From a virus, in the IMG/VR virus record IMGVR_UViG_3300010413_002950, positions 26,088 through 90,087 of that record: DNA of 64,000 bases; one strand, written 5' to 3'. Below are positions 1-64,000 of this stretch, in pieces. Position numbers and translations under genes: made by a program. Below the pieces are notes generated by a model that worked only from the letters and a program-made list of their open reading frames with translations, was not told the origin of the DNA and did not search any database. How positions within the stretch are numbered: the first letter of the stretch is position 1; every line of letters starts with the position of its first letter.

Positions 1-1113
1 TCGCTTACGGTAAATAGCTACAGCTTCATCTTCGGCTATTCCAATCTGTCTGCTATAAGCTACAGCTCTTTTAGGTATCTGCCTATTTCTGTAGCCTTCT
101 TTCACAAGATGAAGAAAATACTGATTCTCATTCTCAAATTCTTTAGGGATATGGACATTAGGCAATAGGCATTTTAGCGGATCAATTTCTATTTTAGCTT
201 CACATCTATCAGCAAATTCTATGGTGTTATTCAGAGAGTCAATTATGTATTTCTTGTCTATGCCATGGCTATTAAAGCTTTCCTTCATTTCCTTTCGTGT
301 TTTATACCAATAGCTATCTCCCTCAAACTTGAAGCGATCTTCATCACTAAGCTTTGATTGCGTATTCATAGCTAGCATGACTTCGTGAAACCGGATATCA
401 TCTTCGGAGCAATAATGAGAATCTTGTGTAGCTATTAACTTATTTCCATACTTTTTATGAATTCTAACTATTTCATTATTTGTAAATATTTGCCTTTCAA
501 ACTCATGTGGCATGATCTCAAGATATAGCCGATCGCCAAATATGCCACATAACCTGTCTAGAAGACTCTCTGTTCTAAGTATTTGCTTATTATGTATTGC
601 ATCATTAAGAATTGAGCCGATACAGCCAGAGCCTAATAGAATTCCGCTATTGTATTTCTCTAGCAAATCTAGATCGATCCGTGGCTTATAGTAATAGCCT
701 TCATCCCAGCCTATGCTACTTAGCCTATAGAGATTTCTTAGACCTTCATTATTCATAGCCCATGCTGTTATGTGGTATCGCTTATTTACTCCTAGCTTTT
801 CTTCTAGCTCTTTTCTTGCTTTCTTTTGTTCTGCTTTTCCATCTATTCCAGCTATGTCTAATTTTTCTTCTTCTGTTAATCCTTTTCTACTTATATCATC
901 ACAAATGTAAAATTCAATGCCATGTAGCGCCTTGATACCGGACTTATTGCATTCTTCTTGAAGCTTGTAGCTACCTCGCATAGTGCCATGATCGGTAATA
1001 GCTACAGCTCGATAGCCTCTTTCAGCTGCAGCTGTAACATAAGCTTCAACCGTAGCACAACCATCAAGTTGTGAGTAGTCGCTGTGACAATGAAGATGTA
1101 CTAAATCTTGCAT
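1..1113 (-). CDS. dnaE: DNA polymerase III alpha subunit, N-terminal PHP domain (runs off the left edge)
   Basis: Not in ORF track. Manual translation from ATG at 1113 gives MQDLVHLHCHSDYSQLDG...AVAITDHGTMRG...GIKALHGIEFY, the PHP motifs of family C polymerases. Confidence 0.95.
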   Translation of the reverse strand, partial: MQDLVHLHCHSDYSQLDGCATVEAYVTAAAERGYRAVAITDHGTMRGSYKLQEECNKSGIKALHGIEFYICDDISRKGLTEEEKLDIAGIDGKAEQKKARKELEEKLGVNKRYHITAWAMNNEGLRNLYRLSSIGWDEGYYYKPRIDLDLLEKYNSGILLGSGCIGSILNDAIHNKQILRTESLLDRLCGIFGDRLYLEIMPHEFERQIFTNNEIVRIHKKYGNKLIATQDSHYCSEDDIRFHEVMLAMNTQSKLSDEDRFKFEGDSYWYKTRKEMKESFNSHGIDKKYIIDSLNNTIEFADRCEAKIEIDPLKCLLPNVHIPKEFENENQYFLHLVKEGYRNRQIPKRAVAYSRQIGIAEDEAVAIYRKR

Positions 1114-1119
1114 TAGCTA

Positions 1120-1416
1120 TCAGCCGCGAGCTATAAATCTTTTTTGGCAATACAAACAATTTTCATCAGTGCATTCATCATACATGTTCAAAGCAGGAGG
1201 GCAATTATCAAGTACAATTGCATACGCTCTTTTCAAACAGGCTATAAGCTTGGAATTTTGTGAACGCAATTGTTCAATCTCATCACACTGTTTACGGATC
1301 TTTTTTATTGCAAGTGCAGTACCTTCAGTCTTCATATGTATTACCCTTTGTGCTGCCATACATCCTTCACAGTCTGGATTTAGCTCTGCTACTCTTACTA
1401 CGGGCGCATTAGTCAT
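1120..1416 (-). CDS. hypothetical protein (Cys-rich)
   Basis: ORF tightly packed in the operon. Confidence 0.6.
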   Translation of the reverse strand: MTNAPVVRVAELNPDCEGCMAAQRVIHMKTEGTALAIKKIRKQCDEIEQLRSQNSKLIACLKRAYAIVLDNCPPALNMYDECTDENCLYCQKRFIARG

Positions 1417-1423
1417 TTTTTAT

Positions 1424-2116
1424 CTACCTCTCAGGAATCTGCAAAATTCCCTGCTTAGCTAAAGCTGATAGCAACTCAACCAATATAGCTACTTCTTCAA
1501 AGCCACAGCGTAAAACCTTAGATCTAAATTGGCCTTCGTGAAATTTTCTGATATCTAGCTTATTGAAATCAGCTTCTTTCAAAATATCCTTTACCATTCT
1601 TCTTGATACCGGCAATTCGGCTGTTAGCTTAGCAAGATTTGTTTTGAAGTGCAATGAGATAAGGGCAAGATCCTTAACTCTATTGGTTTTACAGTACCAG
1701 CTGATATATCCAGTAGTTCTTAACTTATCTACAGAATAGATTGTTCCAGCCTTTATTACTATCAACTTCTTCTCACCAGTAGCAATCTTGTTTACCACTC
1801 TTCTTGGAAATGCCTGAGATAACAGCTTTTCAAAATGTTCGTACAAATGCCATAATTCATCAGGATAATCTACTCTAGCACCTTTCTTACCCCTTCTTCT
1901 AATTGCTGGCTTCTTCAGAAATGGTACTATCAATTCTTCAACTTCTTCAAGACTCATATCCTGAATTATATCATCTACATCAACAGAATTAGCTTTGCAG
2001 TATTTCTTTAGAGCTTTACAGCCATTTCTCCAGCCACAAGGTTTTTCTTTAGCTTGACCGTCACAGCTCGGATCACCTAGCTCATATCTACCAGCACATT
2101 CAGATAGTTTGGTCAT
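1424..2116 (-). CDS. hypothetical protein with N-terminal Cys cluster
   Basis: 230-aa ORF, GAGAGG-type SD context in operon, overlaps upstream gene. Confidence 0.75.
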   Translation of the reverse strand: MTKLSECAGRYELGDPSCDGQAKEKPCGWRNGCKALKKYCKANSVDVDDIIQDMSLEEVEELIVPFLKKPAIRRRGKKGARVDYPDELWHLYEHFEKLLSQAFPRRVVNKIATGEKKLIVIKAGTIYSVDKLRTTGYISWYCKTNRVKDLALISLHFKTNLAKLTAELPVSRRMVKDILKEADFNKLDIRKFHEGQFRSKVLRCGFEEVAILVELLSALAKQGILQIPER

Positions 2117-2426
2117 GCTTAATTCTCTTAGCTAATATACCAATATAATCACAGATATCTAAGCACTTATTAATTTCTTCTACTGGAAACCCATTTGGTA
2201 AAATCAGTAATTCTTGATCTGCAGCTACATCTTGAAGGCCAAATTTAGAATACAGTTTTACCATATTTGAAAAGTACTTTTCTACTTTTTCTGGTTCTCC
2301 GTGCTTTATCAAAACAGAATGTTTAGCATCATAGCAAAATGCAACTTGCTCATATAAAGCTACAATCTCATTTAGATCTTCATCAAATAAGTTATACTTT
2401 CCATCTTCATATTTATAATGATACAT
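2100..2426 (-). CDS. hypothetical protein
   Basis: ORF 2100..2480; likely start ATG 2426 (MYHYKY). Confidence 0.7.
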   Translation of the reverse strand: MYHYKYEDGKYNLFDEDLNEIVALYEQVAFCYDAKHSVLIKHGEPEKVEKYFSNMVKLYSKFGLQDVAADQELLILPNGFPVEEINKCLDICDYIGILAKRIKHDQTI

Positions 2427-2449
2427 TATTCTACCCAGCAATCTCTCAT

Positions 2450-2935
2450 CTAACCATCTCCCAAAAATTCCCACAAACAATTCTCAATTAATAATCTACT
2501 ATTCTCATGCAATATTAGCTTATCTTTATTGGCCCTATACCAGCTAACCGGCTCACTAAATCCTTGAGCCCTACCAGCTCCAGCCCAATCGCAAACCATC
2601 TCAAGACAATACTTAAATGGTATCTCCATACACTTCAATTCGCCATTATCTTTTGGCTGTATCCAATATTGCCAATGATGTTTATTGCATTTCTGATGCC
2701 AGAACCAAGCTTTAGCAAATTCTTCATTGGCAGTTGGATCATAATAGCCTGTTTTGTCTCTCACAACTTCTTTAGAGCCATAGAATCTTTCGACATATGG
2801 AAACCACTCACGAGGCAAAAACTTGCTCATATCATGAGATATTCCTTGCCAATACAGCCCATGCTTCCAGCATTCAACAAGTACATACCATTTATGCCTA
2901 AGAACATAGCTCAAATATTTTAGGTGTTTATTCAT
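2450..2935 (-). CDS. DUF5662-like / HD-type putative phosphohydrolase
   Basis: RHKWYV...HDMSKF...HQKCNKHHWQYW...EMVCDW pattern. Confidence 0.7.
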   Translation of the reverse strand: MNKHLKYLSYVLRHKWYVLVECWKHGLYWQGISHDMSKFLPREWFPYVERFYGSKEVVRDKTGYYDPTANEEFAKAWFWHQKCNKHHWQYWIQPKDNGELKCMEIPFKYCLEMVCDWAGAGRAQGFSEPVSWYRANKDKLILHENSRLLIENCLWEFLGDG

Positions 2936-3894
2936 ATTCTCACATTCCTACCAGCTTCAAAAACTACAGCATTACGGTAATAGCTATGAGCTTGAAACAC
3001 ATTTAGATCTCCAGGATCTGTATTCGCTGGCAATCTTGCTACTCTAAGGTCATCGCAAATTGCGACCAGCTTATTGCAAATGGCTATAGCTGAATAGGGT
3101 ATTTGCAAATCAACTTCAGAATCATTATCCATCATAACTACTATTGTCTTTAGATTGAGCTTTAATAATAGCGCTTTCTGAGGATCGTGCAATTCTTTTC
3201 CGAATAAGCCTAAAGCATTAATTCCAAATGTTGCTAATTTCAAGACATCCATTGGCCCTTCTACAAGAGCTACTTCTCCATTAGTAATCTCGCTATAGAT
3301 CTGGCTCCAGCCATATAGCATTCTTGCAAATTTAGTACCCTTGGGATGAAAATACTTTGGCTCACGATCATCTACAGCTCTAGAAGTAAATGCAAATCCA
3401 TTTGGACAAGAGAAAGGGAATATTATTCTATTTCTGTAATCGCCCTTATTGCAAAAGCCTAAGTAATACCTAAGAGCTATTTCTCTTTCAATGCCACGAT
3501 CTACAAGGTATTTAGGCATTTGCCATTTCTTGCCATCAAATACAGAAATAAATTCATCTGGCGGTAATATCTCAATCATTTCTTTCTCTTTAGCTCTCAG
3601 GATATTCTTGTATCTATCCCAATCTTCATCTTGATGGTTATTTTGCCAACGGAATTTTACAACCTCTCTAAATCTTTTTAGCTTTATAGCTTTGTAGCTT
3701 TCGCCTGTAACTTCAGCTACTAGCCAAATGATATCACGATTTCTTTTATCACACTTGAAGCAAGTCCAATAACCTTCTTTCTGATGAATGTAAAGATGTT
3801 CAGCCTTACCGCAAAATGGACAATCGCAAATTAGTGATGGACCAGCTCCTCTGCCATTTAGTTCAGCTTTAGCCCATTCTAAGAAGCTATTCAC
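2932..3894 (-). CDS. dnaG: DNA primase (Zn finger + TOPRIM)
   Basis: CPFCG...CFKC zinc finger; RIIFPF; LVEGPMD and MMDND TOPRIM motifs. Confidence 0.92.
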   Translation of the reverse strand: MNSFLEWAKAELNGRGAGPSLICDCPFCGKAEHLYIHQKEGYWTCFKCDKRNRDIIWLVAEVTGESYKAIKLKRFREVVKFRWQNNHQDEDWDRYKNILRAKEKEMIEILPPDEFISVFDGKKWQMPKYLVDRGIEREIALRYYLGFCNKGDYRNRIIFPFSCPNGFAFTSRAVDDREPKYFHPKGTKFARMLYGWSQIYSEITNGEVALVEGPMDVLKLATFGINALGLFGKELHDPQKALLLKLNLKTIVVMMDNDSEVDLQIPYSAIAICNKLVAICDDLRVARLPANTDPGDLNVFQAHSYYRNAVVFEAGRNVRI

Positions 3895-5230
3895 CTTCAG
3901 CCTCGGTTATAATCATCCTGGAAAGATCTGCATCCAAAGGAATATAGAATTTGTCTTCTTCTTCTCTCAACTTCTCAACAAAAATCTCAAAACCGCCTTT
4001 AGCTTCTTCCTCAACTGGCTCATCAGCCATAACATTCACACCATATCTCTTTCTCTCATTCAAAGTCAACATCACATCAACCAGTTTCTCTTTATCATAA
4101 CTCTCTGAAGCTGATCCGCCTTTAGCTACTTTGTTCTCATACTCTTTACCGGCATGAGCTGTAGTCCAGCCAATTAGCTCCTGGCTTTCTAGCAAATCCT
4201 TGACATCTGTATAAACTTCTTTTTGCGATAGCCTGAAGCTTTCAGTTCGTCTAATTGGCTGCATATGATCAACAGAATCTATTATTACCATATCAATATC
4301 GCTACCAATTTCGTCTCTTACATCATCCAAAGCATTCTTGATAACATCTATATTGCAACTTCTTAACGGTATACTAATGATCCTGAGCTTCTTGTCAAAC
4401 TTCTTTCTAGCTTCAGCTATCATTTCTTCATATTTTTTCAGCTCTGTTGGATTAAATTCATAGTGCTTGAATTTTCTATAGCGAATACCTGAAAATCTAG
4501 AATCATACCTTTGAGCTACTCGCTTAACCGCCATTTCTGTAGAAAATTGTACAACCGTATAGCCACAGCTAATAGCATGATAGCCAAGCTGAATAGCAAA
4601 GGAAGTTTTGCCACGGCCTTTAGTTCCGACTATCATGCCAAATTCGCCCTCGCACATACCTACTATTTTCTTATCAAGAGAATAGATACCTGTAGGAATT
4701 GTCTTAAAGCGATTAGGGTAGATCTTGCGGATTCTTCGCTCTTCCTGTCTCTCTAAAGCTTCTTCTGACCATCTTGATATCTGATAGCTTCTTTCCCTTA
4801 GCTCACCTCTCATCAAATCCTTGATAGGTTCCCAAGCCTCATCATACCTACCTTGCTGTAGCTGATCAGCTGTAGCTCTGATAGCCATTTCAAGATCTGC
4901 TGTTCGGATAAAGCGCCTTAGCTCATCTAGTGATGCTTTTGATGAAGAAGTATCAGTTTGATAAAGCTGTCTAACCACATGCAAATTAGCTTTACGGATA
5001 TCTTCGTCAGCAAACTTTCTACCAGCATATTCTATAAAGTGCTGAGCTTTAGGCCGTTCAGCAAATTCACGCCAGATTTTCTTTATTACCGTCCAGACCC
5101 AACTATGCTCTTTAACAAGAAAGTGTGTGCGATCCAAAACTTCTGCAGCTTTCCGCATATACTTCTGATCTGTTAGGCATTGAGCTAATACTTCTCGCTC
5201 AAATTCTACATTGTGCTTTATGTCATTCAC
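3887..5230 (-). CDS. dnaB: replicative DnaB-like (SF4) helicase
   Basis: Walker A GTKGRGKT, FSTEM, Walker B VIIDS; adjacent to primase. Confidence 0.9.
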   Translation of the reverse strand: MNDIKHNVEFEREVLAQCLTDQKYMRKAAEVLDRTHFLVKEHSWVWTVIKKIWREFAERPKAQHFIEYAGRKFADEDIRKANLHVVRQLYQTDTSSSKASLDELRRFIRTADLEMAIRATADQLQQGRYDEAWEPIKDLMRGELRERSYQISRWSEEALERQEERRIRKIYPNRFKTIPTGIYSLDKKIVGMCEGEFGMIVGTKGRGKTSFAIQLGYHAISCGYTVVQFSTEMAVKRVAQRYDSRFSGIRYRKFKHYEFNPTELKKYEEMIAEARKKFDKKLRIISIPLRSCNIDVIKNALDDVRDEIGSDIDMVIIDSVDHMQPIRRTESFRLSQKEVYTDVKDLLESQELIGWTTAHAGKEYENKVAKGGSASESYDKEKLVDVMLTLNERKRYGVNVMADEPVEEEAKGGFEIFVEKLREEEDKFYIPLDADLSRMIITEAEGE

Positions 5231-5469
5231 TTATCGATATCTGGAAGAAGCCAACCTTCTGGCAATTGCTCTGGTTCAAAAAAATCTACATTTTCTATAT
5301 TTACTATACCATGATCAGCTTCATCTACTAACACCTTGCCAAGGAACACTCCTTTTCTGCCATCTTCAAGTGTAATTAGTATTCGCTGACACCAGCTTCC
5401 ATCATATTTTTTCTCCGACACTTTGCCATCCTCCAGAGATATTGCTCTTAATTTCATCACACACCTCAA
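5227..5469 (-). CDS. hypothetical protein
   Basis: ORF with ATGA coupling to the helicase. Confidence 0.6.
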   Translation of the reverse strand: MRCVMKLRAISLEDGKVSEKKYDGSWCQRILITLEDGRKGVFLGKVLVDEADHGIVNIENVDFFEPEQLPEGWLLPDIDK

Positions 5470-5899
5470 GTATTATTTGCTCATAATATTTCTTAGCTAT
5501 TCTGCTAGCATACCAATTGTCACAATTCTTGTGAATGTCTAAAAGAATTAGTAAAATTGGTTTTGTATTTAGATCATGCTTATAATGTATATAAATATTA
5601 TAGCTACCACGCTCTTTGAATTTTTTTCGTATTACTTCTTTAGCTATTTTCTTATTATGCTGATCGCCACCAAACCGCTTCTTAAATTTCTTCTGAATCT
5701 TATTGAAATTCTCATTCCCCAAAAATTCTCTCAACCTATCATCCAATTTCCAATCAACCTTATCTACAATCTTATTAACTGTAAAATTATATCGAATAGC
5801 TTTTCTGTCATCAAGCATATCATCAACTCGATACCCAATAGTTGACACTCTTCTTTCATCAATTGGATCTTTCAGATAGACAAATTTGAGATCGCACAT
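5402..5899 (-). CDS. hypothetical protein
   Basis: 165-aa ORF with AGGAG SD. Confidence 0.7.
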   Translation of the reverse strand: MCDLKFVYLKDPIDERRVSTIGYRVDDMLDDRKAIRYNFTVNKIVDKVDWKLDDRLREFLGNENFNKIQKKFKKRFGGDQHNKKIAKEVIRKKFKERGSYNIYIHYKHDLNTKPILLILLDIHKNCDNWYASRIAKKYYEQIILEVCDEIKSNISGGWQSVGEKI

Positions 5900-5907
5900 A
5901 GTTACTC

Positions 5908-5991
5908 CTAAGAATTAATCCATGCAAAAATACCAAACAAAATTATAATGCTTACATCAATAAGCATACCTATTATGTCATCATCCTTCAT
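5908..5991 (-). CDS. 27-aa single-TM peptide
   Basis: Manual translation MKDDDIIGMLIDVSIIILFGIFAWINS; fills the gap in the operon. Confidence 0.4.
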   Translation of the reverse strand: MKDDDIIGMLIDVSIIILFGIFAWINS

Positions 5992-5993
5992 AG

Positions 5994-6170
5994 CTATTTT
6001 GCCGATAGCTTTGTAACCGTAGATCCACCTAGAAGACCAACTATTAATGTAATCACTGGCATTCCAACATCGCTACCTATCTTGTCAGCATACATTAGAA
6101 ATGTAACTGCTCCTATAACCACTAGGCTTATAACACCATTCTTAATCATTGTTGCGTATTTTTCATTCAT
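5994..6170 (-). CDS. small two-TM membrane protein, holin-like
   Basis: Manual translation MNEKYATMIKNGVISLVVIGAVTFLMYADKIGSDVGMPVITLIVGLLGGSTVTKLSAK; AAGGAG SD. Confidence 0.6.
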   Translation of the reverse strand: MNEKYATMIKNGVISLVVIGAVTFLMYADKIGSDVGMPVITLIVGLLGGSTVTKLSAK

Positions 6171-6173
6171 TGC

Positions 6174-6344
6174 CTACTCCTTTGAAACAAATTTCACATC
6201 ATAATTCTTAGATGCAAAATAGCGAAATACATACTTTGAAGTTTTGCCAATAGCCCATTTTAGTATTGGTGCTGCTTCAGCTACATAGCCATTTCTGATT
6301 ACTAACCCAGCGCAATAGTATGGCGATGTTATTTGATATAGCAT
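6174..6344 (-). CDS. small hypothetical phage protein
   Basis: Manual translation MLYQITSPYYCAGLVIRNGYVAEAAPILKWAIGK...; TAATG coupling. Confidence 0.65.
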   Translation of the reverse strand: MLYQITSPYYCAGLVIRNGYVAEAAPILKWAIGKTSKYVFRYFASKNYDVKFVSKE

Positions 6345-6595
6345 TATTTGCTTATCTCAACTAGCTTCAGCTCTCCATCAATTTCTTTTTCTTCAAGTAT
6401 TGGCTTTTGAGTAGCTTTTATCATATAATTCAAATTATTCTTTAATTCTAAAAAACTTTCTCCGTATGGAGCAATCTCATCAGTCCAGCCATCTATTTGA
6501 TCATTGTCATCATACCAAACTTCATGAATACCATACATATAGTCATCTGACCGTTCTATTTTCTTACGAATAACCCTATAGTTCCATCCCGACAT
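6344..6595 (-). CDS. hypothetical phage protein (WNYRV...YGIHEVWY type)
   Basis: ORF; start ATG 6595 after GGAG. Confidence 0.75.
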   Translation of the reverse strand: MSGWNYRVIRKKIERSDDYMYGIHEVWYDDNDQIDGWTDEIAPYGESFLELKNNLNYMIKATQKPILEEKEIDGELKLVEISK

Positions 6596-6597
6596 AG

Positions 6598-6903
6598 CTA
6601 CTCCAGAAAGCATTCATCAGCTTTTTCACAGCTACTAGCTACAGCTACACATTTAGGATGCAAGGAAATACCAGTGCCGCTAGTTTCTAGCTCAATACAG
6701 ACATCGCTACAGCTAACATCATCAGCAGTTCCATATTCGTCATCTTCTCCAGCTGATCCTTCCCAACCAGGGCAATCCAGCTTCAGCATATTGCTACAAG
6801 CTAAAGCACATAGCTCAACTACATCACCTGTTGGCTCTGGAACTACCGGATCAGGGTTAAATGTACAAGCCGATAGTAAAATCAAAATACCTAAATGTTT
6901 CAT
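6598..6903 (-). CDS. Cys-rich lipoprotein
   Basis: Signal peptide with lipobox LSAC; several paired Cys. Confidence 0.75.
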   Translation of the reverse strand: MKHLGILILLSACTFNPDPVVPEPTGDVVELCALACSNMLKLDCPGWEGSAGEDDEYGTADDVSCSDVCIELETSGTGISLHPKCVAVASSCEKADECFLE

Positions 6904-7094
6904 ACTTCAATTACCTTTAGAAAGTCAGAATAGAGTACCCAACGAAAACTGACATTTTGATACCAATTATCTGGATAATATCCTACTTTGCTATAGATAT
7001 ATTCATTTTGACCGTATTTGTTTTTATCCCACACCTCAAATATTAATAATTCATTCTCAGGCGGTTCGCCAGTTTGCCATTTTAGTTTATTCAT
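6900..7094 (-). CDS. hypothetical protein
   Basis: ATGA-coupled ORF. Confidence 0.6.
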   Translation of the reverse strand: MNKLKWQTGEPPENELLIFEVWDKNKYGQNEYIYSKVGYYPDNWYQNVSFRWVLYSDFLKVIEV

Positions 7095-7888
7095 GCTTCA
7101 ACCCTCCTTAGCTTCTTCCAGCCATAAACAATGTTGAAATCGCTTGAATATTTCCACTTAATCACATCTTCTGTAACCTCAACAAAACCGCCATCACGCC
7201 AAAATTCAGACCATGAATTTACTTGCTTGAAAATCACAATTCCGTTGTGCTCTCGATAGCCAACTAGCGTTTGCATATGACCACCAACTAAAGGATCATT
7301 AGCTGAAGGCACATCAACAATGCTAGGGCCATCATCCTCAAGATATGACTTAGAAACCTGGCTACCATAGATCACAGGATACTCAGCATCTATAGCGGCT
7401 TGTACAGCCTTTACACGCTGATCGCCTACATCAAATATCTGCACGTACTTGCCATCTTTTCTGGAATGCCCTTTCATGTAAGCGTTCCAAGGAGGTTGCC
7501 TATTGATCTTAAATCGGCTATCAGAAAACGGCCAATACTTTTCAGATGGAACTCCAAACTTTCTTAGCATTTCCAGAGCGCTTCTTGGATAAGTTCCAGA
7601 ATCAGTTATTCTACCGCCATCATATTTTCTTGGATTCCAATATGCAAATAGCCTAGAAATTGGATCATATTCTAATCCAACTACTGACTCTAAAATCATA
7701 ATAGCATAAGCTATAGCCTGAGCTACACAGGAGCTACTGCCACCCTGATTAAGGATTTTTACTATATGCTGCTCTAGACTTTTAGCTTCAGATAAGCCGT
7801 ATAGCGATAGCCCTAGTTTATCTATATCGTGATCTCTAATGTCAAATTCGTTAGGTATCCAACCTAGCTTTTTCTTTCTTCTACCCAT
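7091..7888 (-). CDS. papain-family (C1A) cysteine peptidase
   Basis: NQGGSSSCVAQA (Gln/Cys), GGHMQTLVGY (His), NSW (Asn) catalytic motifs. Confidence 0.9.
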   Translation of the reverse strand: MGRRKKKLGWIPNEFDIRDHDIDKLGLSLYGLSEAKSLEQHIVKILNQGGSSSCVAQAIAYAIMILESVVGLEYDPISRLFAYWNPRKYDGGRITDSGTYPRSALEMLRKFGVPSEKYWPFSDSRFKINRQPPWNAYMKGHSRKDGKYVQIFDVGDQRVKAVQAAIDAEYPVIYGSQVSKSYLEDDGPSIVDVPSANDPLVGGHMQTLVGYREHNGIVIFKQVNSWSEFWRDGGFVEVTEDVIKWKYSSDFNIVYGWKKLRRVEA

Positions 7889-8157
7889 TATTTACTCAAT
7901 CCTGTTTTCTTAGCTGCAGCTTTCTGAGCCGATAACACTTCATCCAGAAATGGCTGTAGGTTATCATGAATTGCGCACCACTGCTGTGGGCTTAAGCCTT
8001 GTAGCTCTTCTGGTTTCTCTGCAGCTACTAGCTCACACAGAATAGCAGCTGCGTCATTAGCCGTTCTACCTACATCCTTTAGCAACCCACAGCTAGCAAC
8101 TATTACCAAAGTTGAAATTATTAGTAATTGTCCGATTATTAGAGTTATAGCTTTCAT
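7888..8157 (-). CDS. putative lipoprotein
   Basis: Hydrophobic N-terminus ending in lipobox VASC. Confidence 0.65.
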   Translation of the reverse strand: MKAITLIIGQLLIISTLVIVASCGLLKDVGRTANDAAAILCELVAAEKPEELQGLSPQQWCAIHDNLQPFLDEVLSAQKAAAKKTGLSK

Positions 8158-8435
8158 TTATTTACCTCATATTTTATTGTTTTTTGAAACCAATACTCGT
8201 TCATTTTATCCAAGAAATCAGCCGTAATAGGATACCCAGATTTTGAACCTATAACAGAATCAATTCCACAAAATGGACACATAGCCGTTTGTTCAATATC
8301 AATCCACCCCATAATCTTTGATGGAGCAAAAATTTCCCCACAGTAGAAACAGCCACATTGCTCACTGGCTAATATCTCATCTCTATGATAACTAGATCTA
8401 TCATGAGCAGCTATATGGTCTTTATTTATTTCCAT
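8154..8435 (-). CDS. small zinc-ribbon protein
   Basis: CGCFYC...CPFCGIDSVI pattern. Confidence 0.75.
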   Translation of the reverse strand: MEINKDHIAAHDRSSYHRDEILASEQCGCFYCGEIFAPSKIMGWIDIEQTAMCPFCGIDSVIGSKSGYPITADFLDKMNEYWFQKTIKYEVNK

Positions 8436-9073
8436 CCCATATCCTCTTGCATTTTCTTTCTTAGCTGTGGCCTATAATCTCCTGGTTCCATAACAACTTT
8501 CTCAAAGCAACCAGAGATCAAGCTTGTTAGTGTTGCCCCATAGTCTTTATTTGTTATATCCTTGTTACTTGCCAATAGCGTAGGCAATAGGTTATCATTC
8601 CTATTCTTCAATATTCTTTCTACCTGAGTTCTCATCCAAGAATCAGCTTCTTTATATTTCTCTTTTAGCAATTCATCAATACAGAGAAAATCGCTCTGTA
8701 TCATCAGCTCTAGCCGATCAGCCCACTTGTTATCTGAGAAACCACGCTTCAGATCGTATTCAAGCTGTGACACAGTTGTGTAATAAGCAAAGTAGCCTCT
8801 TTCCAAAGCTTTGCATAAAATGAAAGAAGCTAGCATTGTTTTGCTAGAGCCGTTATCTCCTATCAGACACAGCCCATAGCCATTAGCTCTAGCTGCTTTT
8901 AGATTCTGACAATATGGTATAATATATTTTAGAAATTGTCTTTTTGATGTTTCTATATCTTCTATCTTTACATTCCAAAAGCGCATAGGAATACAAGCTT
9001 CAAACTTAGCAAGTTGGCCCTTGCCAGTCTGGTTTCTGTATTTGAATTCGTCTACGTGGCTTTCAGTGCGCAT
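8426..9073 (-). CDS. DnaC/IstB-like AAA+ helicase loader
   Basis: Walker A GDNGSSKT, Walker B LCIDEL, R..N.LPTLLASN; lies downstream of the initiator. Confidence 0.85.
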   Translation of the reverse strand: MRTESHVDEFKYRNQTGKGQLAKFEACIPMRFWNVKIEDIETSKRQFLKYIIPYCQNLKAARANGYGLCLIGDNGSSKTMLASFILCKALERGYFAYYTTVSQLEYDLKRGFSDNKWADRLELMIQSDFLCIDELLKEKYKEADSWMRTQVERILKNRNDNLLPTLLASNKDITNKDYGATLTSLISGCFEKVVMEPGDYRPQLRKKMQEDMGWK

Positions 9074-9076
9074 TGG

Positions 9077-9280
9077 TTATCTCTTATATTCAATATTCTC
9101 TTCTAAGCAACGTAACCTATAACGAACTTCTTCACATATTCCAAGTAAATTTAAACCCTTATTTTCACCAATCTTTTCTCTTCGCAATTTTCTAATACCA
9201 TTTGGAAATTCGTAATAATCAACATTAGCAAACCAGCCATACTTTGATTTATTGTAAGTTACTTGATACTTGGATTCCAT
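9077..9280 (-). CDS. hypothetical protein
   Basis: ORF in operon. Confidence 0.55.
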   Translation of the reverse strand: MESKYQVTYNKSKYGWFANVDYYEFPNGIRKLRREKIGENKGLNLLGICEEVRYRLRCLEENIEYKR

Positions 9281-9282
9281 TG

Positions 9283-9567
9283 CTATTTCTCTTCTTCAGA
9301 AATAAGAACCGGGCCAACTGGCTCAACCAACATATGCTTTTCTCCGATATGAGCAATTTCAAAAGTATAGTTATTGATAACTATCTTTTCACCAACTTGA
9401 AACACAGACCAATGCTTTGGAACAGGAGAACCATCAGGACGAATCAAATTGCCAATATTCGTTTCGTATTGCTTTACCAATTTCTCATGTTGTTTCATGT
9501 ACTCAATCAAATCTTCTTTGGTTGTGCAATTAATCAAATACTCAAATTTGTTTGTCTCTGGATTCAT
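9283..9567 (-). CDS. hypothetical protein
   Basis: ORF with GAGG SD. Confidence 0.65.
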   Translation of the reverse strand: MNPETNKFEYLINCTTKEDLIEYMKQHEKLVKQYETNIGNLIRPDGSPVPKHWSVFQVGEKIVINNYTFEIAHIGEKHMLVEPVGPVLISEEEK

Positions 9568-9573
9568 ATTTCC

Positions 9574-11004
9574 TCAGTTATAAAAATTCTCCACAAGGTA
9601 ATCAACAATCTCTTTCATGCTATCACTCATACCTAAATCGCCCGGTTGCTCTTTCTCATGTCTAGCTGCTACCTGGTAAGTCATTAGCTCACGATCTGTC
9701 ATCTTCAACGCTTTATCAAAACCTCCTGATCTTAGCGCATCTCTAAAGCCCCTGTCAAGTTCTCCGATAAAAGAATGTCCATATTCTTCATTTTGCTTTT
9801 TTCCATTCTTTCTACTTTTTCCATTAGTTTTAGAAAATGCAATATTTGCAGCTTCTATCTGCTTGTCTCCAGACAAGAATGTCATGGTAGGAAAATCCAA
9901 GTTTGTAAAATTGTTTTCAACCCAATAGCCAATATATTTTTCTGGCCTGATATTTTGCTCAAGGCAATATATTGCAAGTTTGATACACGCTGGTTGAATA
10001 TGTTTTCCATCTGGCGGTAGCCCATTTCCGGTTTCTCGATATTTCTCAGCACAGTATACACGCAAAAATTCTTCATGCAAGTCAGCTTCAAGCTTTTTCT
10101 TCTTTTGCGTAAAAGCTTTTTTCTTAGAGTCAAGAATTGTAAGCATGGTATTTCTATTAGCTTCATCCGTAGCAAATAGCTCATCCTTGCTCTGGCTAAG
10201 GTCTGGAGTGGGTAGCGAATTGTTTTTCAATCTGCTTTTAGCTTTTTCCTTAGCTTCAGCCAATCGCTTTTTCTTTTTCTCAAGAGATGGGTTTCGTTTT
10301 TTTGGTTTTGAAGGAGGTTGAGAATTAGATTTAGGATCGTCCTCCTTGGAGGCATCACAACTCGTTGTGATAACGTTTTCCATATCTTTAGATATAGCTT
10401 TAAGCTTTAATTCTTTTTCTTCTTTAACTTTAATGTTAATTTTAAGGCTTGAATTCGGTTTAACTTGCTCGCAAGTTGCGCGCAAGTTGTCAGCCATATT
10501 AAAATAGCTTTTCCCAAAGCATAATAAGAAGGCTTCAATTGTTTCTAAAATCTCTATTTTTAAAGCACAATTTGGTATATCGTTCCAAGCATAAATCCAC
10601 GTTCTAACTGTATTCAAATTGTGGGGTGGATTATCGAATAAAGACATGGGAACAAATATCAATCCAACGTCCCAATCTGCTTTTGAAAGATAAGAAATCT
10701 TTAAATTTTTTGAAAAATCTTTAAAATTCTTAAAATTTAAAATCGGTTTAACTTGCGCGCAACTTGCTCGCAACTCGTCAAAGTGTTTTTCAAGAGTCGG
10801 AATATCCCACCCCAATCTTGATGCTAACCCACCCTTTGTAATATTAATTATTCCTGGTATCATGCCATTTTCAGAACAGGTTAATAGGTATAGAAATAAG
10901 GTTTGAGCATCTCCCTTAGATCTGCTTAAATTTCTAAAATTCTCGTCTGTCCAGATGGTAGGATATATCTTTTTATATCTTCTTTTAGTTTGTTTTTGCT
11001 TCAT
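9574..11004 (-). CDS. phage replication initiator (N-terminal wHTH)
   Basis: YKKIYPTIWTDENFRNLS...TLFLYLLT N-terminus typical of phage replication organisers; upstream of DnaC-like gene; internal iteron-like repeats. Confidence 0.75.
   Translation of the reverse strand: MKQKQTKRRYKKIYPTIWTDENFRNLSRSKGDAQTLFLYLLTCSENGMIPGIINITKGGLASRLGWDIPTLEKHFDELRASCAQVKPILNFKNFKDFSKNLKISYLSKADWDVGLIFVPMSLFDNPPHNLNTVRTWIYAWNDIPNCALKIEILETIEAFLLCFGKSYFNMADNLRATCEQVKPNSSLKINIKVKEEKELKLKAISKDMENVITTSCDASKEDDPKSNSQPPSKPKKRNPSLEKKKKRLAEAKEKAKSRLKNNSLPTPDLSQSKDELFATDEANRNTMLTILDSKKKAFTQKKKKLEADLHEEFLRVYCAEKYRETGNGLPPDGKHIQPACIKLAIYCLEQNIRPEKYIGYWVENNFTNLDFPTMTFLSGDKQIEAANIAFSKTNGKSRKNGKKQNEEYGHSFIGELDRGFRDALRSGGFDKALKMTDRELMTYQVAARHEKEQPGDLGMSDSMKEIVDYLVENFYN
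10455..10780. repeat. candidate replication origin: two ~38-bp iteron clusters flanking an AT-rich tract
   Basis: TCGGTTTAACTTGC(T/G)CGCAA(G/C)TTGC(G/T)CGCAA at 10455-10492 and 10743-10780, built from 11-bp units; AT-rich stretch at 10681-10743. Confidence 0.65.
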
Positions 11005-11015
11005 TTTTTCTCCAT

Positions 11016-11330
11016 TTACAAGTTAATGAACCTATTAAAGCCACTTAGTAAACACCTATACTGTAATTTTACAATACTAGGCTGATATGGCTTTTCAAAT
11101 TCTATATCTATATAGCCCTTTCTTTTAAGCTCTTTCAATACATCATATAACCCCCTATAGGTATAACCTAGATCTTCGGCTAATTTGCTCATACCTCTAG
11201 CTAATTCCTTATCAGAATAGAGGTGTAGCCGGATCCAAACAGCAAAAGCTGAAGATTTTAGCTCCTTATAGGCTACCTCTATAGTCTTGTGATTGCTTTT
11301 AGGGCTGTATTTATATTTTACTCTAAGCAT
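11016..11330 (-). CDS. winged HTH DNA-binding protein
   Basis: MSKLAEDLGYTYRGLYDVLKELKRKGYI helix-turn-helix pattern. Confidence 0.75.
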   Translation of the reverse strand: MLRVKYKYSPKSNHKTIEVAYKELKSSAFAVWIRLHLYSDKELARGMSKLAEDLGYTYRGLYDVLKELKRKGYIDIEFEKPYQPSIVKLQYRCLLSGFNRFINL

Positions 11331-13665
11331 AATTATCCAGTATTTCTATATCGAATTCTTTCTCAGATCGATAAACTGATAGTCTATCTCTAGAGTGCTG
11401 AGCAAAATATTTATGTGTCATATCTGCAAAATCAACAAACACTGCATCTTTTTTACCTTTACAAAGTGTAAGACATCGTAGCCTCTGGTACGTGGTTTTT
11501 ATGTTTTTGCCACCTTCTGCGTTGATCACACAATCAATTTCTGGGATATCTACGCCCTCAGATAAAACAGTGCCGATAAGCGCAGAGATATGGCCTTTTC
11601 TAAAGCTCTCTATAATCTCTGCTCTTTTAGGTGCTGGGGTAGCTCCAACAATTCGCTCACAGGAAATAGACGAATTCATCATTTTAAAAAGCGTATCTAC
11701 TTGCTCCAACCTATTGGATACAATTACCACTTTTCTATTTTCAGTCTTGATTAACTTTTCCGTTATATCTGCAATTATCCTATTGCGAATTGGATTGCCC
11801 CAGATAGCAGCTTTAGGCAATTGCTGACTCCACCATTCATCAGATAGATCTGGCTCTCTAATTGGTATGATTAGAAATTTAGGCTTTACAAGATACCCGA
11901 GCTGAATTAGCTCGCTAACTGAAATATCTATAAGGATATCCCCAGCGCAAGCTCTAAGCCAAATAACCCCCAATTCTTCTTCATTAGAATTTTCCAGAAA
12001 TACTGTAGCAGAAAGGCCGATTTTGTAAGGAGCTGGACAGTCAAGAAGGATATTTCTCCATGCATCTCCAGAACTAAAATGATGGCAATTATGAACCAGT
12101 ATTTTATTTGCAAAATATGTATGTGTGTTTTCTACTTCTAAATTATAGACATAACCGTCTGGACACAATTGTTTAAATTTGTCAGAACTTCTTGATTTGA
12201 GAATCTCAACACTTTCCACCCTTGACCAATTAAGAAATTGTCTTTCCTTCGATCCGCAGCTTTTACCCTTAAAGTATTGTGACTTGAACCGTCTACCTCT
12301 ATCGCAATTTTTAATATTGGGTTCGCAATGTCTATCTTGTAATGACTCGGTAATCCACCCTTTACACCACATTTCGTTGGAAGAATAAATTCCATTTCCC
12401 ACCCAAGTGTTGTTGCCAATAGTAGTTGGGGCAGCGTTGGCCCTCTCCCATTTCCACCTTGAATTGGCGGCTTCCATCCATTTATTCTGTGTATTGTAGA
12501 AACCTTTGCTCGTATTTCTGGTCTTTTCATTGGATTGTTTTTTTTCATTCTTTCTGATGCATATTTCTTGTTTGTTTTTGCCATTGTTTCTGAAGAACGT
12601 TTGCTTCGATATGCTTTTGAACATTCTTTTGAACAATAGGCGTGACCATATCTTCTTAATTGATCTAATTTGCATCCACTTACAAATATTTCTTTTTTGC
12701 ACCAAAAACAATTTGTTTTTATTTCTTTTTTCATATGTGGTGTATAGCACCATATCACTGGTTGTCAAATCAATAGCGTTTTTCCAACCTGTTTGTGTAA
12801 AAATTGGATGTGTTGGTGTACAGGTTAGAACTTTATTATCTGTTTTGATTATTACCAATTGTTTGCATTTATTGCGAAAGATGTTGATTACCTTTTGTTT
12901 TTCTATTTTTTTTGTGTTTTCATTATAAGATGTTACATATTCACCAACCTTAATTGATTCTATTGGCCTTTCATCAATTATTGTTCCAGCTGGAAAACAT
13001 TCATCAACAAGCATAAGATCAACATTGTTTATAACATTGTGATATTCTGGCGTATTGCGTTTTGCTAATAGCGTCTGAGCTGTAGAAACGGTTATATCAG
13101 ATGGTTCCCATACTCCATCACCCAATATACCTATTTCTATTTCTAGGGCCTTAGACAATGCTTTCTGGCTTTGGTAGAGTAGCAATTGAGAAGGTACGAT
13201 GAATAGCGTTCTAACCCCTAGCTTTGCAACAATGGCAGAAGCAACCAACGTCTTCCCCCCTCTGGGCGGGATCTTGATAATTCCCCTACCAACAGACTTG
13301 CTATACCCATACGGCTCAGTAGCTAATTCTAGAGCTTCTTGCTGATAAGGCCGTAAGCCAGTAACTTGCTTCAATTCTAGTGTACGTTTAGGATAAACTC
13401 GTAGATCCGTCAATTGCCATTCAGCTCCATTTTTTTCTATTATGCTAATAATGTTTTCAGCTAATCCAGCTGGAGATTTGAATAGTTTTTCAGATTTGCT
13501 ATAGGTAATGAGATACTTCTTTCCATCCCATCTACCTTCTTGATAAGCTGTTGTATGCTGATAGCCACTTACATAATAGCTGGTTTTTTCTCGCATTTGC
13601 CCAAATATAGGACCAGGAACATTTCGGATATAAACATAATTGTTGTCTAGCGTTATAGATATCAT
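11323..13665 (-). CDS. superfamily 2 (UvsW/XPB-like) DNA helicase, intein-containing
   Basis: LRPYQ, Walker A PPRGGKT, DE|CHH motif II split by the intein, GLSAT, LSEGVDIP, QRLR. Confidence 0.93.
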   Translation of the reverse strand: MISITLDNNYVYIRNVPGPIFGQMREKTSYYVSGYQHTTAYQEGRWDGKKYLITYSKSEKLFKSPAGLAENIISIIEKNGAEWQLTDLRVYPKRTLELKQVTGLRPYQQEALELATEPYGYSKSVGRGIIKIPPRGGKTLVASAIVAKLGVRTLFIVPSQLLLYQSQKALSKALEIEIGILGDGVWEPSDITVSTAQTLLAKRNTPEYHNVINNVDLMLVDECFPAGTIIDERPIESIKVGEYVTSYNENTKKIEKQKVINIFRNKCKQLVIIKTDNKVLTCTPTHPIFTQTGWKNAIDLTTSDMVLYTTYEKRNKNKLFLVQKRNICKWMQIRSIKKIWSRLLFKRMFKSISKQTFFRNNGKNKQEICIRKNEKKQSNEKTRNTSKGFYNTQNKWMEAANSRWKWERANAAPTTIGNNTWVGNGIYSSNEMWCKGWITESLQDRHCEPNIKNCDRGRRFKSQYFKGKSCGSKERQFLNWSRVESVEILKSRSSDKFKQLCPDGYVYNLEVENTHTYFANKILVHNCHHFSSGDAWRNILLDCPAPYKIGLSATVFLENSNEEELGVIWLRACAGDILIDISVSELIQLGYLVKPKFLIIPIREPDLSDEWWSQQLPKAAIWGNPIRNRIIADITEKLIKTENRKVVIVSNRLEQVDTLFKMMNSSISCERIVGATPAPKRAEIIESFRKGHISALIGTVLSEGVDIPEIDCVINAEGGKNIKTTYQRLRCLTLCKGKKDAVFVDFADMTHKYFAQHSRDRLSVYRSEKEFDIEILDNYA
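12138..12734 (-). CDS. Vsr/DUF559-type PD-(D/E)xK endonuclease nested in the +1 frame inside the intein
   Basis: CFWC...YCSKEC zinc motif, NUMOD3-like basic segment (KKNNPMKRPEIRAKVS), YKIDIA...AIEVDGSSH...DRRKDNFL...GWKVLRF catalytic domain. Confidence 0.88.
   Translation of the reverse strand: MKKEIKTNCFWCKKEIFVSGCKLDQLRRYGHAYCSKECSKAYRSKRSSETMAKTNKKYASERMKKNNPMKRPEIRAKVSTIHRINGWKPPIQGGNGRGPTLPQLLLATTLGWEMEFILPTKCGVKGGLPSHYKIDIANPILKIAIEVDGSSHNTLRVKAADRRKDNFLIGQGWKVLRFSNQEVLTNLNNCVQTVMSII
12741..12768 (-). promoter_or_regulatory. putative internal promoter for the nested endonuclease
   Basis: TTGACA-N16(ending TGC)-TATACA, 6 nt upstream of ATG 12734; same geometry as the early promoter family. 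Confidence 0.6.
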
Positions 13666-13670
13666 GCCAT

Positions 13671-13699
13671 ATAATAAAGCAATTAATATACAATATCAA
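13671..13699 (-). promoter_or_regulatory. sigma70-like promoter for the replication operon
   Basis: TTGATA-N17-TATTAT 5 nt upstream of the helicase ATG. Confidence 0.55.
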
Positions 13700-13746
13700 C
13701 TACTATTTCTAGTATAATAGATTTGTAAATTTACAATTATATGAAA

Positions 13747-14202
13747 TTAGTTAGCGCAGTTGATTGTTGCGCAAAGCTCTTTTTTATCTCTAAGTCGATT
13801 CTTATTTATTCGTCTGATACGGTCACGGGCTAAATCTTTTTTACGTTCACACCCCTTATCCCATTTCTTACATTCTATTTCTTCTACAAGCCTTCTAGCT
13901 TCTCTAGATGCTATATCTTCATGCTGTCTCTCTTGAACGTCTTGAACAACGATTAATACTTTGCCTATGGTTTCTGTGTTGTTATCAACGTTTTTTGAAA
14001 GAGATTCATATTTAGTATCAGATTCTTTTTGAGCTTTTGAGATCATTTCTTCAGCTTCAGCATAAGAGACTAGCCTAAAGCCAGCATAGCCACCAGTTCC
14101 ACCAATTAGAATCATAAGAAATGTGATTACTACTTTCCAATTCGTTGTTACATGATTTCCGTTTAGCTCAAATATTTTTATTGTCGGTGGAATACTTGCC
14201 AT
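13747..14202 (-). CDS. membrane-anchored coiled-coil protein (possible lysis accessory)
   Basis: N-terminal TM helix; follows the endolysin. Confidence 0.6.
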   Translation of the reverse strand: MASIPPTIKIFELNGNHVTTNWKVVITFLMILIGGTGGYAGFRLVSYAEAEEMISKAQKESDTKYESLSKNVDNNTETIGKVLIVVQDVQERQHEDIASREARRLVEEIECKKWDKGCERKKDLARDRIRRINKNRLRDKKELCATINCAN

Positions 14203-14204
14203 AG

Positions 14205-14876
14205 TTACCTCTCATAATATTCAAAATGCATTGGATCTTTAGTTTTCCATCTTCCTCCCCAGCTAAATCCATGTTTCTCAAAAGCGTTGATAATATCTGG
14301 ATGCATATTGCCATTTGTGCCATATCTATTTTGAGACCAGTTGATATCACAAGCTATACCCCAAGAATGAAGTGATAGTGGTCTATGAATGTTGTGTGAC
14401 ATATGCCTTGGAGACCATGTTCCAAATTGATAAATCTTGTTGGCTAATCCGTGTTCTTCTATTAGGTTAAGAGCATCTGTAAAAGCATTAATCAATTTCT
14501 TATGTATCCATTTCTTTCGCACTATTGGTAAATCAATTTTTACTATATTGTCTTTTGCCCAATCATTGGTAATTTTAATATTACCATTGGTTAAATCTCT
14601 ATATTCTATCTTGCCAAATGTCTTAATTACATCTTGTGAGCTTTTAGGTATCGGCGTATCTATAGCTATTTTGTCATGTTCGTTTTGAATGACTATGTAG
14701 GTAATATTGTTTATACAACCTGTTACTAAATGGTCTTCTTGGAAATGGACTATAGCTTTTTGGGTTATAGGCCCGAAATCTCCATCTACCTTTCCCCCAT
14801 AATAGCCAAGTCTTTTTAGTTTTAGCTGAATTTCTTCAACTTCTTTGCCTTTATCGCCTATAGATAAAATTTTCAT
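14205..14876 (-). CDS. endolysin: PG-binding domain + M15 Zn peptidase
   Basis: VEEIQLKLKRLGY..GKVDGDFGPITQKAIVHFQ; SLHSWGIACDIN; WGGRW..KDPMHFE; likely start 14876. Confidence 0.9.
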   Translation of the reverse strand: MKILSIGDKGKEVEEIQLKLKRLGYYGGKVDGDFGPITQKAIVHFQEDHLVTGCINNITYIVIQNEHDKIAIDTPIPKSSQDVIKTFGKIEYRDLTNGNIKITNDWAKDNIVKIDLPIVRKKWIHKKLINAFTDALNLIEEHGLANKIYQFGTWSPRHMSHNIHRPLSLHSWGIACDINWSQNRYGTNGNMHPDIINAFEKHGFSWGGRWKTKDPMHFEYYER

Positions 14877-14880
14877 AGTC

Positions 14881-16761
14881 TTATTTTTTAGTTCTAATAG
14901 AACTCCACATGGCACCTTCATTATAGTCTTGTGGAAATCCAACTGCAACCCATTTACTATGCTCATATGTTATACCATAAGCATGTATACGATATGAATT
15001 TGCTGCAACTGCATTGTCTATACCGGTTATATCATGCCATGTTAATGCATTATCCGTTGAATATATTAATTTTCCCTGTGTTGAATTTATAACTGTTGCA
15101 ATTAACACCCCGTTGTTGTTGCTTGCAACCCTATATATATCCATACTTGAGCCACCAATGTTTACCAATGACCAACTAATTCCATCTGACGAATATTGAA
15201 TATCGCCATTGTCTCCAACGGCAACAAACACTGAACCATTCCAGCAAACACCCAAAACACGATTTGATGAAGCTGATGTTCTGCTTGTCCAAGTTATACC
15301 ATCAGGACTAGTAACAATTAATGGAGATGTTCCATTATATCCAACTGCGACAAATAACCCATTACCATAACATATATCTATAAGATCTCCCGTTATAGCT
15401 GCAGAACTACCGCGATTTGTCCATGTTGTAACAGAAGAGCTGGTAAATATTACTGCATAACCAGAAGCATCATTGGTTCCAACCGCAACAAATACTGAAC
15501 CATTTGAAGCAATACCCACAAGAGACGGTGTTCCAGACGGTGCATTACACGTTCTTAACGTCCAAGTTCCACCAGGACCATTTGTATCTGTATAATTACA
15601 GGTTACAACTGTCATGGCAGTTCCAGTTCTATATTGTCCAACTGCAACCCATTTACCACTATCTATATTTTTATCAAAAGTTACAGCATATAGATCATAT
15701 ACGCCACTTCCAGAGGCTATTTCCTGCCAGTATTTACCCTCTCTACTTATCCATAATTCTGCATCACCAGTCGGATAGTCACCAACAGCCACAAACCATT
15801 CATAATCACCTTCGGCATTATATTGAAAACCGCCACAAACAGCTTCTATAAGAGCTGCTTTGCCTGTTTCAAAAGGCCACCAATTATGTATTGCCATTAC
15901 ATCAAATTTTTGATCGCTTATATATCCCTCTAATAAATCTGACAAGCTATATGATGCTAATCGCTGATCATCAACAGACGTACCGGGAATTGTTGGTGGA
16001 TCGCCCACACCAGCTCCAGTAAGTGTGCCTATGTACCAGTAATCATCTAATGGCTCAAAATCAACATTGGCAACCCTAGCTACAGATGGACCAAGCATTA
16101 ATACAGTATAATCTGCAGCTGTAGTGCTAACTGTAGCTTGCCCCATTACTCCAGAAGTGCTTGTGTCTATTAGGTTGTTACCACCAGAATAATAGACTGT
16201 GCAAATTTCCATAGCCAAAGCTTCAGATGTAGCACCTAAAGCTGGGGTGTTTTTCCAAACAAGACATTTTCTTCCAGCATGACTTTCAGAGCTATCTGGA
16301 CATACAGAATTAACATTAAATGTGATATATGTAGTATTATCTACAACGGATGTAGGATCAGCTGATTCACCATAAAATTCAACCCATCTATCAAATTCTG
16401 GATAACCAGTTCTTGGGTTAGTCACTATTCCTTCTGGCTTTATAGCATATTTTAGAGCAACATTATACAAGATAGTATTTGAATTTTCAAATTGGACATT
16501 AGCACAATAGGTACTATCTGTAATAAGCAAGTGTCCAGATCCATCTGTGCCTTTTTTATCGGCAGTAAGATCAAATTCATCGTTGCCAGAAGCGCTAATT
16601 ATTACTTTAGAAGTTGGATCTATTGTTGCATCTTTATTGTATACCGCTGCAATAAATTCTTGCATATTGTTATTTAGATAATCTAGAAAATAATCTTTAA
16701 ATGAAGATGATCCTAATAGCCGCGTAGGTAATATGTTTATATACTTATCGTCGGTAGCCAT
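14881..16761 (-). CDS. tail fibre / receptor-binding protein with C-terminal beta-propeller-like repeats
   Basis: Repeated FVAVG...S.DG..W units; position after the baseplate genes. Confidence 0.75.
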   Translation of the reverse strand: MATDDKYINILPTRLLGSSSFKDYFLDYLNNNMQEFIAAVYNKDATIDPTSKVIISASGNDEFDLTADKKGTDGSGHLLITDSTYCANVQFENSNTILYNVALKYAIKPEGIVTNPRTGYPEFDRWVEFYGESADPTSVVDNTTYITFNVNSVCPDSSESHAGRKCLVWKNTPALGATSEALAMEICTVYYSGGNNLIDTSTSGVMGQATVSTTAADYTVLMLGPSVARVANVDFEPLDDYWYIGTLTGAGVGDPPTIPGTSVDDQRLASYSLSDLLEGYISDQKFDVMAIHNWWPFETGKAALIEAVCGGFQYNAEGDYEWFVAVGDYPTGDAELWISREGKYWQEIASGSGVYDLYAVTFDKNIDSGKWVAVGQYRTGTAMTVVTCNYTDTNGPGGTWTLRTCNAPSGTPSLVGIASNGSVFVAVGTNDASGYAVIFTSSSVTTWTNRGSSAAITGDLIDICYGNGLFVAVGYNGTSPLIVTSPDGITWTSRTSASSNRVLGVCWNGSVFVAVGDNGDIQYSSDGISWSLVNIGGSSMDIYRVASNNNGVLIATVINSTQGKLIYSTDNALTWHDITGIDNAVAANSYRIHAYGITYEHSKWVAVGFPQDYNEGAMWSSIRTKK

Positions 16762-16773
16762 AGCAACCTCTTT

Positions 16774-17136
16774 CTAGTACTGTTTTGGCAATTTCTTTAC
16801 AGACAAACTCATATACAGTGCTGTAGGAGGTGTAGCCGATGTAAAATCAAACTTAATTTTATAATACTTGTTTGGAGTATCTAGCTCTTGCTCCCCAGTT
16901 GCTGCAGTTCCAGCTGGATTAGTATCAAAGGTAGCAGCTGTTTCCCACCAGCCAATTGGATCGCCAGCTGGATCTTCATCGTTTGTAGTCCAAACTTCAA
17001 AATCTCCAGTTAGATTATCTAACCAATTATAGATTACACTAATGCTATTTACCGTTCTACAATCTATAACGGGGCTTTCAAGATCGCCAGTTGGATTTTT
17101 TAGTTCAAAAAGATAGCCATTTGTTATTCCGTACAT
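16774..17136 (-). CDS. virion protein, paralog of the N-terminal domain of 17706..19205
   Basis: MYG.T.GY.F...GDFEVW...FDTNPAGT...PNKYY.IKFD shared between the two. Confidence 0.75.
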   Translation of the reverse strand: MYGITNGYLFELKNPTGDLESPVIDCRTVNSISVIYNWLDNLTGDFEVWTTNDEDPAGDPIGWWETAATFDTNPAGTAATGEQELDTPNKYYKIKFDFTSATPPTALYMSLSVKKLPKQY

Positions 17137-17166
17137 TTTTTGCTCCCTATTTCTAAAATTTAATTT

Positions 17167-17706
17167 TTATTTCGTAATCTCCACGACTGATACAGTTGGA
17201 TTTTTGGATATCACATTAGGCATGTCAACCCCGCCTATCGTGCCCTCTATTGACGGCTCGGCGCTCGTTACGGTTAGGTCACCTAGTACCCATGGTGTTG
17301 CTACAGACGGCAACTTTGCCGGTACAGTGCCCACAGCAAAAGTGTATACCAGATCGGTAAACGGTTTTGGTTGGCCTGATGTCGGATCTAGTCGAGTCCC
17401 AGATAGCCGATACGTGAGACACGCTGTTCCAAGATCCGATAGCTTTACCCCTGCATTAGTTGGATCAAGTTCTGCCAGCTTCGCGTCTTCAGAGCATACT
17501 AGATATCGGCCGTCAGCAAGCTGTTTGCAAAATGCCACCACTTGATTCGGGCCTCGCATCCATTTGGTGTTTACGCCGGGCACAAAGTCTCCGTATGCTG
17601 TGATATAACCATCTGCTTTCTCAACATCTAACGCGCCGGGTATCACAGGCACAGTCTGCCCAGCCTGATTTGATGTTTCCGGTAGTGTGAGTATCTTGTA
17701 GTTCAT
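17167..17706 (-). CDS. hypothetical protein, possible fibre chaperone; higher GC
   Basis: TGATG coupling to the fibre gene; start ATG 17706. Confidence 0.65.
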   Translation of the reverse strand: MNYKILTLPETSNQAGQTVPVIPGALDVEKADGYITAYGDFVPGVNTKWMRGPNQVVAFCKQLADGRYLVCSEDAKLAELDPTNAGVKLSDLGTACLTYRLSGTRLDPTSGQPKPFTDLVYTFAVGTVPAKLPSVATPWVLGDLTVTSAEPSIEGTIGGVDMPNVISKNPTVSVVEITK

Positions 17707-19205
17707 CAGTACGGCTCGCTTCCCAATCCTCCCCATTGCTGAGTATTGGATTCTGTTTGCAAATGATATACATTGCCGGCGCTAGTTGACCATGCTGTCC
17801 CTGTGGTTGTTCCATTACCCGTTGTAAAACCAGACAGTATCACCTGGCCTGCCGATGGCTTTAATTGCACAGTAACCTTTTGTCCTCGTGATGCCGTAAC
17901 AGCACCGGTGGTTACCAGATTGGATACACCGGTTTCATCGTCAACATATATCTTACCATCACTTGCCTTAAGATACACATGGATATTAGGGCTTGCGCCA
18001 GATTCATCAAACTCGATTATTGTCCCGTCACCTCCACTCATCCCAGCTGCAATAGCGCGATTGCATATTAGATCTATTTTGATATCCCTTCGCAATGCAC
18101 TTGGAACATCAGCAGATGCCCAGTATAGTTGATCGGCATTACGGGTAACAGATGATGACGATGGAGTGTGAATCGGAGATGATGGATATGTGCCAATTTC
18201 CAGCTGTGGATTCCATACATACAACCCTGATGTACCGTTCCCTTGATACGATAATGTGTTATCCGCGCTGCACATGTAAAGCCCAAAAGTCGTGGTTGCT
18301 GCCGCATTGGACGCCTTAGAGTGATAGATCCTATACCAACCATTACCTGCTGACTCTATACCATACGCCAAAGGAGTTCCTGATACAGTGCCTACAGCTC
18401 CCGTGGATGTATTAAAATTGGTTATAACATTAACTCCGAATCCTTCAGAGGTATACACAAGAGCCATCCAAATTCGTTCTTTTGGTTTTATGTATGCGCT
18501 AAAACAATACCGCGAACTACCATCTGGAGTGTATGCATGAGTTATACGGTGGTTGCCATTGTTTCCGTTTTCAATTATAGTGTCCGCCGTTACTGTCCCA
18601 TCTGGAGCCATGATACTATTTACCCCAAACGAACCAATACCCACTTGGGATTTTTGATCCGTTTGCTGTGAGTACGTCCAGTAGTTTGTTCTTGAGATCT
18701 CGATCTGAGCGAACAATCTCCCACTAATACGCCGTGTAGCCAACACGCCACCGGCGAATGCTTCAATACTCGGCCATTTGTTATTATACCCAAGATAGCG
18801 CGGGGACGTGTTCGTGAAGCTTGCGTCGGCAAAGCGGACTATCGGCTTAGAGATAAGCGATCTATCAAATCTTGTTGCTAAACTCATATATAAATTACCA
18901 GCTGTTGCAACAGTATGATCAAACTTAATCATATAGTATTTATTTGGCGAATCTATTTCCTGCTCTGCTATACCTGGAGTACCAGCTGGATTTGTATCAA
19001 AAGTGATATTAGTTTCAAAAAAGCCAATTCCCATTCCTCCAAAATCATCATTACTTGCCCAAACTTCAAAATCCCCAGCTAAATTGCCAGTCCACTTATA
19101 AACTACGCTAATTTTGTTAGCTCTGGTAGCATCAATAATAACACTTTCACGATCTCCACTTACGTTTTTTTCGTTGAAGATATAGCCGTCTGTTTGTCCG
19201 TACAT
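17706..19205 (-). CDS. fibre/spike protein
   Basis: Gly/Thr/Ser-rich beta-strand domain with GNGWYRI, QLEIG..PSSPI.T....TRNAD motifs seen in phage fibre proteins. Confidence 0.75.
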   Translation of the reverse strand: MYGQTDGYIFNEKNVSGDRESVIIDATRANKISVVYKWTGNLAGDFEVWASNDDFGGMGIGFFETNITFDTNPAGTPGIAEQEIDSPNKYYMIKFDHTVATAGNLYMSLATRFDRSLISKPIVRFADASFTNTSPRYLGYNNKWPSIEAFAGGVLATRRISGRLFAQIEISRTNYWTYSQQTDQKSQVGIGSFGVNSIMAPDGTVTADTIIENGNNGNHRITHAYTPDGSSRYCFSAYIKPKERIWMALVYTSEGFGVNVITNFNTSTGAVGTVSGTPLAYGIESAGNGWYRIYHSKASNAAATTTFGLYMCSADNTLSYQGNGTSGLYVWNPQLEIGTYPSSPIHTPSSSSVTRNADQLYWASADVPSALRRDIKIDLICNRAIAAGMSGGDGTIIEFDESGASPNIHVYLKASDGKIYVDDETGVSNLVTTGAVTASRGQKVTVQLKPSAGQVILSGFTTGNGTTTGTAWSTSAGNVYHLQTESNTQQWGGLGSEPY

Positions 19206-19214
19206 TTTTCTCTC

Positions 19215-21539
19215 CTACTCTGTAGGATAAATTTCTGATACATTACCATTTAGGTAAGTTGCTAAATTGTAATCGTATTCATGACCCAAGAATAAAGTCA
19301 TCAATGGTGTAAAATATTGCTTCCAAGATCCTACCAATGATGAAGCTCCGCCAGTAGTAGCTCCTTCAACTTCAATTGTTCCATCTATTGGATTTAAGTT
19401 GATGATTTTAGCTGAAGATTGAGGAAATGTTATAGCTGTGGTATTAGCTAATAGATCAGTGCCATTTCTTTTAACACATACATATTTATTAGTATAATCC
19501 CATAATACAGTAATTCTTTCTGAAACTGATAAATATAGATCGTAAATAATAGAATCATCTGTAAGAATATCGTCTGTTCCCCAATGTGGAGCCCAAATAA
19601 TAGAATGTTTTTTTGAAGCTATTACAGAAGAATAATTTCCAGGTAGCCAATAACATTTGCTCTCTCTTCTTTCCATAGAAGTAGAAACATTAGACATCGG
19701 AGATGTTAGAAATGTAGCTTCATTAGCTCCATATCCTTCTTGTAAGCTAGATAGCCAAAAATATAATGCACTAGTTCCATCACTAGCAAATGTTTCAGAG
19801 GTGTCGCTACTAGCTCCAAAGTAAAACGGAACTTCTGTATCTGTGGTGTTGCAAAGTCCAGTAATAGCTATATGAAACCAGTCTTTTTGTAATCGCCTTA
19901 TTGTATTTTTAGTATTTGTGGCTATTACTACTTCATCTTCCAAATCAAATCTAGCATAAGCTGCTCCAGCTGATTCAGTACCATCAAAATGAGAAGCTGG
20001 AAGAAATAGATTTACATATCTAGATCCATCATTTCTTACACAAATACTAAGATTATAGTATTTACCAGAAGTAACAGAATTAGCATTACGGTATAGCTGA
20101 TGTAACGAATTATCAGTACTTGGTGTAAATTTTTCAGCAGTATTTGAACCAAAGTATGTAGTAGGATCCTGAATAGCATTAGATGTTATAACATCGTTTG
20201 TTTGTGTTTTAAGATATAGGTTGATGTTTTCGCTAAATTCTGCATAATCGGTTATTCTACTTTCTATAGCTACACAAATTCTGTTTAGTATTCTGCGTAG
20301 TGGCTTTTCATCTGTATCATAATTGCCACCCCATATTCCACCAGAACCAATTGAGAATCTGTCATTTGTACTAGCATTTTCATAATTCATGTCTATGAAA
20401 TTAGCATATGGTTCAGACATATAGTTTGGATACATTGTTTCAACTTCGCTACATTCTAAGTACGAATTAATTAAATTGAATGCTGGGTATCCAGTTTCTA
20501 ATGAAGTGGATTTACTTATAGCTGTATATTCCAAATTGCCATCTATGTAGATTTTTAAAATTACAGATCCTTCAAAGTGTGACAAATCAAATCTTAGACC
20601 GTACCAAATTCCTTCATAAAAATTAAACGTAAATGACCCAATTAATCCATCAAATGAATAAACGTTTACATTTCCACTAAAATCATATGATATTGCATAT
20701 CCAGATAAAAACGGATATGCGTATTTTCCATACGGACTAATTGTAGCCGTATCAGATCCACCATTACTCCAAAATCTAACCCTAAAATAGGTTACTTGGT
20801 TAATCCAATTGGTTTCTAATTCTGTAGTCCATGCAAATTCAACCGTAGAAAGAGAATCTCCAACTTTTAAAACGCTATCTTCTACTGTTAAATTATAAGT
20901 TATTGGATCTTGCCATTGAGTAAGATCTCCCTCTATTAAAAATTGATCAAGAAATTTCAAATAGGTTATTTCTATGGTTTCATTAACTGCCCTCATTAAT
21001 TCTATAATTCCTTCAAGAGCAATTTTTGATTCAGGTTCAACAACTCGAAGATTAGAAACGTTTTCAGCTCCAGAAATATCAGGATCTGGTAATTCTATCA
21101 ACCATGGATCTAGACCTTGATGATCCTCTCCAAATTGTGTTTCATCTAATACCCATCGAAAATCAAACCAATTCCATATCCTATTTCTAGAATTGAATGC
21201 AAAGTAAATAATATCATTTATAGTATCTTCTGGTCCCTTATTTTTCCAAAGATTAACAGATACGGATATTAACCTTCTAAGAGAATCGTAATCTAATTCG
21301 TTCGTTATGTAGTCAAGTTCAGGTGTCCAACCAACTATGTTTTTCAGATATTGTAATATTCTGTCTGGACATTCAGTTATTGACCAAATTGTCGGAATAG
21401 ATTGAAGTATTTCTGAATTAATTTCCCATATTGTCTGTGGACCCACAAGATATCTTTCTAAAAATTGATATCCTTCTTGCTGATCTAGCTTCCTAATTTC
21501 TTCTATAAGAAAATTGTATATTTGTGTAGGTACAGTCAT
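19215..21539 (-). CDS. baseplate wedge (P2 gpI-like) fused to fibre-like domains
   Basis: LQYLKNIVGW...RRLI..SV.LWKNKG N-terminus; follows the J-like gene. Confidence 0.75.
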   Translation of the reverse strand: MTVPTQIYNFLIEEIRKLDQQEGYQFLERYLVGPQTIWEINSEILQSIPTIWSITECPDRILQYLKNIVGWTPELDYITNELDYDSLRRLISVSVNLWKNKGPEDTINDIIYFAFNSRNRIWNWFDFRWVLDETQFGEDHQGLDPWLIELPDPDISGAENVSNLRVVEPESKIALEGIIELMRAVNETIEITYLKFLDQFLIEGDLTQWQDPITYNLTVEDSVLKVGDSLSTVEFAWTTELETNWINQVTYFRVRFWSNGGSDTATISPYGKYAYPFLSGYAISYDFSGNVNVYSFDGLIGSFTFNFYEGIWYGLRFDLSHFEGSVILKIYIDGNLEYTAISKSTSLETGYPAFNLINSYLECSEVETMYPNYMSEPYANFIDMNYENASTNDRFSIGSGGIWGGNYDTDEKPLRRILNRICVAIESRITDYAEFSENINLYLKTQTNDVITSNAIQDPTTYFGSNTAEKFTPSTDNSLHQLYRNANSVTSGKYYNLSICVRNDGSRYVNLFLPASHFDGTESAGAAYARFDLEDEVVIATNTKNTIRRLQKDWFHIAITGLCNTTDTEVPFYFGASSDTSETFASDGTSALYFWLSSLQEGYGANEATFLTSPMSNVSTSMERRESKCYWLPGNYSSVIASKKHSIIWAPHWGTDDILTDDSIIYDLYLSVSERITVLWDYTNKYVCVKRNGTDLLANTTAITFPQSSAKIINLNPIDGTIEVEGATTGGASSLVGSWKQYFTPLMTLFLGHEYDYNLATYLNGNVSEIYPTE

Positions 21540-21540
21540 A

Positions 21541-23724
21541 TTAACCAGCGGTAATAATTATATTTCCAGCTAATGGCAATTGTCTAGTTTCTAGTATTAA
21601 ATCGGATGCAACACCATTAATAAGTAAATTTTCAACATTAACGATATTAGAATCTGTAAGATGTATTTTATGTGTCATATCTGATAAATAGATAGTATCT
21701 CCAAATTCCCACTCAAATGTTACTCCATCTTCGGTTTTAGCTTCTGGGTTTAATAATGCCGTTAGCGCATCTTCTACAGCATCAACACTGGTTGCACCAT
21801 ATACTGTGGCTGATATGTTGACAGTTTTTGGCTCATAATTTGTGGCTACCACTTCCTGATTTGCCACTAGCCTTTTAGGGGCTGGAGGTAAAGCATATTT
21901 GTCACCATTGAAATACAATTCTAGAGCTTCTAATTGCTCTGTAGATGCTGGACTACCACCCGAAGCTACAACTATTATCTCTGTTGTTTTTGGACCAAAT
22001 GCCCCTTCATTAGCAAAAGCTCTAGCGAAAATTCTAGAACCTGTAATTGGATCTATATATGCTTCGGTAAGTGTTTCTATATCTCCTGGACCTAAAGCTA
22101 CAGAGCTTACTCTTAAAGAAGCTGGACCAAGAATTTTAGCCAATTCAAGGCTTTCTTCACTAGCACTTTGTGATTCTTGCCAACCAAAAGATGGCCTTGG
22201 ATTCCACAGTGAAGCTATATTGATAAGACCAGATTTGTCAACTGTTATAGAATTTTCACCAACTGTTCCATTTATATCCACACCATATCTATATGTTGCA
22301 GCTATTGTTTGTCCACTACCAGGAATCAATCCTCTAATTCCATCTCCAAATTTAATAACCCCTCTATCATTTTCTCCAAGCTTGAACGTATAGTGCAACG
22401 ATGTAGCGGTACTTTGAAGAAAGTTATCAACCTTTTGCCACACAATACTATTAACTGTTACTGTTTCAGAATTATCTATTACTCCTTCTCTAACTGTTTG
22501 AAATTCTTGATTAGCGGTTCCATCTGAAATTCCTAAGGATGATTCCTGTTGTAATTTACCTTGAATAGCTAAAGCTTTAACATATTGATCTCCAATATCT
22601 ATTCGCAATTGATCTATAATAGGAGCTGTAGGTGTACTTACAGAAATAATTCTGTAGCGTAACCAATAATTATTTTCATTATTTACTTCGCCTTTAACCC
22701 ATTCTAGTGTCAAATTCTCTGGTAGTATATAGTCTACATCTCCAGCTGCAGCTAAATTGATAGCAGTTCCAGAAACGGATAACTCTTTCCAATTTCTACC
22801 AGCTGTATAATGCTCTGGGTTATTATCCCAATCGCTAACTTGTTGACCTAGCAAGGTAGATGTAGTGATATAGTTTTTATTACCGCTTCCATAATCAGCC
22901 CATTCAGAAACTATATTTTCTTCTGCAGATCCAGTTTGATCTAGCTGAATTCTAACTAGTGTTCCAGATCTATCGCTAGTACCTAATAAATTATTAATCT
23001 CAAATCGCAATGTAGATCCAACTATAGCTACAGAATTTGGATGATCATCGAGAACATTACCATCATAGAATTCCCAGATACCTGTTAATCCAGATCCAAC
23101 TGTATCAAAAGCCACATTTAGCTTATTCCACAAAATGCCACTATGTCCTATATACAAACAATCCCTAGCTGCAGGACTAGCCCATGGTGTAAAGTCATCT
23201 CCAGGAGCGCTATTAGCTTTGGCTGTATAATCTGTGTAAGTATCTAAGCTATAGTCATAGGCAAATACTTTGGTTATATCACCTTCGCTACTTGCAGCTA
23301 CAGTAAGAGCTTCTAAAACCTCAAATGTAATTACTTCTCCTGTAACTTGAGATCTAGTAGCAACCTGAGCATATTGGTTAATAACTTGGGTAGCTACAGT
23401 TAATGGTTGTGTAAGCTTAAAAACAATATCAACTTTAGCTGGAGAAGCAGAAGCTAATTCATAATCTATAAGCCTAAGCATATTGCGAATAGTTTCAGCA
23501 AGTCTAGCTGTAGGTAACGTGTTCTCATTGGCTAGCATATCAGCATTAGTATTATTGAGGTGACCAACCAAAGCAAAAGCTCTAAGCAATTGAATTAATG
23601 GCTCATGTACAGATTCATCTGTTAATTCTGGTACATTGATACGCTTAAATTGAATTAACTGCTCTAATATTTGAGGATAATAAAAGGCAGACCAATCAAA
23701 ACTAGGAATTTCAATATTTGCCAT
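21541..23724 (-). CDS. baseplate J / T4 gp6-like wedge protein
   Basis: LPTARL, IKFGDGIRGLIP, ATYRYG motifs; likely start 23724. Confidence 0.85.
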   Translation of the reverse strand: MANIEIPSFDWSAFYYPQILEQLIQFKRINVPELTDESVHEPLIQLLRAFALVGHLNNTNADMLANENTLPTARLAETIRNMLRLIDYELASASPAKVDIVFKLTQPLTVATQVINQYAQVATRSQVTGEVITFEVLEALTVAASSEGDITKVFAYDYSLDTYTDYTAKANSAPGDDFTPWASPAARDCLYIGHSGILWNKLNVAFDTVGSGLTGIWEFYDGNVLDDHPNSVAIVGSTLRFEINNLLGTSDRSGTLVRIQLDQTGSAEENIVSEWADYGSGNKNYITTSTLLGQQVSDWDNNPEHYTAGRNWKELSVSGTAINLAAAGDVDYILPENLTLEWVKGEVNNENNYWLRYRIISVSTPTAPIIDQLRIDIGDQYVKALAIQGKLQQESSLGISDGTANQEFQTVREGVIDNSETVTVNSIVWQKVDNFLQSTATSLHYTFKLGENDRGVIKFGDGIRGLIPGSGQTIAATYRYGVDINGTVGENSITVDKSGLINIASLWNPRPSFGWQESQSASEESLELAKILGPASLRVSSVALGPGDIETLTEAYIDPITGSRIFARAFANEGAFGPKTTEIIVVASGGSPASTEQLEALELYFNGDKYALPPAPKRLVANQEVVATNYEPKTVNISATVYGATSVDAVEDALTALLNPEAKTEDGVTFEWEFGDTIYLSDMTHKIHLTDSNIVNVENLLINGVASDLILETRQLPLAGNIIITAG

Positions 23725-23725
23725 C

Positions 23726-24106
23726 TTATGCTCCTGTTCTGAAAGCGTGCCTAAACACCGTTGGAGTATCACTTTCCAAATTGATAAACTGAAATTCTAA
23801 TATAAGCTCCTGTCTTGAAACATCTCTAGACCACTTAATTGTATTACGTGCAAGCTTATATAGCAAATCATCTTCAAATTCTTTAAATATTTTATACAAT
23901 CTACGGGTTATATCTGCTCTAAGTTGATCTGTATTTGATCCAAATATCATAGACTCACCTAAAGATACATCTTGTTGATAAGCATTATCATTATAGCCAG
24001 ATCCAAGAGCTGTTTTTATAATCTTAATAGCTTGCTCGTCTCCTTCTATAATTTTAGAGCCGCCAAAATTATTTACACCTACTGGAATTTTTAAGCCTTT
24101 TGCCAT
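23726..24106 (-). CDS. gp25/gpW-like baseplate protein
   Basis: Size and position before the J-like gene; likely start 24106. Confidence 0.65.
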   Translation of the reverse strand: MAKGLKIPVGVNNFGGSKIIEGDEQAIKIIKTALGSGYNDNAYQQDVSLGESMIFGSNTDQLRADITRRLYKIFKEFEDDLLYKLARNTIKWSRDVSRQELILEFQFINLESDTPTVFRHAFRTGA

Positions 24107-24107
24107 A

Positions 24108-24548
24108 TTATGACCAATTAATTGGGCTACCTCCACCACTAGGAGTAGCCGTTCCTGTTCTTATCCAATTGTCAATTGCTGTAGCAAATCGCTGTGCTCC
24201 TTCAGCCCACGTGTCAGGAAACATCATGGTAAATAAATTGTAAAACCCTACAGATCCAGGGGGTGGCGTACCAACATAAGCTGGTAACATTCCGATAGCT
24301 ATAGCATTAGCAAAATTAGCAAAGGCCAATTCCATTTCAGCTGAAGCTTCAACCTCTAATATAAATATAGCCATTAATTCTGTTTCCAAGCTAGAAGCAG
24401 CACTATCAACAGTTGTTGAAGAAGGAATAATATTAGAGGAGTAAAGTCTCATAGCCTCCTTCCATTTATATGCTGCATCTTCAGCACAATCGCTACAATC
24501 TTCTGCTAAATCGCACAAATCTTCTCTTAGCTGTATTGGATCTAACAT
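24108..24548 (-). CDS. hypothetical baseplate-region protein
   Basis: Coupled ORF. Confidence 0.65.
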   Translation of the reverse strand: MLDPIQLREDLCDLAEDCSDCAEDAAYKWKEAMRLYSSNIIPSSTTVDSAASSLETELMAIFILEVEASAEMELAFANFANAIAIGMLPAYVGTPPPGSVGFYNLFTMMFPDTWAEGAQRFATAIDNWIRTGTATPSGGGSPINWS

Positions 24549-25150
24549 TATTTACTAAATACCTCTGTTGATAATGTATTAGCTGGCAATGGAACAATTG
24601 GTACACCAGTTGGTCCCATAGCAGAAGAATGAGTATGAGTATCATAAGCTGTCTTAAATGAAGTACCTAAAACAACTGGCTCTACAGCGCCTTCACCCAA
24701 CTGTATAATTCCATTCTGTAGATCTATCCTAATATCACCATTTTTTAGTGATATAGAAATCTTTTCTTGTCCAGTGCTATCATCAAATATAACAATGTTT
24801 CCAGCTGGAGAAGCAAAACCACGCCTTTTCCCATAGTTCGTTTTGAATTCATCATTAATAGGCGTATCTTGATTATATTCTCTTTTGCCTTCCCAGTGGA
24901 TATCAGGAGCTTGGATAAAGCCTTGACCATATGATCTATCTTTATCGTTACTACTAACTACAACAATTTCTACTTCTTCGCCGATATCAGGAACATAGAA
25001 CCAACCCCAGTCAAATCTAGGATCGATCCATCTATTGTATTTAATTTCATCTGAGCCAAGTAGCCCTATGCAAGAAACCTGTATCCTTCCTCTAGTTTCT
25101 GGATCCTGGTTGTCTACTACTGTAGCAGGAAATTTCTCTTCTGTATTCAT
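24548..25150 (-). CDS. baseplate central spike (gpV/gp5 OB-fold)
   Basis: ATVVDNQDPETRGRIQV, VPDIGEEV, C-terminal HTH metal-binding tip. Confidence 0.88.
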   Translation of the reverse strand: MNTEEKFPATVVDNQDPETRGRIQVSCIGLLGSDEIKYNRWIDPRFDWGWFYVPDIGEEVEIVVVSSNDKDRSYGQGFIQAPDIHWEGKREYNQDTPINDEFKTNYGKRRGFASPAGNIVIFDDSTGQEKISISLKNGDIRIDLQNGIIQLGEGAVEPVVLGTSFKTAYDTHTHSSAMGPTGVPIVPLPANTLSTEVFSK

Positions 25151-26344
25151 CTATATAACTTTCCTTGCTGTGAAGTCTATGAGATATCCACTAGTTGGAT
25201 TGAATACATGTCTCACTCTAGTAAAATAATAATCACCACTAAGCCCCACATCTGGAAGCTTTATCTCATGAATCTGTCTAGCAAAAACATCTGGTACACC
25301 AATTGTTGTACCCCTCCCCACAATGAAATTCTCTCTTCTTTTATTCCACCACATTTGAGCCCACAGCTTAGCCTCAATAGGTGTTTTAAATTTTATATCG
25401 CTAACTACATCTATAGCATAATTGCCAAAAAATAGTTTTAGAACTGCACCACCAGTGGTATGAGATTCTCCAATTGTTTCACTTGCATTTCCAGTGTATC
25501 TAACATCAGGTACTGATTCCGTATCATCAAATTCTTCAAGTACGGTTTGTGGTCCTGACTCATCTGTCCCAGGAATTCTGCCTTGAACCTGAAGCTTAGT
25601 AATTGCTCCTTGCAAGGCCATTTCTGGAACAAAATCTAATAGTGTTCCCTTATTTCCAGCATAATATTGAAATGTATGTTTGCTTACTTCTTGCTCAAGA
25701 GCTAAATTAGCTGGATCTTTAAAATGAAGTGTCCATCCACCATCGTAGTCAACCCAAAAGCTATAGCCCATGATATTAGCTAGGGCGTCAACAAATTCAT
25801 AGTCGCTCATATCGGCTTTTTGAGGCGAAGAATATCTGCCTGGAGTTTCATCTATATCAAGATTTGAAAATGAATAAGCGTCTCTATTGGCTACATTCTC
25901 TACAGCTTCATGGATTAATGTACTTTCTTCTATAATTCTATCTTTAGATCTATCTATTGGCGGTCTATGTTGCATCATAAGAAAATCAGCAGTATTAGCT
26001 ACTACATTAATTGTCGGAAAGCTATCTCCAGATGGATAATTGATTTTTACATTAGTAATAATAGCTCTACCAACTTCACTCACAGAAGGCCCATAACCAA
26101 AATAGAGCCCTAGCTCATTTCCTGGTTGCCATAGCTTGGAATCACTAAGCATAAAATCAGGATTAATTAATGTTAATCTAGCCTCATCAGCTATTCCATC
26201 AGCGCTTTCGTATTCTAATTCTTGTACAAATTTGCTTATATTGACACCTATCTCAACACCTTCAACCGTAATGTCAAAATTAGGAGCTGAAAAATCTGTT
26301 TTTTCTCCTAGTAATGAACTAGCTATGTCTCCTAATGCTACCAT
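25151..26344 (-). CDS. baseplate hub (late control D-like)
   Basis: SDYEFVDALA...GY.FWVD, GDYYFTRVRHVF motifs. Confidence 0.82.
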   Translation of the reverse strand: MVALGDIASSLLGEKTDFSAPNFDITVEGVEIGVNISKFVQELEYESADGIADEARLTLINPDFMLSDSKLWQPGNELGLYFGYGPSVSEVGRAIITNVKINYPSGDSFPTINVVANTADFLMMQHRPPIDRSKDRIIEESTLIHEAVENVANRDAYSFSNLDIDETPGRYSSPQKADMSDYEFVDALANIMGYSFWVDYDGGWTLHFKDPANLALEQEVSKHTFQYYAGNKGTLLDFVPEMALQGAITKLQVQGRIPGTDESGPQTVLEEFDDTESVPDVRYTGNASETIGESHTTGGAVLKLFFGNYAIDVVSDIKFKTPIEAKLWAQMWWNKRRENFIVGRGTTIGVPDVFARQIHEIKLPDVGLSGDYYFTRVRHVFNPTSGYLIDFTARKVI

Positions 26345-27252
26345 TATAACCCTATAGGAACTAACACAGAAAAATAAGGCTGATTAGTTCTTTCAAAAGT
26401 TTCATTTCGTAGATCTCGCTGTGGTGTTTCTTTAGTGCCAAAGCTATTTTTGAAAGTAGTTGACTTAGGTGTTATAACTTCTCGCTTAATAGCTCCGGCT
26501 GAAGGAAGCTTTATGATATCGCCTTCAGCTATAACCTGCTTATCGGGATGTAACCTTCTAATTACATCTCCCAATTTAGGCTCTCCATATTCTCTATAAG
26601 CAAGTAATTCGTAATAATCACCTTCTTGAGCCCTATGATATCGAGTCAAAGGAAATGGCTTTGGCTCTAAACTAAATTCTTCTACAGCTCTTATTGTAAT
26701 TGAGCATTGTACGCCACGGATACCGCCATTTTTCTTAGGAAATCTGAAATATCTAATTTCGCCTAAGCTCATTCTGCCACGAGCTAAATTAATGTTGCCA
26801 TCTCCATATTCAAATGATACATATGGCGGTCTTCCCAAGGAATCATCTTTCTTAGTCCATTCCTTGAGCTTAGCTATCTTATCTCCAGGAGCTGTATCAT
26901 CAGAGGCCACAAAGCTCTCAACAGAGAAAGTAGCTGCGGCTGCTATGCCACTAATTACATCTGTGGGTGGCCCTTCATGATTTGCGAAAAAGAAAGCTCC
27001 AAAGGTTATAGTATCTGGTGTGCCACGCAAGTATTGTGTTATCGGATTAGTACGGTTAAGGGATGTGTGTTCTATCCATTCAGATCCAACATTTTCGGTA
27101 AGATCTATTGGGCCAAATTGTCCAGTAACTGGCTCTTCATCGGTATCTACATTCTTAATAGTCCATACGATAGGCTCATCAGCCAATAGCTTATTTATAG
27201 CTGATGCTATTGGCCCAGCTGCTACTTGACCTATTGCTCTACCTATTGCCAT
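26344..27252 (-). CDS. tail tube initiator with LysM/tail-X-like domain
   Basis: PITQYLRG..DTITF; EGDYYELLAYREYG..LGDVIRRLHP; follows the tape measure. Confidence 0.75.
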   Translation of the reverse strand: MAIGRAIGQVAAGPIASAINKLLADEPIVWTIKNVDTDEEPVTGQFGPIDLTENVGSEWIEHTSLNRTNPITQYLRGTPDTITFGAFFFANHEGPPTDVISGIAAAATFSVESFVASDDTAPGDKIAKLKEWTKKDDSLGRPPYVSFEYGDGNINLARGRMSLGEIRYFRFPKKNGGIRGVQCSITIRAVEEFSLEPKPFPLTRYHRAQEGDYYELLAYREYGEPKLGDVIRRLHPDKQVIAEGDIIKLPSAGAIKREVITPKSTTFKNSFGTKETPQRDLRNETFERTNQPYFSVLVPIGL

Positions 27253-27254
27253 AA

Positions 27255-29675
27255 TTACCTACTTATTGGCATTGCGCCATGATATGCTACTATTCCTGGT
27301 TGCCAAGGTTTCTCTTTTCCTCCCCTACGTTGTATCTCTCTTTCTGCCCTGCTATTGGCTTTAGCTACCTCTCTACCATCAATATTTATGCTAGTGCATT
27401 TGTCCTTGCTAACGCTATCAGCCGCCTGCTGAGCGGCATTTCGTGTCTCTCCAGCTACTTCTGCTAGATTCTCAGAAGTTACCGTTAATTGTTTAGCAAA
27501 ATCTTGCATGAATTTAGCGTTTCCAGACTCTGATTCAGCAATGTATTTCTGGATCATTTCTTGATCCATTTGCATACCTTTCTTTTGGATTGCAGCTATT
27601 TGTGGTGCCCTTTTGGCTTTAGCTTCTTCGGGACCAAGCAAACCAGCTGCTTCTCTTTCTTCCATGGAAACAGCTTTTCTAACAATTATCGGTTTAGCTA
27701 ATTCTTCTGACCACTTTTTCCAGGATTCAGGAGCTTGAATTCCGGCAAATTCTAAACCTTTAACAACCCAGCCTACAGTACTTTTAGCTAAATTGATAAT
27801 GCCGTTAAACAGAGTTTCAAAAGCTGTAGCTATATGGCCTATAATTTCTTGATAGAAATTCAAAAAGCTTTGTCCTGGTCTTTTAAGCGCTAAAACTGCT
27901 ATTCCAATAGCAGCTAAAGCTCCTAATAGAACCAAAACAGGACCAGAAACTAATCCCAACATAGCTATTCCTACAGCCTTTATTGAAGCACCAAAGGCTA
28001 ATAATTTTTGAAATGCAAGAATACCAAGTAATTGACCTAATAACCATAGATCCTTAATAACTGTAATCAAATTTGCAGAGAATGCTACTTGTAAAATTGG
28101 CCCTAACCCTAAAAGAATTCTACCAAAAACAGATAACATTGGAAGCAAACCAGATACTGTCCACCATAGCCCCTTAAATAACATAGACACACCTTTAAGA
28201 GCCACTCCAAAAATTGGCATCATTGCCCCAAAGCCCATAAAGGTAAATGCAAATTCGCTTATTTTCCTTTTAGCACCTGGACCAAAAGCTTCATCTCCAG
28301 CTACACCCCACTGGAATAGAATCTTATGAATTGCTTTGAATGAATTGGATATATTGTTCATAGCATCATCAAAACCTTGAGCTATGGCTACCATATCCCA
28401 GCCAAATTTATCTCCAGCTTCTCTAAGCTTATCAAAATCTGCTCCACTTTTTCTAATTTCTCGAATAGCCTTAACTGCATATAAGAAATTATTAAGTGAT
28501 TCAGTTACAGTTTGAAAAGCTTTTTTACCAGCTCCTTGAAATGGCAAGAATATCTCAATAGCTAAACTCTCCATTGAAGACATAAACAAAGTAAAAGCAC
28601 CAGCTAAATTGTCTAATCTTGTTTTAGCTGCTTCAGATGCAGCTCCCATGCTATCAACTAAAGCGTTTTTCAATGTATTGGTTGATTCAACTCCAGCATC
28701 AGCTAAAGCAGCAAAAGCTCTAGAAGCACGCTGTGGGAAGATAACAGATTCAATTTCTGCTCTTTTAGCAAGATCTGGAATTCTATCTAATGCTTTTCTA
28801 TAATCTGCAACCACTTCAATAAGCGGCCTAAAGCCTTTCCCATCGGCTCTTATAAGGCTAACGCCTAACTTCTCCATAGCCTTAGCTGCTTGTTTAGAAG
28901 GAGATACTAGAGCATTAACTAGGTTCATCATTAACATACCACCGGTGGAACCCTTATGCATTCGATTAGCCAATTGGCCCAAAACAGCTGTAGTTTCTTC
29001 AAGTGTCATCCCCCATTTTTGAGCACTAGATGCACCATAGCTCATAGCTTCAGCCATTTCAGGAAGCGTAGTAGCCGATTTCTGTCCAGCTACGGTTAAT
29101 ACATCTGAAACCCTAGCCGCATCTTTCATCTCTAGCCCCATAGCTCTAGTTACGCCACCAACATATTGAGCTGCTTCTCCTAACCCAATACCAGCAACTG
29201 CAGCTGCATCCATGGTAGGACCAATAGCTTCCATGATTTCATTGGCATTGAAGCCTAAAACACCCAATTCTTTTATAGCCTGAGCTGATTGGGTAGCAGA
29301 AAATACAGATTCAATACCTAGCTGTCTAGTTTTATCAACTAGCATTTTATATTCTTCTTGGCTAATTCCTCTCATTACAGCTTTGATATTAGAAAGCTCT
29401 TTTTCATATTCTACAGACTTCATTATACCAAAGCCCATAGCTGCAGTTAATGGCAACATTGCTTTAGATATTTCTGTAAGCCCCTTAGCTGTAGTTTGAG
29501 CACCCCTACCTATACTACTAAAGGCTTTAGACATATTAGATTCCATGCCAGATCCAGCATTTCTGGTTGATTGCTCAAGGCTAGAAATTGCACGTTTACC
29601 TCTACTCGCTCCAGCTTCCATTTGAGTTGGATTGAGTGTAAGTAGCGCTCCTAAACCCATGGATTCTAATGCCAT
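27255..29675 (-). CDS. tail tape measure protein
   Basis: FSATQSAQA..ELGVLGF TP901-like core; Ala-rich; hydrophobic C-terminal part. Confidence 0.93.
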   Translation of the reverse strand: MALESMGLGALLTLNPTQMEAGASRGKRAISSLEQSTRNAGSGMESNMSKAFSSIGRGAQTTAKGLTEISKAMLPLTAAMGFGIMKSVEYEKELSNIKAVMRGISQEEYKMLVDKTRQLGIESVFSATQSAQAIKELGVLGFNANEIMEAIGPTMDAAAVAGIGLGEAAQYVGGVTRAMGLEMKDAARVSDVLTVAGQKSATTLPEMAEAMSYGASSAQKWGMTLEETTAVLGQLANRMHKGSTGGMLMMNLVNALVSPSKQAAKAMEKLGVSLIRADGKGFRPLIEVVADYRKALDRIPDLAKRAEIESVIFPQRASRAFAALADAGVESTNTLKNALVDSMGAASEAAKTRLDNLAGAFTLFMSSMESLAIEIFLPFQGAGKKAFQTVTESLNNFLYAVKAIREIRKSGADFDKLREAGDKFGWDMVAIAQGFDDAMNNISNSFKAIHKILFQWGVAGDEAFGPGAKRKISEFAFTFMGFGAMMPIFGVALKGVSMLFKGLWWTVSGLLPMLSVFGRILLGLGPILQVAFSANLITVIKDLWLLGQLLGILAFQKLLAFGASIKAVGIAMLGLVSGPVLVLLGALAAIGIAVLALKRPGQSFLNFYQEIIGHIATAFETLFNGIINLAKSTVGWVVKGLEFAGIQAPESWKKWSEELAKPIIVRKAVSMEEREAAGLLGPEEAKAKRAPQIAAIQKKGMQMDQEMIQKYIAESESGNAKFMQDFAKQLTVTSENLAEVAGETRNAAQQAADSVSKDKCTSINIDGREVAKANSRAEREIQRRGGKEKPWQPGIVAYHGAMPISR

Positions 29676-29866
29676 TACTTTATCTCTTCAGCTTTCTTTT
29701 TTGCTTCAAAATATTTAATCATTCTATCAATATATTCTTCCATATATTTAAATTCCATCTCCATAGCTTGATCAAGATTAACTCCGCCACGCGAATGAAA
29801 TGTTATAGTAAATAAGCTATCGTAAACCTCCTTATCCCCGATTAATGGGAAGTAACTGAGAAAAAA
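29675..29866 (-). CDS. -1 frameshift extension of the tail assembly chaperone (GT-like)
   Basis: Slippery T-TTT-TTC at 29866-29860; the -1 frame is open for 62 codons to a TAA overlapping the tape measure ATG. Confidence 0.75.
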   Translation of the reverse strand, partial: FFLSYFPLIGDKEVYDSLFTITFHSRGGVNLDQAMEMEFKYMEEYIDRMIKYFEAKKKAEEIK

Positions 29867-30651
29867 TTATCATATGTCCAATCTATAGGCACTTTCCATT
29901 GATTATTGCAAATTAGCCTATCACAAACTGCATCTATACTCATATCTGGCCCTAAAGAATTATCATTTACCAATTTTAGAATTGTTTCAAAGTCTCTTTT
30001 GCCTATTTCATTTAATTCTCCATCAACAAGAGCCATATCTTTACCATTGACAGATTTGATAGATCCTAACACTATAGTTGATTCCATTTTTTCTAGATTT
30101 GCTGTATCTATATTTTTCATCGAAAACCATCTATTTTGTGTAAAGAGAATGGTTTCAGCCATTTCTCCCCTAATTTCAAATGGTTCTCTAAGCTTATATT
30201 CAAATTCAATATCTTCAATTTTATCAGCCGATCGAATAGGCAATGTGTTTAAATCTCCGCAAAATGAAGTTTTCCACCCACATCTTGGACAATTAAGGTT
30301 AACATCTATTTCTTCACCCATAGTCTCATAGCGAAGTAGTACATAAGCTTGTAAAACATCTCCATGATACATATGATAAATTGCAGCTAGCCTATCATTT
30401 TCTTCCATCTGTGTGAAATCATGTGGCCCAATTCTAGTACACATCTCTGATAGCACCACAGCCACATACTGAAAGAACGTAAGAGCCCCTTTGCCCTTTT
30501 GCCGCTGCTTACGCTTTAGCTCTTCGTTCATCTTTAGATTCCAACGTCTAAAAGCAAGATCTTTATGATAATATCCTGCTTTATCTGGAATGCCAAGAGC
30601 TAATTTTATACCATAATCTTTTAGATCTATTGTCTTAAATTTTTCTATCAC
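29842..30651 (-). CDS. tail assembly chaperone (T4 gp26/gp51-like zinc motifs)
   Basis: Between tube and tape measure; CPRC and C....C motifs; ends DNFF. Confidence 0.75.
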   Translation of the reverse strand: MIEKFKTIDLKDYGIKLALGIPDKAGYYHKDLAFRRWNLKMNEELKRKQRQKGKGALTFFQYVAVVLSEMCTRIGPHDFTQMEENDRLAAIYHMYHGDVLQAYVLLRYETMGEEIDVNLNCPRCGWKTSFCGDLNTLPIRSADKIEDIEFEYKLREPFEIRGEMAETILFTQNRWFSMKNIDTANLEKMESTIVLGSIKSVNGKDMALVDGELNEIGKRDFETILKLVNDNSLGPDMSIDAVCDRLICNNQWKVPIDWTYDNFFSVTSH

Positions 30652-30702
30652 AGCACACCTCCAATCGGATTATCCTTGATAGGCCCTGCTGTATGGGCGT
30701 TA

Positions 30703-31143
30703 TTATACCGGGTTAACCTCATCAGCTTCAAAAAAGTATGTAAACATTGCTGGTTCACCTTCATTTTCCATATCGCCACCAGGAACGGTCCTTCCAGAGA
30801 TCCATAGATTTACTAGCGAAAACGTTCTAGGCGTTCTATCTAGTCGATAGAAAACCATAGATCCGGCTTTTCTATGAGCTGGATCAACTGGAGCTTGACA
30901 CTGTTTATACCATGCTTCTAATGATGCAACTTCTACATCATGATGCATAAATATAGTACCAGTAAATGACACTGGCATTTTCTCTCCAGAAGTTCTTTTA
31001 GTTCTATCTGGCATTTCTATAACATTTAATCTCTCTTCAATGTCATCAGAAGTTTTTAGTGTCAATGGCACTACTCCTGGAACTACCAATTCAAAACTAT
31101 GAAGAGGTATATGATTCTCTTTAATCTTACCTTTTAAACCCAT
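30703..31143 (-). CDS. tail tube protein
   Basis: 146 aa, immediately after the sheath; strong GGAGG SD. Confidence 0.75.
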   Translation of the reverse strand: MGLKGKIKENHIPLHSFELVVPGVVPLTLKTSDDIEERLNVIEMPDRTKRTSGEKMPVSFTGTIFMHHDVEVASLEAWYKQCQAPVDPAHRKAGSMVFYRLDRTPRTFSLVNLWISGRTVPGGDMENEGEPAMFTYFFEADEVNPV

Positions 31144-31184
31144 GTTTTCCTCCTAGCTAGTTCACTCTATTACAGTGTCTATCA

Positions 31185-33515
31185 CTATACAGCTGCTTCA
31201 AAAATGCCAGCTTTGCCCATGCGAATAACAAATCTTTCTACTGTGTTGACGAACCTAAGCTGAACTTCAGCTATCAGATCGCCATTCTCTTTTGTTAATG
31301 GTGTATTAAGCTCATCATCAAGCTTAATGATAACGGCTTCATCAAATGGATATGCATCATCAAAAGCTTTATTGTTATATTCTACTTGAAAGAATCCACG
31401 CAATGAAGCCAAAGCTAATTGCTGTGTTCTAACATTGTTGAGAGCGAATATGATCCAATCATAACTCTCTTGCAGAACATGCTCATAGTAGCTCATAGCT
31501 TCACGCTGATGCTTCCATCTCCAAGTAGGATCAGTAGCAGGTAGACGATCTCCCCAGATAACAAAGTTACCTTGTTTCTTGATAATAACAGGAATTCCCT
31601 TTGGATTAAGAAGTTCCTGATCAAGAATAGCGTCTCCAGTTGGTAGCTTCAGGATAGCTGGCAACGTTGCATCGATACCAGCTTCAGCTTTATGATAACC
31701 AAAGTTGTCTACAGCAATTCTAGCTTCTCTACCATGAACCATTCCCGTAACAGGAACTAGTTTTAGCTTACCTTCTCCATTACCTTGTGGATCTGCCATG
31801 TAAGCGTAACTTGGGAAGATTGTAGCTGAATAATTACTTCTTCCAATTGTATCATTGATATAGTCAATTGCTGCATCTTCAGTAGTAATATTGCTCGGAA
31901 TTTCAACTCTATATTGATGGTTTTTAGCATCTGCATAAGCTATACCAGCTTTTTGTACTGCTGTAGAATTTACACCTGGAGTAGCCAATTTCAATAGCCC
32001 CATATTAAGTCCAAGAACTCTATTGAATGGACTAGAATCTACATCCCATAGTTGTTGATTATAGCTAGCATCTACAACATCTGCATTACCATCTCTACCG
32101 CCTTCAAGCTCTAGAGTTGCTTCAACTCGAAAGTCATCTGCAGTAGTAGCTACAGCTGTCATGTCAGATCCATCAGCTACAGTGATAATCTGATGGGTGT
32201 TATCTACAATCCGAAACTTTTTGTTTCTATCAGCAGAATTGGTTTGATCTGGAAACAGATAGCCACCGATCAAGGAATCAGCTATAAATGGCTTGTAGTT
32301 AATAATCAATGTATCTGTAGCAACCAACGGAGTAGCTCCAGCTGTAACCGTAAACGGTGGAGCCCACCAGATATCAGGTGTAAATAGAGATCCTAGCGTA
32401 ATAGATCCAAGATCACCAAACTTATCACTAACTGCATCTCCAGCTGTAGGTGATGTCATGGTAACAGTAATCTTCTGAGCTACCATCAAATCAGAAGTAG
32501 TTCCCAATGCAAAGGTTGGATTTCCACCAGTAGGAGAGTTGATAGTAAAATCTGCTATTTCAGCTGTCAAAGTCAAAGCTGTTACTGCAGAATTCTTGCC
32601 ATAGATATTAGCTGGTCGAATAGCGCTAGTAATAGATCCAACCCAAACATTAGTGGCTTCGATCTCATAATTGGCAGAATCGTTATTTATAATATCTACC
32701 CAATACCTTGAGGATGCAGGATCCATAGAGAGGTTTGGATAGCTAGTGATCAAATCTCCATCAACATATACATCTAATGCAAATTCAGTATCTGGATTTT
32801 CTTCACCATTCCTGATTTTGATGCTAATAGCTTTACTTTCGTTTTCACGAGTAATATAAACCTGAAGATCTGTTGGTGAACCCCCAAGATCAGTAGCCAT
32901 AGTTAGATCTGGCTCAACTGTGAAATCCCATTCACTGGTTCCTGAGTTCCAGACATTACCAAGGATCTTATACTGTGTGGTTCCAACTTCACCAAACTGA
33001 ATGTATCCACCCTTATATTCATCAGTCTCAAAAGAGCTTTCAACAACTGTAGGCACCTCTGAAGCACCTAATGAAAGAACAGTCTCAGTTACTTGACCTA
33101 CAGCACTTAAGAGAGTTGTATATCTCTTTAACTTACCGCCCCAGCGTCCGCCATTATGAGCTTTGATAGTACCTACATGTGTTAGAACAGAAGACATGCG
33201 AGCATATAGCTTCATTTCAGCTTGTAGCTCATTGCCATCAGTAACTCGCACAAGAACCAAGCCTCCAGCTCCATTAGCATTTTTGTAATACTCATAGATT
33301 GCATCTGGGCATAGGCTATCATCCAAATAGCTTCCAACCCTACGCTGTGCCAACTTGCTAGTACCAGCAAAAATCAATTCACCAACTGGCCCTTTTTCAA
33401 GGATACCGCCATAACCTGCCCATCCAAGAGCCCCTGGAGAAATTTGCTTTTCTCCTTCAAGTTCTTGAATCTGAGTTCCCGCTCCAAAAATAGGCCCATA
33501 AACCTTATTTGCCAT
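31185..33515 (-). CDS. contractile tail sheath protein
   Basis: EKGPVGE, LVRV, LNPKGI.VI..QGNFVIWGDR, ERFVIR motifs. Confidence 0.93.
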   Translation of the reverse strand: MANKVYGPIFGAGTQIQELEGEKQISPGALGWAGYGGILEKGPVGELIFAGTSKLAQRRVGSYLDDSLCPDAIYEYYKNANGAGGLVLVRVTDGNELQAEMKLYARMSSVLTHVGTIKAHNGGRWGGKLKRYTTLLSAVGQVTETVLSLGASEVPTVVESSFETDEYKGGYIQFGEVGTTQYKILGNVWNSGTSEWDFTVEPDLTMATDLGGSPTDLQVYITRENESKAISIKIRNGEENPDTEFALDVYVDGDLITSYPNLSMDPASSRYWVDIINNDSANYEIEATNVWVGSITSAIRPANIYGKNSAVTALTLTAEIADFTINSPTGGNPTFALGTTSDLMVAQKITVTMTSPTAGDAVSDKFGDLGSITLGSLFTPDIWWAPPFTVTAGATPLVATDTLIINYKPFIADSLIGGYLFPDQTNSADRNKKFRIVDNTHQIITVADGSDMTAVATTADDFRVEATLELEGGRDGNADVVDASYNQQLWDVDSSPFNRVLGLNMGLLKLATPGVNSTAVQKAGIAYADAKNHQYRVEIPSNITTEDAAIDYINDTIGRSNYSATIFPSYAYMADPQGNGEGKLKLVPVTGMVHGREARIAVDNFGYHKAEAGIDATLPAILKLPTGDAILDQELLNPKGIPVIIKKQGNFVIWGDRLPATDPTWRWKHQREAMSYYEHVLQESYDWIIFALNNVRTQQLALASLRGFFQVEYNNKAFDDAYPFDEAVIIKLDDELNTPLTKENGDLIAEVQLRFVNTVERFVIRMGKAGIFEAAV

Positions 33516-33524
33516 AATTCCTCC

Positions 33525-34766
33525 TTATTGGACTTCTACGTCTAAATCGCCTCCAATATCAAACTGAGCCACAAGATTTCCATCATAAGCATCTTTTGCC
33601 CATACACAGAAATTAGGGATTCGGAACGTTGCGACCCAAGAATGCAAATCTTTTTCTTCCTCGGAATTTGATTGCTCGTATTCCTCTACTAACCATAGCC
33701 TATAACGTTCATCTAATCCTGTCGATACAATGATAAAATTATTCGCGAAATACCGCTTAACAGCAGATGTGAGGCGAAGGTGATCTACTTGTTTATCGGT
33801 TATACCTCGAATAGTAAAATTTAGATTCCCCTGTATGGGACCTGGCAAAACTTTAGCTGTTCCGTCTGATTTTTTACCTACATAGTCTTCTGTGTACCAC
33901 TGTACTGCATCTGTAAAACTAACATCTTCTAGTATCAACGATGGAATTTTTTCTACTTCATACCAATCTCTGCTAGTAGAAATAGCCACTATTGGCTCAT
34001 ACTTGAACCTAATCCACATTAGCTGACCAGCTACAACTGAAGCTGAAAGCGTTAGCTGTTTGGTAACTGGATTATAGCTACTAAATATGTCGTTATTATG
34101 ATCCGGATCTGTAGTATGGTTGAATACAGAGTCAATATCAACTATGTTATAATCTGTATCAATTTCTATATCCATATCAACATAGGTTCCAGAATTTTGC
34201 TGTACCAAATTGATTCTAGCTATCGGTCTGATATTTGTCTTCAATTTTCTGACAATAGTTCTGAGAATCATATCCTCTTCTTCAGAATCAAGAAGAGCAC
34301 CATAAGCTACACGAATCTCTATCAATTCTGGAGTCACAGTTGAATCTGATGTTCTGAGATTAACTATTACCTGTAGCTTTCTTTCTGTAGCTGGAAAGGA
34401 AACTATGTTCTCAGCTATTTCATCTTCTGTATTCCAGTTGTTTGTGGTTACAGCCCATGCGGATCCATTCCAGTAATATTCGTTTGTTCCATCTCCAAGT
34501 CTAAAATATGCCGAAGTTACTTGCTCGCCATTAATCTTTTTATGTAGAATTTCTGCGTCAAAGCCTTGCCATTCTCTTACTGCGTCTGGATTAGCTATCC
34601 ATGATTTTACATAAAGATCTGTAGCTGTAGGATAAACATTTGAGCCATAAGTTCCTAGCTGTGCTCTATGTGTTTTTGGATCAATTCTGGTATTTGGACC
34701 TAATTCTACCCTAGCCCTATCGGCTTCTTCAAATGTAAAATGCTTTATGTAAGTTCTTAAATCCAT
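33525..34766 (-). CDS. tail completion/terminator-like protein
   Basis: Position before the sheath; PSLILED and following beta-strand pattern. Confidence 0.55.
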   Translation of the reverse strand: MDLRTYIKHFTFEEADRARVELGPNTRIDPKTHRAQLGTYGSNVYPTATDLYVKSWIANPDAVREWQGFDAEILHKKINGEQVTSAYFRLGDGTNEYYWNGSAWAVTTNNWNTEDEIAENIVSFPATERKLQVIVNLRTSDSTVTPELIEIRVAYGALLDSEEEDMILRTIVRKLKTNIRPIARINLVQQNSGTYVDMDIEIDTDYNIVDIDSVFNHTTDPDHNNDIFSSYNPVTKQLTLSASVVAGQLMWIRFKYEPIVAISTSRDWYEVEKIPSLILEDVSFTDAVQWYTEDYVGKKSDGTAKVLPGPIQGNLNFTIRGITDKQVDHLRLTSAVKRYFANNFIIVSTGLDERYRLWLVEEYEQSNSEEEKDLHSWVATFRIPNFCVWAKDAYDGNLVAQFDIGGDLDVEVQ

Positions 34767-35413
34767 TATCTTGTTTTCTTCTTACCACGCTCAGCTAATT
34801 CTTTAAACCCATCACCAATTGACTTTAGCCAATTTGCTTCAGCTATTTTCTTAAGGCTAGGATCTTGCATTGCATATCGTATAAATGGCCTTTTAGGAAT
34901 AACTATTGCTTTAGTTGAAGCTTTTAGGGGATAGAATTTTTTGGTTTTTGACATTTCCCAAATAGCTTTAGCCCTACCGCTTAATTTTGAAATAGGAATA
35001 TTACCATTTGAGGCTTGCCATAAGTACCAAAACATAGCTCTCATTTTTTTAGTAACCTTAATGGTAACTCCATTATGTACGGCTTTACCCACATTGTAAT
35101 TCTTGTCTGTTCTAAGAAGCCCTATAAAAGCTATATTCCAAGCTGGAACAGAATAAGTAATAGCATTAAACATATCAGCTCCAGCTGTTCCAACTATTGG
35201 CTTATTACCACCCTTAATAGCCCTTGTAAGTTCTGCGTTTCTAGGTGGTACACCTGTCTTTATCTCTTGCCTTATCTGTCTCCTAATGGCTATAGCGTTT
35301 TTTGTAGTGCCTTTTTTGATATGCTTCTGCATTCCTATCATTAGAGTTTTTGGAGAAAGTCCATTAATTAGCACTCTCCAATTTCCATCTAATTGTATTG
35401 ATACACTAGCCAT
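34766..35413 (-). CDS. neck / tail-completion protein (basic)
   Basis: IPKRPFIR motif; position; likely start 35413. Confidence 0.7.
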   Translation of the reverse strand: MASVSIQLDGNWRVLINGLSPKTLMIGMQKHIKKGTTKNAIAIRRQIRQEIKTGVPPRNAELTRAIKGGNKPIVGTAGADMFNAITYSVPAWNIAFIGLLRTDKNYNVGKAVHNGVTIKVTKKMRAMFWYLWQASNGNIPISKLSGRAKAIWEMSKTKKFYPLKASTKAIVIPKRPFIRYAMQDPSLKKIAEANWLKSIGDGFKELAERGKKKTR

Positions 35414-35804
35414 GTTTTGCTGGTTGCCGATCTGCAAAATAGCATTTTAGTAGAGTGTGACCAAAGGCTGAATAATGCCCCATTGGCTCTATGCGAGAAA
35501 TATAAGAATCATGAGATATATTGCCTATTTGTATAATTCTGTCATTAACATTTATTGTAATACTAGCGCTATCCAAATCTCTCTGTCTAAAAAGCACATA
35601 GCCTCTTTCATTTTCCTGAACTCCACCAGTATGGTAAGATTGCTCCTTGCTAGAGCCATACTTCACTTGACCAGGAATTGTTACTGTAGAATTTCTAGCA
35701 GCTTGTTGAATTGGCTCTCTAGCATCTTCATCATAGATTGTTTCACTATAATTAATTTGCTCAATCTGCACATTTACCGGATGTAGCAATCTAGGATAAG
35801 GCAT
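35406..35804 (-). CDS. head closure protein
   Basis: Position after the adaptor; beta-rich; likely start 35804. Confidence 0.6.
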   Translation of the reverse strand: MPYPRLLHPVNVQIEQINYSETIYDEDAREPIQQAARNSTVTIPGQVKYGSSKEQSYHTGGVQENERGYVLFRQRDLDSASITINVNDRIIQIGNISHDSYISRIEPMGHYSAFGHTLLKCYFADRQPAKHG

Positions 35805-36904
35805 TAGTAGTATCTCCAATGGCTAGGAGTGGCTATTCCGATTGGAGCTTTATAAAGCTTTACGATATCAAGAATTTCTTGATCCTGAGTTATACCCGTA
35901 AGTCCTACTCTTCTATCTACAAAATCTGCATCTCCATATTTGATAGAATGCCCATCTGTTTTTTCTTCAATTACTACTCCAGCTATAATCGTAGGGGGTG
36001 GAGCTGGAGCTGGATCTCCAAGAGCTATATAAACCGGATTTGTAAGCTTTTCAATTACAAGCTTTAGCAGTGCTCTCTGAATAAGCAACGGTGTTGTTCC
36101 ATCTGGTTCTGTAAAACCAAATGTGCCACTAACTACATGGTTCTGATAACCTTTTTCAAAAACTATTGGGTATCTGCTATATGGAGATACGAATAAGCTT
36201 CTTCTAGTATCTGTACTTCTTCTAAGCTTAATTCTTGGATTTCTTCTATCATCAGGATAGGTGCGAGAATTATAAACTCTATATAGCGATGTATCTAAAT
36301 TATCAGGAGAATTGTTAATTCTTAGATAGTCACAGGTTATAATTGGAACTCCAAGATGAATGGTATCCGTATTATCTCCATCAAAATTTATCGTTAACGC
36401 TCTAGAATTAAACCATTGCCTACACATTCGATCTAAAGCTTGTTGCCAAGTTATAATTGCCGTTTCTATTTGGTAATCTGGAAAATCATCAGATGCAGAT
36501 CCTAAAGCTGCCTTAACATCTTCAACAGTTATATAGGTATCTGTTGGTACTCCATCTACAGCTATTAGCTCAAAATCTTCAGCGCCATATTGAAATGAAG
36601 ATGTAGATTGATATTTCCATCTCCAGAATATCCTATGTGTTCCAACCCAAGCATCAGCTTCTGGCGTCCAGCCTTGGGAATTAGCATTGTCGTAAGCATA
36701 GTAAGATCCTGTATCAAATTTACCAGGAGCTGCAGAAACATCTTCCCAACCGGACAATGGAAAGATCTGTGTGCCTGGTAGTCCATCTTCAATTCTAAAG
36801 ATCTGAAATTCAACTGAATACATATCGGTTTTTACACTATTTAGCGTAGTAAACCAATTGATGTTAGTAGTTGTATTTTCTTCTTCTCTAGCTATTCTTG
36901 GCAT
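35804..36904 (-). CDS. head-tail adaptor with extra N-terminal domain
   Basis: YITVEDVKAAL...IETAI...LDRMCRQWF adaptor motif. Confidence 0.7.
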   Translation of the reverse strand: MPRIAREEENTTTNINWFTTLNSVKTDMYSVEFQIFRIEDGLPGTQIFPLSGWEDVSAAPGKFDTGSYYAYDNANSQGWTPEADAWVGTHRIFWRWKYQSTSSFQYGAEDFELIAVDGVPTDTYITVEDVKAALGSASDDFPDYQIETAIITWQQALDRMCRQWFNSRALTINFDGDNTDTIHLGVPIITCDYLRINNSPDNLDTSLYRVYNSRTYPDDRRNPRIKLRRSTDTRRSLFVSPYSRYPIVFEKGYQNHVVSGTFGFTEPDGTTPLLIQRALLKLVIEKLTNPVYIALGDPAPAPPPTIIAGVVIEEKTDGHSIKYGDADFVDRRVGLTGITQDQEILDIVKLYKAPIGIATPSHWRYY

Positions 36905-36911
36905 AATTTAC

Positions 36912-37181
36912 CTACGGAATTGCTCCATCTGGATCAAATGGTGAACCTTCTGCGTCTTTTTCTACATAAAACCCTTGAACTACATCTCCAGCCAAAGGTG
37001 CTGTAGTCATAGTAACTTGGGTTTCGCTATTTTCCACACAGCCAAAGCGATCATCATCTTGCTCATAGCTAGTTCCATTAATAACTGGCCTAAAGCTACC
37101 AGCAAGAAATGCTTCAGGCGTAGTAAATACTGTATTTACTCCATTTACCGTTCCAGTTAATTCTACGATTACGCTTGCCAT
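36912..37181 (-). CDS. small virion protein
   Basis: GTVNGVNTVFT...TTAPLAGD motif. Confidence 0.65.
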   Translation of the reverse strand: MASVIVELTGTVNGVNTVFTTPEAFLAGSFRPVINGTSYEQDDDRFGCVENSETQVTMTTAPLAGDVVQGFYVEKDAEGSPFDPDGAIP

Positions 37182-37187
37182 GATAAC

Positions 37188-37625
37188 CTACTGATAATCT
37201 TGATCAAATGTTCCTAGCCAATTCGTACCGTCAAAAATAAACTTAATTAGATCTACGGCGCTAGAACCTACAGATATTGTTGGAGCCGTTCCACCAGGCC
37301 AAAGTATTTTTGCTGGATAATTTGTAATATTGTAAGGGGTTGTAGCATCTTGAATTACCTTTAGATAAAGCTTAGCTGATCCAGCTGGATCTGTAAATGC
37401 TGGGGCTGTAACATTTTCTGTGAGCGTAATAACTAGAAAATTGCTATCGCTAAAATCAAAAGTAGCAGCTCCAGAAACAGAGGAAACAGTTGGTATAGCC
37501 TTATGAGATACAGCTCCAGCTTTTTCTATATTAACCTGAGTGGTTGAACCCTTGCCAATTTCGACTACATCTGAATCGCCATCGATAGTGATTTTTGTGT
37601 TTTCTACACCAATTCTACCAACCAT
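37188..37625 (-). CDS. virion fibre-associated protein
   Basis: VIQDAT...WPGGTAPTIS...VDLIKF..DGTNW motif common in fibre C-termini. Confidence 0.7.
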   Translation of the reverse strand: MVGRIGVENTKITIDGDSDVVEIGKGSTTQVNIEKAGAVSHKAIPTVSSVSGAATFDFSDSNFLVITLTENVTAPAFTDPAGSAKLYLKVIQDATTPYNITNYPAKILWPGGTAPTISVGSSAVDLIKFIFDGTNWLGTFDQDYQ

Positions 37626-37627
37626 GA

Positions 37628-39127
37628 TTAATTTCTCCTTATGGAGCCATGAATAAAATCGTTAAAAAAGCTTCCACTTACCAATTCAGATATTGATCTT
37701 GTTATTAATCCGTTATTTTCTGAAAAGTCTCCACCACCTGTAGACATTATCGGTGTTTCTAACGACACAAGTACCTTACCACCTTCTCTAACATTGATCC
37801 CTATTCCAATCGTTGTTTCAATTTCTATTCCTCCAGTTACACTAGATAACATCGCGTCTCCGTCGCCAATAACATTTATTGCGTTTCCAGAGCTTTTAAT
37901 TACTATTTTTTTAGATGGCCCGAAAGCTAAAGTTGCCAATTTTCCATTTATTGATAGTCCAACATCGCTTGATAATGAGCCAATAAGAATGTCTGTGTTT
38001 ATTGCATTGATGTACGCAAATGCCCTAGGTGTCACAGAAACGCAATTATAACCTCCACCCCAAATTGATCCAAAGAGCATAAATAGGGATCCATAGGTTA
38101 TAGACAAACCTTCTGCATTAACGCCTCCCCTAATAGAGCTATTTTCATCGCCTCGTAAATAAAACGTCCCTTGATCAAAAGTTTGACTTTCTACAACTAT
38201 GCCCCATCCATTCCAGCTTAATTCGTTATCTATCCCTAAATCGCTAACAGCAGATGGTGCAGCAAAATATCCAGACAAGCTATTAAAAATCTCATATCCG
38301 CTATGTATAGAACTATTATTTAGGTGCATATCTACTTCTTCTGTGAATAGTATGCCAAACATATTTATACCGCTATTTATAATATTAAATTCCCAATATC
38401 CATAGCTTGTTGATTTTGTAAATCTAAAATTAATTAGCCATAGTCTTGGCTCTATGTACCTTGGAAAATGCTCAGGAGAAGGTGGAGAAAAATTACTAGC
38501 AAAAACCTTGGTATATTCATCCGAATAATAAATTACAACTTCAGGTTTTATAATTCTATAGGTATCGTTCTCTGCTACAGCTGCGCTAAATAATACATTA
38601 GGGTATATGTCTGTAGCTGTATTATTTCTTATCGTCCTTCTATCTCCAGCTGCAGCTCCAGTTAATATTTCTATAGTAGCTCCATAATATTCGCCAAAAC
38701 CATCATATTCTGTGGTACTTAAACCAGAAGTTTTTACCGATTGGTTAGAGCTACCAGCTAAAGCTGCAGTAGAACTAAGAATTTCAGTAAATCCATCGGA
38801 TGATCCACCCCCTCCATCACCTATTATATAAACATGAGCGTTTAGATCGCGCTTCCTAAATGACGGCACTTCATACCCGTTTCCGCTGTGTGGACCAACA
38901 TGTATTCTTATAGTGTGATTAACATGAGACGGTATTCTTTTTTCTGCTTCAACAATTGAAGCTAATGGTTCAGAGCTGGTTCCAGAATTTGAGTCACTCC
39001 CATCTGGTTCTCTAACATATATGTCCATTTCACTAGAAGTTGCAAAATCAACACCACCAATTTCTATATTATCATCGCCAGAATTGATAACAACTTTTCC
39101 AGCTTCAACTTTTACACTACCCGCCAT
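37628..39127 (-). CDS. beta-helix-like spike/fibre protein (paralog B)
   Basis: DIYVR..DGSDSNSGT...PLASI N-terminal motif; paralog of the next gene. Confidence 0.7.
   Translation of the reverse strand: MAGSVKVEAGKVVINSGDDNIEIGGVDFATSSEMDIYVREPDGSDSNSGTSSEPLASIVEAEKRIPSHVNHTIRIHVGPHSGNGYEVPSFRKRDLNAHVYIIGDGGGGSSDGFTEILSSTAALAGSSNQSVKTSGLSTTEYDGFGEYYGATIEILTGAAAGDRRTIRNNTATDIYPNVLFSAAVAENDTYRIIKPEVVIYYSDEYTKVFASNFSPPSPEHFPRYIEPRLWLINFRFTKSTSYGYWEFNIINSGINMFGILFTEEVDMHLNNSSIHSGYEIFNSLSGYFAAPSAVSDLGIDNELSWNGWGIVVESQTFDQGTFYLRGDENSSIRGGVNAEGLSITYGSLFMLFGSIWGGGYNCVSVTPRAFAYINAINTDILIGSLSSDVGLSINGKLATLAFGPSKKIVIKSSGNAINVIGDGDAMLSSVTGGIEIETTIGIGINVREGGKVLVSLETPIMSTGGGDFSENNGLITRSISELVSGSFFNDFIHGSIRRN
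38597..38832. repeat. 236-bp near-identical repeat, copy 1
   Basis: Matches 40084-40319 apart from three clustered patches. Confidence 0.9.
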
Positions 39128-40749
39128 TAAAATACACCTCTATAAATTGAGCCATGTGTTAAGTCATCAAAAGATGTATTATTAGTTAATGTAGCAATAG
39201 CCCTAATAGTTGCCCCATTGTCTTCTGAGAAATCATTCCCGCTAGCAGAAATTGTTGGAGGGAAAAGAGATACTTGTATTTGACCATGGTTTTTTGTTAC
39301 CATGCCAATTCCCGATGTTGTATATAGCTCAATTCCACCTGTTGTAATAAATAAAGCTAATCCATTTTGTTTACTTATTATGGAGTTTCCAGAAGACTTA
39401 AGTATTGTTTTAATTGATCCAAATGTAGCTATATTTAGGTAGCCACCATTATCAATGCCAATACCAGTAGCTGTAAGAGAACCTATTAATATGTCCGTAA
39501 AAGTTGAAGAAATATATAATATAGATTCATGCGTATTTGAAATTGCTTGATATTGTCCGCCCCAAATTGAGCCAAATACCAATGTGCATTTACAACGAAC
39601 ATTTGCTAACGATTCAATATTAATTGAACCAATATAATCTCCACCACCATATAGTGATAAGCTTCCTTGACCAACTGTTGAATTAATTATAACACAACCC
39701 CACCCAGCCCAACTTTTTTCGTTTGGCGCTCCCAAATCATTATAAGCCGATATAACATTGTAATCAGCAACGCTATTAATATTTTCTATACCAGAAGCAA
39801 ATAATGCTCTAGTATTTGTGATTTTTGCCCTTTTAGCAAATTCAACACCTAAAAATACTACGCTACTATTTGAAAATGACACCTCAAAAAAACTTTGTGT
39901 TGTTTCTAGCTTAAAATTAATAAGGAATAAGGAATTGCCACGATCTGTAGTGTATTGTTCATTTATATATAAACCAACGCCAGAAGCTAATATTAGATCA
40001 TTTGGATCAGAATAATAAATTACAGTTTCTGGTTCAACAATTCTATATGTGTCTCCAGTTGAAATAGTTGCACTAAATGGAGTATTAGGGTATATGTCTG
40101 TAGCTGTATTATTTCTTATCGTCCTTCTATCTCCAGCTGCAGCTCCAGTTAATATTTCTATGGTTTTTCCCCAATATTCGCCAAAACCACCATATTCTGT
40201 GGTACTTAAACCAGAAGTTTTTATTAACAAATTTGAGCTACCAGCTAAAGCTGCAGTAGAACTAAGAATTTCAGTAAATCCATCGGATGATCCACCCCCT
40301 CCATCACCTATTATATAAATGTTTTGACTCAAAACTTTTTGTCTAATGTTTGGTCTAATGTAGCCACTTCCAGTATGTGGGGCTACATGAATCCTAATCG
40401 CATGATTGACATGAAATGGAATTCTGTTGACGGCTTCTGTGAGTGTAGCTAAAGGCTCAGAGATAGTACCAAGGTTGCTATCGCTACCATCTGCAGCTCT
40501 TACATAGATGTCCATTTCCTCATATGTTTCATTTATACTGGCTATTATCCAAGAGTTGGCTGCAGATGTTCTTTTGCGCCAAAAAATAGTACCAGTTTGT
40601 TGTAAAAACCACGTACCTTTAGGAGCCCCTTGCAAAGCAGCTGGAGCCGATCCACTATTTGGATTTCCATCATAGCTAGTTATTTCATAAGTTAAAAATG
40701 CCGATCTTCTCGGAAGCTCCAAATTTACAAAATCTTCAAAGGCGGTCAT
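39127..40749 (-). CDS. beta-helix-like spike/fibre protein (paralog A)
   Basis: Colinear with 37628..39127 after a distinct N-terminus. Confidence 0.7.
   Translation of the reverse strand: MTAFEDFVNLELPRRSAFLTYEITSYDGNPNSGSAPAALQGAPKGTWFLQQTGTIFWRKRTSAANSWIIASINETYEEMDIYVRAADGSDSNLGTISEPLATLTEAVNRIPFHVNHAIRIHVAPHTGSGYIRPNIRQKVLSQNIYIIGDGGGGSSDGFTEILSSTAALAGSSNLLIKTSGLSTTEYGGFGEYWGKTIEILTGAAAGDRRTIRNNTATDIYPNTPFSATISTGDTYRIVEPETVIYYSDPNDLILASGVGLYINEQYTTDRGNSLFLINFKLETTQSFFEVSFSNSSVVFLGVEFAKRAKITNTRALFASGIENINSVADYNVISAYNDLGAPNEKSWAGWGCVIINSTVGQGSLSLYGGGDYIGSINIESLANVRCKCTLVFGSIWGGQYQAISNTHESILYISSTFTDILIGSLTATGIGIDNGGYLNIATFGSIKTILKSSGNSIISKQNGLALFITTGGIELYTTSGIGMVTKNHGQIQVSLFPPTISASGNDFSEDNGATIRAIATLTNNTSFDDLTHGSIYRGVF
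40084..40319. repeat. 236-bp near-identical repeat, copy 2
   Basis: Matches 38597-38832. Confidence 0.9.
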
Positions 40750-42554
40750 TATACAATCTCCTCTACATTTGTAATTTGGGCAGTTCCACCGCTATTAGCT
40801 CCAGCTGCAGCTACATCATTCCACCAAAGTGTTTGAGGGTTTGTATTCAGGGGAGAATCTATAGTATACTCATTAGCTGCATCAGCGTGATCTCCTTGTG
40901 GAGTATGCCGTACAGCTGGTTGATTAGTTGATGTAAATATTCCAGCTTGAATTTTAGTATAAGTTACAACTGCTACATTTAGAGTTGTAGTTTGGCTAAA
41001 TGCTGCAAATGTTAAGGTTCTTGCCACAAACCCACCTAGCACATAGCTATCATCTCCGGTTATAACAGTAGTTACAATTCCAGCCAAGTTTGTAGCTGAT
41101 AGACTTTGCCAATTATAGGTAGCTTTTACATCATCATCATGCACTTGTAGCGTTCTAGTATAAACCGTTGGGCCACCAGACCACGAGCCAATAAATGTTC
41201 CACCGCCAGTATCTTCAGATAAAGAAGGAGCTGATAGCAATTGCTGATTGCTAGTTAGTGTTATGGTGTGATTCTGAATACTGGTTCCATCGTTTCCACC
41301 AGATCTAAGCCTAGCAGCTGGTTCAGCTACAGTAATCTGAGCTGCAACATTAGCTATATTGACGGTAGTGTTAGCAATTGTATCTGCATCATTAGCAGCT
41401 CTATTAGCTGTGATCCTAAAGTTTGTAGTAGATACATTATATGTACCACCAATTCTAGATACTGACTTAGAAGCTTCATAGGTTGTAGCATTAGCTATAT
41501 TTAATTGAGTACCTGTTGGATCAGAGTAAACAATTGTATCAAAGTTTGAACATGTATTGGCTACATTAGCCGATTCTGAAGCCTTAAGTGCTCCTTGTGC
41601 TCCAGGATATGTTACAGATCCTATAGCTACACTAGGATGCAAATTGTTACAATTAACTACGTGAACACCCTCTGTTGTTCCACCGCCAAAATCTGTATCT
41701 CTAGTTGATCCCCATGCTCCAGTTACTGCATCTCTAGCCCTTACTCTAGCTGGTCTAAGAACAGGAGAATTACCTCTATCTGCTACAGTTATTTGCTCAC
41801 TAAATGAGCTTCCAGATAACCCTGTTATAAGCTCATACTTACCAGCTTCATAGTCGTAGATTTCTATAGCATCAATTGCTTTGTCTGTAGTCCCTGTTAT
41901 CCCGTAATTGTCATCTTCCTTAAGTTCAGTTTGAGAACCGGGGTAGCCACCTGTAAAAGATAGTGTCAATAATTCTGGTGGAGCTACTAGCGTTACAGCT
42001 ACTGTGTCTGTGGCTCCAGGATTATCATCAGCTGTTTGTATTTCAATTGCAACATCTCCGCTACCAGCTATAGTAATATCTATAGCTCCTTCATAATATC
42101 CACCACCAACATCCCTGGTAAGCTCAAAGGGGCTTCCACCTATCTCTACCTTTGGATAGCTAGAGCGAATTGAAAGAGTAATATCTACGGTGCTAGTAGT
42201 AAAGGATTGAAGAACTGTATTGCCTGTATCTTGATAAACCTTATTAGAAATTGTTCCAGACACTTGAACGTCTGCATCTGTAATATAGACCCAACCACTA
42301 CCTCCAGCTCCACCGCCACTATAAAATAAAGATTTTAGAGATGCATCTCCACCGAAAACAGTAACTGGATCATCGTGCCAATTACCTGCATCATTACCAT
42401 AGATAATTCGCTTTAGCTGACTAAGTATGCCTGTAAAGAAATCTGATAAATCTGTAGATGAAGCCTCTATTCCTGATACTTCTGCTCCTGTTAGTGAGTC
42501 ATCAAGATTATCTGGTTTAGCTATTTGCCGAAACCTTTTGAATCCTATTGTCAT
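40749..42554 (-). CDS. virion structural protein, Thr/Ala/Gly-rich with Ig-like repeats
   Basis: Composition and position in the head-neck cluster. Confidence 0.65.
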   Translation of the reverse strand: MTIGFKRFRQIAKPDNLDDSLTGAEVSGIEASSTDLSDFFTGILSQLKRIIYGNDAGNWHDDPVTVFGGDASLKSLFYSGGGAGGSGWVYITDADVQVSGTISNKVYQDTGNTVLQSFTTSTVDITLSIRSSYPKVEIGGSPFELTRDVGGGYYEGAIDITIAGSGDVAIEIQTADDNPGATDTVAVTLVAPPELLTLSFTGGYPGSQTELKEDDNYGITGTTDKAIDAIEIYDYEAGKYELITGLSGSSFSEQITVADRGNSPVLRPARVRARDAVTGAWGSTRDTDFGGGTTEGVHVVNCNNLHPSVAIGSVTYPGAQGALKASESANVANTCSNFDTIVYSDPTGTQLNIANATTYEASKSVSRIGGTYNVSTTNFRITANRAANDADTIANTTVNIANVAAQITVAEPAARLRSGGNDGTSIQNHTITLTSNQQLLSAPSLSEDTGGGTFIGSWSGGPTVYTRTLQVHDDDVKATYNWQSLSATNLAGIVTTVITGDDSYVLGGFVARTLTFAAFSQTTTLNVAVVTYTKIQAGIFTSTNQPAVRHTPQGDHADAANEYTIDSPLNTNPQTLWWNDVAAAGANSGGTAQITNVEEIV

Positions 42555-42916
42555 TATAGCCTCACTATCGGGTTAAAAACAGAAGTACCAGTTTTAGCTA
42601 AGGTTATCCTTGAAGCCTTTTGCGCTAGATGAATCATTACAGCTAGCCTAGTATCATCAGCTTGAACAATAAGCCTTTTGCCACCCTTAAATTTCTTCTC
42701 AGAAATACTATCCAAATGTTCTGCGTACATGAACGTACTTTTATAGCTATCTGGCCTAGTAACAGAATATTGCACTCCATCATATACAATAGTTAATGCT
42801 GTAATTAATTTCTGAAAGCCAGTATCCTTACAAGAATTAACCCATTTTTCACACTGAGCTTTATCCTCTAGATCAAACCGTAAAGTTTTTCCATCATTTA
42901 GATGCACATGAAGCAT
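42554..42916 (-). CDS. hypothetical protein
   Basis: Likely start 42916 (MLHVHL) after AAGGGG. Confidence 0.65.
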   Translation of the reverse strand: MLHVHLNDGKTLRFDLEDKAQCEKWVNSCKDTGFQKLITALTIVYDGVQYSVTRPDSYKSTFMYAEHLDSISEKKFKGGKRLIVQADDTRLAVMIHLAQKASRITLAKTGTSVFNPIVRL

Positions 42917-42959
42917 TGATCCCCTTTGAGAAAAGACCAAACAGGAGATTAGTAATATG

Positions 42960-43337
42960 CTAATCGCTGCTAGTTTTATCCTCACTTTCAATGCCTTTGT
43001 CCTTCTTCTTTCTTTTACGGCCGATTTTTCTAGTATCTTCAGAATCAAAATTCAACAATTGCTGTGAGAAAATATCTTCATCTACTTCTATTTTCACATC
43101 ATCCATAGAGAAAACTTTTGCTTCTTTTTTAACAAGTTTCTTTTTTATAGAAACTTTTAAGCTTTTAGCAAATTCAGGATATTGCTCTTTTAGATACTCA
43201 AATTCTTCTTCGGTCATAGAAGTTGTAGCACCTGGTTTAAAGTGTATAGCTCCTTTAACTGAACGTGCTACAGAATCAGGAAAATCAATTTGGCAAGGAC
43301 TGATAAATTGTGATGCAATTACGTTAATCATTATCAA
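42960..43337 (-). CDS. hypothetical protein
   Basis: ORF in operon. Confidence 0.65.
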   Translation of the reverse strand: MIMINVIASQFISPCQIDFPDSVARSVKGAIHFKPGATTSMTEEEFEYLKEQYPEFAKSLKVSIKKKLVKKEAKVFSMDDVKIEVDEDIFSQQLLNFDSEDTRKIGRKRKKKDKGIESEDKTSSD

Positions 43338-43641
43338 CCAATACAGCCTTTCTTTCTACTTTCTTCCTACCACGCTTCTTAGGCTTCTTTTCTACCGATA
43401 AAGCTTCAGCAACATCTGGTGTTTTTTCCACGTGTTGAGCAGACACCTGTTTATTATCCTCTACTTCATCCTCACTAATCTTTAGTAGTGTAACACTGAA
43501 TTTCTCAGGATAATTTCTACAATACTGAATTAGCTCTGGATTGCTAGTAGTTATATGCTTCCCATACATAAGCTTAATTCCAACAGCCTTACAGGTATGG
43601 GATCTAATTCCGCCGTTAAGTTCTATTCTTACAGTTTCCAT
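43324..43641 (-). CDS. hypothetical protein with basic tail
   Basis: GGAGG SD before ATG 43641. Confidence 0.65.
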   Translation of the reverse strand: METVRIELNGGIRSHTCKAVGIKLMYGKHITTSNPELIQYCRNYPEKFSVTLLKISEDEVEDNKQVSAQHVEKTPDVAEALSVEKKPKKRGRKKVERKAVLVDND

Positions 43642-43673
43642 GCTTGAGTCCTCCAAACACATGGGTTTAAGAT

Positions 43674-43707
43674 TAGCCCCTAGACACACCATGTTATCTA
43701 GGGGCTA
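43674..43707 (-). terminator. hairpin downstream of the major capsid gene
   Basis: TAGCCCCTAGA...TCTAGGGGCTA 11-bp stem; weak U tail. Confidence 0.6.
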
Positions 43708-43718
43708 TATCTAATAGT

Positions 43719-44915
43719 TTATGTTACATTGATGTTGTATGCTTTTACAAGTGCGTCGGTTTCTTCAACCTGACAGGAAATTTTCATATGCATGACATAC
43801 TCATTTCCACGCTTGTAAATATCACGTTGCTTTTCCATGGTCATATCCCGACCGATACCAACAAGGTAGTTTTCCATATGGGTCAGAATAATCTGTGGAT
43901 ATGCCTTATAGGTAATTTTCACAGTTGCACCATCACCAATCACGCCACCACCATTACGAGCAATAGTACCATTGGTGTAGTTCATATCATAGTCTGAACC
44001 TTCAACATATGGTGTGGTTGGTGTAGTACCAAGAGTGCTAGGGGTAACAACCTCAGAAGCAGAAACAATTGGCTTATACCTAAGAGCAACAGCAGTGGTT
44101 CCAGGAAGTGCCACATGCTCAACAACTGTAGGATTGAACTCCATCAAAGGAACTTCCACAATGGGAATACCAAAAGGAGTCTGCATTTCGCCTTCTGCAG
44201 CTCTGACGCCCTTCATGTCTTCACGTGCTGAAATCTTCTCAACATACAATTGAGCTAGATTTGGAGCCATGAAGAATCGAAGTGATCTCTTATTCCTACG
44301 GAATTTAGTTGGCATAGAGTTGATCATATCACTAAAAACCGTCAACGAAATATCAGCTCCAGCTACATTTAGGGTGTGACCTGCATCGGCAAGCCGTAGC
44401 CAACCCTGATATAGGGAAAGCAAAGGATCCTTTACGTATTGCGATGTAGATCCACCTTCCCATAGATCGCTCTCAAGGCCAGCTTCACCAAGAATGTCGC
44501 CACGTAGGCATAGATGCTCAAGATCATTAGCTGCTTGCTTAGCAAACATACGCATAATGTGATCTTCGCCTTTTGCACCCTCAATACTCAGCTCCAGAAA
44601 AGAGTCAGAGATTTCCCAAGGCAGAATAACTTCCTTTGGATTAAGGCTGATCTTGGAAGTGGTAACGCCACGCCGATTACTAGGAGCAACCATCTCTGTA
44701 GCCGGTTGCATAACACGTGCACCAATACCGATCTTATCAATATCAAACTGCTCATTCCTGAATTTAACAATTCTAGCATTGTTCTTCAAAAATGATTCAT
44801 CAACTACATAGTCGATCAACGTATCAGCTTGCCTTGGGTTGAACTTACCGTATGAAGCCAACGCATCAGCGGCCGTGATAGCAGACTTGATTATCTCATC
44901 ATTAGTCATTCCCAT
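43719..44915 (-). CDS. major capsid protein (HK97 fold)
   Basis: GKFNPRQAD.LIDYVVDES, IDKIGIGAR, FAKQAANDLE.L...GD; strong AGGAGG SD. Confidence 0.92.
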   Translation of the reverse strand: MGMTNDEIIKSAITAADALASYGKFNPRQADTLIDYVVDESFLKNNARIVKFRNEQFDIDKIGIGARVMQPATEMVAPSNRRGVTTSKISLNPKEVILPWEISDSFLELSIEGAKGEDHIMRMFAKQAANDLEHLCLRGDILGEAGLESDLWEGGSTSQYVKDPLLSLYQGWLRLADAGHTLNVAGADISLTVFSDMINSMPTKFRRNKRSLRFFMAPNLAQLYVEKISAREDMKGVRAAEGEMQTPFGIPIVEVPLMEFNPTVVEHVALPGTTAVALRYKPIVSASEVVTPSTLGTTPTTPYVEGSDYDMNYTNGTIARNGGGVIGDGATVKITYKAYPQIILTHMENYLVGIGRDMTMEKQRDIYKRGNEYVMHMKISCQVEETDALVKAYNINVT

Positions 44916-44959
44916 TATTAATTCCTCCTATTGTTAGGGAGCGATAGTAGGCCGCTCTC

Positions 44960-45598
44960 TTATAAGATGCCCTTGAATACGGATTCATCTTGATCAAGTT
45001 TTTTCTCGACAGAATCTTCTTTAGATTGCGCCTCTTTTCTAGTTCCTTCAACTGCTTCAAGGCGTTTCTCAAAAGCTTCAAACTTTTCTACTATATCTGA
45101 AGTAGCTTTTTCAGAATCAGCTTTGCTTTCCTCTGATTTGTCTACAGGAAACATTTCTTTACTAATGCCCTCTATAATGTTCTTGGTGGCTTCAAGATCA
45201 ACGCTAGCCAAAACATTCAGAAGTTCTTGAACGGATTTTGTCAAAGCAGAAATTCTGTTGGTCGTAAACCTTTTGCCCTTTTCCACTTTTTCATTATCAA
45301 ATTCAATATTGCCATCTTCATAAACCTTTAGAACAGCTTCATTCTTGGGCTCTTCTGTTTGAGTTTCTTGAGATGCTTCGGGTTCTTTCTCTGGCGTCTC
45401 TTCAGCCTTTTGAGTAGGTTCTTTTGTTTCGTCCTTTTCAGGATCAAATACTCCCATGTCTTGCCTCCTGTAAATTATAAATTCACGCAAAATTGCTGGT
45501 TTATCAACAATAGATACCTCTTTAGTATCTAGCGCCTTAATTTCTCTTGGTTTATTTTCTGATATATTTTCTGTGCTATTGATATCAGATTCTGACAT
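44960..45598 (-). CDS. capsid scaffolding protein with N-terminal EVSIVDKPA strand
   Basis: Acidic coiled-coil protein between protease and capsid genes. Confidence 0.7.
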   Translation of the reverse strand: MSESDINSTENISENKPREIKALDTKEVSIVDKPAILREFIIYRRQDMGVFDPEKDETKEPTQKAEETPEKEPEASQETQTEEPKNEAVLKVYEDGNIEFDNEKVEKGKRFTTNRISALTKSVQELLNVLASVDLEATKNIIEGISKEMFPVDKSEESKADSEKATSDIVEKFEAFEKRLEAVEGTRKEAQSKEDSVEKKLDQDESVFKGIL

Positions 45599-48500
45599 TA
45601 TCTACCTTCTACTGTGGCTATACCGCCAATACTAAAGCCTGTCAGATCGCCACTTTTCACCTTATTCCATACACTATCACTGGAAACATGCACTGTCATC
45701 ACCCAACTGCCCTTTTTTATCATTTTTTTATTTAGTGTAAGTTTTACTGGTGCAATGTATGACTCTACTAATTCTATCCCTATATCATCAAATTCTGAAT
45801 GCATTAACCCCATTCTGGTATCTTTATTGTAGTTAGATAGAAACTTATGTGCTGTTTTGCGAATAGTTTCTGGCTTTTCGTAATCGTTATGTGCATCAAC
45901 CTCATTAGGTTCTAATACTATTCCAGTAACTAATCTAAGCTCTTTACCATCTTCAGCCTTTTTCAGTTCATGCTTTTCAATAGATAGATTGAAATTATTG
46001 AAGTTTCCAACTCTTGAAAAACTCCAATTATCCTCAACTTTCTCTATTTTATATAGGCCATTTAGTACATCACCTTTGAAAATAACCTCTATCAATTCGT
46101 CTGTTTCTGATGTAATTGTTGCATTGCCACTATCCAGAATTTTAATATCTGAAGCTGAACCAATACTCTTATTGATGTAGTGCTTAGAGCTAGTTCTGCC
46201 ATTTAGATCTATTGAGTCTTTATGCTTATCTCTCCAAATTGTTATATCAACTACATCATTATCTATTGGATTATCAGATAAATCTAATACAGTAACAAAG
46301 TCATTGCCTACATCTATCCTAATAGCATTCTTACTTTCATCTCCAAAAGATTGTTTCTGTAAAACGAATTTAGCATTAGCTTTAGAAAGTGTAGTTGACT
46401 TCTTGTATGGGGCTGAAAAATCAATATCAACTTCGCCATTTTTGATAGCTTTGACCAATTCATCTCTGGTCTCTTTTGCTCCTTCGGTCTCATTCCAATA
46501 TTGGAATTTCTCTGGAATCTGCTTTCTAATTTCTGAAGGAAGCGCTGAATAACCTGCTTGTGGCATCCACCTTTTGCTAACAGCTCTATCGCTAATCGCA
46601 TATGGCGTTTGGTCATCTGGCCGTATTGCCAACCATGCAATTCTCTTCTCTGCTTTTTGGACAGACGAGAATACGCCTTGAGCTTTTAGAAATTCAACAA
46701 AGCAGTTTTCGCATAAATGCAATAGCTCATTGCTTCCAGACCATGCTATTTCAAGAATCTTCTCTTCATCTTTAGAACCACAGCCACTGCAAATAGCTAA
46801 TTCGCTCTTTTTTATGTTGAGTTGCCTAAAGATAATTCTTGAATTTAGCCCAGATCCTTTAAAGAAGTACTCATGGAAATCTTGCTTTTGAGCGCCATAT
46901 TCAAAAGTACCCTTAGCTACTATGTCTATGATACCAGGATATTCTCTGGTAGCTCCAGCTGGAACCGGATCATTTGGCTCTGGCTTTTCTATCTTGCCTT
47001 CTACATTGAGCCATTCCCAAGGCATTTGAGATTTTTTCTCAGATAGAATCTCTGATTTACCCCAATGGTCATTATTCCAATCAATTTTGCTTATATTGGA
47101 TAGATTTTTAGCCAATTTTTCAGCTTGATCCAAAGTTACAACTGGTTCTTTTACAGCTCCAGGGATCTGAGTATTTAGTGTCCATCCAATAAGCTTTTTG
47201 CCAGGGCTATAGCTCATTCTAATATCAGAGTGGACAGATTTACCCCTCCAGTGCTGTTGCACAACGTACTTATAAATCTGTCCTTCTTTTGGTGGAGAAG
47301 TGTATAGATCTGCCTTCTCTAGCGATCTAGTAACTCTTTCTCTTTTCTTATTCTCATCTTCAAGAATTTTTCTTGCTTTATTCTGTAAGCTTTCAAGCTG
47401 ATCTGCTGATAAGCCAATTTTGCTTTGTGGAATTCTAGCTATAGCGTTGCGTAGATGAGGTAAATCAACATTGCCATTAGCATCTTTATATGGAAAGTGT
47501 CTTAATGTTCTAGGTATAGTTTTTCCTTCATCATCTTTTTTGCCACCGCTTTCAACATATAAGAAAGCACTATCTGGAAGCGTATTGATATAAGCCGTTG
47601 ACCAAACAGCTTTTTGTGTTTCTTCTTCAAGAAGCCTTCTTGCTTTATCCTGTAGTCTGCTTATTTCGTCTGCACTTAAGCCAATTTTGCTTTGTGGAAT
47701 TCTAGCTATGGCATTCCGCAAATGTGGAAGATCTATTTTGCCACTTGCGTCTTTATAAGGGAAATGCCTTAAGCTTCTAGGTACGGTTTTGCCCTCCTCA
47801 TCCTTCTTACCACCAGTTTCGACATATAGAAAAGAGCTGTCTGGCAATGTATTGATATATGCTCCAGACCAAACGGCTTTCTCTAATTCAAACCATTTAT
47901 TTTGCTTTTCAGCATAAATCTCAAAATCATACGACTCTTGATCTAGCCCGTTGTCTGGTGGAACAGGATGTAACTTATTTCTTACATATAGCTCATCAAC
48001 AACCAATGAATGCAAGTTCATTATTTCTTCTGCATAAAGCGTTTCACTTTTCTGATATGCTTTATGCAAATTGAAATGAACGTCCACTAATTCATCTATA
48101 GTTAGATTTTCTGGATTTAGATTATTCGTGATTTCTATTTCTCTTTTCTCAATTATTTCTGGCCCATTAGCTTCAGACTCTTCTTTTGGTTGATCGCTAA
48201 TCCAGATTTTTTTTGCCAAAATTTCTAATGAGCTTCTATCGTATTTGCATTTCATGGGTTCATCAAACTTATTAACAGATTTAACCTCCCATGCAACAAA
48301 AGGTCCGTAATTCCATGAAGGCTGAACTTCTCCCCACTCTTTTTGCATTTCTTCTGTAATAAGATGCTTTTCTTCATATTTTGCAAAATCGTTGGGCTCA
48401 ATTATGAAAGACTTGCCAAATTCTATAGTACCCAAGGCTTTATCCATACTAAGGAGCAAAAATCTTTTATCATCTATGGCTTCAAAATTTGGTAAAGATG

Positions 48501-48666
48501 TTCTTACAAATAGTTTAGCTTCACCATTAGCAATTGATTTTGCTATTTTTGGTGGAGTTATTTTGATACCTTCATCTGGTAGCAAATTGCTTTTATATCC
48601 GCTAGTTGGATATAGCTTTCCGCCATCTTCTAAAGTAGTTGATGTGATCGATTTTTCTTTTTCCAT
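45598..48666 (-). CDS. multidomain prohead protease (C-terminal XkdF/S78-like domain)
   Basis: VTGIVLEPNEVDAHND...GLMH...VESYIAP...GSWV...GDLTGFSIGG; upstream tandem 89-aa repeat and LigD phosphoesterase-like domains. Confidence 0.85.
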   Translation of the reverse strand: MEKEKSITSTTLEDGGKLYPTSGYKSNLLPDEGIKITPPKIAKSIANGEAKLFVRTSLPNFEAIDDKRFLLLSMDKALGTIEFGKSFIIEPNDFAKYEEKHLITEEMQKEWGEVQPSWNYGPFVAWEVKSVNKFDEPMKCKYDRSSLEILAKKIWISDQPKEESEANGPEIIEKREIEITNNLNPENLTIDELVDVHFNLHKAYQKSETLYAEEIMNLHSLVVDELYVRNKLHPVPPDNGLDQESYDFEIYAEKQNKWFELEKAVWSGAYINTLPDSSFLYVETGGKKDEEGKTVPRSLRHFPYKDASGKIDLPHLRNAIARIPQSKIGLSADEISRLQDKARRLLEEETQKAVWSTAYINTLPDSAFLYVESGGKKDDEGKTIPRTLRHFPYKDANGNVDLPHLRNAIARIPQSKIGLSADQLESLQNKARKILEDENKKRERVTRSLEKADLYTSPPKEGQIYKYVVQQHWRGKSVHSDIRMSYSPGKKLIGWTLNTQIPGAVKEPVVTLDQAEKLAKNLSNISKIDWNNDHWGKSEILSEKKSQMPWEWLNVEGKIEKPEPNDPVPAGATREYPGIIDIVAKGTFEYGAQKQDFHEYFFKGSGLNSRIIFRQLNIKKSELAICSGCGSKDEEKILEIAWSGSNELLHLCENCFVEFLKAQGVFSSVQKAEKRIAWLAIRPDDQTPYAISDRAVSKRWMPQAGYSALPSEIRKQIPEKFQYWNETEGAKETRDELVKAIKNGEVDIDFSAPYKKSTTLSKANAKFVLQKQSFGDESKNAIRIDVGNDFVTVLDLSDNPIDNDVVDITIWRDKHKDSIDLNGRTSSKHYINKSIGSASDIKILDSGNATITSETDELIEVIFKGDVLNGLYKIEKVEDNWSFSRVGNFNNFNLSIEKHELKKAEDGKELRLVTGIVLEPNEVDAHNDYEKPETIRKTAHKFLSNYNKDTRMGLMHSEFDDIGIELVESYIAPVKLTLNKKMIKKGSWVMTVHVSSDSVWNKVKSGDLTGFSIGGIATVEGR
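47353..47877 (-). repeat. tandem duplication of an 89-aa domain
   Basis: AVWS.AYINTLPDS.FLYVE.GGKKD.EGKT.PR.LRHFPYKDA.G..DLPHLRNAIARIPQS present twice, 267-nt period. Confidence 0.9.
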
Positions 48667-48675
48667 GTTCGCCTC

Positions 48676-49755
48676 CTAAGACAAATTTGGCAAAATTGAT
48701 TCAATTTCTTCTTGTGTAACATCAAGATTACATCTACATAAATAATGAAATGGTGGCATAATTACATTAGCACCCGATAAATTTCTTGTACCACGAGGAG
48801 CTACCTTGCCAGTTCTACCAGCTAATGACTTTATCTCATTAACAGATCTCCATGGTTGAATTGTTTTTATAGCTGTAGGATTTTTAGCTCCAAGGATATT
48901 GTCTAATTGCGATTGTGCTTCAGACACATAGAATTGCTTGCCATCAAGATACTGACATCTTTCACAAGTTCTATGATCCATTGGATTAATAACTTCAATT
49001 ACCGTATATCCAACCTTTGAGAATTCTCTAAGCTGTGTTGTTGATCTTGCTGAAGTTGCGGCATTAGCTACAAGTCCTTCAAAATACTTTTCATTAGTTC
49101 CGTTAAAGCCACCAGGAACTCTAGCTTCTTTAAGGGCCAGCCTAACAACCCTTTCCATTACCTTACCAGCTGCAGTTCTATTTCTTCCAAGTTCTAGGAT
49201 CTGCCTTTGTGTTGTTTTAGCTATATATGGAGATACATTGTTTTCATAATGTTCACCGATCCAGAATATCTGATGATCGTTTAACACATCCATAGCCCTT
49301 GCATCAGCAAGTTCTAAATCTGGTCTAACCGTTATCTCTTGCTTGGTTACAAATGTTCCTGGATCAAATGTCATTGGCTTTTTTCTAACGCCATAGGCAC
49401 GCTTTCTAGCTGCCATATGTGCCAATTCATATATTCTCTCTGTCTCTTTTGTAAACCTTTTCCTTATAGACTTAGGCCATTCGGCCATAACAGATGCTAT
49501 TTTCTTTAGCATTCTATCAATTTCTGTATCCGTTATTTCTTCTGATTTGCCTTTCTTTATGATATTAGCTGCTTCTTTAGCTGCATCTATAGATATTGTA
49601 TCCCATTGTCTATTAATATAAGTATGAAGATTTTTCTCTATCTTAGCTGCCTGAATCAATTCATCGTTGGATACAGCTTTAGCTATTAGATAATCAACAG
49701 CCGATATTCTATCAAAGTAATGATCGTTATGTCCACAACTACAGATCATCTTCAC
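48676..49755 (-). CDS. head morphogenesis protein (SPP1 gp7/Mu gpF-like)
   Basis: DHRTCERCQYLDG...PPFHYLCRC. Confidence 0.88.
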   Translation of the reverse strand: MKMICSCGHNDHYFDRISAVDYLIAKAVSNDELIQAAKIEKNLHTYINRQWDTISIDAAKEAANIIKKGKSEEITDTEIDRMLKKIASVMAEWPKSIRKRFTKETERIYELAHMAARKRAYGVRKKPMTFDPGTFVTKQEITVRPDLELADARAMDVLNDHQIFWIGEHYENNVSPYIAKTTQRQILELGRNRTAAGKVMERVVRLALKEARVPGGFNGTNEKYFEGLVANAATSARSTTQLREFSKVGYTVIEVINPMDHRTCERCQYLDGKQFYVSEAQSQLDNILGAKNPTAIKTIQPWRSVNEIKSLAGRTGKVAPRGTRNLSGANVIMPPFHYLCRCNLDVTQEEIESILPNLS

Positions 49756-51439
49756 CTTTCAGCTCATTAACCCAATCTTCTTCAAGCTGTTTTCTCAATT
49801 CAAACAATTCTTCAACGTATTCCTTATATCCTAATCTCTTTAAGGCTGTTACTTGTTGCCCTGGCTCAGAAGCATCAGCCATATTCTTGACAGCTTCAGC
49901 CATAGACAAGCTAAATGGAAGATCTGGATTGAACCTTGGATCATCAGCAAATGGCGGTAGCTCTTGTCCAAGAATATCCTGAAGGACCATGTCTGCCCTT
50001 CTTGGAGTCATACCGCCGGTTTTTTCAGCTCCAGCCAATATCTTGACAAGCTCTGAATTGTCTGTTGTGTTAGGGCTATTGCTCTTAAATTTATGATAGA
50101 CAATTCCCATATGCGGAAATAAAATTCTGTTAATCCAGTTATCAAATGAATTTCTCTCAGGAGCAAATACCTGCTCATCAGCTAATCTTCTAGAAGTTTC
50201 AGCTGTAGCTCTACTATAATCATCTGCTTTTCCAAGGAATATAGGTGGAAGCCTAAAAGATGAACGAACCTTTTCCCTATTAGCTGCAGAATATTCTTTA
50301 TACATAGCATCAGTTAGGGTTTCATCTGTTAATGATTTGATATCTACCTTAACCTGTCCTGAATCTTCTCCCTCTTCTCCAAGTGATTCGGCCTCAACCA
50401 CTAGAACCTTAGATCTGTTGTCGTCTCCTTGTAGCTTTGTGATAAATTCCTGAATTCTGTCAACCGTTTCTTGAGTAAGTTGGCCATTACTTACCATGAT
50501 AACTTTGCTAGGTATATTGTTATTTGTAAGAGTTATAAAGTTTACTTCAGAAGCTTTTCTATCGCCTTCTATATCTACTATGCACCCCATAAATCTAGGC
50601 AACCCATATGAACTTCTAGAAGAATATAGCCTCCAATGCTTAACTTCATTTGCCTTTCTGTCTTCTGGCATTGGGTTTCCATTACCATCCCAATCCTTAA
50701 TCTTTTCTTCAGAAACCAATTCTCCAGTTTCAGAATCATATGTTCTTGGATCGCCAAATTCCTTGAACCATTTTGTTTTATAGGTTCTTGTTTCAAATTC
50801 TCTAATACCAACATATATACTATTTACATAACGCCTAAACCGTTTCCACACTGGTATCTTCTTAATTGTTACGCTTTTATCTTCATTAAGCTGTAGAATT
50901 GGGACCTGTACTAAATAAGATTCTCGATCAAGCCTTCCAAGCCTAACCTCATGTGGTCTCATCAATTGGAAATACTGAATTTTACCAGCTGAATCTCTAA
51001 TAATTTCCCAATATGCATTTCCCGTAGATTCTAGATCGTTTCTGGTAGCTTTCCTAAGATCAACAAAGCAATCTTCCATTCCAGCATATAAGAAAAAGTT
51101 CTCTAGCTTAATTCTTTCTAATTCAACCTTCTTCTTTATATCTTCTGGTATTTCTGCGTTATCATTAAGGCGAGAAACAAAATAATGCCCAAAGCCATCA
51201 ATATTTGTAGCCATAGCATCAAAGCAAGATCTAAGCTCTGTATTTCTTTCTTCGAGAGTAACCAAATAGTATGGATCAATTGGTGGAGACAGAATTTTAC
51301 CCATCTCTGTAAGTTGAGTAAATGGATCATCTTCTGGAAGCTGTTTTGATTTTCCTGGTTCTGTAGCTGCCTTAAGGACAATAGCTCTAACTTTTCTAAC
51401 TTTCTTTTTGCTATCCACTATCTGAGTTGCATCTTGCAT
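49739..51439 (-). CDS. portal protein (PBSX-like)
   Basis: DLESTGNAYWEIIRD, YGLP, FRLPPIFLG motifs; follows terminase. Confidence 0.92.
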   Translation of the reverse strand: MQDATQIVDSKKKVRKVRAIVLKAATEPGKSKQLPEDDPFTQLTEMGKILSPPIDPYYLVTLEERNTELRSCFDAMATNIDGFGHYFVSRLNDNAEIPEDIKKKVELERIKLENFFLYAGMEDCFVDLRKATRNDLESTGNAYWEIIRDSAGKIQYFQLMRPHEVRLGRLDRESYLVQVPILQLNEDKSVTIKKIPVWKRFRRYVNSIYVGIREFETRTYKTKWFKEFGDPRTYDSETGELVSEEKIKDWDGNGNPMPEDRKANEVKHWRLYSSRSSYGLPRFMGCIVDIEGDRKASEVNFITLTNNNIPSKVIMVSNGQLTQETVDRIQEFITKLQGDDNRSKVLVVEAESLGEEGEDSGQVKVDIKSLTDETLTDAMYKEYSAANREKVRSSFRLPPIFLGKADDYSRATAETSRRLADEQVFAPERNSFDNWINRILFPHMGIVYHKFKSNSPNTTDNSELVKILAGAEKTGGMTPRRADMVLQDILGQELPPFADDPRFNPDLPFSLSMAEAVKNMADASEPGQQVTALKRLGYKEYVEELFELRKQLEEDWVNELKGEDDL

Positions 51440-51447
51440 ATTAACCT

Positions 51448-52953
51448 CTATAATAATCCAAATGATTTACGCTTTTTCTTTTTACCTACTCTTCTTTTTG
51501 CTGATCCAATTGCATGATCAAGCGCATCAAAAAAATCCCAATGCTTTTTAGAATTCGGCTGAATAAGAACTAGATTTTCTATTGGCTCATGGTGTACACC
51601 TTTTCTAAAATACATTCGCTTATTATCAAAAACAGATCCAGCCAATTTCCATGCTCTAGAAATCTTATCCTTGCTGGTTTGCCTCTTGTAAATTCTAAAA
51701 TTTGGATGTTTCTCTTTTATGATTTGCCGAAGTGAATCTTGATACTGATTAGATTCTATACCAGCATAAATTGGATCCCACTTGAGATAGAATTCTACAA
51801 ATTTATCTGGTTGCTTAGTTGGCCTAAGATGTCCAAGATAATAGTCTAATAGATAAACATAGAAATCATCTTTTCTGATATTGCCTCTAATACCCACTAC
51901 AGCTATAGCAAATTTGTCATTGATTTCTTTTTCAGTTGAAGCAAGATCAACTCCCATGAATACCTTTAGATCATTAGCTTTGGGGAATTCTTTATCTTCT
52001 AATTCTATGCAATTATCATACTTGAAGATCTCGCCCTTCATCTCTTCTGTAGAACATTGATATTGACTAGCAAAAATTATTAGTCCTGCATTTTGCCTAA
52101 TCTCCTTAAATCTAGCAGGCGAAAATTTCTCAGGCCATGGCGAATTTCCCATTTCATCCAATGCTGGAATTACCTGAGTATAATTCTTAAGCTCATTAGC
52201 TTCTAGATGACCATATAGATCTTCAAAATGATATCGTGTACCTTGCCTATGAATTTCTCCCCTATGTGGAATGTCTGGATCTGGTTGCTCCATCATGGGA
52301 AGGACAGTCTTATAATAATATGTTTTTGTCTTATCTCTCATTACTGATGTTCTAGCATTTTCTTCTGTAATGAGATCATCTATAAAAGCTATATCAAAAT
52401 GCTTAGAGGTAATTGTACTATCTTCACCAACACAGGTTATAGTTGATTCTTTGGCTACTTGCGTTCTACCAAGAACCATTATCTCAGAATTGTCCCACTT
52501 CTCTACCTTTCTAGGATCATAGAATTCACCAAATATCTCTATTAGCCTTTCATTACCTACGAGCTGTGATTTTACCTCTCTAAGAAAGCCTTCAGAATTT
52601 GTCTTGCTTTTACTACAGAAAAGCTGTCTAATATTTCTGTTTTTGATAATATGGAATATTGATCTGGTTACTGTGCAAATAGTTGTTTTGCCAGATCCAC
52701 GAAAAACAAGCTGTAAATTGTCAGGATGCAAAAATTGCCATTGCATCATTTTTAAATGAAATGGCTTTACTGTATAACCAAGAACCTCTTTGGCAAGTAT
52801 GTCAACCCGATTATTTTCTATAACCTGAGTTCTGATCCAATTATTCATCGCGGTTTTTTGCTGTTGGTATACCAGCTGAAGCTCAGATCTTTCCATTTTA
52901 TCAAGCTTCTTGGCTACTCCGCGATATAATGGAACTATGTTGGTCTTGCCCAT
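51448..52953 (-). CDS. terL: terminase large subunit
   Basis: FRGSGKT Walker A, AFIDD Walker B, GTRYH, GVDLA and DFFDA nuclease motifs. Confidence 0.93.
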   Translation of the reverse strand: MGKTNIVPLYRGVAKKLDKMERSELQLVYQQQKTAMNNWIRTQVIENNRVDILAKEVLGYTVKPFHLKMMQWQFLHPDNLQLVFRGSGKTTICTVTRSIFHIIKNRNIRQLFCSKSKTNSEGFLREVKSQLVGNERLIEIFGEFYDPRKVEKWDNSEIMVLGRTQVAKESTITCVGEDSTITSKHFDIAFIDDLITEENARTSVMRDKTKTYYYKTVLPMMEQPDPDIPHRGEIHRQGTRYHFEDLYGHLEANELKNYTQVIPALDEMGNSPWPEKFSPARFKEIRQNAGLIIFASQYQCSTEEMKGEIFKYDNCIELEDKEFPKANDLKVFMGVDLASTEKEINDKFAIAVVGIRGNIRKDDFYVYLLDYYLGHLRPTKQPDKFVEFYLKWDPIYAGIESNQYQDSLRQIIKEKHPNFRIYKRQTSKDKISRAWKLAGSVFDNKRMYFRKGVHHEPIENLVLIQPNSKKHWDFFDALDHAIGSAKRRVGKKKKRKSFGLL

Positions 52954-52955
52954 AT

Positions 52956-52991
52956 TAAAAAGCTAGGTAGCAGCCAAAGCCACTACCTAGC
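52956..52991 (-). terminator. intrinsic terminator immediately upstream of terL
   Basis: GCTAGGTAG...CTACCTAGC stem followed by TTTTT on the minus strand. Confidence 0.75.
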
Positions 52992-53008
52992 ACCATGCGA
53001 GTTACGGC

Positions 53009-53320
53009 CTAGTCGAATGCCTCCCAAACAATTAGCTCAGCAGAAGCGTTAAGATCTGCATCAGCACCAATAGTAAACCCGTTAGACAAAGGAGTAATAC
53101 CATTGGAAGTCACATAAGAGAGATCCGTGGTTCCAGCCCCAGAATCAACGGTTTTTTGCATAGAAGCGTCGGGCATCTCACGATTCCAATATGCCTGAGC
53201 ATTTCCAGTCAAATTGAATAAGCGTACAAGCCGTGGCCGAAAGCTCAACTTCGTAACATTGATTGCACTGCCAGTGCCATTTACGCTACCTACCATTACT
53301 CTATTTTTACCACTTGCCAT
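53009..53320 (-). CDS. small probable virion (decoration-like) protein
   Basis: Strong AGGAGGT SD, own terminator, Gly/Ser/Thr-rich beta protein. Confidence 0.7.
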   Translation of the reverse strand: MASGKNRVMVGSVNGTGSAINVTKLSFRPRLVRLFNLTGNAQAYWNREMPDASMQKTVDSGAGTTDLSYVTSNGITPLSNGFTIGADADLNASAELIVWEAFD

Positions 53321-53405
53321 TTTTCACCTCCTGTGAAAGGCGCTCTTGACAGCTACATGACCAGCAAGAACCAAGTAGCCTGTTTCACCATGAAACTGGA
53401 GCGCA
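53321..53405 (-). promoter_or_regulatory. candidate structured 5' leader (three-way junction plus SD hairpin)
   Basis: GCGCTC/GAGCGC closing stem enclosing GTTTCA/TGAAAC and GCTAC/GTAGC stems, then TTTCAC-AGGAG-GTGAAA. Confidence 0.45.
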
Positions 53406-53411
53406 TTAATT

Positions 53412-54050
53412 TCATTTTGTTTTTACCTTTTTATTCTTATCCTTAAGTATTGGAACTTTAGGAATTGGCTGATGGATAGGGCCTACATCAAGGGCAGTAA
53501 TGTCCCTATCGCCATATCGCATCATGGTTTCAGAAAACCCTTTCATTTCACTGGTAAGATATTGAATGATCTCAACCTTACTCATGTTGAAGATCACATC
53601 TCCAGGATTGGCTTTAGCTTTATCTTTTTGTTCGATTAGTCCAAACTCTTGCCCAGTTTTGACTATCTTATCGATTATATCCGACTTTGCCCTAACAGCC
53701 CCTACATAGCCAGCTATGTTTCTGGCTTTATGCTGCTTGCGACGGCTATACGATTCATCTAAATCATCATCAATCTCATCTTCTACAAGCCCAAAGCTTT
53801 TGATGAGATTGTCTAGATCGCTTATGCAACGCTGTTGCTCCAGAACATACTCAACATAGGTATGCTCGGATGGCTTCTTTAGAGCAATATCAACTTCGTG
53901 ATCTAAGTATTTCTGCTTTAGATCTTCAAATTCCTCGAATGAGATGCCAAATTCAGAAGCTATCTCTTCATCGGAATTCCCCTCTGTAATGAAAGCTCTT
54001 AGCTTAGCAAAAGCCGAACGTAGTTCTTTCCCTCGTAATACCAGCGACAT
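53412..54050 (-). CDS. putative terminase small subunit
   Basis: N-terminal HTH (SDEEIASEFGIS), helical; first gene of the packaging cluster. Confidence 0.6.
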   Translation of the reverse strand: MSLVLRGKELRSAFAKLRAFITEGNSDEEIASEFGISFEEFEDLKQKYLDHEVDIALKKPSEHTYVEYVLEQQRCISDLDNLIKSFGLVEDEIDDDLDESYSRRKQHKARNIAGYVGAVRAKSDIIDKIVKTGQEFGLIEQKDKAKANPGDVIFNMSKVEIIQYLTSEMKGFSETMMRYGDRDITALDVGPIHQPIPKVPILKDKNKKVKTK

Positions 54051-54056
54051 AGGAAA

Positions 54057-54085
54057 AATATGCCACTAGTAGAACTATGTGTCTA
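54057..54085 (-). promoter_or_regulatory. putative promoter of the packaging/late operon
   Basis: TAGACA-N17-CATATT 6 nt upstream of ATG 54050; no SD. Confidence 0.35.
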
Positions 54086-54288
54086 GCTTTTGTGTAATTT
54101 GATATTGAGATTGTAACTATTGATATTGCTAATGGTCTATTTGTTGCTCATGTTTTGGCAGTGGCTCAAATCCATTTAGCATAACAAAAGTTGTTTTTGC
54201 CAAATCTCCCATGCAGTGGATATTTCCGTTCTCATCCCAGCATTCAGGAGATAAAAAATGGCACTTTTCGCATAATCTTCTCTGCTTT

Positions 54289-54891
54289 TCACTGGTTACT
54301 TGCACGACAACCTTCTATCTCTTCAACTTTTTTACCACAATGCTGTAAGTTAAGGCCGATTTCATTAGATTTTTTGCCATCAGGGTTTATGATCATGAGC
54401 GTATAGCTACCTGGCACAAAGCCATATTCATCATTCAAGATAAGATCGTCTCTAGTTCTAAAACTAATCATACTAATATCAACCCAATCAATTAGCTTTC
54501 TATTGCATTCATCTACAAGATTTCGATCAATTGTTGTATATTTTTTATCCAATTTGTATTTTATCTTTAAAGTAGATCTCCAGTGTATAAACATACCAAC
54601 TATATATATTTCTATATCTTTATTTATACACCCATCCTTAGGTACAACTTCATACAAAATTGGCTTTGGCAAAATCTGTTCTCTTATTTCTGATTTAGAT
54701 TCTGTTGGGCTTGTTTCTTTTTCAATATCAACTACAGCTGAATCAATATCAACTGCTTCAATTTGCTTAGAGCTATCTGTTTCTATTACCGTGTAGCTAT
54801 CAGCTATAGTTTCTTCTGCCATTTCATCTTCAGTTGTGTAGCTCATGTAGCAGCAATTAAGAAATATTAATAAGATTATTGGTTTTTTCAT
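54289..54891 (-). CDS. secreted/lipoprotein with IPT/TIG-like domain
   Basis: MKKPIILLIFLNCC signal; P.LYEVVP..G and PGSYTLMIINPDGKKSN. Confidence 0.65.
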   Translation of the reverse strand: MKKPIILLIFLNCCYMSYTTEDEMAEETIADSYTVIETDSSKQIEAVDIDSAVVDIEKETSPTESKSEIREQILPKPILYEVVPKDGCINKDIEIYIVGMFIHWRSTLKIKYKLDKKYTTIDRNLVDECNRKLIDWVDISMISFRTRDDLILNDEYGFVPGSYTLMIINPDGKKSNEIGLNLQHCGKKVEEIEGCRASNQ

Positions 54892-55130
54892 TTTACTCTC
54901 CAATTTACAGTATCAATTACATTGACATCACAGTTAATCCAATTTTGCTTTAGCCAGATTTCTGCAAATCCAGCTTCTGTTTCCATCTGTAGTTTGGGCT
55001 CAATGCACATTTTCATAGCCACAGACTTTTCTGGGAATGGCGTAGTACTATCTGATACACGAAAAACAATAGTGTCTACAAATTTGCCACGTAGTATATC
55101 AACCGATTTTACTTCAAATGATATTTTCAT
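54888..55130 (-). CDS. hypothetical protein
   Basis: Coupled ORF. Confidence 0.6.
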   Translation of the reverse strand: MKISFEVKSVDILRGKFVDTIVFRVSDSTTPFPEKSVAMKMCIEPKLQMETEAGFAEIWLKQNWINCDVNVIDTVNWRVK

Positions 55131-55333
55131 TTGTTTCCTTTCAAGATCCTAACCCTATGCTCATAGCCATAGCCACCAGGAGCTTTTTTGAATTCGGCAA
55201 AAGCTATGGTAAATTTATCTGTACAGCGATTGCCACATTGTTCTGCAGATACAGAGCACACTGGGCAATCTAGTAAGTTATCTCCAGCTTCTTGGTATTT
55301 GCGAAATAGCTTTTGAAATTCGGTTTCTGTCAT
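55127..55333 (-). CDS. hypothetical protein (Cys motif)
   Basis: Coupled ORF. Confidence 0.6.
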   Translation of the reverse strand: MTETEFQKLFRKYQEAGDNLLDCPVCSVSAEQCGNRCTDKFTIAFAEFKKAPGGYGYEHRVRILKGNK

Positions 55334-56115
55334 TTTTCACACTCCACCCAAAAATCGGTTACTCGCCATTTGGTTATAGCTTTATGACAGTCTATGTCTC
55401 TAAACCATACTGCAATTATGGTTACGTCTTTATATTCATAGCCATTTTTCTTAAGCCAAAACTTTACATGTTCGATTGTTGGTTTAACATGTAAGCCAGG
55501 ATGACAATCGGTATATGGACACGTACTAAAAACTGGAGCTGTATACAAATTGCCAGAGCTATATCCACTGCTTTTTACGACAGGACTATGAGCTGTACGA
55601 TAACCCTTACACCATACTTGCCCTGAACGGGTAGTAATTTTCTCAAAGTCGTTAGCATTTGCATTAGGCAAATTTGTTAGATCTAACACAGTATTTGCCA
55701 AATCGGCTCCTTGCAAATTGGCTCCTTGCAAATCGGCTTCTCGCAAATTGGCATATCGCAAATTGGCATCTTGCAAATCGGCTCCTTGCAAATCGGCATA
55801 TCGCAAATTGGCTCCTTGCAAATCGGCATATCGCAAATCGGCTCCTCGCAAATTGGCATCTTGCAAATTGGCATATCGCAAATCGGCATATCGCAAATCG
55901 GCATCTTGCAAATCGGCATATCGCAAATCGGCTCCTCGCAAATCGGCTCCTTGCAAATCGGCATCTTGCAAATCGGCATATCGCAAATCGGCTTCTCGCA
56001 AATCGGCTCCTTGCAAATCGGCTCCTCGAAAATCGGCATATCGCAAATCGGCTCCTTGCAAATCGGCTCCTTGCAAATCGGCAAATGGTTTTATTTCATG
56101 TCCGTTTCTTTTCAT
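55330..56115 (-). CDS. pentapeptide repeat protein 1
   Basis: A(D/N)L(Q/R)X repeats; distinct C-terminal domain (CHPGLH). Confidence 0.92.
   Translation of the reverse strand: MKRNGHEIKPFADLQGADLQGADLRYADFRGADLQGADLREADLRYADLQDADLQGADLRGADLRYADLQDADLRYADLRYANLQDANLRGADLRYADLQGANLRYADLQGADLQDANLRYANLREADLQGANLQGADLANTVLDLTNLPNANANDFEKITTRSGQVWCKGYRTAHSPVVKSSGYSSGNLYTAPVFSTCPYTDCHPGLHVKPTIEHVKFWLKKNGYEYKDVTIIAVWFRDIDCHKAITKWRVTDFWVECEK
55696..56084. repeat. 15-bp coding tandem repeat (pentapeptide array)
   Basis: GCAAAT(C/T)GGC-N5 units. Confidence 0.9.
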
Positions 56116-56136
56116 CTTGTTTCCTTTCAACGGTTT

Positions 56137-56334
56137 CTATACTTCTGTAAGTGTTTCAATATCCTCAAGATCAGAGATAAGAAAATCAATCATTCTTATC
56201 ATTTCTGATGGATCTTCCAATTCTGAAACCAATTTCTTAAGATCGTTTGCATACTCTTTAGCTGATTCTATAGATTTGCCAATTTCTCTTGATGCTTTTT
56301 CAAGATAAATATCTACATCTCTTAAACTATTCAT
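56137..56334 (-). CDS. hypothetical protein
   Basis: AGGAG SD, coupled. Confidence 0.6.
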   Translation of the reverse strand: MNSLRDVDIYLEKASREIGKSIESAKEYANDLKKLVSELEDPSEMIRMIDFLISDLEDIETLTEV

Positions 56335-56522
56335 TGTTTACTCCTTTCAACTATGTAGATAGTGCGATCGGCTACTTTGCCAGTTTTCAAGAATAGCACT
56401 TTCCAATATTCTGTTTCTCCCTCATAGATTATATGTAATTTGCGAATAAGCTTAGCTAAGCCTTGAGAATGTCTTCTGGTCAAAGGATCATCATAGATCT
56501 CTACTATGTCTCCAGCTTTCAT
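56331..56522 (-). CDS. hypothetical protein (SH3-like small beta domain)
   Basis: MKAGDIVEIY start; in operon. Confidence 0.6.
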   Translation of the reverse strand: MKAGDIVEIYDDPLTRRHSQGLAKLIRKLHIIYEGETEYWKVLFLKTGKVADRTIYIVERSKQ

Positions 56523-56525
56523 GTC

Positions 56526-56693
56526 TCACTCTGTCACATCCGTTACGGTTGCTAAGCCCACAGCTTTACGAATGATCTCTTTCATTAGCCGATGTCTTTT
56601 TACTCCAGCTTTTTTGGCCTTTTTGTCTAAGGCATTGAATTCTTCAGCTGATAGCCTTATTGATACTGGTCTTGTTTTTGTTTCAGTCTTCAC
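56526..56693 (-). CDS. ribbon-helix-helix DNA-binding protein
   Basis: VSIRLSAEEFNALDKKAKKAGVKRHRLMKEII; GTG start after GGAGG. Confidence 0.75.
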   Translation of the reverse strand: MKTETKTRPVSIRLSAEEFNALDKKAKKAGVKRHRLMKEIIRKAVGLATVTDVTE

Positions 56694-56880
56694 CTTGCAT
56701 CCTCCATATCTTTTCTTGGATATCATCAAGAACTTCGTCCACAGAATATCCATCAAATAGTTTTTCATTCAATGCCATTACAGCATATATAGCATATCTA
56801 GCTTTTTCTTTATCGAAATTGCTTCGATCGTCATAAGTCATGTTCCACACAAAATTGCTTATGAATTCATGTAGGTTCAT
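56683..56880 (-). CDS. hypothetical protein
   Basis: TAATG coupling; similar in layout to the neighbour 56880..57077. Confidence 0.6.
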   Translation of the reverse strand: MNLHEFISNFVWNMTYDDRSNFDKEKARYAIYAVMALNEKLFDGYSVDEVLDDIQEKIWRMQGED

Positions 56881-57077
56881 TAGTTACAATACCTTTCATA
56901 GAAAATGATATCTTCTATAGCGTCTAGCACTTCATCTTTAACCAAATGTTGCCAGCTGCCTTCAACCTTGATCACATCAGAAACCGCATAGCCCCATGAT
57001 TCGCGATCGTAGTTAATTACCTCTCTTGAATTCATGGCATCTACAATTTCTGTAGCTGCCTGTTTAGCCGTTATCAT
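56880..57077 (-). CDS. hypothetical protein
   Basis: GGAGG SD. Confidence 0.65.
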   Translation of the reverse strand: MITAKQAATEIVDAMNSREVINYDRESWGYAVSDVIKVEGSWQHLVKDEVLDAIEDIIFYERYCN

Positions 57078-57291
57078 GAAACCTCCATTTTAGCTCTAGA
57101 TTTAGCTTATGAACTTCTTTATTTGCGCCTAAGTATAGATTAATTCCGGTTCTTACATTAAAGAATTGAACATCTAAGATACGTGCGTTATCACGTTCTC
57201 GTATTACCCTATAAACCGGAAGAACCAACTTTGTTCTCAAATCTTCTGCAAAGCAGAAATAGTCGTCTTTCTTAAGGTCAAATAGCTTCAT
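57064..57291 (-). CDS. hypothetical protein
   Basis: Overlapping operon ORF. Confidence 0.6.
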   Translation of the reverse strand: MKLFDLKKDDYFCFAEDLRTKLVLPVYRVIRERDNARILDVQFFNVRTGINLYLGANKEVHKLNLELKWRFHDNG

Positions 57292-57553
57292 TTCTCATTC
57301 CTTTCTTCCTACATGGAATTGTTTGTCCCACAGTGGTGTAGACTCGTGGCAATTTATGCTCTGGAGCGGGTGGAGGACAGCAATTAAGATGTGACTCTCT
57401 AGCTCCTTCTGGAACCAGGACGATAGCTTTTAGCTGCTCTGGTCTGGTTGATCTATCTTCTGGTTCAAATACTTCTAGAATTTCATAGACACGCTCAGGA
57501 AGTATCCTTGGTATTTGCATCATATCCAGCCAGAATCTATCTTCTTTTTGCAT
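57278..57553 (-). CDS. hypothetical protein
   Basis: AAGGAG SD. Confidence 0.6.
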   Translation of the reverse strand: MQKEDRFWLDMMQIPRILPERVYEILEVFEPEDRSTRPEQLKAIVLVPEGARESHLNCCPPPAPEHKLPRVYTTVGQTIPCRKKGMRNEAI

Positions 57554-57568
57554 TTTTGGCTCCTTATG

Positions 57569-57626
57569 GCTAATCTCTATGTCTAGGCCCGTCGCATATA
57601 GCAGCGGGCTAAGAGCTAGGATTAGC
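57569..57626. other. long imperfect hairpin in early intergenic region
   Basis: GCTAATC...GCCCG...CGGGC...GATTAGC nested inverted repeat. Confidence 0.55.
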
Positions 57627-57915
57627 TAGCACACAGCAAGTAAGCTACCATGCAAGTTCCAACGCCAGAAGCATCGCAATCATCAAAAGCTTTTCGGATA
57701 TTGACCACTACTTTATCGCGATCTTGCGGCCATACAACCTTTTCAATCCAGCTACAGATATCAGCCCATGTCCACCAACCATTATAAGGGTGTTGAGCCT
57801 TAATGCATACTGCTTTAGCAGGATAGATACCAAGGTGAGATGGTACATCTCTTGATGGATCGTGTACGCAATGTGCAATTTCCGTATCTGTTTGGTAATA
57901 TGTAAAGTCTGCCAT
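57622..57915 (-). CDS. hypothetical protein
   Basis: Downstream of a promoter; AAAGGA SD. Confidence 0.65.
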   Translation of the reverse strand: MADFTYYQTDTEIAHCVHDPSRDVPSHLGIYPAKAVCIKAQHPYNGWWTWADICSWIEKVVWPQDRDKVVVNIRKAFDDCDASGVGTCMVAYLLCAS

Positions 57916-57945
57916 CTTATTTCCTTTCGTTGTTGCCATAATTAT

Positions 57946-57973
57946 ATTGTAGCACTATTAGGATACTATGCAA
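57946..57973 (-). promoter_or_regulatory. early promoter, family A
   Basis: TTGCAT-N16(TGC)-TACAAT; one of 5 copies. Confidence 0.75.
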
Positions 57974-57975
57974 TA

Positions 57976-58338
57976 CTATTTTGATCTTTTTTGAAATTTT
58001 TCTATGCGCTTCTCGTGATTCCCAATTCCTGGATTGTTTGCTATTGGCAACTCCATTGTATGCATATCCCTACCGGCAAATCGATATTTGTTGATCGTTT
58101 CTTGGCTATAGCCCATTTCCTTCATCTGTCGTAGCAATCTAGCTCTTTCTTTCTTAGCTCCCTTGCCAGGTTCAAATTTTGAATTCAGGACATCCATCTG
58201 CTGAACTGGAGTTAATTTGCTTCTAGCTTCAGCCCTAGCTTCAGCTTCAACCTTTTTCATCTCTCTGTAAGCCTGTAGGATACCACCGTTTTTGTTATTT
58301 CTGACAGCCAATTTCTTAATTTCTTCAGTTATTTGCAT
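57976..58338 (-). CDS. hypothetical basic protein
   Basis: AGGAG SD. Confidence 0.65.
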   Translation of the reverse strand: MQITEEIKKLAVRNNKNGGILQAYREMKKVEAEARAEARSKLTPVQQMDVLNSKFEPGKGAKKERARLLRQMKEMGYSQETINKYRFAGRDMHTMELPIANNPGIGNHEKRIEKFQKRSK

Positions 58339-58517
58339 TTCAAAATCTCCTGTAGCTTTGGCGAAGAAAATTGCACATTGCTCTCAAATGTAGCGTTTCT
58401 AAGCCACTGCCTAAAAGGAATGTAGTTATCTCGTCTTTCCCTCGGTTTGCCCTTCTCAACTCGTTTTGTGAAAAGGAATTTGTGCATTCTTCTTGCTTGC
58501 TTCATTGTTAATGTCAT
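58329..58517 (-). CDS. hypothetical basic protein
   Basis: Operon ORF. Confidence 0.55.
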   Translation of the reverse strand: MTLTMKQARRMHKFLFTKRVEKGKPRERRDNYIPFRQWLRNATFESNVQFSSPKLQEILKCK

Positions 58518-58521
58518 TGTC

Positions 58522-58992
58522 CTACCTTTCGTATAATTTGCGATATCGATCTAGCAAAATTGTAATACCCTCTCTATACAATGATGCCATAGGCTTATTA
58601 GTTTTACGAGAGATTTCTTGCAAATCAAGATATTTGTCATATTGTAAGAAAAACCCCACTCGTTTTTTTGTGGGCCAATTACTTTTTTCTTCAACAATCT
58701 TGAGTATTGGCTTAAATTTCTTGTAATTATTGACTACCCATATACTTGGATCTATCCATTTATCGCCTACCTGTCTTACTTCTTTTGCATACGGTAACAA
58801 GTAGGTAAACAAATAGATTGCTACGCCATGAGCAAATGGAATTCCAAAATGCTTCCAGCGTTCCTTGTATCCATAACATTTATCCGCATGAGCCGAAACC
58901 AATCTATCATTATATTCAACTCCAACCAATTTGCAGAAAGCTTCAAGGTTGCTTTCTAGCCAGTCGTAATGATTTCTATGGCCCTTACCCAT
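58522..58992 (-). CDS. hypothetical protein with C-terminal RHH domain
   Basis: KKRVGFFL...LQEISRKTNKPMASLYREGITILLDRY. Confidence 0.7.
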   Translation of the reverse strand: MGKGHRNHYDWLESNLEAFCKLVGVEYNDRLVSAHADKCYGYKERWKHFGIPFAHGVAIYLFTYLLPYAKEVRQVGDKWIDPSIWVVNNYKKFKPILKIVEEKSNWPTKKRVGFFLQYDKYLDLQEISRKTNKPMASLYREGITILLDRYRKLYER

Positions 58993-59285
58993 TAATTACT
59001 CCTATTGGCTATGGCCTTGGTATATATGCGCCTGGTAATTCTTGCAGCTTTTCTAAGCCTTTTAGCTACTTGCACATACATCCTTCTAGCCCTAATTGAT
59101 TTTGTTGTAACTGCAGATTTGCGCTCATTCTCTCTTGCTCTACAAATATAAAGATTGCTCTCTCCTTCTAGCCAGTTAAGAAATTCTTCTGGCGTTCTAA
59201 TGCCACTCATGTAAGCAGAGTGTAAGCTATCTAGTAGTTGCCTGATTTCATTTTTAGAGAGTTTCAACTGTGTTTCCTTTGTCAT
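58992..59285 (-). CDS. hypothetical protein
   Basis: Follows a promoter; start uncertain (ATG 59285 or downstream TTG). Confidence 0.6.
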   Translation of the reverse strand: MTKETQLKLSKNEIRQLLDSLHSAYMSGIRTPEEFLNWLEGESNLYICRARENERKSAVTTKSIRARRMYVQVAKRLRKAARITRRIYTKAIANRSN

Positions 59286-59290
59286 ATTAT

Positions 59291-59318
59291 ATTGTAGCAT
59301 TATGGTGTGACTTTGCAA
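59291..59318 (-). promoter_or_regulatory. early promoter, family A
   Basis: TTGCAA-N16(TGC)-TACAAT. Confidence 0.7.
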
Positions 59319-59320
59319 GA

Positions 59321-59845
59321 CTATTTTATTCTAAACCAGAAATGAGTTTGTAGCCCATAAGCTGTATTGAAATTAGCTACAGCATTCTTGTAGCCTTTTG
59401 ACGAAAACTGCAAACCAGTAAAAGCTTTTTGGCTATGGGTTGGAGCTGCTTCCAAAGGCTCTAGGATCCATTCCTTAACCAAATAGCGAATTACCTGCTC
59501 TGTTGTGTAGCTATCAACAAAGCATCTTCCATGATACCAATCCAAAACTAGATTATGGATTTCTGAGCCGTCAAGAGTATCATCAATTACCGACATATCA
59601 AATTCTATAGACTTGAAGAACCAGTCTATATCTTCGATTTCAACTAGTACTACTGTTTCATCAGCTTCTAATGTGCTATATCCTGGATCGCCAAATAGGT
59701 TTCTACATTCATAGCTATTATCATGCAAGCCAAGAAATACATATACGGGTATACAATTTATTGCTGATTCAAATATATCTTCTTCCAAAACATATAATTG
59801 TCCTCGATATAGATTTTTTGCCGTTTTTCTATCTAATGCTTTCAT
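59321..59845 (-). CDS. hypothetical protein
   Basis: AAGGA SD; 174 aa. Confidence 0.7.
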   Translation of the reverse strand: MKALDRKTAKNLYRGQLYVLEEDIFESAINCIPVYVFLGLHDNSYECRNLFGDPGYSTLEADETVVLVEIEDIDWFFKSIEFDMSVIDDTLDGSEIHNLVLDWYHGRCFVDSYTTEQVIRYLVKEWILEPLEAAPTHSQKAFTGLQFSSKGYKNAVANFNTAYGLQTHFWFRIK

Positions 59846-59938
59846 CTTTTTATCCTTTCATTTTCAGATATTAGCGGTTATTGCTAACTTTTGTAATCAT
59901 AATTGCACACTAAACTAAATTGGTTTATCATGCAGAAT

Positions 59939-60286
59939 TTACTTTTTGTGTGGCACAAGAAATTGGTTGCCAACTCCACAGTGATCGCAACCTTCATCAT
60001 AAGAGTCTGGCTGTATTGTGCCACACTTAGTACATATCCACCAATATTCTTCTGGCCTTGTTACCTTAGCAATTTCGGCTTTTCTTTTTTCTTCAAGTTC
60101 TTTAAGTCTTTTCAGCCTAGTAGCTTCATCTAATAACACTAGCTCAAGACTATCGTTCTGTAGTGGACAAGTGTCTATTGTAAAATCATCTTTCCAATGT
60201 GTATTTGGATGACCACAATGTTCACCATAGTCATAATCATGATAAAATAGCGGACAATTCTCACAATCTAAAACTTCAAATTTCAT
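59939..60286 (-). CDS. Cys-rich zinc-ribbon protein
   Basis: CENCP...CGHP...CPL and CTKCG...CDHCG; AGGAG SD. Confidence 0.7.
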   Translation of the reverse strand: MKFEVLDCENCPLFYHDYDYGEHCGHPNTHWKDDFTIDTCPLQNDSLELVLLDEATRLKRLKELEEKRKAEIAKVTRPEEYWWICTKCGTIQPDSYDEGCDHCGVGNQFLVPHKK

Positions 60287-60297
60287 TTTATTTTCTC

Positions 60298-60723
60298 CTA
60301 ATAATTTGGACATCCGACATTATGCCAAACAGCTGTTTCGATAGAATTCTCAGATGTTCCATCCCACAGCTCAGGTAAATCATGATCTCCATCAGAATCA
60401 TCCAACATACACTTAGCTAAAAAATGCTCTAATTCGTGAGTAGCGGTTTTAGCTCTCATACATGCTGGCGCATTATTTAGTGCATCAAAGTAGCCAGAAT
60501 TTGTATGAGCGCACCCGCCGAAATCTCCTGGTCCACCACAGCTATCGATCTTGCTTACACCTACTTCTTTAACAGTCCAAATATTACTACAAGAATCAGG
60601 CAATAAGCCAAACCTACTTTCCCATTCATCAACCGTAGCTATTCTAACTTCTTCGAGATCGTAGCTGTATAACTTTGAGCCACAGGCAGATAGCAGAAGC
60701 AGGATTGATAGTAGGTATTTCAT
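60298..60723 (-). CDS. lipoprotein with HExxH motif (putative Zn metallopeptidase)
   Basis: Lipobox LSAC; ATHELEH. Confidence 0.65.
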   Translation of the reverse strand: MKYLLSILLLLSACGSKLYSYDLEEVRIATVDEWESRFGLLPDSCSNIWTVKEVGVSKIDSCGGPGDFGGCAHTNSGYFDALNNAPACMRAKTATHELEHFLAKCMLDDSDGDHDLPELWDGTSENSIETAVWHNVGCPNY

Positions 60724-60743
60724 GTTTCCCTTGCCATAATTAT

Positions 60744-60771
60744 ATTGTAGCACTATCTAGCTACTATGCAA
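60744..60771 (-). promoter_or_regulatory. early promoter, family A
   Basis: TTGCAT-N16(TGC)-TACAAT. Confidence 0.75.
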
Positions 60772-60823
60772 GAACTAATTGCGATTAGATATAGAATTTT
60801 TTGCTCTAGCTTGTAGCTATAAC

Positions 60824-61006
60824 TTATATTTTTGGGTTTAACCATAAAAGAGCTATATGAAACACCCAAGAAATCGCAACCCATAATATCGATAACCAAA
60901 TTGGAGCCAAGATATAACTCCAGCCAATCGTGGTTTGATCAAAAACTCTCAATGCTATAATAGTTGTTTGCACACCAGCTAAACAGCCGATTAGTATATT
61001 TTTAAT
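60824..61006 (-). CDS. 60-aa membrane protein with ATT start (or mutated start codon)
   Basis: AGGAGG-8nt-ATT; IALRVFD..IGWSYILAPIW resembles 63607..63753. Confidence 0.55.
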   Translation of the reverse strand: MKNILIGCLAGVQTTIIALRVFDQTTIGWSYILAPIWLSILWVAISWVFHIALLWLNPKI

Positions 61007-61055
61007 AGTATTTTCCTCCTGTTATTTTGCTATTAGGTTTCTACTATTAGCTCTA

Positions 61056-61081
61056 GCATGTAGCTATTTGCCTACATCTGT
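61056..61081. repeat. 26-bp intergenic repeat with inverted arms, copy 1
   Basis: GCATGTAGCTATTTGCCTACATCTGT, identical to 61713-61738. Confidence 0.85.
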
Positions 61082-61119
61082 TTATTGCCAATTTCTATCA
61101 GCCGTTGCTTTCTACTAAA

Positions 61120-61377
61120 TTATGCCAATTGTAAATTTAGTTTCTTAGCGTGTTGTGTGCCGTAAGTATCAAAGCCATCTGCCATATCCAGGTAGCTCAT
61201 GTAACCATCATAATATGCCCTATCTTGCAAGGTACTGCGAGATAGATTTCTAGCTTGTGTGCGAAGATATGAGAGAGAAATTTGCTTTTCGTCTTGATCT
61301 TTATTGTCTTGCCATCCCCGAGTAAATAACGGATTGTATATTTCTGATTCCAGTGTCCTATTTCTTCTTTTAGCCAT
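61120..61377 (-). CDS. hypothetical protein
   Basis: AAGGAG SD before ATG 61377. Confidence 0.65.
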   Translation of the reverse strand: MAKRRNRTLESEIYNPLFTRGWQDNKDQDEKQISLSYLRTQARNLSRSTLQDRAYYDGYMSYLDMADGFDTYGTQHAKKLNLQLA

Positions 61378-61406
61378 TGTGTTTCTCCTTGTTGCGTCCA
61401 TAATTA

Positions 61407-61434
61407 ATAGTAGCACTCTTTAGCTACAGTGCAA
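61407..61434 (-). promoter_or_regulatory. early promoter, family A
   Basis: TTGCAC-N16(TGC)-TACTAT. Confidence 0.7.
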
Positions 61435-61461
61435 GGAGAAAGAGATAATTTATAAAAAAAA

Positions 61462-61689
61462 TTATAACATTAAATTAGCTAATAATAACAATTCTTGATA
61501 AACAGACCATAACCCTTCACAGTGGTATTCCTCAAACGCTTTGTCGAAAGCCTGATTAGCTTTTGGGTGATCGCTTAAACCAACAGCATTAATAACATCT
61601 TGCTCAAATTCTTTTATCCTACTCGGCATATCATCATGTATAAGATAATAGCCGTTTCTTATTTTCTTTTCAAATTGTGTTGCTTTCAT
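61462..61689 (-). CDS. hypothetical phage protein
   Basis: FEQDVI.AVGLSDHPKA..AFDKAFEEYH pattern; AAGGGA SD. Confidence 0.7.
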   Translation of the reverse strand: MKATQFEKKIRNGYYLIHDDMPSRIKEFEQDVINAVGLSDHPKANQAFDKAFEEYHCEGLWSVYQELLLLANLML

Positions 61690-61712
61690 TATATTATTTC
61701 CCTTTTGCTTTG

Positions 61713-61738
61713 GCATGTAGCTATTTGCCTACATCTGT
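61713..61738. repeat. 26-bp intergenic repeat, copy 2
   Basis: Identical to 61056-61081. Confidence 0.85.
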
Positions 61739-61895
61739 ATCTTCAGCAAATTTGCCGTAGCTTCAGCGTGGGTCAGACAAACACTAAAATTTCACGCTCG
61801 CTCCAATTCTAAGGCTAGTGGGGGGTGCTCTCCCCAGCTACCTATGCTACCTGGCTAATATGCCAATAGCCAAGGCTCAAGGCAAGAAGCAAGGG

Positions 61896-62138
61896 CTAGC
61901 TATTAGCCAACAGCCAATGGCTACTAGCTTCTTCAGCCTTAAGAACCTTGGCATCAATACCATCAGCCACAAATCTAGCTACAGCTTCACTGGCTAGCGC
62001 TTTATTGCCATAGACATAGTAAGAAGCGGTAGATTCAGATATGGGCAATCTCACTACTCTGCCATCAGCTACAGCTTTAGTCCAGTTTCTCTTTCTATGT
62101 AGCTTTTTCTTGTTTTTCTGTTTTGCTCTCCATTTCAT
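61896..62138 (-). CDS. hypothetical protein
   Basis: AAGGA SD. Confidence 0.6.
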   Translation of the reverse strand: MKWRAKQKNKKKLHRKRNWTKAVADGRVVRLPISESTASYYVYGNKALASEAVARFVADGIDAKVLKAEEASSHWLLANS

Positions 62139-62152
62139 TGTTCTTTTCCTTT

Positions 62153-62833
62153 CTACTTCTTTGGGTATGGCTTACATGCTCTAGCTGCAGCCATCACTAC
62201 TGGCTTCCATTGTGTCCACCATGCTAATGCTCTTCGATCCATTTGATTAATTTCTTCATCTGTAAACTTCTTCCACTCTTTGGCTGTATGATACTCGCAG
62301 CCCATCCTGATATTGTCCCTTTGTATATGAGCTATTGACCATATACATTGCATCACAAAATCAGTTTCAGGCAAATTAGCTCCTCGCAAATCGGCTCCTC
62401 GCAAATTAGCTCTATACAAATTAGCTCCTTGCAAATTAGCTCCTCGCAAATTAGCTCCTCGCAAATTAGCTCCTCGCAAATCGGCTCCATACAAATCGGC
62501 TCCATACAAATCGGCTCCTTGCAAATTAGCTCCTCGCAAATCGGCTCCTTGCAAATTAGCTCCATACAAATTGGCTCCATACAAATTGGCTTCTCGCAAA
62601 TTAGCTCCTCGCAAATTAGCTCCATACAAATTGGCTTCTCGCAAATTAGCTCCTCGCAAATTAGCTCCATACAAATCGGCTCCATACAAATCGGCTTCTC
62701 GCAAATTAGCTTCTTGTAAATCAGCTTCTTGTAAATCGGCTTTTTGCAAATTGGCTTTATGCAAATTGGCTTTATGCAAATTGGCTTTTTGCAAATTGGC
62801 AAATGGTTTTATTTTGTATCCATTAACTTCCAT
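62153..62833 (-). CDS. pentapeptide repeat protein 2
   Basis: A(D/N)LXX repeats; C-terminal IRMGCEYH...W..F...I..MD..ALAWW domain. Confidence 0.92.
   Translation of the reverse strand: MEVNGYKIKPFANLQKANLHKANLHKANLQKADLQEADLQEANLREADLYGADLYGANLRGANLREANLYGANLRGANLREANLYGANLYGANLQGADLRGANLQGADLYGADLYGADLRGANLRGANLRGANLQGANLYRANLRGADLRGANLPETDFVMQCIWSIAHIQRDNIRMGCEYHTAKEWKKFTDEEINQMDRRALAWWTQWKPVVMAAARACKPYPKK
62371..62804. repeat. 15-bp coding tandem repeat (pentapeptide array)
   Basis: CAAAT(T/C)(A/G)GCT-N5 units. Confidence 0.9.
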
Positions 62834-62850
62834 CTTACTTTCCTTTCTGG

Positions 62851-63006
62851 CTATTTGCAAAGCTTTACACCCCTAAGATCTGCTTTCACAAGGGGTCCAT
62901 CATACAATATAGACCTAAGTCTTGCTTCTGCTTCTGCATTTTGTCTTTTAGCTCTTTTCACATCAGCTAAAACAAATCTGGCTATTTCAAGAGTGTTATA
63001 TTTCAT
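62851..63006 (-). CDS. 51-aa hypothetical protein
   Basis: Manual translation MKYNTLEIARFVLADVKRAK...; AAAGGA SD after a family B promoter. Confidence 0.55.
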   Translation of the reverse strand: MKYNTLEIARFVLADVKRAKRQNAEAEARLRSILYDGPLVKADLRGVKLCK

Positions 63007-63026
63007 GTTTTTTCCTTTCGTTGCCT

Positions 63027-63055
63027 ATTATGCTATAGTTGTCTGCTGTAGGCAA
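63027..63055 (-). promoter_or_regulatory. early promoter, family B
   Basis: TTGCCT-N17-CATAAT within a ~46-bp repeat also found at 63759-63804. Confidence 0.7.
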
Positions 63056-63065
63056 ATGCTAAATT

Positions 63066-63305
63066 CTAGCAATAACCCCAATCCTTTAGCCATTGCTTCC
63101 AAGGGTGATTTACACCTTCATCTAGATCTCTTTCAAGTAATTTGGCTTGTTGCTCTCCATCTTCAATTATTACTATACGCTGATTTGCTGTATTAAGTGT
63201 ACATGTGGCAGCTACCCGACAAGTATGAGCCCTAATTAGATCTGCAGCTTGAAAACGATTTTTGGCTTTTTTAATTCTATCTCTGTACCCAATTTTGTTC
63301 TTCAT
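63066..63305 (-). CDS. hypothetical protein
   Basis: Coupled ORF. Confidence 0.6.
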   Translation of the reverse strand: MKNKIGYRDRIKKAKNRFQAADLIRAHTCRVAATCTLNTANQRIVIIEDGEQQAKLLERDLDEGVNHPWKQWLKDWGYC

Positions 63306-63508
63306 TTACTTTCCTTTCTATAGGTATTAGCATATTTGCAAATGATTCCCCACTTGTCATTAGCAATTTGATCCATCACCCATTTTTCTTCCATGACCAA
63401 TTCATAGATTTCCTTAGATAATTTGACATTATCTTCTATTTTGTAAGCAACATGAAATAGCTCATGCAACAATTTGTTTAATTTTTGCCTTCTTTCAAGT
63501 GGTGTCAT
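63302..63508 (-). CDS. hypothetical protein
   Basis: AAGGGA SD before ATG 63508. Confidence 0.6.
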   Translation of the reverse strand: MTPLERRQKLNKLLHELFHVAYKIEDNVKLSKEIYELVMEEKWVMDQIANDKWGIICKYANTYRKESK

Positions 63509-63543
63509 TGTCTTTCCCTTTGTTGTCGCTCTTGCCATACTTT

Positions 63544-63571
63544 ATAGTAGCACAATCTAGCTACTATGCAA
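63544..63571 (-). promoter_or_regulatory. early promoter, family A
   Basis: TTGCAT-N16(TGC)-TACTAT. Confidence 0.75.
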
Positions 63572-63606
63572 GGGCCAATTTGATCTTTTTACTATTCAGG
63601 CTACAG

Positions 63607-63753
63607 CTACCTGGCTAATACCCAAGGGATCCAGATAGGAGATAATACCCACCACCAGGACCAATCAATAACATCGACTAGCTTCAGCGTAATAAACACT
63701 ATAGCTAGCGCTCCAGCTAACCCTATACCGCCACTTGAATTGTTGTTACTCAT
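63607..63753 (-). CDS. small membrane protein (LKL..VIDWSWWWVLSPIWI family)
   Basis: Characteristic motif of a widespread small phage membrane protein. Confidence 0.75.
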   Translation of the reverse strand: MSNNNSSGGIGLAGALAIVFITLKLVDVIDWSWWWVLSPIWIPWVLAR

Positions 63754-63775
63754 TGTTCTTTTCCTTTCGTTGTCT

Positions 63776-63804
63776 ATTATGCTATAGTTGTCTGCTGTAG
63801 GCAA
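63776..63804 (-). promoter_or_regulatory. early promoter, family B
   Basis: TTGCCT-N17-CATAAT. Confidence 0.7.
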
Positions 63805-63808
63805 CTGG

Positions 63809-64000
63809 TTAATCAATTAAATACCTTAACTCAGAAAGAAGAGAATCTAGTGTTTTATGGCTCTTTACTCTTTTGCTCCATAGATCTTCATCTGTTCTAA
63901 TTTTCTCAAGAGTGTAAATTGCGGATTTCAGACCTTCTTCGAGCCTAGCTGTTCTTGTCTTTAGCTCATAGTACTTATCTTCCCATTTGATTTTATCCAT
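63809..64000 (-). CDS. hypothetical coiled-coil protein (at window edge)
   Basis: ORF track; start may lie outside the window. Confidence 0.5.
   Translation of the reverse strand: MDKIKWEDKYYELKTRTARLEEGLKSAIYTLEKIRTDEDLWSKRVKSHKTLDSLLSELRYLID

What the first reader, a model, noticed from the sequence alone, without database searches (positions are those of the whole stretch)
1..64000. Strong window-wide over-representation of the palindrome AGCT (often TAGCTA)
Seen by hand count: about 10 AGCT in nt 1-600 and about 16 in the 1431 nt of helicase exteins. Rough expectation from base composition is about 1 per 300 nt. Same-composition palindromes ACGT, GTAC and TCGA are nearly absent from nt 1-600. 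The motif occurs in all codon phases (e.g. GAG CTG AAG CTA; xxA GCT; AGC Txx) and in promoter spacers, so amino-acid usage alone does not explain it. Related AGCC/GGCT and GATC also look common. Established: phages usually avoid short palindromes, while HIP1 in cyanobacteria is a precedent for an enriched palindrome linked to methylation. Inference: AGCT (or RGCY) may be the target of a phage or host DNA modification, a methyl-directed repair bias, or a genome-coating protein. No modification enzyme is visible in this window.
Basis: partly seen in the sequence, partly recalled or inferred. Interest (0 to 1): 0.75.

Follow-up and report, generated by a model that had tools for sequence, protein, structure and literature searches.

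The report
AGCT-rich DNA signature of a phage
One uncultured phage species writes the four-letter palindrome AGCT about three and a half times more often than chance, a real DNA-level habit that its nearest relatives lack and whose cause is not yet known.

Summary
The window is bases 26088-90087 of a 90,087-bp myovirus contig. It holds 744 AGCT against 212 expected from base composition and 415 +/- 18 in dinucleotide-preserving shuffles. AGCT is the top-ranked of all 256 four-letter words. Shuffling synonymous codons within genes gives 615 +/- 19 against 1007 observed (z = 21). The excess is present in all three phases and in strictly non-coding DNA (15 against 4.1).

It is lineage-specific. 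Two other contigs of the same species show it. 78 related phage loci, including the closest relative at the same G+C, do not (0.13-1.81). Mobile or imported parts lack it: the intein and the fibre cassette. Individual sites turn over at the ordinary rate. The phage has no cytosine methyltransferase.

About half of the effect is a dinucleotide and half-site signature: GpC high, CpG and ApC/GpT low. Some low-G+C Clostridia share that signature (AGCT 1.9-2.4x, sometimes their top word). A palindrome-specific extra (odds ratio 1.5) remains.

My best reading is a mutation, repair or context bias of this lineage and its unidentified host, not an array of functional sites. A methylation-linked process is not excluded. 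The scan has noted other palindrome excesses on other DNA, but my one word look-up there returned none for AGCT.

The parts
1..64000 (.). Window-wide AGCT excess: 744 copies, 3.5x base composition, the top four-letter word
   Evidence: the whole contig has 1056 copies
12088..12999 (-). Helicase intein without the excess (2 AGCT, 2.6 expected). It contains the longest AGCT-free gap of the contig (12258-12988, 730 nt).
11323..13665 (-). Intein-bearing helicase gene. The exteins carry 16 AGCT in 1431 nt (4.9 expected).
17167..19205 (-). G+C-richer fibre cassette with normal CpG (0.94-0.95) and nearly no excess (11 AGCT against 7.7)
19914..21913 (-). Second low-AGCT island, covering the distal part of the 774-aa tail/baseplate protein (o/e 1.1-1.6)
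43719..44915 (-). Major capsid gene with a weak excess (8 AGCT, 1.8x; 5.2 in codon shuffles)
55330..56130 (-). Pentapeptide-repeat gene with CpG 1.24 and AGCT at only 1.4x
62153..62860 (-). Second pentapeptide-repeat gene, the AGCT-densest gene (16 copies, 6.8x). It is a likely contributor to the 15-nt spacing peak; this was not checked.
63544..63577 (-). Promoter-like repeat with AGCT in its spacer. Similar copies lie at 61407-61440 and 60744-60777.
   Evidence: The promoter reading is by eye; it was not tested.
12138..12758 (-). ORF nested out of frame in the intein, with a DUF559 / REase_MTES_1575 endonuclease domain

Best explanation
The AGCT excess is the most visible part of a DNA-level, context-dependent substitution signature. 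That signature has written itself into the resident genes of this one phage species. It is not an array of individually functional sites.

The signature favours GpC and the steps AG/CT. It disfavours CpG and ApC/GpT. At every place where synonymous choice allows, A-G-C-T and A-A-T-T are chosen and A-A-C-T and A-G-T-T are avoided.

Shown: the bias acts in all phases and in non-coding DNA. It is absent from sister phages and from imported segments. Sites turn over freely while density stays constant.

Inferred: the driver is a mutation or repair bias of the replication and repair setting in which this lineage lives. One example would be preferential resolution of T:G mispairs to C:G after AG. 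The setting is probably that of its host, possibly a low-G+C Firmicute. An extra palindrome-specific push of about 1.5-fold is still unexplained.
For: The bias is not due to protein sequence or codon usage. Synonymous shuffling gives z = 20.9 and codon-order shuffling z = 22.8. AGCT is the top word of 256 under that null.

It is present in non-coding DNA at 3.7x.

It is a usage shift and not a protein shift. AGCT is written at 44% (212 of 483), 44% (676 of 1533) and 24% (115 of 473) of the places the proteins allow. In the same module of the 7 relatives with 36-38% G+C the figures are 0-14%, and sites allowed per kb are similar.

Lys/Glu/Gln-Leu pairs are written xAG-CTN (89% CTN after a G-ending codon) or xAA-TTR (23% CTN after an A-ending codon).

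It is lineage-specific. L086 and L087, at about 94% and 88% DNA identity, score 3.17 and 2.86. 78 other capsid-clade loci score 0.13-1.81. The closest relative L166 (capsid 69% identical, 36% G+C) scores 0.77 with a flat dinucleotide signature.

None of 226 comparison loci of at least 10 kb reaches the phage's 3.43; the maximum is 2.58.

The pattern looks like amelioration. The intein has 2 against 2.6, the fibre cassette is 1.4x with normal CpG, and low-AGCT islands sit in exchangeable tail parts.

There is no site-level selection. 58.7% of AGCT sites are kept at 13% divergence against 61.5% for all four-letter words (rank 50 of 148). Unambiguous gains and losses are 17 and 16.

The same kind of signature exists in bacteria. 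In the tool's genus set that holds the 'Clostridiales' MAG of L025, AGCT is 0.87-2.36x (median 1.59, 51 loci). It is the top word in 4 single loci (L311, L320, L321, L332) and in the pooled 70 kb of G215. That set shows the same G|C, A|C and G|T junction biases and the same xAG-CTN coupling: 0.81-0.94 against 0.29-0.60. Junction-odds correlation with the phage is 0.58-0.70, against -0.40 to 0.13 for four of the phage's low-G+C relatives (L166, L145, L156, L160) and 0.54 for the intermediate relative L130.
Against: The host is not identified and no direct link to that bacterial group exists. 0 of 101 family genomes hold a capsid relative. A 20-kb piece of the phage gave only chance-level hits in 10 of 82 genus genomes.

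No sampled bacterium reaches the phage's level.

The palindrome-specific odds ratio is 1.52 (CI 1.35-1.71) in the phage but 1.06 (0.91-1.24) in pooled G215 and 1.02-1.36 in the others. So part of the effect is not covered by the shared signature.

A Rickettsiales MAG locus correlates as well on junction odds (0.80) without the Leu coupling. Signature similarity is therefore weak evidence of host.

Mutation bias and weak genome-wide selection on density cannot be told apart with these data.

The 'strict non-coding' sample is only 1248 nt. It may include some of the three copies of the promoter-like repeat seen; I did not check which of them remain in it.
Confidence: 0.5

Rival explanations
1. 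A methylation-linked repair ratchet specific for AGCT, a small-scale analogue of the cyanobacterial highly iterated palindromes. A host (or phage) enzyme methylates AGCT. A repair activity that reads the methylated site or its T:G deamination product then converts near-misses into AGCT.
For: The word is a palindrome with a GC core, the type that Elhai's model needs (passages of PMC4390886). There is palindrome-specific synergy: odds ratio 1.52 in G000 and 1.39 in L087. The inner-transition neighbours AGTT and AACT are depleted to 0.79 and 0.78. AGCTnnAGCT clusters at 50 against 10.7 +/- 2.8. The phage shows classical restriction avoidance of other palindromes but not of AGCT.
Against: The contig holds no C5, N4/N6 or D12 methyltransferase family. 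The highest-order Markov ratio is only 1.12-1.15. Depletion of AGTT/AACT is no stronger than that of several unrelated GT/AC words. Among 33 unambiguous gains and losses only 6 involve AGTT or AACT. Host methylation is unknown.
Confidence: 0.2
2. A phage-intrinsic cause. The phage's own replication and nucleotide-metabolism set makes modified DNA. That set comprises DnaE, RecA, a family-4 UDG, dCMP deaminase, a ThyA-like enzyme, Tmk, Cmk, a SpeD-like decarboxylase, MT-A70 and an HU-like protein. The modification might be a 5-substituted uracil or m6A. AGCT density is then either the by-product of the altered mutation spectrum or is selected as the context that gets modified or bound.
For: The module lies just outside the window. 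MT-A70 keeps its DPPW motif. The ThyA-like enzyme is very divergent; its nearest solved relative is CMP 5-hydroxymethylase at E = 1.7e-4. The excess is specific to this phage species.
Against: There is no evidence of any modification. The ThyA-like enzyme has Asn, not Asp, at the position aligned to the Asp of the CMP hydroxymethylase (the meaning of that residue is recalled), so it may be a plain thymidylate synthase. An MT-A70-family match was found in 1 of 9 relatives' records searched (G214), whose 21-kb locus L114 has an AGCT ratio of 1.21; the other 8 lack it. Sites are not conserved. Whether L166 has the same module is unknown, because its record is not held.
Confidence: 0.12
3. Translational codon-pair selection. 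The excess reflects preferred codon junctions in the host's translation system (nnGCnn preferred, nnGGnn avoided).
For: Every four-letter word spans a codon junction. The G|C junction odds are 1.94 and A|G-G is strongly avoided. nnGCnn is the commonest preferred codon-pair type across 138 organisms (passages of PMC2585594).
Against: The same 3.7x excess is present in non-coding DNA. The highly expressed capsid gene has one of the weakest excesses. Sister phages lack it.
Confidence: 0.08

Closest known systems
HIP1 (GCGATCGC) and alternate highly iterated palindromes of cyanobacteria (Elhai 2015, PMC4390886; passages read)
   Same: A palindrome with a GC core is enriched genome-wide, independent of frame and in spacers. 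It varies between lineages. A proposed origin is methylation-linked biased repair.
   Different: Here the word has only 4 letters and the excess is 3.5x (1.1-1.7x over context models) rather than very large. No cognate methyltransferase was found. Sites are not preferentially conserved. The carrier is a phage of unknown host. The contig has 1 HIP1 copy.
Genome signature (dinucleotide relative abundance) and amelioration of foreign DNA (Karlin; Lawrence and Ochman; recalled, not read here)
   Same: A pervasive, lineage-specific bias in short words. It is weaker in recently acquired segments, and viruses tend to share it with their hosts.
   Different: One palindromic four-letter word stands out as the top word. 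It exceeds the dinucleotide prediction by 1.7-1.8x and exceeds every comparator sampled.
Very-short-patch repair bias in E. coli (Dcm/Vsr; recalled, not read here)
   Same: Repair of T:G toward C:G in one sequence context enriches the product word and depletes its T-containing neighbours.
   Different: The context would be AG(C/T)T. No Dcm-like or Vsr-family (PF03852) gene was sought or shown. The only Vsr-fold-like domain (DUF559) sits in an intein-nested ORF and is most simply a homing endonuclease.
Elimination of AGCT from pandoravirus genomes (Poirot et al., bioRxiv 10.1101/712018; abstract read)
   Same: The same four-letter word is singled out by an unexplained, lineage-specific process in a virus.
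   Different: The sign is opposite (total loss there, excess here), and the host is eukaryotic.
Universal codon-pair preference nnGCnn and avoidance of nnGGnn (Tats et al. 2008, PMC2585594; passages read)
   Same: The G|C junction preference and A|GG avoidance contribute to xAG|CTx and xxA|GCT.
   Different: The excess is also present outside genes, and it is absent from sister phages with the same proteins.

Membership tests
Highly iterated palindrome (HIP-type) | The word is many-fold above the expectation from its own sub-words | tested here: not met
   The highest-order Markov ratio is 1.15 in the window and 1.12 in the contig. The odds ratio of the two half-sites is 1.52.
Highly iterated palindrome (HIP-type) | The excess is independent of reading frame and present in non-coding DNA | tested here: met
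   Phase z-scores are 6.2, 13.7 and 15.7. Non-coding DNA has 15 against 4.1.
Highly iterated palindrome (HIP-type) | A methyltransferase specific for the word is present in the genome | tested here: inconclusive
   PF00145, PF01555 and PF02086 are absent from the contig. One MT-A70 enzyme of unknown specificity is present. The host is unknown.
Highly iterated palindrome (HIP-type) | Sites are maintained by selection (conserved between strains); this feature is recalled from Xu, Lawrence and Durand 2018, which I did not read | tested here: not met
   58.7% of sites are kept against 61.5% for all four-letter words, rank 50 of 148.
Host-type genome signature with amelioration | The bias is pervasive over resident genes | tested here: met
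   57 of 62 genes of at least 450 nt have an o/e of at least 1.7.
Host-type genome signature with amelioration | The bias is weak in recently acquired DNA | tested here: met
   Intein 0.77x, fibre cassette 1.4x, with normal CpG in the cassette.
Host-type genome signature with amelioration | The bias matches the signature of the host | tested here: inconclusive
   The host is unknown. The nearest sampled group is a Clostridia genus set (delta* 46-82 for its best loci, AGCT up to 2.36x). No prophage or spacer link was found.
VSP-like context-specific T:G repair bias | The product word is enriched and the T-substituted neighbours are depleted | tested here: inconclusive
   AGCT is 1.63, AGTT 0.79 and AACT 0.78. 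Other GT/AC words are equally depleted.
VSP-like context-specific T:G repair bias | A cognate m5C methyltransferase and mismatch endonuclease are present | not testable with these tools
   The host is unknown. The phage has no C5 methyltransferase.
Restriction-site avoidance | Palindromes are far below context expectation | tested here: met
   This holds for other words, not for AGCT. GAGCTC is 0 (16-21 expected), GCATGC 0 (8-12), TTCGAA 0 (8-9), TGGCCA 1 (15-23), GGTACC 0 (6-7.5) and AGGCCT 0 (6-8.5).

The most novel reading that the evidence does not exclude
An AGCT-specific, methylation- or modification-linked conversion process works in this phage lineage. It would be a four-letter counterpart of the cyanobacterial iterated palindromes, and the first seen in a virus with on/off sister lineages: this species against L166. 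It would drive near-miss words to AGCT on top of the host-type signature. It might be tied to the phage's own MT-A70 enzyme or to its unusual pyrimidine-metabolism module.
Probability: 0.17. Interest if true: 0.75.

Novelty: new member of a known kind. Interest (0 to 1): 0.42.

Why it matters
Phages normally purge short palindromes, and this one does so for at least six six-letter sites. Yet it carries AGCT as its commonest word relative to composition, at a level not met in any of 226 comparison loci.

The bias is present in one species and absent from a sister lineage of the same G+C. It is also absent from an intein and an imported fibre cassette inside the same genome. That makes it a clean natural system. 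It can be used to ask what writes short-word signatures into DNA: mutation spectrum, biased repair, methylation or modified bases. It can also serve as a clock for how recently a segment arrived.

If the cause is only the host's signature, the practical value is a host clue and a marker of foreign DNA.

Tried and rejected
Amino-acid and codon usage as the cause: rejected.

A clade-wide phage trait: rejected.

RGCY as the unit: rejected, because GGCC is not enriched. The unit is AGCT, with AGCY/RGCT weaker.

A longer motif: YAGCTR forms are about twice as enriched as RAGCTY. The six-letter words are explained by their five-letter sub-words, with TAGCTA at a Markov ratio of 0.95.

Regular spacing, as expected for a coat protein: the data show only codon periodicity, a 15-nt peak that I suspect but did not check comes from the pentapeptide-repeat genes, and an AGCTnnAGCT excess.

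Hyper-abundant GAGCTC, CTCGAG or CGATCG in some high-G+C relatives: explained by their lower-order composition.

Host identification:
- RecA is 59-68% identical to many phyla.
- Cmk is 39-45% identical to the listed cellular-type homologues.
- There are no tRNAs.
- No capsid relative was found in genome contigs with alignment A2. With A1, 11 loci were found, including a Myxococcota prophage-like locus.
- Low-G+C Bdellovibrionota were sampled: 20 loci of 20 kb, AGCT 0.72-1.77, never the top word (strand-pooled maximum 1.75).
- A Clostridia genus set was sampled: nearest signature, but no direct link.
- No terminal repeat and no host genes at the contig ends.

Literature: searches found no report of AGCT over-representation in a phage or bacterium. 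Across 200 genomes the mean AGCT ratio is 1.13 with variance 0.13 (Table 1 of PMC3077040, passage read).

Polarised gains and losses: of 39 apparent gains, 22 are ambiguous by parsimony. The unambiguous counts are 17 gains and 16 losses, so no trend can be claimed.

Supplementary files of papers were not consulted.


Full report
What the DNA is. The window is bases 26088-90087 of a single 90,087-bp contig. The contig has 37% G+C, and almost all genes lie on the minus strand. It is a tailed phage. It encodes terminase, portal, a capsid with 28-36% identity to capsids of cultured phages, tail sheath, tape measure and baseplate. Replication genes include DnaE, DnaB, a primase and an intein-bearing helicase. 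It has no close cultured relative; megablast against 50,697 phage records found nothing. IMG/VR classes it as a provirus, about 90% complete. I saw no terminal repeat and no host genes at its ends.

Noticed in passing
whole contig; window 1-64000: Classical restriction-type avoidance of six-letter palindromes beside the AGCT excess. GAGCTC is 0 (16-21 expected) although it contains AGCT. GCATGC is 0, TTCGAA 0, TGGCCA 1, GGTACC 0 and AGGCCT 0. GAGCTC is also 0 in the two sister-strain loci. CTGCAG is enriched (39 in genes against 20.4 in codon shuffles).
   Followed up: partly
L001:4211-18382 and L002:807-8843 (contig bases about 4200-26800, upstream of the window): A dense nucleotide and DNA-metabolism module: Tmk, divergent ThyA-like enzyme (nearest solved relative CMP 5-hydroxymethylase), MT-A70 with DPPW, SpeD-like decarboxylase, family-4 UDG, SbcCD-like pair, Cmk, dCMP deaminase, bacterial-type RecA, SLOG and HAD-like proteins, DnaE. 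It could support a modified base; this is not shown.
   Followed up: partly
L002:4374-4676 (-): A 100-aa HU/IHF-family DNA-binding protein (PF00216, E = 7e-6) encoded by the phage. From memory, phage SPO1 pairs such a protein with hydroxymethyluracil DNA.
   Followed up: no
window 12138-12758 (-): An ORF nested out of frame inside the helicase intein carries a DUF559 / REase_MTES_1575 endonuclease domain (E = 3e-12). It is likely the intein's homing nuclease, encoded in another frame.
   Followed up: partly
window 62153-62860 and 55330-56130 (-): Two pentapeptide-repeat proteins (E = 6e-58 and 7e-55). One is the AGCT-densest gene. The other has foreign-looking composition (CpG 1.24).
   Followed up: no
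window 63544-63577, 61407-61440, 60744-60777 (-): A repeated promoter-like motif, TTGCA - spacer containing tAGCTa - TGCTAcnAT, upstream of early-region genes.
   Followed up: no
whole contig: AGCTnnAGCT occurs 50 times in genes against 10.7 +/- 2.8 in codon shuffles. That is more than the squared single-site excess predicts. The 10-nt palindrome AGCTGCAGCT occurs 7 times against 0.4.
   Followed up: partly
L231 (a Myxococcota MAG, 2.0-Mb contig, around 1.07-1.09 Mb) and L230: Capsid-clade relatives (53-54% identical) lie inside Myxococcota assemblies, one within a 2-Mb contig. Part of this phage clade therefore seems to be temperate in Myxococcota.
   Followed up: no
L130 (IMGVR_UViG_3300009034_000037) and L093 (IMGVR_UViG_3300009506_000022): Two clade members of 42-43% G+C show a milder AGCT excess (1.68x, rank 3; and 1.38x) and intermediate use of allowed sites. 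They may be independent partial cases.
   Followed up: partly
whole contig: Unusual codon usage for a bacterial virus: ATA is 42% of Ile, AGA+AGG 73% of Arg, CTA 24% of Leu and GCT 59% of Ala. AGC is the only C-ending two-fold codon that outnumbers its T-ending partner. No tRNA genes are present.
   Followed up: partly
contig record: IMG/VR classes the record as a provirus. An identical Cmk protein is recorded on a contig of 94,997 bp, about 4.9 kb longer than this record. That contig may be the parent, and its extra flank might name the host. I could not fetch it.
   Followed up: no

Follow-up and report, generated by a model that had tools for sequence, protein, structure and literature searches.

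We have found that a predicted class-1 intein and a complete +1-frame gene for a putative homing-type endonuclease occupy the same DNA, at the Walker B/motif II site of an SF2 helicase gene. The DNA analysed, hereafter the window, is a stretch of 64,000 nucleotides from an IMG/VR virus record (IMGVR_UViG_3300010413_002950, positions 26,088 to 90,087). We consider it very probable that the intein and the separate nuclease gene together make up one composite selfish element. The features are collected in Table 1.

Table 1. Features of the helicase gene, its intein and the nested nuclease gene (window coordinates)
Feature	Position	Strand	Details
UvsW-like SF2 helicase gene	11323..13665	minus	single contiguous 780-aa ORF, intein included (ORF list)
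N-extein	13000..13665	minus	222 aa, C-terminus ...LMLVDE (Walker B / motif II)
C-extein	11323..12087	minus	254 aa + stop, N-terminus CHHFSSGD
Class-1 intein (predicted)	12088..12999	minus	304 aa, CFPAGT...VHN then C; helicase residues 223-526
N-terminal Hint splicing lobe (predicted)	12724..12999	minus	intein residues 1-92; AlphaFold2 pLDDT 93-98
Helicase-frame spacer, predicted disordered	12244..12723	minus	intein residues 93-252; same DNA as the nuclease gene body
C-terminal Hint splicing lobe (predicted)	12088..12243	minus	intein residues 253-304; pLDDT 84-97
Nested homing-type endonuclease gene (putative), +1 frame	12138..12734	minus	198 aa; ATG 12734, TAG 12140..12138
Zinc-ribbon-like CxxC...CxxxC	12621..12710	minus	nuclease residues 9-38
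Most conserved helical segment, SETMAKTNKKYASERMKKNNPM	12528..12593	minus	nuclease residues 48-69; presumed DNA binding
Vsr-like / DUF559 catalytic domain (predicted)	12141..12455	minus	nuclease residues 94-198
Dual-coded folded stretch (predicted)	12141..12243	minus	covers the C-terminus of the nuclease and the initial strands of the C-terminal splicing lobe
Promoter-like site TTGACA, 16 nt ending TGC, TATACA	12741..12768	minus	nuclease ATG 6 nt downstream
Promoter-like site TTGATA, 17 nt, TATTAT	13671..13699	minus	ends 5 nt before the helicase ATG

Layout of the helicase gene and its intein

The helicase ORF matches the Pfam families ResIII (5.3e-18), Helicase_C (7.5e-17) and UvsW_N (1.4e-5). 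The intein interrupts motif II between DE and CHH, where the first-pass annotation had placed it, and both the ORF list and the Pfam Intein_splicing match (47.6-47.8 bits against a cut-off of 35.8) bear this out. The catalytic residues are Cys1, T61 and H64 of the block B motif TPTH, the C-terminal H303-N304 and a Cys at position +1, and all 45 homologues share C1, T6, H64 and N304.

In the AlphaFold2 model, which was made with a 45-sequence alignment, intein residues ~95-250 show a pLDDT of 43-50 and no secondary structure. That is, the centre of the intein frame indeed lacks a recognisable fold, as had been claimed from the letters. The model matches mini-inteins, with hits at E <= 0.001 to 29 PDB chains; one of these is Mtu RecA 2imz, with a TM of 0.79 on the target. 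The helicase frame has no stop across the intein. Judging from its residues and its model, the intein is predicted to be of class 1, to have the Hint fold and to be competent for splicing, which it would presumably carry out.

The predicted Vsr-like nuclease

The second ORF lies entirely within the intein, and its stop-to-stop frame is open over 208 codons. The ORF list agrees with the 198-aa ORF and the ATG proposed earlier, although the stop codon is TAG and not TAA. The product matches Pfam DUF559 with an E of 2.7e-12 (47 bits against a cut-off of 20.6), and this match is found in all 54 nuclease homologues. The mean pLDDT of its AlphaFold2 model is 92; thus, of the two frames, the nuclease is predicted to be folded and the centre of the intein frame unfolded. 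Since a Foldseek search of the nuclease model against the PDB gave no match at E <= 0.001 (best E 0.027), the fold assignment is based on Pfam and on a second look with VIA-align, where the Z scores are 11.9 for 3hrl (DUF559), 10.2 for I-Bth0305I (3r3p) and 9.4 for Vsr (1cw0). On this basis the Vsr/DUF559 nuclease domain named in the first-pass annotation is upheld. D135, E146, D148, H152 and D161 are invariant in the 54 homologues.

The zinc motif described earlier is also present, with C9, C12, C34 and C38 nearly invariant (in at least 90% of the 54 homologues), and weak zf-FCS matches occur in 12 of these proteins. In the helical segment, M63, N67, P68 and M69 are invariant in all 54. On the other hand, the label "NUMOD3-like" once given to a basic segment is unsupported, as no NUMOD family matches the nuclease at E <= 0.1 in Pfam, and the 25 families that the 54 homologues match most frequently include no NUMOD.

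Over the dual-coded stretch, secondary structure is predicted in the nuclease model as well as in the intein model, and GW.VLRF.N.E is conserved in one frame and RVES.EI in the other. In these last ~35 codons, according to the models, both frames appear to encode folded elements.

Selection on the two frames

In the +1 phase, a stop appears in the helicase frame when a nuclease codon ending in T is followed by AA, AG or GA. T is never used at the positions where such a stop would result: 0 of 65 at-risk nuclease codons end in T, against 49 of 132 elsewhere (analytic P 2.4e-14). When the nuclease ORF was resampled synonymously 50,000 times, the helicase frame never stayed open, with a mean of 22 stops and a minimum of 10. 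Among 59 distinct homologous copies, T is found at 0/4231 at-risk positions and at 2588/8602 positions elsewhere, and 1 of 11,800 synonymous permutations of these copies is stop-free. A chance double ORF is ruled out by this avoidance of T and by the resampling, both in the window and in the homologous copies. Truly split host genes provide a natural control, as the same frame has 25 stops in one of them (L041) and 15 in another (L055). Since each NNT codon has a synonymous NNC, the helicase frame can be kept open at no cost to the nuclease.

We have further compared the substitutions in the two frames. In 8 independent pairs, the differences at nuclease codon positions 1, 2 and 3 number 232, 193 and 386. 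In 7 homologue pairs, the nuclease-frame dN/dS (ω) is 0.08-0.30, which indicates purifying selection in the +1 frame. The apparent ω of the host frame over the same DNA is about 0.7-3.3 in 7 pairs, and that of the exteins is 0.03-0.26 in the same pairs. As read from these sequences, the helicase frame over the nuclease DNA is selected only for the absence of stops, with the exception of the last ~35 codons. Accordingly, the earlier claim of selection on both frames stands for the nuclease frame, while the helicase frame is only kept stop-free.

Transfer and intein-less alleles

The inteins of the window and of a second phage (locus L089) differ at 1 of 823 bases (99.9% identical), while their N-exteins are 84.7% identical. 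From the junction outward, the identity of these two sequences falls from 98 to 93, 85, 79 and 76% per 100 nt. Since dS is depressed in the overprinted region by the second frame, a comparison of intein and extein dS makes the transfer look somewhat more recent than it is; this does not touch the gradient of raw identity. The window also forms a four-allele mosaic with P0001, P0002 and P0003, in which the last 32 aa of the N-extein are identical to P0002 and the distal part groups with the intein-less P0001. The latter has 476 aa, exactly 780 minus 304, and its C-extein is 97% identical to that of the window.

Among the matches listed, 9 of 120 helicase homologues carry an intein, and the motif of intein-less alleles reads DEIHH, DEYHH or DELHH. 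One sequencing run (X3) holds a full-intein contig together with a second contig that joins 12084 to 13031 by 34 nt in place of 946 nt. The size difference of 912 nt equals the intein length, so intein-less and intein-bearing alleles occur in the same sample. Megablast found no empty alleles among cultured Vibrio phages, where the intein is in 8 of 8 records, and the sole match of an IMG/VR search with the N-extein was one contig already known. Judged by these sequence patterns, the element looks actively mobile.

It might be argued that the intein is a silent relic, i.e., a vertically inherited mini-intein with a long linker whose nuclease is dead or unmade, and the start codon without a Shine-Dalgarno motif in the window would agree with this. 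However, the low nuclease-frame ω and the five invariant residues, all present here, speak against it, as do the nearly identical intein in an 85% identical helicase, the junction gradient, the allele mosaic and the two kinds of alleles in one sample. We consider this explanation unlikely.

For the composite element, we infer from sequence that splicing, separate expression of the nuclease and cleavage take place, as follows. The splicing domain would consist of the first ~92 and the last ~52 intein residues, with a disordered spacer of ~160 residues between them. The nuclease gene, one base downstream of the helicase frame, would fill this spacer and encode a zinc ribbon, a helical DNA-binding region and a Vsr-like domain of DUF559/EDxHD type. 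The helicase mRNA would be translated straight through the spacer, and the intein would splice out in cis to leave DE-C-HH. The nuclease would probably be translated separately, starting at its own ATG. It may cut intein-less alleles (DE-I/L/Y-HH) near the insertion site, and repair from the intein-bearing allele would then copy the intein, the nuclease gene and some flanking sequence. This reading, essentially the dual-coded mobile element with a separately encoded nuclease that the first-pass annotation had suggested, is supported by the conserved layout and phase, the purifying selection on the nuclease, the start signals, the transfer and the empty alleles.

Start signals of the nuclease gene

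Neither the helicase ATG nor the nuclease ATG at 12734 has a Shine-Dalgarno motif. The promoter-like site ahead of the nuclease is a candidate by consensus match only, as its -10 element TATACA matches at 4/6 positions. It was omitted by the sigma-70 scan, whose rule demands T at the last -10 position, and found by a looser scan, and is thus weak evidence. Of the 54 homologues whose zinc motif can be recognised, 52 have an ATG ahead of the first CxxC, mostly at most 13 codons away. A Shine-Dalgarno-like core is found at 25 of 51 loci, whereas control ATGs taken from these host genes have one in 91 of 1020 cases (Fisher P 1.5e-12); for this test, as for that of the promoter, the loci are related and non-independent. 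In the window the nuclease would probably be made from the internal promoter as a leaderless message, while about half of its relatives would use a Shine-Dalgarno motif.

An alternative is a programmed +1 ribosomal frameshift near the A-rich run 12734-12700, which would give a fusion of N-extein, intein-N and nuclease. Although the helicase frame reads GAA AAA AGA AAT AAA AAC AAA exactly at the start of the nuclease ORF, this run is not conserved in relatives. The recurrent ATG upstream of the zinc motif and the roughly five-fold enrichment of Shine-Dalgarno cores, albeit at related loci, also argue against it. Moreover, a free-standing relative (L029) and split-gene relatives (L041 and L055) share the N-terminus and have no upstream frame to shift from. 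A frameshift is therefore very unlikely.

Comparison with known systems

The general architecture, a nuclease out of frame with its intein, is already known from Gorbalenya 1998 and Gogarten 2002, as cited in bioRxiv 10.1101/2025.01.02.630785, and from preprints of 2025 and 2026. The first of these (Gosselin, Arsenault and Gogarten, bioRxiv 10.1101/2025.01.02.630785) surveys non-canonical inteins of actinobacteriophages with the nuclease in another frame or strand. The types described are antisense LAGLIDADG, antisense VSR-like and same-strand "frame 3" endonuclease VII-like genes, and the hosts are DNA polymerase, minor capsid, terminase and thymidylate synthase genes; VSR-like nucleases are there said to be otherwise known only with split inteins. 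Like those inteins, ours is contiguous, with intact splicing blocks, an unfolded host-frame centre and a complete nuclease ORF elsewhere on the DNA, and it bears signs of continuing horizontal transfer; the origin proposed for them, in which a free-standing nuclease gene invaded an intein, would apply here too. Unlike them, the VSR-like gene here belongs to SF2 helicases, is read from the sense strand in +1 phase, and occurs mostly outside actinophages. Such a gene, sense-strand, +1 and Vsr-like in a contiguous helicase intein, was not found in the published literature searched (for the 2025 preprint, its text).

The second preprint (Phillips, DeSimone and Gogarten, bioRxiv 10.64898/2026.09.14.751524) describes a cyanobacterial dnaX intein with an out-of-frame LAGLIDADG endonuclease. 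In that system, too, the overlapping second ORF is under purifying selection, the apparent host-frame dN/dS is raised over the overlap, and intein-bearing and intein-free alleles occur in one population. It differs in its LAGLIDADG nuclease, its bacterial chromosomal host gene and its phase ("+2ORF").

The "EDxHD" family of homing endonucleases has I-Bth0305I as its prototype (Taylor et al. 2011, PMC3239194; structure 3R3P). Our nuclease is predicted to share the Vsr-like fold of its catalytic domain (Z 10.2, rmsd 2.4 over 85 residues), and resembles it in conserved acidic and histidine residues, in a presumed N-terminal non-catalytic DNA-binding region and in the tie to an element that splices itself out of a phage gene for DNA repair or replication. 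The residues E146, D148, H152 and D161 are likened to EDxHD as a set, not residue by residue. I-Bth0305I, on the other hand, lies within a recA group I intron and carries two motifs of NUMOD type, whereas the window nuclease has a zinc ribbon, no Pfam NUMOD match and ~21% identity in the aligned domain.

The ShiLan insertion in actinophage DNA methylases (Arsenault, Gosselin and Gogarten 2025, PMC11855218) similarly has a hidden out-of-frame endonuclease, of HNH type, within a host frame that is kept open, with signs of active homing and a hidden gene missed by annotation. However, it has no detectable splicing domain and remains in the host protein as a loop, while here the intein would remove the insert.

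In the fractured genes of Dassa et al. 2009 (PMC2677866), split intein halves flank a free-standing Vsr-like or GIY-YIG endonuclease gene. The likeness is close, as it extends to the nuclease type, to the one-strand order of host-N, intein-N, nuclease, intein-C and host-C, to hosts that are phage DNA-metabolism genes, and to a nuclease 3' end that overlaps the intein-C coding region (in the window, by about 103 nt of the C-lobe). Relatives of the window nuclease actually sit in truly fractured helicases (L041, L042 and L055). All this would favour two half-helicases with split-intein halves that are joined in trans. Nevertheless, the upstream half of the published fractured genes is closed by a stop and followed by 27-51 non-coding nt and a downstream half with its own Met, and the split relatives have a Met just before the RVES.EI strand. 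The window has no Met there, its intein is contiguous and its host frame is open throughout, with 0 stops against 15-25 in the split relatives. Hence we regard a fractured gene as highly improbable here.

Distribution and annotation

In 68 of 80 related IMG/VR loci, the host frame is open over at least 350 codons across the nuclease, and the phase of the nuclease relative to the host is always +1, never +2. This layout recurs at 30-60% protein identity. Two compensating indels from sequencing or assembly, a possibility raised in the first-pass annotation, could in principle have displaced a nuclease truly in frame with the intein, given the A-rich homopolymer runs near its start and the related in-frame nucleases of other inteins (L081-L087), but the chance of this is negligible and it is ruled out by the helicase frame (0 stops, where a non-coding centre should hold about 15-22), by contigs of other studies without gaps over the intein (X3, 2 differences; X4, 138 differences; X2, identical but covering 12500-13107 only) or any indel inside 12088-12999, and by an independent IMG/VR contig agreeing at 822/823 bases, and the identical phase of the 68 loci also speaks against it.

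The host genes of nuclease-bearing inteins are SF2 helicases and also SNF2, RecQ, terminase and clamp-loader genes, mostly outside actinophages. Other relatives of the nuclease are free-standing (L029), lie in split genes (L041, L042 and L055) or are in frame with their inteins (L081-L087). Tentatively, and with slightly less than even confidence, we suggest that the +1 overprint is the normal stable state of a large Walker-B-site intein family in these SF2, SNF2 and RecQ helicases, terminase and clamp loader, which may be the contiguous counterpart of Dassa's fractured genes, and that the phase is +1 because only there can all host-frame stops be removed synonymously (NNT to NNC). If so, one nuclease lineage would move freely among free-standing, split-gene, overprinted and in-frame states, and same-strand overprinted homing nuclease genes should be almost exclusively in +1 phase.

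The case shows how an intein that splices itself and a selfish nuclease gene can share DNA without protein-level cost to either, and a simple reason in the genetic code is offered for the constant phase. Moreover, three arrangements that have been kept apart in the literature, namely free-standing genes, full inteins and fractured genes with split inteins, are linked by one homologous nuclease that occurs in all states. Small Vsr-like enzymes and naturally tolerant intein insertion loops may also be of interest for the engineering of inteins or site-specific nucleases.

Among cultured phages, the layout is reported for 40 of 40 matching records, and the six checked by frame all agree (Vibrio CP-T1, 103E44.1, 159E43-1b and 1.088.O; Corynebacterium phi673; Pseudomonas MR14). 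In all 40 GenBank records the annotation is helicase or "hypothetical protein" alone, and never the nuclease. Standard gene callers therefore miss an entire class of homing endonucleases. In addition, the blastn matches to Vibrio phages came from the helical segment of the nuclease, residues 48-69.

The insert and its nested nuclease gene

The insert in the SF2 helicase scores 47.6 bits against the Pfam Intein_splicing model (cut-off 35.8), and it carries the class-1 catalytic set, i.e., Cys1, TPTH, His-Asn and the +1 Cys. We have modelled the helicase frame with AlphaFold2 (45 homologues). Intein residues 1–92 and 253–304 show pLDDT above 90 in nearly all ten-residue blocks, and residues ~95–250 have no secondary structure and a pLDDT of 43–50. 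At E ≤ 0.001, the folded part matches 29 PDB chains, of mini-inteins and of bacterial intein-like domains.

The first-pass annotation had read a coherent 198-aa nuclease protein in the +1 frame of the same DNA, and this ORF, whose product would begin MKKEIK, is confirmed, with one correction: its stop codon, given there as TAA, is TAG. The AlphaFold2 model of the protein (54 homologues) has a mean pLDDT of 92, and shows a small strand-and-helix zinc-ribbon-like head, then long helices, then a C-terminal alpha/beta domain. This last domain aligns to the DUF559 protein 3hrl with Z 11.9 and rmsd 1.2 over 81 residues, to the catalytic domain of I-Bth0305I (3r3p) with Z 10.2, and to Vsr (1cw0) with Z 9.4. 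The invariant residues are D135, E146, D148, H152 and D161. Predicted structure in both frames is limited to a single short stretch, and the third sense frame across the intein holds 33 stops.

Features of the helicase gene and its nested nuclease gene, in window coordinates
Feature	Length	Position	Strand	Remarks
Helicase ATG with promoter-like site		13665-13699	minus	TTGATA-17-TATTAT, 5 nt before helicase ATG
SF2 helicase ORF	780 aa	11323..13665	minus	Pfam ResIII, Helicase_C, UvsW N-terminal domain
Intein	304 aa	12088..12999	minus	starts CFPAGT, ends VHN; between motif II Asp-Glu and Cys-His-His
Nuclease ORF	198 aa	ATG 12734, stop 12140..12138	minus	one base downstream of helicase frame; DUF559 E 2.7e-12
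Structure predicted in both frames	~35 codons	12141..12243		

Two open frames and the selection on them

In the +1 phase, a stop in the helicase frame needs a nuclease codon ending in T with the next codon starting with AA, AG or GA. The nuclease gene of the window has T at 0 of 65 such at-risk sites, where a third-position T would create a host-frame stop, vs 49 of 132 other codons; T-ending codons amount to 40% in the other long ORFs of the window. With the nuclease protein fixed and the codon usage of the window, the probability of zero helicase-frame stops is 2.4e-14. Resampling gave a mean of 22 stops and at least 10 in each of 50,000 runs, and 50,000 within-ORF synonymous permutations a mean of 15.3 and at least 7, so that no sequence of either set was stop-free. 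Over 59 distinct overprinted copies, at-risk third positions are T in 0 of 4231 cases vs 2588 of 8602 elsewhere. Synonymous permutation predicts 4.5–19.4 host-frame stops per copy (mean 11.8), and 1 of 11,800 permutations across these copies was free of stops. The fractured relatives serve as a natural control, as their unneeded host frame holds 25 stops in one locus (L041) and 15 in another (L055).

One may suppose that compensating indels hide a nuclease that is actually in frame. This idea can be disposed of, because a truly in-frame nuclease would leave the central helicase frame non-coding and full of stops, and that frame is stop-free. Read mapping had been proposed as a check; the contigs that cover the intein wholly or in part show 0 gaps over it and no indels within 12088-12999.

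In eight phylogenetically independent close pairs, the differences at nuclease codon positions 1, 2 and 3 number 232, 193 and 386, respectively. We have further calculated dN/dS (ω) by the Nei-Gojobori method for seven pairs, and have found 0.08–0.30 for the nuclease frame in the overlap core, 0.71–3.3 for the helicase frame of the same DNA, and 0.03–0.26 for the exteins, i.e., the helicase parts before and after the intein. Of the selection on both frames that had been proposed earlier, the purifying part thus holds for the nuclease frame, whereas the helicase frame over the overlap shows a stop-free constraint only. These values by region indicate that the nuclease protein is conserved, and that the overlapping helicase-frame polypeptide is constrained only to lack stops.

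Relatives in IMG/VR and in cultured phages

The nuclease protein as query found 5 IMG/VR loci, and a four-sequence alignment query found 90 confirmed loci, of which we have analysed the best 80, the first five included. In 68 of these best 80 loci, the host frame (that of the helicase or other carrier gene, the nuclease being in +1) is open for at least 350 codons (393–1322) across the nuclease midpoint, and the other sense frame of these 68 is open for no more than 48 codons. The junctions of the overprinted loci mostly read ..DE/CFPAGT ... VHN/CHH, with slashes at the intein ends. Host genes are not confined to ResIII/DEAD helicases: that of L060 encodes an SNF2 helicase, that of L077 a RecQ-like helicase and that of L050 a large terminase, and those of L052 and L068 encode clamp-loader-like AAA+ proteins. 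Where the junction fits the DE pattern, the insertion lies at or adjoins the Walker B acidic residues; the junction in the terminase differs. The occurrence of the overprinted intein with its nuclease in L050, L052, L060 and L077 suggests that it has jumped between different genes, from one nucleotide-binding site to another, as already proposed for other inteins in a preprint of Gosselin et al. (2025, bioRxiv 10.1101/2025.01.02.630785). The AAA+ gene of L068 (2522-4663), counted among the 68, has an intein with nuclease, and its host frame is interrupted by a single stop, at 3482-3484 close to where the nuclease starts; the gene may have been fractured very recently, the stop may be read through, or the sequence may be in error.

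The other 12 of the 80 loci show different layouts. The helicase genes of L041 (2948-5167), L042 and L055 (2861-4825) are truly fractured, with the nuclease between the halves and its phase unchanged; the intein-N half is closed by a stop, and a Met directly ahead of the RVES.EI strand opens the intein-C half. In L029 (3501-5790), the nuclease gene stands free, directly upstream of an SF2 helicase that has no intein and an intact DECH motif II, and overlaps the start of that helicase, an arrangement that recalls free-standing homing endonuclease genes beside their target gene. A distant free-standing copy is found in L088. In seven further loci (L081-L087, e.g., L082:1953-4124), a phage head morphogenesis protein of the Mu-F-like type has a contiguous intein in which a related zinc-ribbon plus DUF559/Vsr domain is in frame; the junctions are HPNC/FID...VHN/CRC. 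This in-frame Vsr-like form may also be unreported, because all VSR-like nucleases listed in the 2025 preprint are either antisense or accompany split inteins.

The helicase of L004 / L022 has a second intein upstream (in the first ~450 aa), at the Walker A site GSGK/C...THN/T; the LAGLIDADG-type motif of this second intein (LAGLIDSDGY) is in frame, so that a canonical intein and a non-canonical one occur in the same gene.

A tblastn search of 50,697 cultured-phage records gave 40 matches, namely 37 Vibrio phage records, with phages of V. crassostreae and V. lentus among them, 2 of Corynebacterium phage phi673, and Pseudomonas phage MR14. All six frame-checked records (CP-T1, 103E44.1, 159E43-1b, phi673, MR14 and 1.088.O) show a contiguous CDS with the nuclease in +1, and two of them have 52–58% G+C. 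In 40 of the 40 GenBank records, the only feature annotated under the match is a helicase or hypothetical protein; the nuclease ORF is unannotated in every one (e.g., JQ177061 gp10, MG324353 gp43 and MT104474 gp44), and neither nuclease nor intein occurs in the listed product names. In some records the host CDS is called 'coil containing protein' or 'hypothetical protein'.

The constant phase

Among the best 80 of the 90 loci, 68 are overprinted; the nuclease is in +1 in all of these, and +2 does not occur. Each NNT codon has the same meaning as its NNC partner (checked for table 11), and therefore a synonymous change in the nuclease gene can remove any potential host-frame stop of the +1 phase. 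Stops in the other phase would involve NTA/NTG codons, ATG included, and would not always be avoidable. Reasoning from the genetic code, the constant +1 phase could be due to the code itself, or else to shared ancestry.

Evidence of recent homing

The IMG/VR contig of L001/L089, loci matching the nuclease, shares 822 of the 823 aligned intein bases with the window, while its N-extein identity is only 84.7%. Identity per 100 nt runs 98, 93, 85, 79 and 76% away from the insertion site, a gradient as expected of a co-conversion tract.

The search with the C-extein gave 129 homologues, and 9 of the 120 listed have an intein. The closest two intein-less ones among those listed are P0001 (476 aa, DEIHH) and P0003 (474 aa, DEYHH). 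Over helicase residues 51–100, the window is identical to P0001 at 41 of 50 positions and to another homologue, P0002, at 34 of 50, and P0002 is identical to P0003 at 49 of 50. Over residues 191–222, which adjoin the intein, the window matches P0002 at 32/32 and P0001 at 24/32, and P0002 matches P0003 at 24/31. The four alleles form a mosaic, so there are two helicase lineages, each of which has members with and without the intein; those with it have the intein and the sequence directly beside it in common. In close pairs elsewhere, the intein dS is far below the extein dS, e.g., 0.05 vs 0.73 and 1.16 for L062/L069, the dS of the overprinted stretch being somewhat depressed by the second frame.

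Seven studies contribute 20 metagenome runs in which the stretch is present; the label of most is sediment (marine, mangrove), and contigs have been compared for 4 of the 20. Without gaps, the whole intein is found in contigs of X3 (2 differences) and X4 (138 differences), and part of it in X2 (identical over 12500-13107). A second contig of X3 joins 12084 to 13031 via 34 other letters, and 946 − 34 = 912 equals the intein length; read by hand, it gives ..DLLIADE-L-HH. X3 holds an empty allele in the same sample as the occupied allele. The junction identity gradient, the four-allele mosaic and this same-sample empty allele are unusually clear evidence of recent homing, which is what the window adds.

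A 5.7-kb contig of X4 (record 25) matches only window 12187-12222 and 12498-12563, conserved pieces of the nuclease with an equal-length diverged stretch between them; it is probably a different nuclease-family member in another genome.

Relation to described elements

Elements of this kind have been reported before. Dassa et al. (2009, PMC2677866) described a Vsr-like gene standing free between the two parts of split inteins, in a list of hosts that does not include SF2 helicases, and Taylor et al. (2011, PMC3239194) characterised I-Bth0305I and named the EDxHD family. Gosselin et al. report, for actinophage inteins, LAGLIDADG and VSR-like genes in antisense and endonuclease VII-like genes in frame 3; they attribute the first case to Gorbalenya 1998, and by their account VSR-like nucleases are otherwise known only with split inteins. 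An overlapping LAGLIDADG ORF in a dnaX intein, with per-frame dN/dS, is the subject of a preprint of Phillips et al. (2026, bioRxiv 10.64898/2026.09.14.751524), and a hidden HNH gene lies in a non-splicing methylase insertion (Arsenault et al. 2025, PMC11855218). In the literature searched, supplements excepted, we have found no account of a contiguous helicase intein with a Vsr-like gene in +1 on the sense strand, and this form, which occupies the Walker B site in helicases and in other NTPases, appears not to have been described there; it is common. The observation is real, and the comparative evidence supports a dual-coded mobile element, with splicing, separate expression and cleavage as predicted activities.

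Start signals

Of the 54 homologues whose zinc motif can be recognised, 52 have an ATG preceding the first CxxC, in most cases by no more than 13 codons. A Shine-Dalgarno-like core at −18..−4 is present at 25 of 51 loci vs 91 of 1020 control ATGs of the same host genes (Fisher P 1.5e-12, optimistic since the loci are related), and sigma-70-like matches of at least 9/12 precede 29% of nuclease starts vs 8% of controls.

In the phage of the window, Shine-Dalgarno motifs are found at 31 of 53 long minus-strand ORFs, and at neither the nuclease ATG nor the helicase ATG. The sequence upstream of the nuclease ATG reads TTGACA, 16 nt ending in TGC, TATACA, 6 nt and ATG, a consensus match. The two ATGs show the same promoter-to-start geometry. 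Since neither has a Shine-Dalgarno motif and both stand close behind promoter-like sites, leaderless expression of both genes is plausible on this consensus argument only, and this phage may make leaderless messages habitually.
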